Shown here one piece after another: positions 1-64,000 of a stretch of 64,000 nt of DNA. The notes under the pieces were generated by a model, which was not told the origin of the DNA, made no database searches, and saw nothing but the letters and a program-made list of their open reading frames with translations. The DNA is from Ascidiella aspersa (taxonomy: Eukaryota). The stretch lies in contig OZ004609.1 of assembly GCA_963924565.1 (NCBI GenBank), positions 24,304,001 to 24,368,000 on the forward strand. The letters run 5' to 3'. The position numbers and the translations under genes are program-made. The number at the start of each line of letters is the position of its first letter. Position 1 is the first letter of the stretch.

Positions 1-636
1 CTCCAAAAGCTCAATTAAAATGACACTGGACCTTAAATTGCGGGAGTGCACGTCTGCCATGGGAGAAAATTTACCGCAACCTCTACAATTCAACAATCGA
101 AAACAAACTAAGAAGCTTTTAGATAAAGCTTAACTTGGGCGCAATTGTTACAAATGACTCCCTTTATTCGTTTGGTAAAACCGAATCTAACCAATGTATT
201 TTTTGCAAAAAGGCCACGGAAACCCTGTACCACTTGTTTTATTTGTGTCCTGTTACGTGTCTATACTGGGAAAACGTGAGTGCGTGGTTAAATACTAAAC
301 TACGAATATCGTGTGTGTTTTCCCGCGAGCAATTACTCTTTGGAGTGCACAAAAACGAACCGTGCAAAACAGTTGTGAATTGTGTCCTTTTATGCGCGCG
401 ATATGTTATTTATCATTGTAAATATGCCGACACTGTCCCGACTATGTTACGCTTTTTACTGTTGCTATCTTCTGTGCGAACTTCCGAGCGATATTCGGCT
501 TTAAAAAGAGGAAGTATGACAAAACACAAAAGTAGATGGTCGTTAGCTGCTTGAGAGCTTCACTATTTTGATTTGTTTTTCTTGTTCGTTTTTTTCGCTA
601 TCTATTTTATTCATAAAAAAAAAAAAAAAAAAAAAA
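1..636 (+). mobile_element. 3' end of a defective non-LTR (L1/Tx1-like) retrotransposon: zinc-binding C-terminal region of ORF2, short 3' UTR and poly(A) tail
   Basis: The frame of ORF 135-554 extends upstream as PKAQLK*...LPWEKIYRNLYNSTIENKLRSF*IKLNLGAIVTN...CIFCKKATETLYHLFYLC. This is the CxxC-x8-H-x4-C motif typical of the RT-associated zinc-binding region. In-frame stops lie at 21-23 (TGA) and 120-122 (TAG). A T-rich UTR is followed by A22 at 615-636. Confidence 0.85.
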
Positions 637-2002
637 TATGTCCTATTTTGGCTAAAATAGGCCATACTACCCAGAGAAGCGCGAAAATAAGCTGCTTTTC
701 GGGTAAAAGAAGTGTTCATTTTTTAGTTTTTTTGGGGGGGTTGGCATTGCCATATCGCCCCCCTCTAGATCCGCCCCTGCCTACCATATGTTCTCTTTTA
801 CGAGGATTTTTCCTCTTTTCTAAAGAAAAATAAATAGTCTTCCTAGAGGACGCTCAAAAATGCCCAAGTGTCCCCTTTTTTGCATTTCGAGTTAGCTGCT
901 TATAATTTCGAAAAGACTAGGCGAGGCGTTGTTTAATTTCCAAAAAATACTGTAGCCTTGAAACATGCTGAATTGCTTGTTTAAAAAAGGTTTTCTAACA
1001 AATTGCCCACACATGTAAAAAGGCCCATTAATTAAGAAAAAATGTGTGTGATTATTCACTTTAAAACGTAGGATTTTAAATCGTCACTTGTAACTCTGTT
1101 CATAGTTGCCAACAGCAAAACATCGCGCTCGCAACAAATAGATCCATATTTGCGCTTAAGTCGACCAGCAACACCAAATTTCCTATCGAAAATTAATCGT
1201 CATTAAACTCAAGCGTAACAATTCTACTTCCGTTTTACTTGCCGGTCAAAAATATCCCCTTTTTGGGTGCTAAAAAAACATGGAAGCCCTACCTATAAAG
1301 CAACATTGTCTAAAACGTAATTATATATAATGACATAGCACTAGGACAGTGTTGTGTTCCGGTAAAAGAATTGGTGCCGTAATGGCGTTTCAGTGAAATA
1401 TATTTTGCATGTACGTCGTATCGGTAAAAAATATTCTTTTTTAAACAGGCCATATCCTTGTTTCACCAGGCCATCTCGCCATCTTCTTGAATGTACTAAG
1501 TGTAAGATTTTAGTAGCCTATTTGTGCAAGACATCAAACGATACGGTTTCCTAAAGTTGATTATGACGTCACTCTGTGGTTTGAACATTTTCGTGTATTA
1601 CAGTGAAAAATTTCCATCGTTCCCAAAATAATTTATTGTATTTTTACTGATAAGATTTAGTTATATGCTTATACTTCAAAGTTTTGAACATTAAATCATA
1701 CTTCTGGAAAGCACGAGAAACGTTTTTTTTTTTTCGGGATGCATAGTGTGGTTCCTACGGCACATTGTTAGTTAACTAATATAGAAGTACAGTAAAAAAT
1801 TTACATTTTGGTATTGAGAAAAAAGATTAGCCCGTTGCTCGATATATTGAATAATTTGGTGCTTAACTCAAAAACGATTTCAAACATGTTGTACCAACAT
1901 TGACCACAGGCAGCCCTTGTAATTCTTTGAATTCTCCCCTAAAAGAAATCCCCTGGTTGAAAAACCCTGGCCTACGAGGACTATTAAATGTTTCAGTTAA
2001 AT

Positions 2003-3607
2003 CAGGGTTTCCCAACCTTTTTATACTAGTGCCCCCTTGGGCTCCATATTATTTCATATCGCCCCCTAAATTAATAACGTAGGACCGCATGTAGGTGCAT
2101 ACCTTGAAAAAATTAGGGCATATCATTTACATACAACAATAATTGCGTTAAGGTACACGCTGGTGCATACTACTCTGCGCTACTGCAATTAAAATGTCTA
2201 ACGATTCAACATATAGTTTCATGCATACCAAAACATCACACTACACTGCTCTTTTTTAAACTTGATAATGCAATCGTGTTTTGTCGTAAGCCTAACATAA
2301 AATATTACTGGCGTTGGTAAGAACAGTACTCCGCAACTTTTTCCACTTGCGGCAAACCGTCAGAGCTAAAACAATATGACGGCACACCTACGGAATAAAT
2401 GTCGACAAACGATAGACAACATCAGCAAAAATCCGAAACAGTCAATAGAAAAAGAAGCGGATGATCATTAAATGCGGAGGCGCCGAAAATTTTATTTAGT
2501 ACATTTCTTTGCATTTTATTTTGCGGTATTGCCGACTTCCCAAAATTACTATAGCCGGTCAAAGTCCTGAAAATTGTGGCCTTGGTGCTTTTTACTTTTT
2601 GCATAGTTTATTGTTCGAAACATCTGCCAAGACTAATTATACAATCACATACTGCCAATAATATCTTTATAGTAGTGTTTTATGGGTTTCGAGCGTATGA
2701 TTAATCTTGAGTTTGTTGAAAAGTTTGGAAATATCTGTTGTATTTTGATACTGCTGGTAGTTGAGTCGTTAAAAAATATTTTGATATTTGATTTTCGGTG
2801 ATAGAAGATAACATATAGGTTTTACGTTTTAAATATTATTAGAAGTTCATAAAATTACAATTGTGGATTATCGCATAAGATGAAAATACCTGCCTCAATA
2901 TGATATACGTTAATTCGAAGATTATTGAAAAGTACCATTAAAACGCAGGTAACACATTTCCGGGAAAGTCGCGGCACACCGGTTGCGGAACACTGGTCTA
3001 GAATCCAACCATAGCGTTGGAAAACTTATTAATAAAGCAACGCACACTATTTAGGTTTGTGTGTCGGTTAGTGCTTTAGTGCGGGTGGATCAAGTATTAT
3101 TATTCAATAATCTAAAATTCTAAGTGCTTAACCTACCCAAACCCAAAATTTTCGCTATGGTAGGATTCTAGACCAGCGCCAGATTGCTTCCTACTATACT
3201 TACATTGTTTAAGTTTATGTCATTACCAGGAAAAATCAACTATCTGCACCAAGACTTGAAATAAACAAACGTTTTGCCGCGTATAAAACGCAATATCAAC
3301 CAACAAACTTACATAAGAAAAATAAGAAATTATTACTTTAGTTTAGAAATTAATAAAGAGCGGGAAACTACTACAAGTTCGCAGTACGAAAGTTGCCATT
3401 TAAGCTTAAATGTTACATACAATATTCACAATGCTGTTTGATACTATTTTTATGTAAACTGTTTGTAAAATTCAGCGGAAAGTACTTTTATGTGATGCCC
3501 CCTTATATGCGTTTAGCGCCCCGCAAATGAGACAAAGACCCAAAACGCCCCCTTGTAACTCTCCAACGCCCACAAGGTGGCGTCACCGCCCACTTTGGGA
3601 ACCTCTG
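2003..3607. mobile_element. Non-autonomous hAT (Buster-type) element with nested MITE fragments
   Basis: Termini CAGGGTTTCCCAA / TTGGGAACCTCTG, with a perfect 8-bp TSD AGTTAAAT at 1995-2002 and 3608-3615. Confidence 0.85.
2994..3179. mobile_element. MITE, second (left-truncated) copy of the GGCGCTGGTCTAGAATCC family also at 63542-63744
   Basis: Inverted termini CTGGTCTAGAATCCAACCATAGCG ... CGCTATGGTAGGATTCTAGACCAGCGCC, plus the shared internal GGGTGG(A/G)TCAAGTATTATTAT segment. Confidence 0.75.
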
Positions 3608-6064
3608 AGTTAAATGAACGAAGCTAAAATAATATCAGGAAAATGCACGGTTTAAAGATGCTGTTTTGAAAAGTTTCTTAAAGAAATACACCAGGCATGC
3701 ATTTTCCCCCATCTCCCAAACGGTAAAAATAAAAGTTAAACGATAAAATGGTTTAATTTTAGATCGATATTTCAATTACTAAATAAATGTAGTTAAGCGT
3801 ATAATTGTTAGGTTTCTTCAGTTCTTGAGCAATTAGTTCTCTTTGCTACTGGTGCAGAAGTGTAGGCCTATTTGTAGTCAGCGGTGCTTACGGTGGCTTT
3901 GTCTTCTACACTTAATTGTCGTAATGGATCTTGCGTTTGCCGGTGCCTAATGGACATAAAGGCGTGTTTGTAATTTATGGTGTAACACTATATGATCGAC
4001 ATTATTCTTTTGGCGCTTGTGTTAGGCAATTGTAGGTGTTTCACTGTTGGATGCAGTATTCAATGCATTACAAGTGACGTTTGCAAAACCCTCTGTTTTG
4101 TTTTTTTCCTTAATTGCACGCATTGACGAAAAATGCTTTAGTCGTGTTGAAGCGAATTTCACATGTTGTAATTGATGTAGACAACACTAGTAGCTTAATT
4201 TCTGCAGCAAAGGATTATGGGCCGTGGTCGTTCTATTCTACTCGTTTACACACGTATAGTCAATGTTTTCAGTGCGATTAGAGTAGTGGTTCATAACTTT
4301 TTTCCCAGCGCCCCTTTTCAGAGACTTCCGTAGTCTGGCTTCCCCAATAATACTAGATGATGAGATGAAGTTAGGTTCTGAGAATATGGCAAATCTTTTT
4401 AAATAAATACATTCATTTTTATTAGCAATTTAAGAAAATAGGGGAAGTATTTCAATCAGTTCTTAACTACAACATTTATGTATACCTAAACCCGAAACAT
4501 TTTATATAATTTAATTTATATAATCTTAGCAGCGTGCTAATATTCTCGAACGAGTTAGTTTGTATTTGCAACGGGAGTAAAGTTAATCAGGCGAATCGCG
4601 AAAAAGATCGGTTTCAAGATGACAGGAGGTTTTATGGGAGGTTTGCCGCATCAAGCACAGGAAAATATTAGACTGCACAACTAAATGCTGGACGTACTGA
4701 ATCACATAAAAGTTTGCACGAATCGCAAAAGGCATACGTTGTGTTATCTGTTTTAGAATTTGGATAGATATTACTCGTGCTATATGGCAAAAAAAGAGAA
4801 AACATTGCGATAACTAGATATTTTGACAGAACTTGCATTTTGTAGGGAATCCACACATCCCTAAGCTGTGGACGAAAAGTGAAAAGCTTAAAATGGGCAA
4901 AACATATTGCGAAATCTTATATAACTCGCCAGAAGGTCTGCACGCTGCAGGAATTTTGCGCCGGTTCATAAACCATTGTTGATACAAGTGAATAGTCCAA
5001 CGTAGTATTTTTTTTAATTTTTAAAAATAACCAAAATTCTTAGAATAGGGGGTGTCGAATAATATCGGAATGAAGTCGATACTAGAGTGTTATCAGTGCT
5101 GATACCAGATCATTGCACGAATTTCAGCAATCATTTGCGATTGAACTCAGCTATTAAAGTTTTGTAACAAATAATGATTTAATAACTGGTTTATATGGTT
5201 AGTATACTTACTAAAGGTAAACAAAATTTTGGTTCAACATCCCTTGAACGTTCGAATTTCATCTATTTTGCGCGTTTGAGGGTATAAACATATAATGTTC
5301 ATTAGGGCAATGTTTGAAGAGGCGTTTTTCAAAACTTGCGTGGTGTGACTGTGAAGCGCTATTTACACATGACTTACTTTACCAACCTTTTCTTCTCTTG
5401 TAATATAAGCTGGCAAACATTGGGACTGTATGTTACGTAACAGTCGATGTTTGAACTATACAGAATGGCAAAAAGCCTTTCAAAAAGTCAGCTGTAACAT
5501 AAGCTTGTTTAAAACATTACACTCAGCGTAGGGCTTTGCTTTTGTAATTTCTTCTAAAGGTGCATGTTGAGTTTGCAGGATTGTAATGTCATCAGATTTA
5601 CCAAAAGCGTCTCTACCGGACAGGTTTGTATTTCACTAAAATGGTGACTTTAATACTGTCAGTTTATAATTTAAACCCCATTCAAGTAAAATCCCAATTA
5701 AGATAGCCAAATCCCCGTTAACAAGTAACATAGACAAAAGTAACCTAAAACACTTCAGAACGTCTTTGAATATGACATATCTCTCGCTATACCACGTATT
5801 AAAATATTACGTATTGACCACACAACGAGTTTTTTAAACTGCTCACTGACAAGCAGTTTTTCTATCGCCTTTCAGCATAAAGTATAGAGCCAATCACTAT
5901 CAGTGAAAAGTAATTTGCTCGTAAGGCGTTTTTTTCAATAGAGCGTAGACAGTGATTTTCAAGGCACCATCTGTTCATTTGCCCCTTTAGTGCTGTTTAT
6001 ATTTAAGTAGATTCAAAAGTTTCTAAAAGTTATAATAATACGATATAATTAGGAGATTTCTAAA

Positions 6065-9000
6065 ATGGTTGCTGTTGATAATTCTTTTCCCAGTTCGGAA
6101 ACCTCGGAGACCATAGAATCAGAAGAAATTCAGTCCGGAAAACCAAAAAAAGGTTAATATTTCAGTAGATCAGCGAAACTAATGTGTTTAATGACAGATT
6201 ATTCATACTTTTAATTCTTGTTGTGTAGGCCTTATTAAGGCATTATCAACGTTGTGTCAAAATGTTTACAAAAATATTTTCTATGATTTAATCAATCCAT
6301 ACTGAAATACATTGTTGTACATTGTGCCACTTCATGCATGTTTATTTTAGCGTATCCCTAAAAGCAGAAAAATGTGTTTTTATGCGAATGTTTGTATAAC
6401 CCTACTAGATACCGATTGGGCTACTGCCGTGGTTTGCCTCTCCACGCCTATAATGAATTATGCTCTTTCTTTTGTACTTTGGTTTGGCTCAAGTATAATT
6501 TTTAAACTTTTAAAGGTAATCGCATTTAGGAGTGTTTTGGTGTTTACCTCAAAACAAAGGTATGTATTTAACCGACAGGCCTAATGTAAAGTGCGAACCG
6601 GTCTTTTTTGTCGGGCGCCCATAATGGACTGTAGACTACAGGCTAACATTTTCTTCAACATGGGTCGATTTACGTTAATAATTTAGATCTGCGATTTGTA
6701 ATTAACCGATTTAACAACTGTATCCCTAGAAACACGCTCGGTTTATCTGAATCAAGCTGCGCAAAAATATCCATATTCCATATTCAGTATGTTAATATAG
6801 TCACACTATAGTGGAACCAGTCATAAAACTGAAATTGGAACAACATTAACGTCAACGTTTGAAAATAACACAGTTCGGAAGAAGACCAAAATAGGACTAA
6901 TGTCTAATAGTTCGAATAATATTTAAATCGAAATAATACCTAACCCGTCAAAATAAGACATAAATGGCCAGAATAAGGCCAACTCAAACCTTGTTTCATC
7001 ACTCTCAGGTAAAAATTTTAATCTGTTTATTACACGTCCCTAACCCCAAACATGGGCAAACAATCCGGTGCCAAAACAGCGGCACCACAAAGGCATCGTT
7101 CAAACTTGGGCGCAAAACGTTGACACCTAAACGGCCGATGCCAGAGGGTGACTCGCAAACGTAATATATATATCCTTTCCCTACAGATTTAGAAGCTATT
7201 CCGATAAATTTAGAACTCGCATCCCTGTTTAGATATTCGTTCAGGCAATCTCTATTAACTTAAAAAAAAGATACATGTTAAATGGGACATCTCCACCATT
7301 AACAATAATTTGTAAGCTTGGATAAATGTTTTCCATTCTTTATTTTTAGAATACTCCTCCCTAATAATCCAAAAATTGTTCCAAGTTAAAAAATTCGTTT
7401 TGCTAACTTTTTACTAAATAGAATTTGTTATCAGGTTTTGCAGCCTACTTCACGCAAGATGTAGTGGCGTGGGTGATTTCAATGATATTTATCATCGTGT
7501 GGATTGGAGCCATGTGGGCATGGGGTGAGTTAGTGAGTATTGGCCATAGTACATTTTATATCGTTATACGAATAATAACCTTCAGATTGGCAAAAATGTG
7601 CAATACGCCAAATAATAATTTCAAATCTCTTGTATTTGATTTTCGTTTTTCTTTAAAAGCTTTACTTCTCTCCAGAAATTAAACAAAAACACCATGTTCT
7701 AAATCCGTGCTGTAATTTTATAACAATCGTCTACATTTAAAAAAGAATAGAAATGTGTATATTCGCCTGACGTGATTTTGAAATCGATTGAAAGCCCTGT
7801 CTATTTAAATCGTACCGTTTTGGGTTTTCAACCCAATGGTTTTACTTATTAAAATGGTCGAAAGCCCGCCCCGGAGATTAGATCGAAGCCAGATTTTATT
7901 TTAAAGGGTATAATTATAATTAAAGTTTTAACGTGCACACACTTAACTAAATACACAGACATGTCTTAAGTTAATGAAATAATAATATGATTATTATTTT
8001 TTTGGTAATATCTGGATCTAAGCCTGTTCCGGCAATTCTAGATGGAAATAAGACCAATTCTAGTTGGTCTTATTTCCATATCGCAAGATCCAAGTAAATT
8101 CACAAAGGTTGTAAAAAAGACCCAAAATAACTTTACTCCACACGAGCAGAATACTATACAGTTACGCAAACAGCATCGTCAGTTTTACTAAGCTTCTTAT
8201 TCAAATAGAACATTTACGACGTTCGTGGTTTTGCTTGGATCATGTGTTAAGTTATGTTCGGCTGTGTTGTGATTTGTGCAAAACTGTTTTGTTTTTTTGA
8301 AAGGTATTGCTGAGAACTGGTACGCGCTTTCTGGTTACTATCACAAAGGCGTTAACACATCGGAGGAACGATTCCTAGAGGAACCGTTTGGTTGCAACGA
8401 AACGATTCCAGGTAAGAATTATTGGTGTTTTGCTAACAACTAAATTTTGCAGAAATATTCAAGACACCCGTTTGGTCTTACACGGATTTCGACAAATCTT
8501 TTATTACACCGGTAGAACAAAATGACCTTTGTTTAGTTTTTGTTAATGTCCTGATGCACTGTGACGTCAGGTTTGAAAGTAAATCCGTGACGTCTGGTTA
8601 TGACGTATCTTGGTGACGTATTTCAGTTTTTCCAATAGATGTTATTGCAAATTAAGAACCGAAACTACGATCATTCTTTGTGCTTTCAGGTAGGGATTCG
8701 AATGAGTGCACTGCCACCTGGTATTACTGGAAGTTGCCGCCGGCAGAGGTAACCGCCCTCACGCAAGCAATCGTGTGGATCTTTTACTGCGCCCACCAGA
8801 TTTTCATCTGGGCCCTTATCTACAGCGCCCAGCTGGTCACCACCTTTCGCAAGAAGGGCAAGCGAAAATACAAGTAATTAAAAAGGGACCGTATCAACTA
8901 ACATACGGCAGTATTAATTATTTAGACAGCTTATTGTGCTTTGTTATCAATTATGCAATTTTGTTACCGCTACGATGAGATTTTATTTTTATAAACGTAA

Positions 9001-12000
9001 AAACAGACAATTTGAACTAAATGGTAAGACTTTTCTTATCTTATGTAAGGAAAATTACGGTCTGTTAACAACAGCCTGTTTCTCATTTGGCAATCGAACC
9101 GCGTCTTTAAAAAATGACGAAGCGCCGCGATCACTCACAAGTTGCTCCACATGCAGCTGTGAAATTAAATTCGTGCCGGCCGTCCTTTCCAAAATAACGC
9201 CGCGTATAAGCGTCACCATCCGCTAAAATCAATCACTGCTGCATCAGATACACTCGCTTTAATCCGCGTAAAATCTCAACGTTACAAATCCGTTAATTCA
9301 GAGACTTTTCTAGTGATCGACCGATAGCACTTTATAAATATCGGCCCGAAATTACCGATACCGATATGTCAGTAAGAGCACCATGACGGCCGATATTCGG
9401 TATAACTCTAGAATTTTCGATGAAATTGTACATTAAAAATGCCTCGATGCACCTGCATTGGGCCACATCACGTTTTAGTCACGGCAATGCATCAACATTT
9501 AACCGCGGAATATTCGCTTCCTTATTAGTGAAACAACCGTTTCAATTGTGCTGCACGATGTTTAACAGTTTTGACGCAAGTTTTTACCGAAATAGGAACA
9601 ATTTCGGGGTGCGGGGTGCCGCTCATGTTGAAAAATGCGTTGTTCCGTGCAAATAGCAGCCGTTTACGCAAACATTTTGTTCGTTTAATGCCCAATTTTT
9701 GCAAATGCGACGTTAAAGCCTCATTTAACGCTAATCCACAAGCCTATGTCACGTTCAATGTTAGGCCCTAATTCCCATTATTCGCCAGTGCAATTTGCCA
9801 ATTTAGTTCATTTTTTTACGCGTGATGATCGTGTGAAGTATTCGTTACAGTTTCGACAAAAAACGCGATGTTACATTAACAACCATGTCAGCAATCGTTT
9901 GTTGTGTTTTGTACCGTAATAAATAATGACTTGCCTCACACCGAGGTACACAGGATAAGGATTTATTTTTATAGTTATCTTACGTATCAGTATTTGTTAA
10001 TTTATTTACTTCTTTTTTTCGCTTTTTTTTTCAGCCACATTCTTATTTATCCCTGAATTTCAAATTGGTCAAAAATATTTATTAAGGAGTTTAGATAGTA
10101 TTTTAATAGCTTAAAAAATGATTTTTTGGGATACTTATACTCTTAAAACCAAAGAGCCAACGCGCAGAATGTGCGATCAAACTAAACCCATCAACATGTT
10201 TTCTGCTAAGTTTTGCCCTTATCCAGTATTTTACCTATTGAAGTCAACTGCCGCTTTACACCTGCTTGGGTCCAATGTTGTTGCTTTACCATCTTGTCAC
10301 TCGTCGCTCAATCCTGTCGTTTTTTGTTTGGCCCTCCGCTTAATGCCGTTAAGTGTGTCCCCCCCAAACACGCTAAATGCTGTAGCGGTCACGGCCGAGG
10401 CGCCTTCGCTTTATGTTATGTTTGCACCGCATCACGCAAATTTAATTATGCGAGGCCGGCATTTTCAGGTTTTTGGCGAACGTCTTTATAAAACTACTGC
10501 AAAAATGTCCCCAGCTAATGGCTTTCAATCCATCTGTGTTGCATTCCATTTTGAAATGATGAACAACTAAATTACGACTGTGGCTGTGTTGTTATACATC
10601 CTAGAAAAGAAATAGGTAAAATACGACCAATTACTGTATACTTCAATTTATTATGCTTATTATTAAAACGTTTAAAGGCAAATGGTTTGTTAATGTTACT
10701 TTCCAACTATTGTTGACACTATTATATCTTCTTTAGAAATAAACTGCGGTGGTACAACTGGGCTTTGCTTGGAGTCAATGCCATTTTCCACGTTCTACAC
10801 CTGGTTCAGACGCATTGGACGTATGACGGAACTGCTCAGGATGTGGCCATCTCGTCATCACAGGTTTATTCGTCGTTTTCTCTTATTTCGTTTGATTACG
10901 TCAGTTTGGAGCATAATCGTTGGATGCTGTAGTAAGACGTAAAAAGAATATCAAAGCCCATTCAGAAGTAGGTATCATTTTGAACGAATTACTCTTTCTT
11001 GATTTTCAACACATTCCAGACAAGACCATAGACTGTGTTGAACATAAATAAAGAGTTATTCGAAACATTTACAACTATACCTACTTCTGTATTGGCTGTG
11101 ATATTCTTAAGGTTAACTGATTATGCTGTAACTCAGAGGTTCTCAAGCTGTGCAGCAGGCATCGTTTTAATTTTGTAAGGGTTCGTACAATGATTGTGTT
11201 TCTTATCTAAACTCAATTGCAGCAATAAAATGCCTATAAATATAAGTAATCCCTGATATGTGAATTAAAAATAAAAAAATCTCCAGCAACTTATAATGAT
11301 TTTCTGAAAACTAGAGTAAAATAACCATCGCTGGGTGCGTCGCAAGTCCAACAAACTTTTCCTAAGGCGTCGCAAGAAAACAGTGTGATAACAACTGTCG
11401 TAGCTGATTGTGTTTACGTTTTCTCACTTAACAAAATATTTTCATTATCATGCTGGGTCTCAACAGAGTTTAAACATTGTGTAAGTTTATATATGGTCTG
11501 TACCTTTAAGCTTGGTAAAAAAAGGTGAGATGCTTTGGTAAAAAAAGGTGAGATGAGTTTTTTTCATTCTTACGAGCAAAGGTAATTCAACAAATTTTAG
11601 TTACTTAAGTCATTTTCATTGTATATTTAGTAAAGCCGATTTTTTTCAATCCGAATACCCTCATAGGTGAATATGACGTTGGCACCTTTGCCCAAACCGG
11701 CTGTGTAATTTTATACGCATTCTTGGCAACGTTTTTGAACTTTTGAACTTATACTGTCAACTGTCAAGTGCGCCAGACATTCAATGTTTGCTTCCCAAAG
11801 TTGGTCATTGTTTTTTTACGGTTTTGTTCGCTTGGCACGAAAATTTAGACTTTAACATACGCGTACTTGGGGATTGCATGAAACAAACCTATCATCACGC
11901 CATCATTTCGCTCACAGGCCTCCGTGATCATGATGATATGCTTCATTTTGCTCATGGAGTATAAGGACAGAGGAGTTATGTTCATGTGGCCCAACCCTAA

Positions 12001-15000
12001 GTCGGATGACGTGGTGGCAAAATACTTGCGATTAAACCTGCAACCGATTGAACTGATAAGGAAGTATGTGCAGTAATGTATTGTACTTTATGAGCCATTA
12101 ACTTTGTTCGATATTCTTGTAGTTTGGTGTCATATAACGCTATTTGTATGTTAGCGTTTTTTTAGGTGTCACAATTATTCCGACTTTTTTAAAGCGGTAA
12201 CATTGTAGTCATGGTTTAGTAAGCAAAATTTAAAAAGACTGATAAAAATAAGTGGGCCATATTTTACAAACCGAACGAATGGGTTGTAATAATATATTTA
12301 AATTAGTAAACAACTTACAGTGTTTTTGCAAATCAAGTATGACAAAGATTTTAAAACGAAAGTTGGTATTCTGGTGCGACGTAAAATTTATTCTATGCTT
12401 AAATTTCACTATATTTATAACCAACGATCGAAGAAACACTCCTGTGTATACCTTAACATTTGGTCAGTTCGTCCGTTATGCAATATAAATTGATTTTTAA
12501 ACGGCGGAATTGTTTAAATTTGGATTGTAAAATCAGCTCTCCGCAATGACAAAACAGGTCTCATGTTCACTTGTTCAAACAAGGTATTTATTTACGTTCG
12601 GGCCGGGAAGATTTATGGTATAGTGTGCTTATGTAACAGATATTTTTTAACACTTTTTTATCTAAGGTTGTTTTTTTGAACAGTTTGTTTGCACAATAGC
12701 GCACCCACGACCCACGTTCTGTTTTTATGGTCTAATTTTTCAATATGTTCCTATTAAATTATAATCGTCGACCAAGCTTCAAGGGTAAAAAGTTTGCAAG
12801 TCTGCAGATAACAGCCCAAGAGGCAAACATGGGTGCTGCACAAATGTATGTCCCACAGTGTACTGCGAATGCTGGCGCGATTTTTTGGGATTGCACAGAT
12901 TCAATTAACCCCGCTTTTTTCACGGTTCAATTTCCATTTGATAAAGATATCACGGAATAGCGTTTTCTTGGGCCTCCATCTACACGTTCTGGTATCACCC
13001 GATGGAAAACACATGGGGTCACACGACGGGTTTCTTTCACACTGCAATCGTTATGCTTCAGGGAAGCCTCATTTACACCGACATGCACCTCAACAGGTAC
13101 ACATTAAATGTTCTAATAAAGAGTTTACTAATGGGAGTTTTTCGTTTATTGTTTACGGTTAAGATAAAAACATATTTTAGTACTGCCTAAAAGTTAGACG
13201 AACCGTGCCCTGTAGTTTGTTGTAACACTTCCGATAACTATGAAAGTGTTGGCTTACCGTTTGATTTCCAAACACCCAGTTAATAGTATTTTAAAAATGT
13301 AACTTAGAACCCTGTGTCGGTCAGCACATCGTGGCTCGCTGATTGCACGTGGCGGTGTTTTGTATACACACAGAGATTACTGCTCACATTTTTAGGTACT
13401 GGAGACTGGTGACCGAGTCTTGGGTTGTGATACACGGCACCATGGTGGCGGTACAGACTGGTGACCCCGACGTGGCCGGGGGGTCGAGCACTTGGCCCAT
13501 ATTCGGATTCGGTTTTGGGCTTATCTTCTTTTTTACTCAGGTAAGCATTAAACTCAGTGCCCGTGGTGAAACTCAATTTTTCGACGAGAATCATGAGCCT
13601 TAAGCGATTTGGTCAACGCCCCACTTTTTTTTACAAAGTTTTCTTTACAAAAACGAATTTAGACAAGACACAATCAAGCTTTTAAGGGTACTTTGGCACT
13701 TCAACTAGTTAACTAAAATTTTGAGTTTTAAAATACATAAAAAAGGAGCATTGTTTCCATTGTACACATAGTTTACCGGCGGTCTGACGCGCTGCACTGG
13801 TGCGCCTTGAAAAGGTCAAGTGTAATGCTAACCAAGCTTTAATTGCTCGTTTAACGCTAGAGATCCAAAGCCGTACCAGTCGCCATTTGGAGTGTAGAAG
13901 TTTACATGGGTGGTTAAACATCAGCTGAAAATCAAACAACGGGAACTTTTCAAGTCACTTTGGCAATTAATGGCAGTATCTTATCTAAAGCTAACAACTT
14001 GACAATGGTGCATTTATATAAGGCAGGGATGGCGAACCTTTTTATCGCGCGGGTCACAAACACGAACTTAATCCATAAAAAATGCACAAGTGGGTCATAT
14101 AGTTAATTATATGCTAATTTACGCGAAACTTTGATGCTGCATCGTTTTAAGTGTTTTTCCTTGAGTTAGTAATTTAAGGTTTTTGATTTCCAAAGTTCGG
14201 ATTTCTACGAATAGAAAAAATCTAAAATGTTAACAAATGCTTCAGTATTTTTTGTGGGATTGCAGGAGTTCAGCATAAAGCTGTTTTCAGCATGGTTTTT
14301 CAGAATTTTTAGTCTGCGAGCTCTTAATTTTCTTAAAGGATCGCCACCCTTTACGTTTTACAGCGATAAATAAAATGCTTTTAGTTGTCTGCTTTACTGC
14401 ACGCATTTGATGAAGTACAGTTAATGTAGGCCCTACTCATCACATTCAAACAGTATATCGTGCTATCTAACGAATAATTTTTACATTATCCTTTCCTAAT
14501 AATGATTGATAACATTTCTGTATTTCTAGACAGACAAGTGGGTTACTAAAAATGTGTGGTGGGTCACTTCGTGACCCGCGGGTCAGTGGTTCGCCATCCC
14601 TGATATAAGGTGTACTTTCAATAAACACATTTGTCTCACGCGATAAATGTATAAAAAGTCTGAAGTATCCAGAACGTTTATTTGAGCGTTGACCAGCTGG
14701 GCGAAGTCTGGTAGAATACCTAAAACATGTTCAGTATGTGTTGCCTAAAAATACAGAATGCTGAATTTCACCTGCTCCTTAGCAATTAAGAATCGTGTAC
14801 AGTTATGGTACATATATAGTTAATGTTTAACGTTAGTTCGATGCGGAAACTGGATTGTATATAATGACTTTACGAACTTTTGTGACCTTTTTGCGAGCGC
14901 AGTTTAAATATTAACCCAAATCTGACACTGAGTTGAAATACTGGACACAACGGTTATCTTTAAACAAACGACTATAAAATACTTCCGGGGAAGTCTCGCG

Positions 15001-16306
15001 TTATTTTTGTTTTGGCGAAAATACAATTGAATTGACATTAAAGATATTCTATAAGGGCATTAAAGCTATACACTGTGGTTAAAAACACATTAATAGCAGA
15101 TTAACGCAAGAATAAAAATTATCACCAAAAATCCTGACCCTTGTGTTGTTGCCTTCTACGTCATTGATTCCAGCAAGTTCTGACGGTGCCAGGGCGTCTG
15201 TACACGGAACGAGTATACATTAACGATAGGACGTGAACTTATAAAGTTAATAACATAAAGCAGAAAACATAAAATATGTTTCCCCCAGCCGATACTCTAG
15301 TACAAGGCTACTCAACTATTTTTAGCAAAGGCCCGGTTACAAAAGTTTAAAATTTGCTTAGATCCGTCATAGCTCTCATAAAATAATTTACAGTCATACA
15401 AAATGTAATACGGTACAATTTACACATTTCCTTCTCTTCAACTGAGAATACTGTAACGTCCGTTACAAAAGATTTTTCAATGATCAACAGCAATTGTTTA
15501 CCAAGAGAAAACTCGTCAAATCGCATTTTTAAGTAAATACTGAGACAGAGGGAGTCCGGATTCAACACTGAAAAGCGGTCCGCCAGTTAAGTATCCCTGC
15601 TCTAGTTTTTACTTTTACCCAGCCAGAATTATCAGTGTTAAAAGGTGCCTATCGCACAACCAGCTGGCGTAATTAAATTTAATCGCGTCATTGCCGCATT
15701 GCCGGGTTTACAGAAGAACCGACCAATTGGTCAATACCATTCCACCGCTTGCAGATCTACAGCCTGCCGTTCTGGAAGAAGATCTCGCCCTACTTCCGCG
15801 TCTTGCCGCCGGCCATCTTCCTCGCAACGGTGACAGCCCTCTGCGGTACCGTGGTGCAGGGCAAAGAGCCAGGCCAGACAGGCTTCGGGCGCATGTACGA
15901 GATGTTCTTCATCCCTGCTGAGGAGTATATGATGCTCTTCGTCTCCTGGCTCTACATCTACGCACTAATCAAGCTGGACTCGGCGTTGCTTGGCGACAAG
16001 CGGCAAGAACCGCAGAGCGAGGCCTCGATCGCCCGACAAGTGCTGGTCGTGAGCGTTGTAGTGCTCATCTACGGTGCCTTCATCGGCGCTTCGGTGGCGA
16101 TGCGCGATGCAACGCACAACCTGCTCGTCATGATGATTATCTTCGTGTTCATTTTCTCGGCCGGCGTCAGCATCACCGTGATCCTTTTCAAGCAGATCAC
16201 CGGTCCGTTCCGCAACCTTGGCCGCAGCCGTCGCGTCTCGGAAAAAGCCGACATTAACGCGAATAAAGGCGAATCTAACCGCGCCTTCTCGTCCGAGCAA
16301 ATGTAA
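6065..16306 (+). CDS. Uncharacterised ~529-aa multi-pass (~12 TM) His-rich membrane protein, 9 exons
   Basis: Exons 6065-6152, 7435-7524, 8304-8411, 8690-8873, 10737-10863, 11918-12063, 12947-13096, 13396-13540, 15755-16306. All junctions are GT-AG and phase-consistent, totalling 1590 nt. Motifs include WYYWKLP, AHQIFIW, FHVLHLVQTHWTYDGTAQDVAISSSQASV, RKYHG, YTFWYHPME, MHLNRYW and IHG. Exon 1 is the least certain. Confidence 0.85.
14024..14602. mobile_element. hAT (Buster-type) MITE in intron 8 of the membrane-protein gene
   Basis: Perfect 15-bp TIR CAGGGATGGCGAACC / GGTTCGCCATCCCTG, with TSD ATATAAGG at 14016-14023 and 14603-14610. Confidence 0.9.
15303..15599. mobile_element. Degenerate hAT MITE
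   Basis: Termini CAAGGCTACTCAACT / AGTTAAGTATCCCTG, with TSD CTCTAGTA / CTCTAGTT (1 mismatch). Confidence 0.65.
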
Positions 16307-19137
16307 GGCATCGGCCTTGTGTTTCTTGTAAATATCAAACTCCTGATTGTTTTTGCTGTTTCAAATGCAAATTGGTGGAAATTATTATTTGAACTGTTAC
16401 TGAGATTTGTTACACCTTTACGTTTATTTCGGTTTCTCTTTTGCTTTGATCTTTACTGATTATAAAACGATTTTCTTTAGTTTAAATTTTTTATTTGCTT
16501 CAATTTTCGGCCGCCAAAAAAGTATCACCCTTTTCTTTCTTTTAGGAAACATACTCACATGTTTGATAACAGTAAGAACGTTTTCCAAAGCTGTCGTAAC
16601 GTTTTGCAACTTTTTATCGGCGATTTATGCCATATATAACACTGATTGGATTTTCAGTGAAAGTTTCTGAGAATATTTTAATTAGGTCTTACGATGGACT
16701 TTCTTAATTTTCTTTACCTTCTTGCCTTCTCTTATATTCCATTTTAATTGCCACGATTTGCTGTATAAATGTTATAAATAAGTTTGCATTTGTAAGATTT
16801 TGTTAGTTGAACGGTTACCAGGTGTATGTGTGATCTAATGACCATTGCCGTCTGGCTTTGTAATGCAGAATCTTGTTTTGGCATACAAACTAACTTCCCC
16901 ACTAAGGCAAACCAGTAAGCCTTTTTTGACACAGACTCTGTTTATAAACGCAGACTAGGTGGCGTAAATGTTTCATAAGAATAAAGTTATACGAAAACTT
17001 TTAAGCCAAAAATAGATTTCTAGTCCAAAATGTTACACGTCAAGTTGCATATTTTCCCTTTATTGGGTATATTTTTTAAGTAGTAATTTAATTCCCAGAA
17101 ACTGAAGCATGAATTAAGATATAAGCAGTTTACCTTCATTTTAATAAAAAATGTTCGCACGATAATTGGCAGCCAACTTAAGCCTTAGTTGAAAGTGTAC
17201 CTGCTTCAAGTCGGCATATTCTTACTACAGCACGCAACTTAGTAAAACAGTAAGATTTGTTTGAATAAAATGTAGTGTTAGGCATGATTTAAAGTTTTTT
17301 ACTCCCATGGGCTAAAAACATGTTTTCCCGTTGAGTTTCCAAGTAGCCAATACGCGGCTTTCAGCAAGAATTTTCGCTTCATAGCGTGTTTATTTTTCAG
17401 AAAACTACACTAAATGTTTGAAGCTACTCGCATAGGCCCAATGCCGTTGACGCCCTTGATATCTGTGTGGTATGCGCAGCAAAGCCGGGCAACATTTCGC
17501 GAGATGCCACACACTAGCTTTTGTGGGGTCGAAGAAGGGGCGCACTAGAGACGGGAGTTAGCGGGTCATGAACAACCTGACTTTGAACCCATGCTGCGTT
17601 ACGCTGGCTGCTTCCTCTGTGCAATTGCTGCTTTGTCTGGCGAATCGGTCGCCGTGACGCCGGACAGTCTGCGCAGACGCACCCGTCTGTCCCGGACATT
17701 CGTCGCGGTTATCCAACCGTTTTTAAGGCGTGATATTTCGCTTTAACACAAAGCTAAATAGAAAGCAGTTGTGTGTGTGTTCTCGGTGTTGGAATCCCAC
17801 ATGTAGGCTCTTGGCCTAAGTCAAACCCAAAATACACATTCGTTGTTTTCACGTTGTGTATGAAAGTGCTTTGTACCTGTATAAACCAGTCTAAATATCC
17901 AATTAATTTTAAGCAACTTTTCAAAGTCTGCGGGATACAAACAAATTGGTTCATCAACACCCGGTTTGTTAACATTTTGTACTCGGGAATTTGCGCACTT
18001 GTTTGACAATATAAAAGAGGATGTTTATAGATAGATTTCTATTTTTTGAAACGGCAACAACTAGAACGCAGTACAAAGTTGACAAAGCAAATAACAGTTG
18101 TTTGTTTTTCTTTTTAAATTATCGTGTAAGAAAACTATGATAAATTGACCAACTCTAAAATACTTGCAAGTGATGACTGATGATATATATGCGTTTCAGC
18201 AAAATCCGCGCGATAATTTATGCTTTAACGACATAAAATTCAGGTTAAATAGATCTTATATTCAGTGAGGGCCCTTTACCAAGAAAGTTGATTCCACATT
18301 TACGTAATCCGATATGTGCATGGTATGTTATTGTAAGATAACAAAAATTAATTTGTTTTATAAGAATAAAAAGGGTTTATCTTAAATCCGTGTTCCCTGG
18401 TTTGTATAGTGTTAACTAACGATTTTAATATTATAACTCAACTAGACTATTTCCATAACCAATCACAATACTCTTTTACTATATTTTTCTTATATTGTAT
18501 AAGCACTTTAATTTTAATAATAATATTGTGTATGTACAACATCAAAACAAATTTGTAAATGCTTCATTTAAAGTTTTTCGACCCACTGCGCTTACAAACA
18601 GTGCTATAGATTATTTTAGCAATTAATACAAATTAGCCCAGTCCGAATTACCAGTTACCCAAAGTCATTATTAGATAAAGTCGACTTTAAATCAAGTCTT
18701 GACATATAGGCTAAAAAAATTGCAAGCTGCTTTACGCGAAAATTGGGATAAAATTACCCTTAATGCAAACACTACATTTCACCCACGTAATTTGACCAAA
18801 TGACCTAATGCCATGACTTAAGATAAGGCAAGTTACATTTACCGAAACAACTTTTTTTCAAATCATTTGAAAACTGAAACTTGAATGTACCAAAGTCAAG
18901 TCATTTATCATAGGAGAGTCATTAAAAGTCAGTACAACATTGACAGCTACTAAAACAGTATCACTTACTAAACATTTTTAGTTAAATTTGTAATTTAAGT
19001 TTTAACATAAAAGTTCAATTTCGTTTGACATTCAAATATCTTAGCTTCAATTTTCGATATGTATATTGTAAATATTTCAAGATTTAAATATATTACAGGA
19101 TAGCAGATGGTGGTACATATATTTGCATTGGGCACAT

Positions 19138-22100
19138 TTACCAGCCTGGGTCAACCACTCTTCCGACCTTGTGGGCCTTGATATTTTTAATTTGAACCGC
19201 GTCAAAGTCGGCCACCATGTCAACTTCTCCTTCCCTGAAGGCATAAACCTGAATCGTGCCTGTCGTGTACGTTTCGCCAGGTGGTATGGGTCGACTGCAA
19301 AAAAATATTAATTTTGCCATAAGCTGCTATTGTTTTGATTTTGCGACCTACTTCGGAACGGAATTTGCTTTGAGATGCTAATTATAAACAACAGCTTTTT
19401 CAGTTAACCACCACTAACGAAGAAAAAACATATTAAAATACTTAAAAACAAGATAAAAACACCGTTCAAATGTTGACTGGTACAATCATCTCAACTTACC
19501 TAGCCTTAACAAGGTCACCATAAATTCCTGGTCCTTCTATATAGAACACCCCTTCTGTAAGCGTAACGGGTAGTACGTTTGTGATGCTGAAGGAGACGTC
19601 AAAATTGTACTGGTTAAGAGGCATCTTCTCTCCTCCCTTTGTAAAATTGAGTGTCTGTTACAAACAGGGCTGCGGAGTCGGGGACGAACTCGAGAATTCG
19701 TCGATCTTATAGCCACATAAACAACTCCGTCGAGTCAAGAGTCCGAGGTGCGCTTGCACAGCAGCAATGGTGGGTGGATAACTATATGACACCCCTATAG
19801 GTGAGCTACCTCATCCCAGTAAAGTTTCGTGAATGGGTGAAATAGAGGTTGCAAAGTCGAAGCCGACGGAGTCGGTAAATGGCAAATCCCGGTTTTGGCA
19901 GGCACTACACCAAAATAATTTGTACTGTATTATAAATGAGTGCATGGGGACCTTTTTGAGTGCTCCTTTCAATAAAAAGAAGTATGAATCAGCAAATGAA
20001 ACAAATACTTACTAAATTAGTTTATTAACAGCAATTTAACACTATTGGCCGCCAAAACTACCCATCCATGAAGCACAATTTTACTGCTGGCTTTAAACAG
20101 CTTATTACATTTGAGGTAAAATGTCAATGTGGTGAGGCATTGTAATATATGATCCTGTAGGCTACCTAAAAACGCATATCTATGGAACTTACAATAATTT
20201 TCAAACAGTCCGGGCTCGTAATCTTGAGATCATACGTTTCTACAAAAAAATCGTCGGTGTTGACAATTCTGACAGTTGTTATCACCGAAACAATATTCTC
20301 ATCTACTAGCAAACTCCCGTAATCACTGAATGGCATCGTCAACGTCTGTTGGTCATCTAAAAATATGCAGTGTTACATGTTACGATAAATGCGACAAAAG
20401 CTTATTAGAGCAGCTCGCTTCATTGATTCAACAGATTTCTGCCTGAACAGCTTTTTAGCCAACATGTTTGTACGCCGAAATACTTTTTTTTCTTATGTGA
20501 GAAAAAACTCAAGAACACCATAACGGCTTTTACCTACTTCCGACCGTTGCATCCTTTTCCACCCGTTTAATGAAACCATTTCGTTTGCCTGTGTTGAGTA
20601 CGCTGTACATGACTGTTGTAATGTGAACCTTGACACTTTTTCCCAAAGAGCTTGTCACCTTAAATAAATCGTTTCACAGTCAAATTTACTGTCTAAACAA
20701 CAAAAAAGCCTTTTTAAAGAACTTGCTTGAAACTTGAGTATAGCAACAAGTAAGGATTTAATCTCATTCAAGGAGCTCACTCATGGATTAAATTAGGCCA
20801 TTGCCTTACCCCAACTTGCAGCTTCACGTCTTGACCATTGACAGCTTTTCCCACTGGTTTGATGTCGATTGCAATTCCGGTCTCCTCCTGGGCCATAAAG
20901 TCCTCATGCCACTCTTTCTTTACGCCGTGGGCGAATGCTCGTTCGAACGCTTCACGTTCCTCTGGCGTTCCTGGTGCATATATACTTATAAATATAATAG
21001 TTTGAAATCTGTTCTCTGTGGATTTTTGTAGTTTTTTTGTTTATACCTTCTTTGTATTTGTAATGGCCAGTCACATCTTCACGTTCGTTTGTTCCCACAG
21101 CCTTAGTACTGATGTTGAGGCCAACCTTGCCCGTGATCCTCTTCATCATCCCGGTCACTTCACCGATATTGTTTACCTTCCACTGCACTATGTCAGCATT
21201 TACCTGAAAATAAATCTATCTGACAGAAAATATTCTGTGTTTGGGACAGATTTTGCTTCCAATACAAGTTCGATTGGCTACTAATAACTTAGTAACAAAA
21301 TCCAATGTGTTTTGTCAGTGTAAACGCTCACAACGTGCGTCTTCCCTGTTTGCTGATTAACATTTCTCACCTCGCTGAAGATGAACTCGGTATCTTTTCC
21401 GATATACACCTCCCCTTTCTTGATCGCTTTGATTGGACAGGGACCGCATTGCATGACACCTTCACTCCGTTCCTGTGGCGTAGCATCCACGGCTTGCCAT
21501 CCATCGTATCCTTTCAACAACCAGGAAGGAAAATTAGGCTTAAACATTAACGTGGTGCAGTTTTGTCATTAAGACAAGAATCGCGATTGTTGAGAATAAA
21601 ATCATGAAAACTTTTGTTCTTAACCAGTACAACTTTATAATCGTGTTGCCTTATTGCAGGTTGGCACAACTCTTTTGCTGTCTTTACACGTTGCTAATTG
21701 TAAGCTTTTAATCTATGGAGCTCATATCGACTAGCAACGCTTCATGGTCAATAAAAAGATTTTCCGTCGCCATTTTTGATATAGCGCATACCAGGGACAA
21801 GGTCGGGCCTGGCGAACCAGGTCTCGTTCCACACATGAAAGTTCCAGATGGAGTCTTCTTCGTTTTCCTTATCAATGGGGAAACCATACAAGAAAAACCG
21901 ATCGATGGTCATGGAAAAGTCGGTGTCGTGAGCCGAGCGGTAGTTGGTAACTGGACGCGTTGGAATGCCAATGGCTCGAAGCACTGTGCAAACGTTTACA
22001 GGAAATTACAATAAAATTAGTGGTTATATTACTTTAATTATCCATCCCTATACATGATTAACAAAACTGTAGCCAAAATTGAACGATAAATCACGATAAG

Positions 22101-25100
22101 GCCTACAATCCCGAGGCACAGAAATCGATTCAAAACCATCGGTAGTTTTTTTAATTGATAAAGGTTTCCTCAAATAAGACTATTTTGCAGATACACATAT
22201 CGCCATATAGGGAGTTGACACTATATTATAGCACTAAAAAATATTAACTGGTGTTCACTTGACCGAAATCAATCATTACATAAACGTGAATATCAGGTCT
22301 GTCAGTGTTTCACCTGTGGTCAAAACGGCAGCGAACACCCAGCATTGTCCGTACTTCACCGATTTTTTCTCCTTGTTCCATTCCCTCAGAATCGCTGCAC
22401 TGCCTGACCAAGAGGTAGGGACTCTTCCTTCAGAGTATTTGCCTTCCCAGCTCCCTACCAGCACGCCATTATCATCTGCACTGTTTATCTATAAGACACA
22501 CGTACATTACCATATTTTAACCAATTTACTTACGTTTATTCGTAGCCGAATCGATGCGATACCAAAAATAAAAGCCGCACTGTTGCTACACGACATAAAT
22601 AAATTAAGTTCCAGTTGGAATGTTTACAAAGATTTTTACCGTATTTGTAATTTGTGCTCACGAAAGAATTTTAAAAACAAGGGTTATAATTTATCAATTC
22701 ACATCTATACTTTCCTATTTAAAAAATAGGTTTTATCTTGTTTTACTTGCTGCTACCGGAAGATGAAAAAATTCATTACGGTTAGGTATCATCGTTACGC
22801 AGGAAAAATGTATTGCCCTTCATTTTGCTTAGTTTATGGCTTACCATTGCTGAAAGCACTCGGCTGCAGTAAACTGGTGACGAACGTTTTTTCACGCTCT
22901 TCACGGCATTTTGTTTCGCCGTGGGATTTTCTCTCATCAGTTTGAGAGCGATGTTTAGGATATTCTCGTCGAATTGACTGTAAGCCCATCTATAGGGTTC
23001 GATATCTGAAGCAGATCCTTTGTATAGTAAACCCTTGTCTGCAAGAACGTACTCCTGTAGCTTGGCGTCTTCTTCCATGTAACACACATCGCCTAAAAGC
23101 AGTGTTGAAATGCCTTAAGTCATTGATTGACTTAAGTGCACATAAGTCACTGTTTTTTAATTAAAATGACTTGACTTAAGTCCTTTGACCGAAATTGACT
23201 TGACTTGACTTAAGTCTTTTGGACAAATGACATGACTTGGACTTAATTTTGTCAAAATCTTGGGATTAAATAAAGTGTTTTTGAATTAAATTTATCCTAT
23301 GTTTTGCACATTAAACACTGTTATTGGTGTATATTGCGTTTGTGTTATTTTTTTAGTTAAATTGTTGCTTATAATCGGACATGTTTACCAATTTTAATGG
23401 TTTAACAGCTTAGCTTTATGTCAATGGCATGGCATGAAAAATAAAAATCGTCTTTTTACTACTGTGAATTACGCTCACCAGGGCTAAATGGGTTAAAGAT
23501 CACGATAACGCTTTGTCTAGCTGTTGTTTCCTTCTGCACACCTCCCTCCATCTCACTCCCCACGGTTATGGAGAGCTTGTAACTTCCAATTATCGCATTA
23601 TAAGGAATGTTGACAACCAAGCTTACCTATAGTTTCGAATGAAAGCGTTATATTTACATGAGATTTTCTTGTTTAGTAATATGTTTTGAGAAAATCTGTA
23701 TTGGTGGAAAACGCTTTACTGTAAATAAAAGATACAAAAAGAATTTTGCTGCACACGCAAGGTACATCATTTCATTAGTTCTTGAACGACATGACTCATT
23801 TTATGCTCGCAGATAACTCGAACAATACTTTTTGTCGTCTACCTTCTTGTTGTCGTCATCTTGCTTGTCGATATTTGCCGACCATTTTTTTACTATCAAT
23901 TTCTTAACCGGAACCTTGATCTTTGTACCGTTTGCGGAAGTTGGATCTGGGCCTATAAAATGCATTATTTTAGTCAGCTTCATTGTTCTATACTTTTAAT
24001 TGTATTTTGAAATACATATACTATGAAAAAAGAGAAAAATAATTTATTTATGTATATGTATGCACTATACTCGCACTATTTGATTTAGGAAAGGTTTTAT
24101 ACAAATACTATATATAACCGTGTAATATTTCAAGTGGAAATTAGCTTATTAGACTAAACATTGCAAGCCCTTGATCGCTTTGATCGGACTTAAAAAAAAA
24201 ACAGTAGTAATAAACTCACCAATGGAAAATTCGAGAGTGATGCTGTCTTTCGCTGGAAGAAATGCTCGGTTTTAAAAATGACATCGATCAGAAAAGTATC
24301 AGCTCGTCGCACGACCAAGTCTTTGTTGACATACTTCGTCGTATGATGGCGTTTTGTATTTTGAACCTTTAAGTAGTCCAGTTTCAGAACTTTCAGTACA
24401 TCGCCTTTGTATAAAGATACTTAATTTCGTTCGGTTCATTTTTTTTATTTATTTTTGTCTGACAAGTGTATTTTGTTTGTCTCATTATAATTGTGACACA
24501 ACTTTTTGCAGTCGTTCAAAGAGTCATAACAAGGAACATTAATTTATTGTTTGGAAAAACAAACTGATAATATTCAAAACTATTAGTTCTGTAGTTTTAT
24601 AAATGCGTGTTGTTCGATTTGCACTACTTGAGGTTAACCAACTTCTCCATAAATCGTCTTGATTTTATTATACAAGTAGCGCAAAGAAAGACATATTTAT
24701 TTTGTAATTCTAATAACCTGTGCGTAAATTGAACGTAGTAAATCCACATAGCTTTAGCACGGAGTTACACACCTTGCGCGGCCGTCGACAGTAACGTATT
24801 CGCCCGTGCATATGTTTAAGAAAACACAAGATTTGACGGCCGTATATTGATACAAACTTTTTGTTCACTTGTGCGAAAATTTGAATTTTGAAACTGGTCC
24901 AAACCAAAGAAGGGTTTAATGCAGTGGTTCCTAATTTTTTTAGGTTGCGGCACACTAAAAAAAACTTAAATATTTCGCGGCTTACTTTTAACAGACCAAC
25001 AATGAAGTATAACATGTTACAATCGCCCTTAACACACGACAAATTTGTAATGGATAGTGCGTAGTTGAGTCTAAAATAATTGCGTGTATGCCTATTGGTA

Positions 25101-26895
25101 ATACAGATAAGTTAGATAACTTGTTTTCCGAAATTACAAAAAGTTTCGCGGCACACTTGACAATCTCTTGAGGCATTGTGTGCCGCGGCATACAGTTTGG
25201 GAATCACTGGTTTAATGTAATAGGCCAGGCAGACATCAGCCTTCAGTTGCCGGTTAACTTGGCAATATCAGTATGGATAACCAATGCGAAAAGAATTACC
25301 ACATAATGTAAAAGTTATGGCCCAATTCAGCCGAAAGGCGTCGTGTAAAATCGTCACCTTTTCTATGTACCCAGAGCCGAGTGCTACCGTTATGTGGTTC
25401 AGAAATCAAATTCTGCCAAACTATAGCTAGTGCTTTTTTACTGTTTGGGCAAATCTATAATTTTTTGCAAAAGGCCATTTGATCGTAAACGTTTGTAACA
25501 GTTGTAACACCCGTCCTACATTTAAAACAATATAAACGTTTAATATGAGTTTTTTTCGCTTCGTGTGATCTATTTACATTATTTCGATGCAGCTATGCCG
25601 TTGTTGAGTAAATAGTGGTAATCTTTTTGTATTCACATTGCGTCAAGTTTCGTTTTAACAAAAGTTCTAGTCACTTTGGAGCATAATAGTTGGAGGTTGT
25701 AGTAAAACGTAATAAGAACGTCAAAGCCCATATAGAAGGACATACTTCTGTATGGACAATGGTTTTAATATTGCGTTTTACTCTGCACACTTTTTAAAAC
25801 TAAAACGCTCTAATGTGTTTTTTTAGATTATTTAGCAAAAAATTACTTAAGCGTTGACAAGTGAGTTTCCTACCGCTGTAAATCATCGCCGATAATAATG
25901 CTTTGTCAATTTTGTACTGGATCGGCGCCGATACAACCGACGAGGACCGATTTATCCCTTTGTTTTGGTTATCGCCTCTGATTCGATATTATCGGACACC
26001 CCTGGGCCCTGTTGGCCAACAGGGGGCGTGGCGTTATTTTGCACAATGTGCGCAAAAATGTGCGCACAGTTTAAACTGCCTTCCAAAATGTGTGCACTTC
26101 TCTTAAACAATGTGCGCACATTTTGAAGGCATTTTAAAATGTGCGCACATTTTGAAAAAAAGTGCGCACATTTTTGAAGGCAGTTCAACATGTGGGCACA
26201 TTGTTGAAAAAATGCGCACATTGTTAAAAAAGTGTGCACATTTTTTAAGGCAGTTCAAAATGTGCGAAGATTGTTAAAAAAAGTGACATTTTTTTTTTAA
26301 AAAAAAGTCACATTTTTTGCACATTTTGACGTGCACATTGTGCAAAAAATGTTCGCATCCCCGTCTCCCCCCTGCTAAAATACTAGAAAGGAAGTACTGT
26401 AGGTAGCGTTTAGTTTGTATATAAGGCAAACTACTATATAGCAAAGTCAACAATTTACTCGGAGGCGGATCTTTCACTTTCTGAACCCATTGTTTAGCTG
26501 TCAATTCGTCGACATTTTCAATAACATATCTGTCCAAAAGTTCTGGGTTTCGGTCTATGTAATTCTTTAGAAAACCTGGATTCTCGTCAAGGAACTCTGT
26601 CATCTCTGCATACAAAAAATAACTGTTTAGAAAGCGAAAAAAACCTAATTTGATATTAGCAATTTTTGAAACATTAACCAAGACACAACAAGTTGTTTTA
26701 TGGTGCGGTAGCTTAACCATATTCCATACAATATTAAAAGTTTTCAATTATGGATTGGAGGCAAAAAATATTTACAAATTTTATGTTTGCCTACATAATA
26801 CGTTATTAGGTCTATATTGATTTATTATATTTAAGGATTTTTATCTGCTAACTAAATTAATCTATTGTACCTTCTTTATCTATAGTGTTTCCCAT
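19138..26895 (-). CDS. Transglutaminase paralogue A (protein-glutamine gamma-glutamyltransferase), 15 coding exons, ~761 aa if the exon-3 frameshift is corrected; may be a pseudogene or null allele
   Basis: Exons (minus strand): 26895-26871, 26605-26459, 24404-24220, 23952-23843, 23626-23479, 23092-22845, 22488-22314, 21983-21792, 21510-21371, 21203-21047, 20970-20810, 20658-20538, 20356-20193, 19654-19500, 19294-19138. Motifs [10 protein letters not shown] (Cys codon 22342-22344), WNFHVWNE and [10 protein letters not shown] are present. Exon 3 is 185 nt versus 186 nt in both paralogues. Confidence 0.92.
23098..23260. repeat. GACTT/AAGTC-rich dispersed repeat
   Basis: Array of GACTTGACTTAAGTC-like units beginning CAGTGTTG. 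Related stretches occur at ~40650-40990, ~51466-51530 and ~53860-53970. Confidence 0.6.
24922..25209. mobile_element. hAT (Buster-type) MITE in TG-A intron 2
   Basis: Termini CAGTGGTTCCTAA / TTGGGAATCACTG, with a perfect TSD GTTTAATG at 24914-24921 and 25210-25217. Confidence 0.85.
26020..26374. repeat. TIR-bounded element filled with tandem palindromic AAAATGTGCGCACATTTT units
   Basis: Begins CAGGGGG...TTTTGCACAATGTGCG and ends TGCACATTGTGCAAAAAA...CCCCCTG (inverted). About 10 degenerate TGTGCGCACA units lie in between. Confidence 0.8.
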
Positions 26896-28987
26896 TTTTC
26901 TTGATGTAGCACAAAAAGCTTGCTATACTTTTTAAAAACCTGCACAGAAACAAAATGTAGAAACAAAACAGTTTTATGAAAAAAAATCATATTTTAAGCT
27001 TTGGTTAATTAGGCCCATCTCATTTTAATACTGGTTGTTGACTTTTTCATACTATTTCAACGACTACAAACGGGTAGTACCTTTTGTCACACGTTTTTAA
27101 ATTTATTTTAAACAGCCGTAAAAGTTTTTTTTATACATTTGAGTAAATATCACGTATAGTTTTACGGCTATTTTTGCTGTCTAGTCGATTTCGTATTAAG
27201 TTACAATGCTATACCGGAGCATTGTTAGGTTCACCACGCTACCGAGGCCAACAATGGACGACCCCTACGAGGGCGTCTACTGTTTAACCAAAAAAATAAG
27301 CCCACTAAACCGAAACCATAAAAATTGAAAGGCTTAGTTCACTTTTGCAAAACAACATGCAAGCCATCTTAACCGGCCCGCAACTGGTCGTCGTACTTAT
27401 TCGATCCAGTTTTTGCAAAACAGACGGGATATTATATTAAAACCCATCGAAGGCAACTCCGATTTGCAAAATGCAACCTTTTACTGGCGTCTGTTTTAAC
27501 GCGAGCTCCACTCTCGCTACAAATCTACGTTCAACGCAACCCGGCCTGAACTCCGGTTCGCATATGTATTGTCCACCTCCAGTCTGTGGCGTTTCATGGT
27601 CTGTCGGAGTCGAATCAAGTCTACTGTTATGCATCGCCAGTAGCGCGATAATAAACACACGGTAGTGTTCAGTGGCAATCTAAGGCTATTCATCTTTATC
27701 CCACTCGTCTGGCGTTTGAATAAAGGCCCCAGTGTATTCCTGACAGACCAAATGTTAAACCGTAGGAAAAATGACGTTCGTTTTTTCAAATTTAAAAATC
27801 CTCCACAGTGCACACGAACGGCAGCATAGCTGTGTATTTGAATCGCTAAATCCTCAACAATGCGCACGGATGGTAGCACTTTAGGTGCAGTGTTTTTGAA
27901 TTACAAAATCTTCCGCGTTGCCGCAAATGGTAAAATAGCTGAAAGCAGTGAAATCAGGTTAAGCCATCGTTCACTGTGCCTCGAAATAACCAACGAAAAA
28001 TATAGTGATACCTAACACCATTTTGTGTGTGCACAAGGAAAAACAAGTTCACAGTGAAATACCATAACTTCACTGTGCACTTGCAAAGATTGTGATTTAG
28101 TTAAAACTGATATTCGTTTACAGGATGCTTGCCAAACCACCTCACGTCTGGCATATGCGTCAAGAAACGATTACAAACGTTTAGACGCCGGTCTGCTTGA
28201 CGCCAGCTCGTTATAATAATAATTAATTGCTACTTAAGATAGAGCGTAGTTTTCTATATCTACTGTATATATTGTAAGCAAAATGCTAACGTTTACAGTC
28301 ACAAGCAAAACACTGTATGCTATTTGCCTCTGCACGCTTTTGTTAAACGACAGTGTAACCTAATATTTTATTCGGCCTTTGTTCTAAAAAACTTGTGTTC
28401 ACATCCTCGATTCCCAGATTAATTGCTCTTTAAAGCTTATTAAACAAAAGCAAAATCCCAAAGTTGGTTGCACTGTTCATTTACAGGATTATTTTTCAAC
28501 TCAAATACATTTACATTGTACATTGAAAATGATTCAAAACATTTTAAAAAGAGAAATTTTATTGCCCACTCAAAAAAAAACGGTATAGGCCATGGTTTAG
28601 GTTCCGTTAAAATTTGTTGCACGTACTTGAACAAAGCGTTTATGGTACCGACATTTTCAAACCGTTTTGTCAGGTATCTTAATTCACATGAATAGTTGGT
28701 TTAACTTTTTGCGTATCATTAAACAACAGCTTAGCAAATGTCATGAATGCAATTTAAGTGCTAGTTACAGTGTTAACCCGAAACAACAGCATTAAGCATA
28801 ACAATTTTACAAATTATATCTTGCGCCAATACTGCATGCATGAATATTTTCAAGACAAAAAAATGCGAAACCATTTTGTTAATTACATGTCTATATAAAA
28901 GCATTTGTATCAAACATTGGCATTTCTGCTGTATTAAGCCTGTCATAAAAAAGCACAGATATACACAGGCATCTAAAAGCGTAAAGA

Positions 28988-31900
28988 CTATATTTCGACG
29001 TCTTTTGTTGCGTTGACGTTTCTTAGCTGCGGGGAGTCGAAGTCAGCAATCAGACGAATTTCACCTTGTCTAAAGGTGAATAAGGCTGTAGTCTTGGTCC
29101 TGTATGTTTCGCCCGGTGCTATTGGGCCACTTTATGAAAACAAAGCACGTTATGACTCGCATTCATGCACGTTAAAGTATACGCTTTATATTGTTTTACT
29201 GTTTTCATATTTTTCCTTTCGCGTATGAAACAGAACCCAACATTTGGTATTTTGTACTCCCAAGTTTTGATAAGGTAATCATTGAAACTACTTTCAGCCG
29301 CGGAGCCTTTAGGCTTTAGGCTACCGCCCTGAGTAACTTTTTAATCACCATTTGTAACCGTAAGTTCGACCTGAAACGTACAATCCAAACAAATCTTTTT
29401 TTTTATAACTTACGTAGCCAAAATCTTTTCAGCAAAAACTCCCGGTGAGTCTAAGTTGAATACTCCGCCGGTAAGGGCAACTGGCAAAGGATTGGTGATG
29501 GATAAAGAAATATCGTCAAGAGAGTAGTTATCACCGCCCTAAGAAGAAAGTGAAGGACAGTGGATCACAGCTTTTTATGGTTTGCTGTACTCAAGTGTAA
29601 TCAAGGTCATTACACGACTGTTTTACACACTTAAAAGTGTACGACGCAAACGATCAAACATGATTTATTTCCATAACCTACTTGTTTACAAAAGTTAAAA
29701 CTTTTAATAATTAATAAAATAAAAAAAAACTTAAATACAGTGAACCTTATGGTGCTGTATAAATATTCATCCGAGAAATCATACTTTTTTGTCGGTATAT
29801 ATTTAAATATAGAACAAGTCATACCATGAAAATTCACAGTAAAATTTTACGAGCTCTGTTTTGGAAATAATAGTTTACGGTAATAATCTTTACCATTATT
29901 TGAAGACATTTAGGGCTTTCGATCTCTAGATCATAGCTTTCCACAAAGAGGTCGGTGCTGTCGTTAATTCGGACTGTTGTGATGACCGACACAATATTTT
30001 CGTCAACCAGCAAACTCCCATATTCACCATATAACATCTCCAGAGTTTGTTGGTCCTCTGTAATTTTAGAGATGTGTCTTACGTTACTGAGGTTTTACAA
30101 ATACACAAACCGTTGTGCATAGAAGTAATATACTGCAAATTTGTTCAATCACGATGCTTTGGAAGTAAGATTTTTTATATATGTGGCACAGGTAAACTTA
30201 AATTATTTTGACTTACTCGTTTGACTTGGAATCATTGCCTCCTTTTTAACTTGTTTGATAAATCCACTTCTTTTTCCGGTGTTAAGAACGCTATACATGA
30301 CCGTGGTGATCTGGACTGTGACATCTTTTCCTAGGTCGTTTTTCACCTAGTAACCAAACTGGCTTTTTAATTCATATTGTTTTTAATTGGGTACTGAGGC
30401 TTGGGCAAAACGAAGTGAAAAAAAAACACAAAAAATAAGCAAAAATTTGAAAAAATTTAAGGATAAAATACTACAAAGGAGCCAAAATAAAAGCGGGTAA
30501 CCAACTTCAACTTGCAGCTTCACGTCATGGCCGGTAATAGCTTCTCCCACGGGTTTGATGTCGATCAGAATTCCGGTCTCCTCCTGGGCCATAAAGTCCT
30601 CATGCCACTCTTTCTTCACGCCGTGAGAGAATGCTCGTTCGAACGCTTCACGTTCCTCTGGCGTTCCTGTCATATAGGATTTGCAAACATATATTTTGTC
30701 GCGGAGTTCGTTGGAAACTCACTTTAGGGGCCGCTGCGACGAGTTATGCACCATAGCGACCTTTTTAGATTATCTAACAAAAAAAAATATTTTCAGTAAA
30801 AACCACACATTGGCTGTATATTCGTTGCTCGTTTTCTCTAGACTTTGTTGTAAAAAAATATTTAAAAGAACTGCAATAAATGCGTTTTCCGATAAATATC
30901 CACTTTGTAACTACTTTGATGGCTAAAATAAAGCGAATCTGTAGATTTATATATGCACGCCTTTTTAGACAGTTTACCTTCTGCAAACTTGTAATGATCA
31001 GTCACGTCGTTTCTTTCTTGGGAACCGACTGCCTTTGTGCTGATTTTACGACCCACGTGGCGTGGAACCCGCTTTATCATCCCGGTAACATCACCGGCTT
31101 TATCGACTCTCCAGTATACTACGTCAGCGTTCACCTTAAATGGCACAATGTATAATGCAAAATGACTTTTAAATTGGTATAACTAGTTGGTAACAGAAAA
31201 AAATCCGTTCGCTGTTTAGTGATTCCTACCTCGCTAAAAATGAACTCGGTATCTTTTCCGATATACACCTCCCCTTTCTTTATCGCTTTGATCGGACATG
31301 GACCGCATTGCATGACACCTTCACTCTCTTCTTGTGGCGTAGCATCCACTGCTTGCCATCCGTCATACCCTACCCCGATACACATACTTGCTTAAGATTT
31401 TACAGAAATGGTCTGTATATTTGGATTTATTGTTGGCTGCTGAGCGACGACGAAAGAGTTGTTTTTAGGTACATTCGTCCTTCTATGCGTATAGGCCAGG
31501 GGTCGGCAACCCCTGGCACGCGTACCACTTGTGGCACGCCAATTAATTTAACGCTCACGTTATATTACCTTAAGAAAGTGCAACCATTACATCACTAACA
31601 CTAGCTCTAACTAAATGGTTGCACACATTGCCAGTTCGTGTCACAAATAAGTGTCTGAACTGTGTTGTATTTAATATTATTTTTTGTGGGCGTACTTGTT
31701 GTTTACCAACCGTTCGTATTACGTCACAATGCCCCAAATTTGGCGTAACGTTTAATACGTTAAAGCAGGGCATTCTAAATCAGTTGTTCTCAACCGCCGG
31801 TCCGCGTCAACTTTTTAGAACTTAGCCAGTTCCATAATTTGCAACATTGTGATGTAACATAGAGTTAACGGTCTACTTTGGACTTCATCTTACGTCACAA

Positions 31901-34900
31901 TGCTGCAAGCGTGTGCCCAACTATTTAAAAGTAGGCTACAACTCATTTAAATCCTAAACTTTAAGGTTGAGAACCACTGTTCTACATTAAAAGTAAGCAC
32001 GTGTGTTTTTGTGTGACTGAGAAACCAACAAAAAGCGAAACTGATAGTTAACACTTCTAGGTATCGCCTTAAAAGCATCGAAGTACATTTCAAAAAAAAA
32101 AAAAGGAAACATAGAAAAATGTTTGGCACGTGAGTTGTTATAATTTTGATATTATTCATAAACTGGCACACTGCGTACGAAAGGTTGCCCACCCCTGGTA
32201 TAGGCCATGAGTCTAGAATTTAGATCGACGTTGCAAATGCTGTACGTTCAGATAATAATTCTGTTTTAAATCGGCTGTTTTTTCAAATAGCTTATGCGGC
32301 GTTTAGTATAGGCGATCGACAATCTCGAGATTAACCTGTAAACTGTTATGCGAGGTGGAATGAATAAAGCACTTACCAGGCACTAGATCGGGCCTTGCGA
32401 ACCACGTCTCGTTCCACACGTGGAAGTTCCAAATCGAGTCGTTGATGTCCGGCTCATCGTGGGTGTTGCCATCCTCGTCCATAAATTTATCGATGGTCAA
32501 TGTAAAGTCGGTGTCGTGGGCCGAGCTGAAATTGGTTACCGGGCGCGCTGGTATGCCGATCGCTCGAAGCACTTTACACAGCAACACATAGTTTAATAGT
32601 TTCAAACAACTCAAAAATAGACTTTGAAATTCCCACTAACCCCGCTTAGTTACGTAGAAGAGAGAGCCTCGTCACACGTTGGTCGAAAGTAGCCTACTTT
32701 CTCGTTTATCAAATTTAGTGTTACCTGGAGTGGGGCAATTTGCCGATCGTTAGTAAAGAAGTTTATTTTTTTATTATTTAAAACAAAACTATACGCATTA
32801 CCAAAAATATCTACAGCTATTGTAACATTACGGTACATTTATACCAGTTGTCATAACTCCTGCGAACACCCAGCATTGTCCATACTGGACAGATTTTTTC
32901 TCCTTGTTCCATTGGTTCAGGATTGTTTCACTGCTCTTCCAAACCGACGGGGATATTCCGTCTGAGTACTTTCCGTCCCAACGTCCATCCAAAACGCCAT
33001 TATTATTTTGGCTGTTAATCTGTCAACATTTAGTTAATATTACACCGAATTGTTGTATCGTAGGATATTTTTCATTCGAAACACGAACACACATTACCCT
33101 TGTACTGGCCAGCACTTGATTTGTGAACCTGCTTTTAGGTGTGTTTCTCAGTAAAAATAACATTGAATTAAAATGATAACAACAGGCTTTTTGATAAGCC
33201 CTTTCAGTCAAATTAAATGTAATGACAAAGTATGGCCTTAGCCGGAAGGGCTTTACCGACCTATTACTTTAGCCTTAATGACATTACAGCACATCTGTAT
33301 AGCTGCTGTGTGAGTACACACGTGACTTCTAACTGTATTGCATTGTCTTGCAGATAACACATTAAAAAACATGATAGATTAAATGCAGAATTATAAAGTT
33401 AGTTATGTTTTTTATTTGCCGCAAAGTGTATGAGATTTTCTATTCCTTCTTTCCATTTCCCAATCATAATACGCAAACGCCTAAAACACAGAATTTTCCA
33501 ATCATATTGCACCAAATTGGGAATAGCCTATTCCTTTTTTAGTTTGAAATTATGTCCAAAACATCTTATGACTGATAATTTTGGGTAGTTTGCATGAATT
33601 GAGATGCAAATTAACAGTGAGATATGCAATACTGCTTGTTTCTAAAAGTGAACTCACCATGGCCGACAACACACGACTGCAATACACCGGCGACGAGCGC
33701 TTCTTCAAGCTTTTAATTTTGTTTGCCGTTGGGTTTTCTCTCAGCAGCTTTAGAGCGATACCGAGGATGCCCTCTTCGAATTGAGCGTAAATCCACTCTC
33801 GCGAGCTAATCTTCCTGTAAGATCCTCTATAGAGCAGTCCGCGGTCATTGAGAACGTACTCATCGGTTTCATCGTTGTTTTCCATATAGCATACATCACC
33901 TCAAACAAGAAAGCTTTTTTATTCTAGGAGGCTTGGTTTCACATTGCAAGCAATGTGGTTAATGCGTTGCTACTTGATGGTTCTAACATGTATGTTTGGG
34001 TTGCTGCTCTCACCTGGACTGAATGGGTTGAAAATGACGATGACAGACTTTGAGTCGATTTTTGCCTTCTCCGCTCCACCCTCTGTTTCACTTTCGACTA
34101 ATACGGAAAGATCGTACTTGCCAATGATCGCGTTCGAAGGGATGTTGACAAGCAAGCTCACCTTAAAGTATATGGTCAACATGTGAAGCACAAGCAACCA
34201 CAAACCCAGTCGGGGGCATAAAATAAATGGGTAAGAACAGAAAAATGTAATTAAATATGGTTTTAAAACTAATAATCAATATACACACTACTGGCTTTAA
34301 ATCAGTTTCATTTACCCCGAATCATTTTATCTATGAAAAAAGGCGCTATGTCGATTACTTTTTTGTTCGCGTCATCTTGTTCAGCGATACTTGCCGACCA
34401 TTTGCTTGCTTTCAATTCCGCCACTGGAACTTTGATCTTTGTGCCATTGGCAAATGTCGGGTCCGGGCCTATTGATAAAACATGCTATTTGAAGATTACT
34501 TAAAGTGAAGATTTAAATATTCCCCCAGCAAAGGATTTATACAATACTCTAGTCATAAATGAATGGAGTTTAACTACTGGCCAAAGGTTTATCTTATAAT
34601 ATAAATACTAAATAAGAAAAAACTAAAGCAATTTTTTTAGATTTCTAATAATATTTCCAGCTAATTTCATCCAACATTTTTATTTTCGTTATATTGAAAA
34701 ATTATTTAGCATGTATCAGACTCGTTTCTACTTACCAATCGAAAGCTCAAAAGTGATGTTGTCTTTTTTAGGAAGAAAGGCTCGATTATTGAAGTAGATG
34801 TCGATATTAAATGTATCCGATCGTCGCAAGACTAAGTTAGTGTTGATATACTTGTCGGTATGGTGACGTTTCGTATTCTTTTCCTTTAAAAAGTCCAGTT

Positions 34901-36197
34901 TTCTAACTTTCAACAGTTCACCTAAAATAATAATCGGATTTTGACATAGTTGTATTAAGCATTTCTACTTATAGTTTCGAAATAAGTCTATTAAACTACA
35001 ATAATAAGTAAAGGAAAACAAATCTATATAATTATTTTTATCAGACTGTTCTGTCGATGAATAACCTTCCTTTTAGTTGCACACTCAAAAATGAATAGAT
35101 AGCCTATGTGTGATTAAGTACACCATTGAGTCAAATAAAATAAACAAAAACAAACACTTTCGCATATTGTACGTTGTAGACATTTAAACAAGCGTGACAT
35201 TGCCTTTTTTGCTAGAAATTCCTTTTCTGCATTCTGACACATTAGATAAATGCCTTTTATGCATTTGTTTGATAAAAGTCAATATATGGCCTTTCCACAA
35301 TCAGGAATTCACAAACTGACACAGGAGGGTTTTCCAGTCAAATCCCGATTTTTGTTTGGGGTATAGTGTAGTGGGGAAGAGCATGTTTTTTAGCAGTGAC
35401 GTCAAAAAGTGACGTTATAAAACAAAAACAACCTTACAAACCTGGAACATAGGTCTAACTCGTGCAGAAATGTGCAACTGAAACATCGAGAACGTCTAAC
35501 AAGTTTGCGCGTAGCGGCTGAAAAAACGATTGCATTTCGTACATTGCCTGATATATACGCGACAGAACAAAGTTTTCGTGTTAGCCTATGGTTACACAGA
35601 AAACCTGTAAAAATTTTGAATAAGGCCGTTGTTCTCTCAAGGTTAAAAAAAAAAAAAAACGGAAATTATTGGCGCGCATAAAACGAATATATATCGACGC
35701 ATGGCAGTTTTTTTGGTAATTTTTTTCTTACAAAATGAAATAAAACCTGCGCATAATGATGATCGCTTTGTCGTTGAAGACCACTGTATTCAATCATTAC
35801 CGAACCTTTCTCCGGGCTGTGGAGCATAAGGCTCCATTTGCTGTTACTTATATACATTGGCACCAGTATAGGTTAAGTTAATACACTAATTTAATGACTT
35901 ACTTGGCACCTGCTCTTTAACATTTTCCAGCCATTCTTTTAGTGTCAATAAGTCAATGTTTTCCACAACATATTTATTGAGAAATTCCGGGTTCTGGTCA
36001 ATATAATTCTTCACAATACCGGGATTCTCTTCAAGGTATTCCGTCACCTCTGAAAACATGAAATTTATTACAAGAGGCGGTTTAATAGGTTGTATTGTCA
36101 ATAATATGTTATTTGCTATAGCACAATCAATATCTAATGTACCTTCTTTATTTTTTTTATTTCCATACTGGCTGTATCCCATCCTGACGTTGTACAT
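28988..36197 (-). CDS. Transglutaminase paralogue B, 15 coding exons, apparently intact
   Basis: First coding exon 36197 (or 36182)-36143 M(YNVRM)[12 protein letters not shown]; exon 2 36049-35903; exon 3 34921-34736. [10 protein letters not shown] (Cys codon 32873-32875), WNFHVWNE (~32410-32432) and DATPQE (~31330-31346) are present. The last exon reads GPIAPGETY...KDVEI* ending at 28988. Intron positions match TG-A. Confidence 0.92.
31497..32197. mobile_element. hAT (Buster-type) MITE in a TG-B intron, carrying a nested MITE
   Basis: TIR CAGGGGTCGGCAACC / GGTTGCCCACCCCTG, with TSD GTATAGGC at 31489-31496 and 32198-32205. Confidence 0.9.
31781..31979. mobile_element. Nested hAT MITE
   Basis: TIR CAGTTGTTCTCAACC / GGTTGAGAACCACTG, with TSD TTCTAAAT / TTCTACAT. 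Confidence 0.8.
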
Positions 36198-37391
36198 TTT
36201 CGTTAATCTGCAGCTGGTTACGAAAGTAAATATTTTTCTGTATATTATCACAAATAGAGAAATAATAAGATCAAAAAAAAATATATATAATATACTTATA
36301 TATACATACCAAAGGTCCACCATGGTTATAGTACCGTTATACAATAATAAGAGGCTAACTTTCTCTATTATGTTTTATATAACTAGCAGACTGGCTACAA
36401 AAGTGCGATACAAATTATTTGCTATTTTGGTTTAACGTTTTATCACGTAACGTATCCCTGACTTTTTCCTACTAAATAGCTGTGCTTATTATTTGCCCGG
36501 GGCCTCCATTTGTTGAATTGCCTTTAACCCTACTCAGTTGGCGTTCACCACGTCTAGCGTCACGCATCGCCAGTCTCGTGAAAATGGTTGTTCGCACGAA
36601 CGGACTTTTTCATTGGCGCTCGCCTCGTGTAAAATATAGAAAATTTCCATTGTGTTGTATTGGTATACTGCACGTCGTGAATAAAGGTTTTTTAAGGTAG
36701 CTAACCTACTGGTTTACGAGTGTCTTAAATACATCAGCGCCCACTGCCTGTTCAGTCATCTCAAAAACCTCTCGCGATTCAAATTCTACAAATTGTTTTT
36801 ACCGCTTCATTTGTTTACATTACTTATGGTCATATTTCAGTCTTTTTTGCATTTTAAAAGAACTACGATTTACTTGTGTAACACGGGTTGAGAAACTTGT
36901 ATCAAAAGGTTTACCAATAATAACGCTCGTAGGAATAACCTTTTGGCCTAAAGCGGCATTCTACAGTAACCAATACTCTGACAATAAACCAGTAGGCCTA
37001 CATTCAACACAAAAATGCATTATCGTATGATGTGCTTCATTTATTGTTATGTATAGTTAAGCGTTTGGTGTAATATACAAAATGCACACGTTAATACGCT
37101 TAAATTATTAAGGTTTGTTAGCCAGGTATTGGACAAAACACAACGATATTTGTACACGAAGTTTGATTTACTGAATCACATTAAGGTACAAAGCCTGATC
37201 TACCTAATTACAGTTACATGAAGGTTAACGAAAGTACAATTTTAGGGTAAATGTACAATTTCTGTGGTGCAATCTGTAGCTGTCAAACTTTATGCATTTA
37301 AATTCGAAAAAGTCAGGAAGGAACTGTATTGCAAACTTTAAAACGAAATATTATTACAAATACTGCATAGTTTGTGTCGGAAGTCGTGCGT

Positions 37392-40300
37392 TTACTCTAC
37401 GTTAACGGACTTGTATGCCTTTATGTTCAAGATTTCCTTGGAGTCGAAATCCGCGGATAAGTAGGTGCGTCCGCTGCGATAAGGACGAACTTCGACAGGC
37501 TTGCTCTTGTAAGTTTCGCCAGCAGCAATCGGACCGCTGGAAGAACATTAGCAAACGTTACAAACGACAGACATGCGCGTAACCTTTCTGTAATTAAGTA
37601 CACTCACACGAATCTATAGTGTAACTTAAAGCAGCGAGGCCATAAACTTCGAGTAATCGATACTATCTTTACAAATACGTTTCGATACGCACTTGTATCA
37701 TCGTCTGTAATAGACCTTTGTAATCTGCTTGCTTATTTCTGTGTATTTGTAGTTTAACAAAAATAAGACTAAGACTGCGAGCATATCTCGGTAGCAATCG
37801 AACACGTTGTATATAACTACACATGATGTTAAAAGCATTTCCAGACGACTTTACTCTTTAGCGCCACAAAGTGTCCACAAGTTTCATTTACTTCGTGTTT
37901 CGTTCGACTCACCGAGCAAGAAATGAGTGGTTCACGAAGCAAAACTTTTACTTACGCTTCAACGCTGACCCCGTTGCTGACTCCGAGTCCTTCCACGTAG
38001 AAAACTCCAGCAGTTAAGGCGATCGGCAATGGATTGGTGATAGTAAAAGTTATCGTGTTGTACTCACGGCGCCTCAGGGTGTCATCGCACTGCAATCAAA
38101 CGTATAACACTTTATCAAGGTTCAGGCTTTGCGTTGTTTCAACATTTATATGTATATATCGTAATATTGGGAGACGACGCAAAATTGCACAGTCTCAAAA
38201 CCTGCATGTTAGGCACCATCGCTAGCTTTTTATATTTATCGTGCATTGGCATAGATTGTAGAGTTTTAGCAAGAAAGCAGCCTGTAGCAGTGTAGCAGTC
38301 ACACAAAAAATCTGCTTAAAAACCATTTACTACGACTGCTTTATCACCAAGGCTGTTTATCTTTTTCAGATTTCATTAGCACAGATTTTTAGGTCGCCCC
38401 AAAAGTAGCGACGGCTTTGTGATTCGATTTACAACTTTGTGCTCAATAAATACTTTCAAACATAATAAAGAAAAAGAGAGCAAACAAGTAGTTTAAACTC
38501 CAACGTTAGTGTGCCACTTGACGAGACCTGTCGCTCCATTAAGTTATCGTCATTAACATGTGCCTATGTGCGGCTCCGTGTAGGAATACAGCCGGGCACA
38601 TGAAAACTTCCCAAAAAAGGAAAAACATCATAAATTTCAAGTGATTTGAATTTATTTCCTACCTCAATAGTTAGGCATTTTGGATTGTCCAGTTGGAAGT
38701 CATAGTTATCCACGTACAGTTTGTTGGTCTCCTTCACACGGACAGTCGTCACAACTCTTATCACGTTTTCGTCAGCGAGCTGAGTTCCGTAGTCGCTAAA
38801 TGCGAGGACAATTGTCTGTTCGTTCTCTGAAAAAGAAGCTACCGATTACTAATTGCACAAACGTTGACCAGGGATATCGGATCTATTAAAAAGCAATGAC
38901 ATTTCTTGACCTATATTTTTCGTTTTTTAAACGACAATATTTTCCAATTTGACCTTCATTATAAATCTAAATAAGTTTTATAAAGTTATAGCACTTCGAC
39001 TATATCAAAAAAATTCCAGGTTCATCACTGATCAGCTCCTATTTCGTTTTGTAAGTCAAGAGATTTTGGGGAAACTTTAACAGCGTGATGGCATTTATAT
39101 AAGATGTCCTGCAGTGTAAATAAAAGTCGCTAAATACAGTGTATAATTGGAAAGAAGCCGGGTGATATTCTTTTCTGCCAATTGACAAGGTGTGCCTCTT
39201 TGCAATTAACAAGGTAAAAAATGTGACACTTGGTCTATGATTGGTTGGCCACCCCTGGACATAAAAAGTATAAATATATATAATTGTTTTTCCTCTAATA
39301 AGATAAATGCTAGGTTAAGCAAAGACTATCCTAAAAACAAGGCCAAGCCAAAGCATTACCGAGCTTATACATTAGAAAAAGTATGTTTGACAATAATTTT
39401 TACCGCTCTCGGCGGCCAACATAACATCCTTCTTCACGCGTTTTACGAGCGCCTTCCTTTCGTCGTTGTTCAGCATCGTCTGCAACACTGTGGTCACGAG
39501 CAGGTCTTTGGATTCCTTGGTCGTGTTTTTGACCTGAAATGCGAGTATGCGCAACGATCAGATGCCAAATCGGTGTGAAGGCAGCTTGTATTTCCTATTA
39601 AATTGTTTGTCACTTTGCTCAACACTGAAACCTGTTTACGGCGCCACTCTAATCATATGCGTATTGCGCAACGTTGAACTGCGTTTCATGTTACATACTA
39701 TAGTATAACCTGAGTATATTGCCATTTTTTTATTGAACAACCTTATTTTACCAAGTATGTAGTCTGATACTGGTATTGCATTAACTCCTAATTGAAATTT
39801 CCAGTTCTATGAAAAGAGGCTATTATTCAAATCAGACTGTATCCAGTGGTACAACAAGAATGTACTCCATCACTGGAATATCGCCGTGTCTTCTTAGAAT
39901 CCTGGGCGATACAACTCAATCTAGCACCATGAACGTTAAGCAAGATACATTTATTGCACCTTCCTATCAATTTTTGTGCAGTAGCGGCCAACAGAAGGCT
40001 GCAGCCGGTTATCACGTTTTCACGTTATTCACGCCTTGTTTCCTTTTTTTGCCTCGTTTTACCACCTTGTTTTTTTCGTCGTTTTTCTTCACTGTATATA
40101 TACCTCTGCAAGGTTACAATTTTATATGCCCTGATAAACATTACCTGGATAGGTTATCGAAACGTCGGTACAGAATAAATATTTGTCGGAAGAACCCTCT
40201 TTATAATCGCAGGAATCATATTTTAGTGTTATACACTTACCAGAATCATTGCGGTGACTGGCTTTCCGTTCATGGCCTCGTCCGTCCTTATGTCTATGGT

Positions 40301-43300
40301 GATCGCTCCTTCCTCCTCAATGACGAACTTGTCGTGCCAGTCGGCCTTTCTGCCGTGGGCGTAGGCACGCTCGAATGCTTCACGCTCCTGTGGTGTCCCT
40401 TCAACAAGAAATCGCACGCAATTGCTTTTAAAACGGGATTTTAAACTGTTCGAGACAACAGGCACAAAACATTACTCTCCAGGAATTGATGGAGTAGAAC
40501 CATCTAAATTGTAATTAATTTCCATATACGCAGCTAATATATTTCGATTTTGGCAATGACTGCTTTAAAACACCTAACTATTTTATTTTACTTTTCAATA
40601 GTTGATTCAATTTTAATATTTGATACTTTTTTCTGGAGGTATTTTACCCCAGCGTTGTAAACTCTGACATAAGTCCCACTAGTTATTTGTCAAATAACTT
40701 AAGTCCAAGTTATGTTATTTTTGACAAATAACAGCCAGTCAAAGTTATTGCCAAAGCCATACATGTAATTTGCATTAAAAGTTAATGCTGTCTCTATTCA
40801 GAGCAACTTATTTTGCAGAGAAAATGTTAAAAAATGAAACTAACTTAATTATTTTTTTATTCTTAAACCTAATTTAACTAAAATGTATTCAATTAAAGCC
40901 CTTGAATTTAAGTCCAAGTCATGTCATTTGTCCAAATAACTTTATGTCAAGTTGTCCCAAAATTATTGAACTTAAGTCAAGTAATTTTAAACGACGAAGG
41001 CTTTACCTTCTTTGTATTTGTACTCGTCGGTGACGTCATGTCTTTCGTCAGAGCCCACCGCCTTGGTGCTGATGTTACGACCGACGTCACGTAAGGCGCG
41101 CTTAAGCAGTCCATTCACTTCTCCCGATTTGTCCACTGACCAGGTCAGCACGTCAGCGTTTACCTTAAATCGAGCGAAAATTTTCTTACGAAATTAAAAA
41201 AAAATAATTCACTTTACAGCAACTGCCAATTAGTATTTTTAATTCTGTCGTGTGTATCGCAATAAATTTTCTGTGGTTCATTGGCGTTTCTAATCTATAG
41301 ATGGACGTTACATAGATTAAAGTTATTGAGAAACTAAAATTATTGTTGATGAAGCCTACTTTGTTTAGGTATGACGTCGATGCACTTGACTTATTTGGCA
41401 TCAGCTTTTCACGAAGATCCTTTAAACTGTTCCCCCGCCAATTTTAAACAAATAATGTTATTCCGCTATATTCACACCTCGCTGAAGAGGAAGTTGGTGT
41501 CGTATCCGACGTAGATCTCGCCATTCTTTACCGCCTTCACGGGCGCAGGGCCGCACTGCATCAGTCCGCTGCTCACCTCCTGCGGAGTAGCGTCCACCGC
41601 CTGCCAGCCGTCGTAACCTAATGCATCACAATTTTTTAGAATTTTTTTTAGAAAGTACAAACAACTTACATAAGGTATTGTCACTGCAAAACAGAAAAAC
41701 TTCAGTATTTTTTTAAGAGTATGGAGGTATCCTTATTAACAACAATAGGTTATTAAAACGCAAAAATGCGAATTCGGCCAGGAATATCAAACTTTTTTCG
41801 TCCTAATGTACCGTTCAATTAACATAATAATTATTTTTATTTTTCGCTTAAAGTTGTACTTAGAGAATGCAGCTGTAGGCTAATATTTATAATTTCTTTT
41901 TTATAAACAGTACGAGGCAACGCAAAAGCAAATAACATTAAACTAGAGTGACAAGAAGTGTAATGCAGGAAGCCCAAAATCTGACGACACTACCCTCTTG
42001 TTTTCATATACGCCAAGCGTCCCACTACTACCTTTGGGCAAGTCTGGCCGCTTAAAGTATCCCTCATTCCAGACGTGAAAGTTCCAGATCGAGTCGTATT
42101 GATCGACTAAGTCCACCTCCTCGCCGTCCTCGCCGATGAACTTGTCGATGGTCATGTTGAACTGGGTGTCGTGCGCCGAACGGAAGTTTGTGATTGGGCG
42201 AGCGGCGATGCCAATGGCGCGGAGCACTGGCGAAATATAGAAGCGTTATTCCATATTTTGCGTTATTACAACTGAGGTTTTTTTTTGGACAGAAGTGAAA
42301 AAATCCACCGAGAGGCGCCGAAATGCCAAACGTTGAATATCACACACAAATGTCAATTGCTATAATAAATCTTATTCAGGTCTATTTACGTTATCACCTT
42401 ATCACATATTAACACTAACGCCGGAAAGCACGACCGAAGTCACCAAGAAAAAGTGAAATGTCTTGTTGTTTATTCCACACGAACCTGAATTCTAGCAGTT
42501 TATTTAAAAGTTGAAAAATTCTCTGAAAAAAGTTTAATTTTACAGTAGTTGAGAATCGGTTAGCTGCACATTGTTCAATTTCCCAATACCTGTAGTGAGC
42601 AGACCGGAGAAAACCCAGCACTGTCCAAACTTGACAGGCTTGTCAGTGCTGTTCCACTGCTTAAGGATCTTTACACTTCCGTTCCAAAAGGTCGGACTCT
42701 TTCCGTCTTCATACTTTCCACTCCAGTTGCCCCAGAGAACGCCGTCGTCGTCATTAACATTCACCTATAAATTCGAAAGATAAAGCAATGTGATTTTGTT
42801 GTTCACAATGCCCGGCAAATCCATGCTATGTTTGCACGAATTAGTAGGATCCAAACCGCAACCTTATTGCCGATATTGACGAAAGTTTAACAAAAGCGTA
42901 ACAATTCAGTTGTTGTTTCCTCAAAGCACTTATGCTTACGTCATTGCTTTTAGATATATACGTAGTACTGCTGGCGAACATTAGACCGCGAAAACAAACT
43001 CTTCAAAGAGTTTTGATTTTACCTAAGCGATATTATATCAGCAAATCGGTTCCGAAGTTAAAACATTGAACTTATTTGTCCACTTTTATACACGGGTATT
43101 GTTTGCTGTGCAGTCCGTGAACATCTTGATCCTCTCGGGTGCGAGCTTACCATTGCGGAAAGGACGCGGCTGCAGTAACTGGGCGACGACCTCTTTCTTA
43201 GGCTCTTCTCCGGGTTCTTTTGCGCTCTGCCATCCTTGCGCAGCATCTTAAGAGCGATGTCGAGAATACCCTCTTCGAACTGGCCGAAGAGCCAGTCCCT

Positions 43301-46300
43301 TTTTCCGATCCTGTAGTACGAACCAACGAAGATGCAACCCCGGTCGTTCAGCACGTACTCGTTGCGATCGGCAGAGTTTTCCATGTAACAGTCGTCGGCT
43401 GTAAGTAAAAGTTTTACTTGAATAGTTCGTCGAATTCTTACAAAGGAAGGTAAACACGGAGTTAAAGTTACAACATGAAGGCGTACCAAGGGACGATATA
43501 CTTTACTGGAAAGGGTTAATCTGACAAAATCGGTATTGACATTTAGACAAGTTAAAATACCCTTAACGACATAATTGATGGTCGTGAACTTGCAATCATT
43601 AGGAAAGGTCAATTGCCAAATCAAATGTCTGTAACAGTACAGAATAGATCTATCAACCCACATATGCGACCTTCATTTTTAGAAATACTTTAATGTTGCT
43701 CTGAATATTGACCTTTTAAAAACTACGATCATTTAACTAAGTTTGCAATTAGCCACTACGGTTATTCGGTGATATTCGTTTTATCGCTAGAAATGCCTTG
43801 ATTTATTCGCATACCGACTCCAAAATAGCGAAGTCATATATTGTTCATTTATTGTTTTTTACTTTTCTGCTTACCCGGACTGAATGGGTTGAAGATGACG
43901 ATGACGTCAGGTCTGCTGGTAGTTTCGGTTTTCTTTCCATCCTCGAGTTCGCTTGTGACGCGAACCGAAAGCTTGTAGCGGCCGATCAGTGCCTCTGCCG
44001 GGACGTTGACATCAACGCTTATCTAAACAAAACATTCATTGCAAAAATAAATCAAGGAAAAATGGCAATTTTGCAGTGCATCAATGTTGCCAACTGGGCT
44101 TGTTCGGTGTATAGCGGTTCGTTGTGGCCAAATAGATGCTCACCCAGACGTTAAAAAACATATTTTTATCAAGTTGATTTTAAGCTTTACAAAAACACAT
44201 TGATGCCTTAAATCGCTTTTGGACGTAGTTGAATCCGTTGGATGTGCTATGCTTAAAATCTTGTTTTTAAAAATCTACCTTCTTGTTTTCAGCATCCTGA
44301 TCCATTAACATGGAAGTCCACTTGCTTCCTTGAAGCGAGTCCTTGACGGGAACCTTGATCAAAGTTCCTGCTGCATACTTGGGTTTTTCACCTGAAAGGT
44401 AAAATCAATGTCTTTTTAATTCTTTTAACCTCGAGGATCATCTATAGCCAGGAACACCGGTGATAGTTTTTAATTCTTATTAATATTTGCAGACGTGCCA
44501 ATTGGATACAGGTATTTTGAAATATTGCGAATAGTCTAACGTTCGTTGTATTTAGCTCGAATGTTCAATAGTGAATTGCGAAACAAGTAACAACGATTAT
44601 GGCCAACTAGTTTACTTTTTAAGGTAAATATGACTGCGCTTTGTTTTACAGGCTATCAGCATTCCGGACATATTTACTGATAACCGACCAAGCACCGACG
44701 CTGTCCGCTTTATTTATTGTGTTTATTTCGGCATCAATCTTTTGGTTTTTAATGCTATTCTTAGGAGATGTCCGCCTTGGGCAAACAATTTAAAACATAT
44801 TTTAGTACATTGGTGAACCTCCAAGTAGTTAGAAGACATCGTAAAATGCGCGGTACATGTTGTAACGATTTTCATTTGAGCTTACATTCTTTTGAATGAT
44901 AGAAAAGTACATTTAACGCCCATAAATGAACGTTTTGACATGTAAATGAATGTCATACTTGTCATACTTATGACGCGAAGCCTTTTAAAGTTGTACAGTC
45001 ACTTTCCTCAAGCGATCGTGACAGAAAACATTTCATATTGTTGCAACTTGCAACACAGTAGCTTCAACGGACAATAACGCATGCTAAGGCTTTCGAGTTT
45101 GCCCAAATCTTATTCTAATTTGGAGAAATAAATACAACCGAAAGAGACCAATAGCTGGTGCGTGCAGTAAACTATCGGGATTGTGCTGTGACGAACAAAG
45201 TCGTACGTTTGCCAAAAGGAAAGACGCTTGTCCTTATTTTACCGCATGCATTATATTCAATAATACACAATACAATTAACGGATGGACGTTTGACAGCAC
45301 TTTGCACTTTTTTAATAAATGGTAAACGTTTCTATTTATATGGCGCCACATAAACCGACAATGGAGGGCGTAAAGTTTATTGTCGTTCAACAGGATGGCG
45401 AAATCGTAAACGAATTAAAGCTAAATCGTATGGTGATGTATGCGTGTATGCGTGTGACTGTATGCTTTTGCACGTGACTCATTACGTGCACTGCATAAAC
45501 GAAAATAAAATGTCAAAAACCAATATTTTTGGATTATTTTTATTTCCTGATTACTTTGGATCAGTTTGCAATGGCTCCAACCTATTAGTTTAATTTTTAA
45601 AGGCACTCGTGGTTTGCATAGGCTGGCATTAACGCTTATCTACTTGTTTTACAAGAAGATTAATTTTACGACTGTGGTACTGTTTCACGATCTATGAATT
45701 CTGAGTTTTGTCTCGAAGAAGCCCAGATGGAAATTTTCGAATTTTAAACCTTTAGTTATATTGCAAGCGAATCTACAATCCTCAAGTCTGCGGGTTTTTT
45801 GTCAAAACAAGTTACGACTTGTGTTGGTTTGGCTGGAGCCTGTATTCCTAGGTTTGATTTTGGAAAATTCAAGATAGCTAGGAACGCTTGTGATTTACAG
45901 GAGTTCCTACACTAGTTTCGGAACTCAGCCTATGGTGAAATAAAAATGTAAACCGGGCTACATTTGATTTGTGGCAAACGCTTGTAAATGTAATAAAAGT
46001 TTGTCACCTAATTGTTTTTTTCAACGAATCAACACCATCAACCAGTTGTAAACATTTGTGCTATTGCACTTTCGGAGGTTTATACGGTTTAGGATTAAGT
46101 TTGTGTCTTGTCTGTATCGAAAAAGGTATACTTGTTTTATAAGGTGCAAAAATATGTTGTTACACATCATTTCCTCTTTTGGTTCTCTGGGAAACTACGT
46201 CATAACAATAATAAACAAAGGGTTTAGTGGCGCTTGTTGTTGCGGACGTATACTTCCGATAAAAGGCACATTAATCGCGGGTAGGGATACCCTAGAAATG

Positions 46301-49136
46301 TTTTATACCTATACCCGATATTTTCAGCAAAAAGTAAGCCTATATGACCGTCCGATGTCAATATACATTGACAAAATACCCAACTGAATAAACTCACAAC
46401 GTACAAATGAAATGTTAAAAAAAAATTGTTTGGCGGTAAAAAGTTATAGGTTACTTTACTTTAGATGGTTAATTCACAATTTGTTAAGAAATTTACATTT
46501 TTATGGTAAAAACTTTTCGTTGACTCATAGGCTTAAAATGCACAAGTAAATATGATGCTGCAACGGCACCGGTAGGACCCTAGATCAGACAAGTACTACA
46601 CTACCACTTGGCATAGAATATCGCCTCCGAACCGATGTTATCGGACATCCCCAAACGTCCGATCCCTAAGACGAAAATCCAGACGAAAATTATACGCCAA
46701 AACGAAAATTCAATTTCCCACAAAAGTCGCGCCAAACACACGTAAAACATTTAATTTCTCTTGTGCAGCAAACACATGAGCGCCACGTTTCGCCGGCCAC
46801 TTCGACAACACAACTGCCACTTACCGATGGAAAACTCGAGAACTATTTGGTCCTTGGCCGGCAAGTAGGCGCGATTCTTAAACAGGATGTCAAGGCTGAA
46901 ACGCTCAGCGCGTCGGATCACCAGGCTGTTGTGGATGTACCTGTCGGTCCGGTGAGAAATCGTGTTCTTTGCCTTCAGGTAGTCCAGCTTCAGCACTTGC
47001 AGCACGTCGCCTTAAAACAGCAGTGGAGCTAACTTAAACCGACCCCAAAACGCAATGCCACGCTTGTGTAGGCTTGTAAAAATCGGTTGCGTTTCATCTA
47101 CTTGTAGTGCTATTTTGGCAAATAAAATTATGCCAGCAGTGTTTGCCGTTTATCGCGGTAAACCGCCTCACAAATATGTCCAGTTGAGCAGAATTTAGCA
47201 AACGTGAATCCATGCTATTTAAAGTATCATTCCTTGGGGAGGTAAAGCCAAGCTTTAAATATATGATGTCACGGTTTAATACAACGCCATCGCTATGTTT
47301 ATATATTCACCTATGTGTAAGAGAAATAAACGGCAAATATTGAAAACACTTAAAGGTATTTAAATACCTGCTGCATTCAAGAATAAAATGTGGTTATTTG
47401 CAAATAACAAACATGTCAAATTACTAACACGCCGCCCTATCAATCTATCGGTAGAATAAAAGTTATGCTCGCAGAGAAAAATATCGCAGCATTCAACCGT
47501 TTAACAGCATAGCAAATGGTTGCAAAATGGTAAAACACTGCAGAGTGCGAATATCTCACTTGGCGAGGGCGCCTTGACTTTGCTGAGCCAGTGCTTCACA
47601 GTAGCTTCGTCCACCTTTTCGTACACATAGCTGTCCAACAGATGGGGGTTGCGGTCGATGTAGTCAACCAGGAATCGAGGGTTATCGTCGAGAAACTCGT
47701 CAACCTCCTCTGGGTCTTTAGAATCTGCAAAGAAAGGAGACATTTTGTTAGTTTGGATGCTAACAACAGAATTGCGCCTAAAAGTTGAAGAAAATTGTGC
47801 CTAAAAGTTCAATATATGCTGATGGTTCGTTTGCAAGCCCGTCCAATTTACGGCCGTTGCCGTTACTTATTAGCTCCTTATAAATGCGCATCCTAGCAAC
47901 AATAACTTGTAACAATACACGGGAATCTATTTGAAAGAGAATTTCGCTTACAGTAAAAATAGGTTGCTTCTATTTCCATGCACAATCTTACCAATCCAAT
48001 AGTAACGTCTGGGCATTTTGATGAGTTTCCTGCCACTTTCACGTTTAAATTAGTTAGTTTTTACTTTTTTGAAGCTGGTATAATATACTGTGGACTCGTA
48101 TTACAAACAAGGTAAGCTGTTTTAAGTAAATTTCATTTAAAATAGAAAACCATTGACGTTTTCGCAATAATATACAATGCACAATGCACATTAAGCTAAA
48201 CAACGGACCAGTACAACACATAATTTATTTGTCTATTTTCTGAATGAGAAACACATAGTTCTACCGTAGACCTTCCCTACAAATGCTACAACTGAAGAAT
48301 ATCGTCTGCTGTTCACAGTGAAGAAGTGATAAGTTACGAACAGCCGTCCGTGGTGAATAAGGTTAATGTGTTTTCCCTTGTGGCGATGTGACAACGCAGA
48401 AAGCAAGCGAGGTTCAAGACGCTGTGATGACAATCTTTATTTGTGCGATTGTATCAGTCTCAAATAGCACTCATGTAAGCGCGGGAACTTAATACTGTTT
48501 GAGTTGTGGAAACAAGAACAGCAAAGCCAACCCATTGCAGAAAAGCTTTCTTAATAGGGCACCGCTGTATGTTTTTGGCTAAGCTTGTATCCGGGTATAA
48601 CGCGCGAACAACAATACAGTCTAGACGTGGGTGCGGTTGTTATATATTTTATCGGGGGGTATATTTTCAGGGCTTTGTATTTATTTTATTTTAAGTTATA
48701 AATTTCAAAACAAAAATTTCGGCCCATATAATTAAATGGCATTTTAGGTTTTAAGGTCCGTTTGCACTACAGCTGCGCTGAGCTGAGCTGGGCGTAAAAA
48801 TCGCTCCGAAACGTAACGTTTTTCTATAGCTGCACTGGGCTTGAGTTTAGCAAAGAGTGAAAAGTTTGAAACAATAGAATTTGAAACAAACTACTCTTTG
48901 CTGAGCTCAGTGCAGCTGTAGAAAAAAACGGGCCTTTAGGTATAATACGGTGTAACCAGTGTAAAGTCGTTTGATCAGAGAATTCATTTGGGGCGCTTTG
49001 CTTCCATTAAAAATACATCTAAATCCAGCAGTTAAATGAATAAAAAGCAATACTTAAGTCACCCGCCTTTATCAAATGAAATATCTAAAGAATATGTGTT
49101 ACCTTCAACTTTTTCTTTTCCGATCTCGTTTCCCAT
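37392..49136 (-). CDS. Transglutaminase paralogue C, 15 coding exons, apparently intact
   Basis: First coding exon 49136-49103 [11 protein letters not shown]; exon 2 47724-47560; exon 3 47010-46825. [10 protein letters not shown] (Cys codon 42618-42620), WNFHVWNE and [10 protein letters not shown] are present. The last exon reads GPIAAGETY...KSVNVE* ending at 37392. Confidence 0.92.
40650..40990. repeat. GACTT/AAGTC-rich dispersed repeat (TG-C intron)
   Basis: Repeated ACTTAAGTC(C)AAGT / TTTGTC(C)AAATAAC units, similar to the reverse complement of 23098-23260. Confidence 0.5.
48754..48935. mobile_element. PIF/Harbinger (Tourist-like) MITE in TG-C intron 1
   Basis: Inverted termini AGGTCCGTTT..CTACAGCTGCGCTGAGCT / AGCTCAGTGCAGCTGTAG..AAACGGGCCT, with a 3-bp TTA on both flanks (48751-48753, 48936-48938). 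Confidence 0.7.
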
Positions 49137-51587
49137 GATTATCTGCTTTCAGTTACTTTATGAGTTAGTGTCAGTAAACCTGAGCTGCAAAACCAGAAAC
49201 AAGTTGCTGCTTAGTTATATTCAATGCTTTTGCAAAAGAATTAATACAATCACAGCCTAAATATTTTTAACTTGCTTTCACTAAAATGTCACAGTTGAGC
49301 GCTGGATTTTAATCAGCACGTCAAAATGTTTAACTCAACACAAGTTTTGGCTCGGAGTGTTTAACAAACATGCTCGTTGTCTGCGACGAATTCGCACTGA
49401 AAGCGCCAAGACGTGCAGTTATTAACGACAACAAGATGCTGGTTCATAGCACGTGATGTGCTACGTCGTTCCGTTATTTTTGCCACTAGCTTCCTTCCAC
49501 CAGCATACAATGCGCAAGGGATTAGGGTATCCCCAACTAATGAGCTGCTAGCCCTCTTCAAAGTGCTTAATTGAAACACCACAAGTTGCGGAAGTCTGTG
49601 ACCGCTGTTCCTAGTATTAACGAAATCATGTTCCTAGTATTAATGACATAAAATACAGCCACGGAATTTACGCGAAAAATCACCTATATAGCTTTTTTGT
49701 ATTTCTGAATTTGTATCTGACTCAGTCAAACAAGATAAAATAAAATTCGATCGTTAACAAAGCGAAACCAGTAAACAACTTCGTGACCGCAAGCTGTACT
49801 TCGAAACACGGCGCAGTGAGAAAAGTGTAACTGCAAGTGAACAACACAGACTGAACTTACGGGTGCTTGTAATCAGCACCAGCACTGTATCTGACATCGT
49901 TATGTGCAGCGAAACGTTTTTCGCAACTACTATTTAGGTCGCGTTTACACTTAATTCTGGCATGCCTCACAGGCATTGCATCTGACTTGTAATAGATTTA
50001 GCATCGCGCGAATTGAAACATGGTAAATACGGCATTCCACCCATCTTTCTGTCGTTTTATCATCTAATTATCGCCTTATTGGTGGAACAAGTGGTGCAAG
50101 TTGTAATTAGCACAAAACAGCCAGATTGAATACCTGCGTTGGATGTAATCGCAAAGTATTTAAGCTATAATTCACCTAATCATACTTGGTATGCTACACA
50201 CTATGTATCACATAGTTCGGTGCTCCGACAATTTGCGGAAGTGATCAAAACGCAGGAAATAGCTTCTGCATAACACGTCGATTCGTCAGCTGTCGAAACA
50301 TTGTCAGTAAATTCACGGCGCTGTGTATGAAAAAGCACCGTACTTGGCGTACTGTTAGGCCTAAGATCAGTAGGCTTAAGTCGTGACGTAGCCCTATAAA
50401 GAGCCACAGGCAGAACTATACTGCCGCTATCTATTGCTAAGCTTACACCGTATTCAGCACAGAGGTAACTCGAGGACGCTAACATACCTAAACTAACTAG
50501 AAATCGCTTGTTATCTCCGCTAAAAAGGCTGTAGTTTTTGCAGTTTGACTATGTCATTTGTACATTCACACTGATAGAAATTGTAGTATCGTTTAAGACT
50601 GTTCGTTAATCATAAACGCTTTTACACAGCCTTTTTCGACTACGATGGCAACTGGGCGTGCTTTCTGCATATCACCACATACCGCAGTGCAACGAGCAGT
50701 TTACGTTTTTCCAATATGGCTGCGGTACGTTGCCTTGCCCGCGTTTCCTAATGTTGCTGCGTCAGCCGCACTCTGTCCTACAGTAGCTGATGTATATAAC
50801 TGAATCGCTGGCACCAAACGGCTTGTCATGTGTGTATATAGCGAATCCCCGCACCGAAATGATTACTGGACTGTGTAGGCTTGTCCAGGCATTGTCTACA
50901 ATGAAACCTGACCATATGTTGTTTTTACCGGTTGCGTCAATATTTACAAATATTTGTGTTGTACGCTGAAAATGCAAATGCACCCAGTAGTGGCATTTCC
51001 TATTGTTTACTAAGAAATGTTAATGTAAAAATTGGTATTCATGGGGGTTCAAATAATAAAGTACATAATTTTAAGTCATTCTGTATGCCCTTGACCAATC
51101 TAAGGCAATGATTTTTAGACCCACGACACCCATAGACATAGTAAGGTAAAGATTTACAGGTAAAATTTATGATACCTTTTTGGCCATCATGAGCCATTAA
51201 GGTACTTAAATAGCAATTAAGCATCATAAGGTGTAACTACGGGAGTGCGGGTGTAATTTAAGCCTCGCTTGTTCCTTTAATTAACATGACTGGCTAGCCT
51301 GTCATAATAGAATGGCTACGACACACATTTACAAAAAAAACATCTTAACGCCTATATATTAGGAATTAAACCTTTCTCAAAATAAAGTTCTACAAATATA
51401 CATGTCAAACGCGAAATATCATTGTATGCGATACTTGCTAAAATTCAGTTTTACTGGGTATCAAGCAGTGTTGTTATGATTTTAGTGAATGACTTCGCTT
51501 GTAATGACTTTAGTCAAAGACTTAAAAACAATTTCCTAGCTATCTGCTGCGTTTTTGTTATTTTTTATTGCTCATATTCAGACAAGT

Positions 51588-53830
51588 ATGGTGGCCCATG
51601 ACTGCCATCCTGTGTTTNNNNNNNNNNNNNNNNNNNNNNNNNNNNNNNNNNNNNNNNNNNNNNNNNNNNNNNNNNNNNNNNNNNNNNNNNNNNNNNNNNN
51701 NNNNNNNNNNNNNNNNNNNNNNNNNNNNNNNNNNNNNNNNNNNNNNNNNNNNNNNNNNNNNNNNNNNNNNNNNNNNNNNNNNNNNNNNNNNNNNNNNNAG
51801 GACTGCCATTCCCATATAAAACGCATTACGGTCGGACCATCACTGCCATCATAGAATACTTGAGTATATGCAATTTTCTATTGTGTGCTGTTTAAGTTCC
51901 AAGCCAGCGCATGGAGGTTTGCCACTATATTCAGTAATATTCGGCCCTTAAATTAAAATGTGCCCTAAGTGACTTACATAGGGTGATAGCTACGAGTCTA
52001 CTCTTCAAAATGAGATATGACTCGACCGCCAATTATTCGGGGATAAGTTGTTAATATTCCTTCAAAAATTCATAAACGTCGAAAGTTTCAAATTTTGTCA
52101 AAACGTTTATAGGCTGCATCACTTAAGTAACCTGACCGATCCGCCCTATAGCTGACATCACCGCGAATATAGCGATGACAAAAAAACTAAAAGTCGCTAG
52201 GTCTTTTATTCTTATCGTTGGTGATAAGACAATCGGTTACTCGATGCGGTCACAATTTAATGCCACTTCTTTTAACTGTTTTCTCTTAATCTTCATCATT
52301 TTAACTCTACTCCTCTAAACGTTGTCTTCTACACTCGCCTCTTCTCTAAACTGTTTCTCCAACTCTTCCACAAGCTCTTCAACTCTTCCTTCATATTTCC
52401 ACAAAGTGTTCCCCCTGCTCTTCCCCCAACTCTTTATCCAACTATTTCTTCAACTCTTTCACCAATCATGACTTCTAATTTTTCTCCAAATTCCAACTCT
52501 ATAATTACATCAGCTCTGTAACTAATTCTGATTCTTTTGCTAAACTCTACCTCACACATTGTGGATAAAATGATCGCATCCCTGTCTTAAGTGCCGGAAG
52601 TAGCCAACAAGCTTGTTTTACGCATGTTACCAGCACGTAACGTGTAATCGGTGGTCGGCGTCAGGGTTTAAGTAAGAAAACAGTTAAAAGAAGTGGCATT
52701 ACATTGTGACCGCATCGAGTAACCGATACCATCGATAAGAATAAAAGACTTTGGCGAATCGGGGTGTTTAGTTAGGGGTAAGAAGGCTGCTGGCTCTGAA
52801 GACGAGAGCCGACGGCTGCCTAGTCTCTTACAAGTTCTTAATCCGACTCCAAAGGAGCAGGCCGCTAGAATACCTGTCCTTAACTTCTTGTACTCTCTAG
52901 ACAAAGACGCTTCACTCAGTAGATGTTGCCCGTCGAGTATATTAACAAATCTCAGCAGTACATACGATAAACGGAGCGGTGATTCAAGCCGCTATTAGTA
53001 AGACGTATAAAATAGAATGAATGCGAAACGTTGAAAACGCACAATTCGGCGTTAGGTCACGCGTCAGTGAACAACGGTCACGTGTATAGTGACGTCAAAG
53101 TAGGCTAAATGCTACAAAGACATAGCGACTTTTAGTTTTTTTGTCATCGCTATATTCGCGGTGATGTCAGCTATAGGGCGGACCGCGCAAAACCAACTTA
53201 AACCTGATAACAACTTGTCAAGGTTTTGATAAAGCCTGATTAAAAGATCGGCCAGGTTGCTGAAGTGATGCAGCCTATAAACGTTTTGACAAAATTTGAA
53301 ACTTTCGACGTTTATGAATTTTTGAAGGAACTTATCCCCGAATAATTGGCGGTCGAGTCATATCTCATTTTGAAGAGTAGACTCGTAGCTATCACCCTAT
53401 GTAAGTCACTTAGGGCACATTTTAATTTAAGGGCCGAATATTACTGAATATTAATATTCATAAATATGAATATTTTTATGTTTTTTTTTTTAAAATCAGA
53501 TTTCTGGCTAAGTTAGGTTGCTTTGAGTAATGTGTAAAAAATTCTAATCGATATCTTGTTTACTTCCGGAGATATTACGCAAAGAATTTCGAGCTGCCAA
53601 TTTCCCTTTGGTGAATCCCACCAGAAGGCCTAAAAGACTAAGTGGCAACCTCCATGCGCTGGCTTGGAACTTAAACAGCACACAATAGAAAATTGCATAT
53701 ACTCAAGTATTCTATGATGGCAGTGATGGTCCGACCGTAATGCGTTTTATATGGGAATGGCAGTCCTGGGCCACGTTTTTTTTTTTTTGTTAAATTGAAA
53801 AAAAACAGGATGGCAGTCATGGGCCACCAT
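51588..53830. mobile_element. Foldback-like non-autonomous DNA transposon with very long inverted arms
   Basis: Termini ATGGTGGCCCATGACTGCCATCCTG / CAGGATGGCAGTCATGGGCCACCAT, with TSD AGACAAGT at 51580-51587 and 53831-53838. ~51800-52200 is the near-exact reverse complement of segments within ~53123-53766. Confidence 0.88.
51618..51798. other. Assembly gap (N run)
   Basis: Run of n characters. Confidence 1.
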
Positions 53831-55616
53831 AGACAAGTTTATCAATTTAACTTTACTTTGTATAACAAAGACTTGACATGGAATTGACTTAATTGCTGTA
53901 AATTATGACTTGACTTGTTATTTAAAAAACTTGACTCAGACTTAACTTATTTTACAAATGACTTAACTGAGAGGAGTATTGCTTGGGAAGTTTTAAAATC
54001 TTTTAAAAATCGCTTAACAAACCTACATTGCAAAATAAGTATTTATCATTACCACACTTTAATTTAACGTGATTTTAATATAAAAACGTACATACAAACG
54101 AACAACTTTTGTTAAAATCGTGCTGAAGTTCGGTTAAAATATGAGGCAAAATTAACTCGTCGCAAAACCAATGAGGTTTTAATCGCAAAAACAATTTTAG
54201 TTTAAGCTCCATTTTGCAGTGCCACTATGAACGAACGTAGCACACTCTCTCTATCGTAGAAATCTCTCGTGGTATGGAGAGAAGCGGGTTTCCTAAAGGG
54301 CGTAAATCATGCGCCGTTGACTAAATTAGGGTTGAAAACTCTGCAACAAGACATACATCTGTAGAGGAGCCATCTAGCATAAAGGGTAATCTAAATGCCA
54401 GTTGTGAGTAAGGTATAGTACCAACTATTAGAACGGATTATAACTTATAAGCTTGGACTTGTGCTTAGGTAAAATAAATCGTGAAGAACAATATTTTCTT
54501 ATAAGCTAAGAAGGTAAAGTGCCCCAGTAGGTATAGCCATAACGAATATCCAGATTCGAAAAAAAATATCTAAAAAGTAGCGTGTTGTGTTCCAATATTA
54601 TCCACATGGTTTTAGGAGTCAAGGTTAAGAAAAAAAGAAAAGATTCAGGAAAAACAGTGAAGGGTTACGCATCAATTCTTGGAAGCGATCTCGACTCGTC
54701 GCTTGTAGTGCAAACGGGCATTTACTCGCATACTACAATTGAGCGAATTTACATTGACAAGACTTTCGATTTAAAGGTGACCAAGGTTCCAAAGACAGCG
54801 TCGTTAAAATGAAAATAAATCGTAAAATTGATTCTCGTTTATTGATGCCAAACTGTTGTGATTCAAGGATTGTAATTCAAACTATACCACTCGATAATAC
54901 TATCATTACTGTGTTAACTGTATTTCTTTATTTATCTGTATTTCTTTATTTATTTGTGAACACCATTCAGGAGCAAAATTTTTGCCTGGCAATTTTATAA
55001 ACATATAGTAGGACGTTTTTTTTAAAGGTTTTCGGTTGAAATGAGTTTTTATACAATTGTTCAAATTGTAGCTTAACTTTAAGTTCGCGCAACCAACACG
55101 CATGACGCATGTGGTTTTCATATTGTATTGTTTTTTAATGTTCAGTGTACATTATTACTAGTCTATATTTATTATTGGGATTAGACACTTCTCTCAATCA
55201 GCACTGCATTAAAATAATGGCACCGTATAGTTTACAATTCCGGACGCCAAAACGAAATGTTTTAAAAATGTCAGGACTGTATAAAGATCTTCGCCACATT
55301 TTATCACAAAGGTTTACATGAAAAATCTGCGACTGTTTTGCTGTCGACAATCCAAATTATGCGAATTTTTCAAATTCATGCAAAAATGTATTTCCATTTT
55401 TCAAAAAAGCATTTTGAATTCACATAAGAAATAATTATTGCGTGTAACAAGGTTCTTCAAAAACGTACATGGCAAAACAAGCAAAAAGTAGCAGTAAGGA
55501 CAACAAAATACTCTGGACACTCACATGTCGTTCCCTTTATGCAAGAAAAACAAAACACAAAACTGAATTTCTGTAAGCGTTTCTAAAGCACGCGAAGCGC
55601 TGCATCTAAGCTACAA

Positions 55617-58600
55617 TTAAACCCAATGTTGTTCGTTGCGCAAAAGCGGTTGATTGGGATAGGTGATGCCGGGAATGAAGTACTCCATCCAATGGGTCGA
55701 ACCGTAATCGAAGTCGTACGGATCCCACTCCATGGTAATATGTAAAGCAGATCGCTCGGGCCCAGCAATGGTAGCAGGGCGTCGTCTTGGGGACCGGCGC
55801 ATCAAACTCGGGTGGTGCGCGAGGGGTTGCAACAAAAACGGAGGTTTCCTTGAAATTATTCGACAAGAGGGAAGTATTACAATCTCGGAAATCAGTATTT
55901 TTCGTGGCGTTAGGGCAGTCTTTGTCAACCTTTTATAGCTGCATGGCGGCACCCCTCAGAAATAATAAATATATTGCAGCACCCCTATAAGATTTTTTCG
56001 TAGGTAATTCACTACAATATCACAATAAACGGATTTGGAACAACGCACATCAACTCAACACAACGTAAGAAGTTATAATTGAGTTTATTCCACTCTAATC
56101 TTACACAAAAAGTCTAAGAGTTGAGCTAAAATCAGATTTTTAAAGATTACCAAATATGTCGCGGCACCCTTGAGCATTAGAAATGGCACTCCAGGGTTCC
56201 GCGGCACCCCGGTTGAGAACCACTGCGTTAGGGCTTTAAGCAACAGTTTGTTTGGTTGCTCCAAAAAGGGCGACCGTATTCCTACTTTTAAGTCAGTGCC
56301 AAGCTACGTTTTTAAAGTTCGGCGGTTTACTTCGCCGCGTGAATATTTGATTGGAGTCTATTTTTTTTACAGGGCGTTAACTTTTCGCAATTACACTATT
56401 ACAATGTTCCAAGCGACTAAAATAACACTTTGAAAAACTAACTTAGCTTTATGACGGAGGCAAATTCGTATGTAAATAAAAAAAACGAATATCCACGCGT
56501 TTTTTTTTATGTCAAAGGATAAAACCGTACAGATAAAACGTAATGAAGCATTACAAACCCAGATGTTTTGCTAGCATCAGCCTGGTTCAGAGAAGCAGCC
56601 AGATTAATCCGCGGACTCGGCCTTCTTTTGTTTTTGCCCCTTGTCGATTGACCCCGTGTATTCATCGATCCCGGCAAGGGACCGTCTCCCCTCTTTTTTT
56701 GGAAATGGGTGACGTTCATACTCGAGTAGTCAGACGAGACAATTCTCATTTCAACCCCTGCGCTCGCTCCAAAGTCGCTGTCGAAACCGGGCCCGTCACT
56801 GACATCACTGTTTAAAAACTTATTTATGAGATATGGTGCAAAACGGCGTATAGCGCTGACCGTTATTTACACAAGAAGCCCATTTTAACTGCGAAACGCC
56901 GCAAACTAGACCAGAACCCTTTTGAAGATCTATCGGCATTTTGAATTTTCCTAGAATCCTATACTTATAGACGGTTGTATAAGACATTGCCGAGGTTTAA
57001 ATGGCACTTATGGCCTTAGCTATCGGGTCTTAAAGCTCTATCTAAACAACAAAAGATCCTTGGCCCCTATTTTTCTATAAATAAAAATACTTTACACAGA
57101 CAACAACTCGGTGTAGGATACGTTTGCATTGCTTAACAGGAGGCTAACCTTGTTATGAAAAGCGCTCGACGTCACTGAAATATCACAAATGAAATGTACA
57201 TTTCTAGATTATTATATCAAACTAATACCCGGGAAGCAGCCTGTCGTTGTCGACCACAGTACACGGGATAAGGCTATTGTTGTTTAAAAGCTGGCCGCCC
57301 TCGAACTGAGCCAGATACTCAGGCGGACATTGCAAGTAGCCTTCCACTGGTAGCTGCTGGTCGTTACCCAAGAAGACCGAGTCGTCACTTGCGTCGCTGT
57401 ATTCCGGATGCTCGCGCAGACTTTCCAAGGGCGTTATGCCTAAATAAACAAAATTATTATTGAACCGAGGTTTCATGTGACATTCGTCTATCTACATTGT
57501 TATTACGGATTGATAAAGTCAGGACAAATTGTACTGGTAGTTTTTAGGCTTTGCGTAACAGGCAACAAGTATATTTTGCGTAACAGGCAACATAATATAC
57601 AAAAATGGGTATTTTTTTTATTTTTAGCTATTCCACTGATTCTTGAACTCAGTACCGCGGTACATTTTAGAAAATATATTTTTTGTGTTACAAATAGGCT
57701 TACAGGAAACATTCAATGCAACATTAAATACACCCCTCAATATAACCGATGATATTGTGGTTATTACCTCTTGTTCGATTGTCAAGTTATAGTAATATAA
57801 TTGTTTTATAGATAATGTGCCTCGAAAATTATTTGATTTTCTAAGTGCGCATAAAGCCAAAAAAGATTAACAACCACTGGTCTATACTATTTAGGTAACT
57901 ATGCACTTGATTTGCTTTTGAAACAAGGAAACTTTTGTAATTTAAGTGTAAAATATTTTAGGTAGCTTACTGCAAAACGTATATGCGGAAAAATATACGA
58001 AATTTTGATAATGAAATGAAATAATCTTTACTAATTTGCGTATTATACTGTGTCCAATACCCGCGTCACACGTATACAATTTATGACGATTGATTGCAAT
58101 ATACCCACTACAAGATCTTGTGCGAGATGACATAGTGCGGGTCGTACCAAGGATTCCAACGCAAATTGAAAAAAAGTATATTTATAATTACCTGATAAAA
58201 ACTGGCTGTTGACCGAATTGGGTGGCGCGTCCAGGGTGGCCATCGTAGCGTCGTTGTGCGTCACAGGTCCCGGCACAGACATTTCGTCGTATAGTTGCTG
58301 CTGTTCATGCTGGTGGCCGCTTGTCGCGTGCGGCGCGTCGTACATCGTGTCGCGCGCCACCGAGTCGCACCGACTGGACGCGACAATGCTAATGGGGGCG
58401 CTGCGGAGCGAAATGGTGGACATCTCGGGGCAATCGAGGATTTCCACGCTGTTGCTGACGCACTGGAACCCTGAAGGCTTGGGAAATCGTGAAGCATGTA
58501 GGCAGTTTAACACAGAATTATCAATCGAATAATAAACTATTAATTATAAATGTTAGTTAAGTACAAATTGAAAATATTTTAAAACCCTTGAAAATTGATA

Positions 58601-60118
58601 AGAAACAAAGTATTATCATATTAACTTACCTCAAGCTACTTCCTACATAAAAATGGTATTGCAAACCATATGACGGCTCTTATAAAATTAAACCGCCATT
58701 CAAGTATCCCTAGAAGTTTTTCCGTGGTCCCTTGTGGGTTAAAGAAGCACAGGTCAAAATTCACCATAAGTACCTCACGTTTTTACGTGTAACGTCCATC
58801 AACTAAGTACCGTTATGAAACTATAAATATAGGCCTATATATATACAAACTGTAAATATATAAAAAGTAAAAGCTAAATTTGAACCCCTTCCTTCGATAC
58901 GCTAGATTTATCTCACAAATACTTTGGTATCAGAAAATTGATATATAAATTCCAGCTACGATTTGCTATTCAAAGCAGTGATTTAGTACTTCAAAGGTTA
59001 ATTTATCAACACATATAGCCAGTTAACAACTACAGGCAACTAAATTTATTACGACGAAAGCAAATTTTATCATATAAACCTGAAAATATTTTTGAGCACA
59101 GTAATGGCATCATTTGGTATCGAATCGGACGACTTTTGTCAAAAGTATCGGTGTCAAAATTAAAAAAAAATGTTCGTATCAGACATTCCTAGTGTTTTTT
59201 AAATGCTCGCCTAACACAATTACATGTCACATATTAGCAACCAAACGTACCTTGGTTTCGGTGGCATTTTGTGCGTCGATTGCGAACCGCTCCTTGGAAG
59301 CGGTTGACGTGCAAGCAAAAAATGTTGGGTCACTTGCCGCGGTGGCCACTGATCGGCGCTGCTCGTATTGACTTGCTGCATCTGTACAATTATAAAAAAG
59401 GTAAGAAAATCATGATTTTTGCTTCACCAAATTCATTTACACATTTAATACAGAACTGAGTTTAAACTTTTTAAACGTATGATAAAGGCTAATTTTATTT
59501 GTGTTGTCCTGTCGTTCAGAAATACTTCAAAGTATAAAGTTTTGAAAATTATTGTAAAAAAACACTTTTGAACGGATTTTTAACACATATTTAATAGAGC
59601 TAAGTGGGTGATAGTGTTCTTTACCACGACAAGTTCGATTGCCGATGACAAATAAGACCTTTCTAGTATCCAAGCGGCAAGCATTTGACCCACCTGCAGT
59701 CGTGCCTTTGTTTAGCGGAGGCAAGGTTGGTCGCATGGAACGTTGCGAGAAGGTTCGAACCGGTTCGATCCGGATTTGTTGCTCGTTGCGTCGTCCACCT
59801 CTGCTCATGTACACGATAGGCGGCGCTATGGTTTCGTACATCGATTCTTCAAAATTAAATCTGCAAAACGTATATACGGCATAGGTGTTGCACGGGCTTC
59901 GGTAAGGGGTCTGTTTCATAATTTTTTTACGAAAAAGCTGCTTTTGCTTGAGGTATGTAGTCTATAAAAACACGCAATTTCAAGACAGCTATGAGGAATA
60001 CATTTTTGCCTTATTACCTGTTGGTGAACGATTTTCTGTGTCCTCTTCTTTTGAATTTTTCGCTTTTGCTTTGTGACGAACATTTTGCGCAAGACAGTGA
60101 ACTCATTTTGCTTCCCAT
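55617..60118 (-). CDS. Uncharacterised ~458-aa, largely disordered protein with predicted N-myristoyl anchor and multiple Tyr motifs (putative membrane-tethered adaptor), 7 exons
   Basis: Exons (minus strand): 60118-60018, 59860-59694, 59381-59251, 58477-58192, 57439-57229, 56807-56559, 55848-55617. All are GT-AG and phase-consistent, totalling 1377 nt. The protein begins MGSKMSSLSCAKC...KFKRRGHRKS and ends MEWDPYDFDY...NEQHWV*. Confidence 0.75.
55916..56225. mobile_element. hAT (Buster-type) MITE in the last intron of the adaptor-like gene
   Basis: Termini CAGTCTTTGTCAACC / GGTTGAGAACCACTG, with a perfect TSD CGTTAGGG at 55908-55915 and 56226-56233. Confidence 0.8.
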
Positions 60119-61189
60119 GTTCCTTTGCTACTCGAATTAACTGCATCACTATTTTCTCAGTTACCATTCGCCCTTATCATTGCTTTTTTATCGCAAGTGT
60201 GCATCAAAAATTCTGCAAAATATGAAACACCTTCACAGGAAGCCGATATTTCTTTCGCAGTTGTGTTTATTTTGTAACAAAATTTGTTTGACTGTTTACA
60301 AAAACAGAGCCTAACTTTTCCCTCTATCAGATGATGGGTGTTTATTGTAAGTTTATAACCCCCAAATATGCGTCAGCAAAATATATCTTAATAATCAATT
60401 TGACGGCCATAAAAGCCGCTCATCAAGCTGACTCCAACAGTAAAGTTATACCTCTTCACTACCTTGTTCATCGCTCAAGTTGGCAGCAGAAACTGAACCG
60501 CTCTCAGTTCGAAGGTGTAAGTCAATTGCAACGTTGTCTGATAAGAAATCACGAGACACGTTGAAACCTTGGATTTTTGCCCGAAGCCGTCTCTTCTCAA
60601 TTTAAATCTGCTACCCAATGATATTATGAAAAGTAGTTCTTGTAGACTTAAAAACCGTAAAAAATTTTGACGTAAAGATTTTAGATACACGAAAATCGCA
60701 TTAAAAGTGACGAAAGGGGCTTGTTGATTGTTTTGACTAACTAAAATAATAAGTGTACCACTAAACCGTTTACATTTTCAATCGCTTTTATTTTTTGCTC
60801 GTTCCAGACCTTTGGTGCAAAGTTATTACATTCTACACCCATGTTTATCATATTTATATGACCGGGTTTAGTAAACGGCGACCGTAAAACCTCGAAAAGC
60901 CCGTTACAAAATGAAACAAAATGCTAGGTCTGTTTTTTTATTCTGCACAACTTCAAAGTTCGACAAGTCGACGTCTATTACAACACTTTTTTGTAGGTGA
61001 GCGAAGATTTTCGTTAAAAGTTTGTGAAACACCAGTTCAGCCCGTAAGTAGCAACCTTGTACCAAGTTCTACGAGACAAATACTTAATGAAAGCGTGTAT
61101 ATGACAGTAACCGAAGCCCTTTGAGGCATACCTTAAGCAAGCGAAACTCGAAAGGTATAAACTATACACAAATGCCAAAAGGGGTGGGT

Positions 61190-63519
61190 TCAACACAGGT
61201 GGGACAGAAAGAGGGCGACGAAATCTCCCACGGTTTGCGTGTCGGCGTGCATGCTCGCCTGCGACCGACATGTCGTCATGTCCCATGTGTCAATCACCGT
61301 GACGTAGGACAGATCGCGGAAGACGCGTCGCAGAACGCGATCGGCGCGCAAGTAGTACCACTCGCTTACTATGCCGGGCCACGTGCCATCGAAGCGAATG
61401 TTGCCGCGCAGGAAAACGGCGACGTCTGGCCGGCGTCGATTCAGAGCCACGACGGCCGCCTTGATGGCGTTGGCTCGTTGCAGCAGATGGACCGGGTCGT
61501 ATTCGAGGAAGTGCGCGCCGACGTTGAGCACAACCGCAGCGTCACCGTCGCCGATGCTCGCCAGACTTGCAACAATCGACGGGTGGCTCTCGGGCGGACC
61601 CGGGTTGTTGAAGCGGTTGCCGTGGCCCTTGTAAAAGAGTCTTGCAACGCCGCGCGCATCCACGCCAAACCTTGGCATCGACCAAAAGCGTCGCGTCAAA
61701 GGCGAGTGGACGTCCCTGAGGTCGAGAGCCTTGGCCAGCCCGGAAACGAACCACTGGCGCATTGTCGAGTCGCCGAGAAAATGGACCGACTTCTCTTTCA
61801 GGCAGCGTTTGGCGCCCGAGATGTCCTTCACGGAGTTCTTGCAAAGCAGCGAGTGCCAGACGTTATCTTGGTAAAACCCGGTCGGAAGGTTTCGGTTCTC
61901 ATTGTTATTTCCCAGAATGCATTTCGGCAATTCCAAATCCTCTGGCTTCTGGCCAACTTCTGACGTAATAACGTGCGAAGCACTGTCCTTAATTGGAACC
62001 TTCCAGTTTACCTCGGATGTGAACAGCGGATGACTTCCCAACTCGAACGACGAGAGCGTAAGTCGCGGCAGGTTTGTGACGTCATCGGGGCACGTCACGT
62101 TGTCGGGATTGGTGCAAAACCAAGTGATGCCCTTTTCGCGACTCGAGAAGTCGCAAACAGGGCCCGTATAATTTCTGCAACATATTTTTGTTTTAAGCGT
62201 TAGTTAAGATCCCCTTATGTAAAGCTACAAGTTGTCATTTTATCGATATAGATTTTAAACAACCTAAAGTAAGGTAATTCGACCTGAGTCTATTTTGCTG
62301 CTGAACATTTCTAAAATAATTTAATTTACAGAATCGGAGACAAAGGATTTTAGGTCCATAAAATCCGTTTAAGAGTAACTTATTTTGTTATATAAATTTC
62401 GCCATTACACAAGCATCGCTCCAGCAGTTTGACGCGGAACCACGAATAGGTCCTCAAAACGCCTTTTTTAAGGCAATTATATATATATATATGAATATAT
62501 ATACATTAGTTTAACGTCGCAGTCCTGTGCCGGTCCAGTGTCGAACTTGCAGCGAGGACCGTAAACTTGGTTCGTTAGCGTGGCTGTCCTTTCAACCAAA
62601 TCTACCACAGCTTCGCTCGGGTGAATGAGTGTGACTTCGAAGACACTTCTTCCGATCCAAGGCACCACGGTTCTAAGCTCGTAAACTCCTTCTTGTTCGT
62701 AGGAGATGATGCAGGAAACAGAATCATCAGTCGCGCTTTCGTGTTTATCCAGCCTCACAAGTCTTAAAAAGTAATACACCAGTATATAGTTTACACCAGC
62801 GCTCCATACACAAACAAATGCTAAAAAACGTCGTCTAGTTAAAAGAAATGTTTTTTGAAAAGCTTTAATGCAATACAAAATTAAAAAAAATTAAATCAGA
62901 AATTTAGCTATGGATTGAAAAAAATGATTATCGCTGACCTGTTGGTCAATATCGTTACCAAAGTATAGTCATATCAAAATATGTAGCATTTTTAGATAAT
63001 TGTAGCATATTCCTACCTTGCTCGAAAATGATCACCGCCGTAGGTTTTCAGTTCGCCCCTGAAGTTTCTGGTTTGAATATATCCGCGAACGTCCTCGCCA
63101 ACACGATAATTGGTCTTTTCCAAGTGAAGCGTCGTCGACTTGGGGTCGGTCGTTTCGGCAAGCGGAACCGGCCACTTTATTGAACCGTTTTCTATGTTGT
63201 CAAGCAAGTCCTTTAGATCAGGAAAGAGCTCTCTCCAAAACGCTGAGCCGAAAGTCGGGTCGACGTCTGGCAGTGGAAAAGGTGGCGCGCTAAACGGATC
63301 CGGAATCGTTAAATTTTCTGTCTTCGCGTAAAGCAATACTTCAGCTAGAAACTTTTCATTATTTTCCATAAGCTGCGTATCGTCCAGATGGACTCCATTA
63401 GATTTATCTCCATGGCTGATAGAGTAACGATGGGCCACTCTCGGCCAGTGAGTCAGCATGAACAAAGACGCAGCTAATTCCAGCAGGAATATTACAAGCA
63501 GTATATTTATTTTTCTCAT
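61190..63519 (-). CDS. NXPE (neurexophilin and PC-esterase domain) family protein, ~581 aa, 3 coding exons
   Basis: Exons 63519-63017, 62762-62505 and 62174-61190 (1746 nt, phases consistent). The protein has an N-terminal signal anchor, YRVGE...KTYGGDHFRAR, TLIHPSEAV, WFC, FLGDSTMRQW (GDS nucleophile motif), NVGAHF, IDTWDMT..MH and a C-terminal FLSHLC. Confidence 0.9.
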
Positions 63520-63541
63520 TCTTTGGCTGTACAGAAAGATG

Positions 63542-63744
63542 GGCGCTGGTCTAGAATCCTACCACAGTTCTAAAATCAACGCAAAAAATTTGAGTTAGCA
63601 TGCGGGTTAGCGTTTGGGTGTGGGTGGGTCAAGTATTATTATATTCCAAATTTAATAATAATACTTGACCTACCTTAACCCAAACGCTAACCTGTACCCT
63701 AACCCAAATGGTGTTTCGTTGTGGTAGGATTCTAGACCAGCGCC
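63542..63744. mobile_element. 203-bp MITE (GG-starting TIR, 8-bp TSD; Merlin-like)
   Basis: TIR GGCGCTGGTCTAGAATCCTACCACA / TGTGGTAGGATTCTAGACCAGCGCC, with TSD GAAAGATG at 63534-63541 and 63745-63752. Confidence 0.9.
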
Positions 63745-64000
63745 GAAAGATGTGTCAGCTTAATGCTGCTTAATGAAGTTAAGTTCGGTCGAAGAACAAC
63801 CGCAAATGTTTCCTAAACTGGTTGCCGTGAGAGGGTTAAGTATAGCGAAAGCTTCGATTTCGTTTTGCAAATAGTGGGTTCAAAATAGTCCAGCAACACG
63901 CTAAGAAAATTCATGCTTGCCCAGAATAATGTTGCTGATAAGCTGACTTTACCAACTGTTCTGGCTAATTTTAACATAACTTAAACGCGAGGGCTACATC

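Follow-up and report, generated by a model that had tools for sequence, protein, structure and literature searches.

Transglutaminases (TGs) are usually described as enzymes with a fixed four-domain architecture. Lineage-specific N-terminal tails, such as the activation peptide of FXIII and the anchor of TGM1, control their activation and localization, and both TGM1 and the Drosophila enzyme TG-A are lipid-anchored. In a recent analysis of TG evolution, tunicate TGMs group separately from the rest, and the terms 'N-terminal' and 'amino-terminal' are absent from the main text of that paper (PMC11152450). Here, we analyze three tandem TG paralogues of the ascidian Ascidiella aspersa, named TG-A, TG-B and TG-C, each of which carries an additional exon ahead of its first beta-sandwich. 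The most probable reading, to which we assign a likelihood of roughly 0.6, is that these genes belong to an ascidian-specific TG clade distinguished by an extra N-terminal accessory domain of ~50 residues that serves as a contact module. We found no description of this module and Pfam holds no model for it, and we interpret it as a hitherto undescribed accessory domain in ascidian TGs.

Three tandem transglutaminase genes and their module exons

The window (the whole stretch of 64,000 nucleotides that was analyzed) contains the three paralogues, all on the minus strand:

19150-26895, minus strand: TG-A gene span (ORF translations, tblastn)
28991-36197, minus strand: TG-B gene span (ORF translations, X3 transcript contig, tblastn)
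37398-48016, minus strand: TG-C gene span, ~15 coding exons (ORF translations, tblastn, RNA-seq X4 and X3)

Each gene is collinear with the TGs P0042 of Ciona (766 aa) and P0044 of Clavelina (762 aa) over residues ~9-764 (tblastn), and the 3' exons of TG-C are connected by splice joints in RNA-seq X4 and X3. Our queries from the window were single exons, with public full-length homologues serving as proxies for the spliced proteins. Searched exon by exon against Pfam, the genes gave matches to Transglut_N (PF00868; E 5e-13) on an exon of TG-C, whose counterparts in TG-A and TG-B were located by tblastn, and to Transglut_core (PF01841; E 5e-6) downstream of the module, while the small beta-barrel exons, taken one by one, had no Pfam match. 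The catalytic Cys-His-Asp motifs are present in the ORF translations of all three paralogues and are intact in TG-C as GQCWVF, HVWNE and DATPQE. TG-A, TG-B and TG-C are animal transglutaminases with a beta-sandwich, a core and two C-terminal barrels. Neither Pfam nor tblastn detected a GAF or PDEase domain in the genes of the window. The exons that encode the first beta-sandwich are:

24226-24402, minus strand: TG-A first beta-sandwich exon, approximate boundaries (tblastn)
34735-34921, minus strand: TG-B first beta-sandwich exon (X3 joint to the module exon; tblastn)
46823-47008, minus strand: TG-C first beta-sandwich (Transglut_N) exon, approximate boundaries (PF00868; tblastn with Ciona and Clavelina TGs)

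The module is encoded by a separate exon upstream of each of them:

26459-26605, minus strand: TG-A module exon, phase 1-1, 48 codons (26460-26603)
35903-36049, minus strand: TG-B module exon, phase 1-1, 48 codons (35904-36047), both junctions in the X3 contig
47560-47724, minus strand: TG-C module exon, phase 1-1, 54 codons (47561-47722)

An AG acceptor and a GT donor flank all three exons, and the first full codon is preceded by two bases, so that both ends are in phase 1. A reading of the sequence showed the coordinates given in the first-pass annotation to be exact and upheld its assertion that a phase 1-1 exon lies before the TG beta-sandwich in each paralogue. Read on the plus strand, the module exons give only stops; the coding sense is the minus strand. 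The spliced X3 contig, which extends to about 36200, joins 36143 to 36049 and 35903 to 34921 (CT..AC, equivalent to GT..AG on the minus strand), showing that the TG-B mRNA contains the module exon between a short exon 1 and the beta-sandwich exon. Its presence in spliced transcripts, which the first-pass annotation had singled out for checking, is thereby confirmed for TG-B. In other species, genomic ORF fragments read through the donor as 'P-x-P-[GS]-K', indicating that the 3' boundary of the module exon and its phase are conserved.

Upstream of the module, the coding sequence begins with a very short exon (a slash marks the exon end in the donor sites given below):

26871-26895, minus strand: TG-A inferred first coding exon, ATG at 26895-26893, MGNTIDKE plus 1 base (sequence only)
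36143-36197, minus strand: TG-B first coding exon, ATG at 36197-36195, 18 codons plus 1 base (X3 contig)
47992-48016, minus strand: TG-C inferred first coding exon, ATG at 48016-48014, MPRRYYWI plus 1 base (sequence only)

The putative first exons of TG-A (donor G/GTACA) and TG-C (donor G/GTAAG; assigned by analogy with TG-B) both end in phase 1. The end '...AAAGAAG/GT' is common to exon 1 of TG-B and its TG-A candidate, and TG-B exon 1 contains a second in-frame ATG, from which translation would give MGYSQ.... The first coding exons comprise 8-18 codons, and about half of the relatives start with MG.

Periodicity, predicted structure and distribution of the module

The module peptides of TG-A, TG-B and TG-C (48-54 aa) share 60-65% pairwise identity and 20 invariant positions. 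Their building block is the unit h-h-x-x-N-P-x-h-h-x-x, present in two clear copies and one degenerate copy, after which come a helix carrying an invariant Trp and a P-x-P linker; a hydrophobic pattern, hh.....hh..hh, recurs along the module. The 11-residue repeat proposed at the outset proved to be real, with a column similarity of +0.23 at offset 11, compared with -0.65 to -1.7 at the other offsets from 1 to 22. In a 26-sequence alignment, the offset-11 value was reached by none of 2000 column permutations.

Searches of Pfam with the three module peptides and 26 family members returned no family; the sole model to match, Ddi2_HDD, did so for 2 of the 26 sequences at E 0.19. The full-length Clavelina TG, as modeled by AF2, resembles TG3, TG2 and FXIII-A with TM 0.82-0.86 over ~700 of 762 residues (Foldseek). 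Both observations sustain the claim of the first-pass annotation that the module falls outside the canonical four-domain TG scheme. The prediction for the module is four short amphipathic helices, each ~10 residues long, which span residues 4-13, 15-24, 26-36 and 39-49 in an AF2 monomer model of the TG-C module alone (pLDDT 88). In the full-length Clavelina model, these four helices have a pLDDT of 65-73, residues 1-15 are disordered and the body exceeds 90. For the isolated module, Foldseek found no neighbor and VIA-align gave a best Z of 3.4; with no convincing structural neighbor, a compact fold is not established.

Residues ~12-65 correspond to the module in TGs of Ciona, Clavelina and Phallusia and, in a divergent form, of Styela, with 92 bits for Ciona intestinalis P0042; other carriers are P0044 and P0045 of Clavelina, P0046 of Phallusia, and P0076 and P0092 of Styela. 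This range derives from the best 120 of 2952 TG matches together with metatranscriptome proteins, and among the matches listed, the module was not found in TGs of amphioxus, fish, the hemichordate Ptychodera, the echinoderm Amphiura or the nemertean Tubulanus. In a single-exon tree, the module-bearing TGs split from module-less tunicate TGs with a support of 90/87. Given its presence in the TGs of other ascidians, the module must be far older than the local triplication, and its suggested acquisition before that event agrees with its being common to ascidian TGs of three orders. Some TGs (P0068, P0069) have a reduced module. Five fragments consist of one unit plus the Trp-helix (P0017, P0022, P0026, P0027 and P0029; E 6e-8 to 6e-4) and may represent either PDE N-termini or the starts of TGs whose module is reduced, as in P0068 and P0069; they had no match in two metagenome scans. 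A word search with the module region of P0023 returned P0023 alone. Module-bearing proteins are already deposited in public databases.

Comparison with GAF-phosphodiesterases and other helical elements

The first-pass annotation had likened the module to the N-terminal helices of GAF-containing phosphodiesterases (PDEs). According to this explanation, it would be homologous to the pony-tail of GAF-PDEs (PDE5, PDE6, PDE11), shuffled as an exon onto a TG and acting as an intertwined dimerization bundle that supports homo- or heterodimers. We consider this origin doubtful, and homology to the PDE helices, as judged from sequence comparison, is unproven. In the profile searches of the PDB, the N-terminus of cone PDE6 (PDE6C) is the best single-stretch match, and its E-value drops with profile depth, from 0.16/0.55 to 0.015 and 0.0068; the matched parts are residues 4-28 of 6x88_A and 21-40 of 9cxg_A, and a PDE5-PDE6 chimera follows at E 0.06. 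This region of PDE6 corresponds to the pony-tail (Pt) motif, a dimer interface that covers ~895 A^2 (PMC6392808; PMC11725853). Like the module, the Pt motif and the N-termini of GAF-PDEs lie at the extreme N-terminus of their proteins, and the two groups share the pattern [YF]-L-[DE]-x-N-P-x-F-x-x-x-Y in matches that are weak but repeatable and of borderline significance.

A similar picture emerged for the one GAF-PDE gene detected in this genome. Its first coding exon (L011:8720-9166, minus strand, '...SDPGLIEEFILNTYRPHTIRKWLAIK') is the best non-TG match among sequence not fetched by similarity to the module (HMMER; 14.7 bits, E 0.0027 against 2613 six-frame ORF pieces), and the motif is followed, as in the module, by a '...T-h-x-x-W-L-x-x-K' helix. 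Aligned with hhalign, this exon reached a probability of 55-73% (P 3e-5 to 1e-4) and a score of 28, compared with 8.7 +/- 1.9 in shuffles, none of 400 of which attained 28. However, the exon was not recovered at E<=10 in the own-genome profile searches with A1 and A3, a word search with it gave no match, and only its position and strand tie it to the PDE gene. Moreover, it contains an ATG and ends in phase 0, unlike the symmetric 1-1 module exon. Weak matches on contig C6 (L004-L006) were traced to a fragment of an ORF (29 aa, 'HYIEQNPQVLEVYVF') within an element repeated three times and were rejected as chance.

A broader search also weighs against a link with PDEs: in a profile search of 1.84 billion proteins, none of the 31 matches at E<1e-3 was a PDE or GAF protein. 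With profile A3, built from the five one-unit fragments and their flanks, the PDE6 match was lost and the PDB matches fell to chance level. Two other structures, AlkD (E 0.004 as a sum over its repeats) and the XPC-binding domain of RAD23 (E 0.1-0.3), score level with PDE6C, which counts against a specific relationship. On balance, the module resembles GAF-PDE N-termini weakly, in the PDE6C match and in the PDE exon of the same genome, with AlkD and RAD23 at similar scores and a different exon phase in the PDE gene.

The same 11-residue unit also occurs in prokaryotic proteins with tandem 'YLxxNPxhhxx' repeats. The three-sequence module profile matches them (for example, P0009, P0010, P0012 and P0001) at E 1e-24 to 1e-10, with 4-29 matching stretches in each protein. 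These bacterial or archaeal proteins are secreted or membrane-anchored and contain arrays of 10-29 units, but they lack both the terminal Trp helix and the TG found in the ascidian proteins, whereas an uninterrupted array of at least 10 units is not found in the module, with its two clear units, one degenerate unit and Trp helix. The similarity is probably confined to the repeat unit, and the occurrence of the same 11-mer in unrelated prokaryotic arrays makes convergence on a helix-NP-helix motif plausible, a further point against descent from a PDE. Short helices begun by N-P are likewise a feature of the STI1, UBQLN and XPC-binding domains and of the N-termini of ScsC_N and DUF484 proteins. 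None of the 26 module sequences matched PF09280, PF17830 or PF23195 (STI1/XPC-binding/UBQLN), and with a trimmed five-fragment profile, A6, the matches ranged from E 0.015 to 1.6 and comprised NCOA4, the ScsC-like BcfH (E 0.15) and a DUF484 GAF protein (E 1.6). The matches to RAD23, BcfH and DUF484 all fall short of significance. The N-terminus of ScsC is a trimerization domain (PMC5524982), but these likenesses are leads only. It is tempting to speculate that the h-h-x-x-N-P-x-h-h helices constitute a portable self-association mini-domain used before GAF-PDEs, ascidian TGs and perhaps ScsC-type DsbA and DUF484 GAF proteins; ascidian TGs that are otherwise monomers would thereby form regulated homo- or hetero-oligomers across tandem paralogues. 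We regard this generalization as unlikely.

Possible roles and comparison with known transglutaminases

The 1-1 exon of the module lies between a very short exon 1 and the beta-sandwich, at the position taken by the activation peptide of FXIII-A or the N-terminal extension of TGM1. In the favored reading, the four predicted amphipathic helices would serve as a tethered module for protein-protein contacts, through which TGs could associate with themselves or bind a partner or substrate, at the N-terminus of a TG body that is otherwise ordinary and, judged by its motifs, catalytically intact.

The analogy with these two enzymes also allows for other roles. By comparison with the anchorage region of TGM1, the module might act close to the membrane as a spacer or adaptor for a lipid-anchored TG, in which a myristoylated Gly2 would provide the tether and the helices would set distance and orientation. 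An MG start is seen in 10 of 20 module-bearing TGs, five of which fit a PROSITE-type myristoylation pattern, and the candidate exon 1 of TG-A likewise begins with MG; in addition, module-less TGs of Ciona and Phallusia have Cys clusters, and fish TGM1 reads '...WLRKVCPCCCP' at the equivalent position. However, the proteins without an MG start include TG-C (MPRRYYWI) and Ciona P0042 (MSRF...), and TG-A departs from the PROSITE pattern by an Asp at the fifth position after Gly; a spacer function appears rather improbable. Even less likely, in our view, is a removable or displaceable pro-segment that would keep the TG latent in the manner of the FXIII-A activation peptide, with cleavage near P-x-P. 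The module does occupy the corresponding place directly before the beta-sandwich, ends in a conserved P-x-P linker and precedes a body whose four domains match FXIII-A zymogen structures in the full-length model, but it shares no sequence similarity with that peptide, its predicted structure is helical and folded instead of extended, and no protease site is evident in it. Moreover, nothing in its lower AF2 confidence in the full-length context points to a segment packed tightly over the active site.

A folded, conserved extra domain would, if ascidian-specific, give the sister group of vertebrates a new means of regulating TGs, and a domain model for the module would help annotation. Should the module prove to be related to the PDE pony-tail, ascidian TGs, for example recombinant Ciona TG, would offer a tractable study system for a small, reusable oligomerization element; if not, the module would be a modest lineage-specific domain addition. 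With respect to PDEs, the module contains two to three NP units where PDEs have one, and it precedes the TG beta-sandwich, to which it is directly spliced in TG-B, whereas the PDE Pt motif precedes GAF-A. With respect to canonical TGs such as TG3, TG2 and FXIII-A, the ascidian enzymes have the same four domains and the same Cys-His-Asp motifs, but unlike the non-tunicate TGs examined, they begin with a conserved, predicted helical extension of ~50 residues with an 11-residue periodicity.

Transglutaminase genes and their module exons

The window carries three tandem transglutaminase (TG) genes, TG-A, TG-B and TG-C, each with an extra N-terminal peptide, hereafter the module, on an exon of its own. 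Full-length TGs from Ciona and Clavelina align with all three in tblastn searches, collinearly over residues ~9-764. The open reading frames downstream of every module exon encode transglutaminases (Pfam Transglut_N, E 5e-13; Transglut_core, E 5e-6), and the catalytic Cys-His-Asp motifs are unbroken in TG-A, TG-B and TG-C.

Genes, module exons and first exons
About 48016-37398, minus strand: TG-C gene (tblastn with Ciona and Clavelina TGs)
About 36197-28991, minus strand: TG-B gene (tblastn with Ciona and Clavelina TGs)
About 26895-19150, minus strand: TG-A gene (tblastn with Ciona and Clavelina TGs)
47560-47724, minus strand: TG-C module exon; codons 47561-47722, 54 codons
35903-36049, minus strand: TG-B module exon; codons 35904-36047, 48 codons
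26459-26605, minus strand: TG-A module exon; codons 26460-26603, 48 codons
ATG 36197, minus strand: TG-B first coding exon; 18 residues plus one base (X3 contig)
26871-26895, ATG 26895, minus strand: putative TG-A first exon; MGNTIDKE, end AAAGAAG/GT as in TG-B (sequence alone)
ATG 48016, minus strand: putative TG-C first exon; MPRRYYWI, donor G/GTAAG (sequence alone)

Translation of the window confirmed the coordinates that the first-pass annotation had assigned to the three module peptides as exact and on the minus strand; plus-strand translation of the same exons yields stops only. Each module exon is preceded by AG and followed by GT, with two bases ahead of the first full codon and one after the last, so that in TG-A, TG-B and TG-C alike an exon of phase 1 at both ends lies upstream of the TG beta-sandwich, as had been proposed. 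The three peptides share 60-65% identity and 20 invariant positions. In genomic reading frame fragments from other species, the module ends in P-x-P-[GS]-K, the product of reading through a phase-1 GTAAG donor, and the 3' boundary of the exon thus appears to be kept in these species.

Transcripts were mapped over 33900-39899, using the RNA-seq run X4 and the sequencing run X3, whose type is unrecorded but whose contigs are spliced. An X3 contig of 1066 nt (depth 202) contains the joints 36143/36049, 35903/34921, 34735/34467 and 34357/34159, all of the form CT..AC, which reads GT..AG on the minus strand. Spliced TG-B mRNA thus contains the module exon, joined on one side to a short 5' exon and on the other to the exon that opens the beta-sandwich; equivalent short first exons are inferred for TG-A and TG-C. 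X4 reads within this interval cover the 3' exons of TG-C only. In these exons and the UTR, reads and contigs differ from the assembly by single bases at 37118, 38039, 38075, 38696, 38702 and 39421, several of them in every read (38696 G>A, 38702 A>G, 39421 A>G), which looks like allelic or strain variation rather than editing.

Distribution and age of the module

When 1.84 billion representative proteins were searched with a profile of the three peptides, 31 matched at E<1e-3. Some are short pieces of reading frame on eukaryotic contigs that encode the module; one, P0023, is a complete TG in which it spans residues 20-65; others are prokaryotic proteins that repeat the 11-mer of the module in long tandem arrays. 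The remaining group is made up of five fragments, P0017, P0022, P0026, P0027 and P0029, with E-values down to 6e-8, in which one repeat unit is joined to a Trp-containing helix. The long matches contain no GAF or PDEase domains. The named proteins nearest to P0023 in a word search are ascidian TGs. An HMM scan of its relatives located the module at residues ~12-65 of the TGs from Ciona intestinalis (P0042, 92 bits), Clavelina lepadiformis (P0044, P0045) and Phallusia (P0046), a divergent version at the same position in Styela clava (P0076, P0092) and a reduced one in some other TGs. Among the matches listed (the best 120 of 2952), the scan detected no module in TGs of amphioxus, fish, Ptychodera, Amphiura or Tubulanus, nor in the Cys-cluster TGs of tunicates.

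In a tree based on one 85-residue exon only, and to be read cautiously, the module-bearing TGs group apart from tunicate TGs without a module (support 90/87), TG-A pairs with TG-B (100/99), and TG-C falls into an unresolved group with the Ciona, Clavelina and Phallusia TGs (94/86). Together with the presence of the module in TGs of other ascidians, this grouping indicates that the module predates the local triplication by far, in agreement with the order of events suggested initially.

Repeat structure and resemblance to phosphodiesterases

The internal 11-residue repeat noted previously was borne out by an alignment of 26 module sequences, in which column similarity is +0.23 at offset 11 and negative elsewhere (-0.65 to -1.7); 0 of 2000 permutations reached the offset-11 value. 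The repeat unit reads h-h-x-x-N-P-x-h-h-x-x. Using this alignment, AlphaFold2 models the TG-C module as four helices (4-13, 15-24, 26-36 and 39-49; pLDDT 88). In the model of a full-length Clavelina TG (pLDDT 86, pTM 0.85), the four helices lie within residues 13-60 and follow a disordered segment (1-15), with pLDDT values of 65-73 compared to >90 for the body. Foldseek aligns ~700 of the 762 residues of this model to TG3, TG2 and FXIII-A (TM 0.82-0.86), leaving the module outside the four canonical TG domains, as originally claimed. The isolated module model has no Foldseek neighbour and a best VIA-align Z of 3.4, which is not convincing; Pfam returned no family for the three peptides and 26 family members.

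The first-pass annotation went on to liken the module to the N-terminal helices of GAF-containing phosphodiesterases (PDEs). In profile searches of the PDB, the cone PDE6 N-terminus indeed ranks at or near the top (6x88_A residues 4-28; 9cxg_A residues 21-40), with E-values that improve with profile size (0.16/0.55 for 3 sequences, 0.015 for 12 and 0.0068 for 26), and a PDE5-PDE6 chimera scores E 0.06. This region forms the 'pony-tail' motif, a flexible helical dimer interface of ~895 A^2 between two chains (PMC6392808; PMC11725853). However, in the same searches AlkD attains E 0.004 when its repeats are summed, RAD23 XPC-binding domains score E 0.1-0.3, and no PDE is among the 31 matches at database scale. 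The A. aspersa genome contains one detected GAF-plus-PDEase gene (contig C8, 11052773-11061166, minus strand; locus L011). About 1.7 kb ahead of the first GAF exon of this gene, and in the same orientation, lies an exon with an ATG, which encodes '...ADALKILSDLATSDPGLIEEFILNTYRPHTIRKWLAIK...'.

L011:8720-9166, minus strand: probable first coding exon of the C8 PDE gene; donor AAG/GTAAGC, phase 0

With loci fetched by similarity to the module omitted from the ranking, this exon is the best match of the module HMM outside TGs (14.7 bits; E 0.0027, with 2613 six-frame reading frame pieces scored in all). In hhalign comparisons with the module, it reaches a probability of 55-73% (P 3e-5 to 1e-4) and a score of 28.2, as against 8.7 +/- 1.9 in 400 shuffles (maximum 17.9). 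Yet it is tied to the PDE gene by position and strand alone, it is not listed when profiles A1 and A3 (the latter built from the five single-unit fragments with flanks) are searched against the genome in six frames, and, holding a start codon and ending in phase 0, it provides no counterpart of the 1-1 TG exon. Moreover, the occurrence of the 11-mer in prokaryotic tandem arrays implies that helix-NP-helix motifs are generic enough to evolve more than once. What stands of the proposed resemblance to PDEs is thus a weak likeness, and homology would be a lead rather than a result. For the PDE first exon, a word-indexed protein database contained no detectable relatives of 98-313 aa.

Other proteins carry related motifs. 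The prokaryotic proteins P0001, P0007-P0010, P0012-P0014 and P0025 contain 4-29 tandem YLxxNPxhhxx copies; P0009 and P0010 combine a signal peptide with a C-terminal TM anchor, and one array protein of 3580 aa has a Por secretion tail. The many overlapping Pfam matches of these arrays (UBQLN1, XPC-binding, Ddi2_HDD, Hormone_3) look spurious. N-terminal motifs of the 'YLxxHPEFL' type occur in the ScsC-like DsbA protein BcfH (7jve_A residues 2-52, 26-39; weak match with A6, a trimmed version of A3, at E 0.15; VIA-align Z 2.9) and, as a weak A6 match (E 1.6), in a DUF484 GAF protein (3e98_A residues 34-46). The N-termini of ScsC are trimerisation domains (PMC5524982). A short reading frame piece, 'AVTIRTPFLPCIFVHYIEQ[NK]PQVLEVYVF', matches the module profile weakly, with a TAG within the match; its three copies, ~24 kb apart, represent a tandemly repeated element.

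Contig C6, 7627889-7627957, 7652058-7652126 and 7676884-7676952 (L004-L006): weak module-profile matches

Possible functions and comparison with known transglutaminases

The module is a conserved, predicted-helical N-terminal accessory domain, transcribed in TG-B, of ascidian TGs with intact catalytic motifs. Its four predicted amphipathic helices may mediate protein-protein contacts, either in self-association or in docking. A role as a spacer next to the membrane in a lipid-anchored enzyme seems unlikely, even though around half of the TGs that carry the module begin with MG and five match a PROSITE-like N-myristoylation pattern. That it is a latency pro-segment, as its location where FXIII-A has its activation peptide might suggest, is distinctly improbable. 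MG starts are seen in the putative TG-A exon 1 (MGNTIDKE) and in P0043, P0044, P0070, P0076 and P0092, and the Ptychodera and Amphiura TGs begin with MGSGAS, which suggests that lipid anchoring of TG N-termini may be widespread among invertebrate deuterostomes.

Module-bearing proteins, including those of Ciona and Clavelina, are already deposited in UniRef and NCBI. A 2024 study of TG evolution that included Ciona found tunicate TGMs to cluster apart from other TGMs (PMC11152450); its main text contains neither 'N-terminal' nor 'amino-terminal', and the titles and abstracts of the literature on ascidian and Ciona transglutaminase contain no description of the module that we found. TG-A, TG-B and TG-C would thus be TGs with an accessory domain lacking a Pfam model or a description found in the literature, for which PDE homology could be tested. 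Among vertebrate enzymes, residues ~40-60 of fish TGM1 (P0084, P0110, P0151, P0125) read '...ENAC[RQ][RQ]WLRKVCPCCCP', directly ahead of the palmitoylated Cys cluster. In a weak alignment (E>1), this stretch matches the module's final helix and linker ('...TVxxWLxKVxxPxP'); either common descent or chance could account for the likeness.
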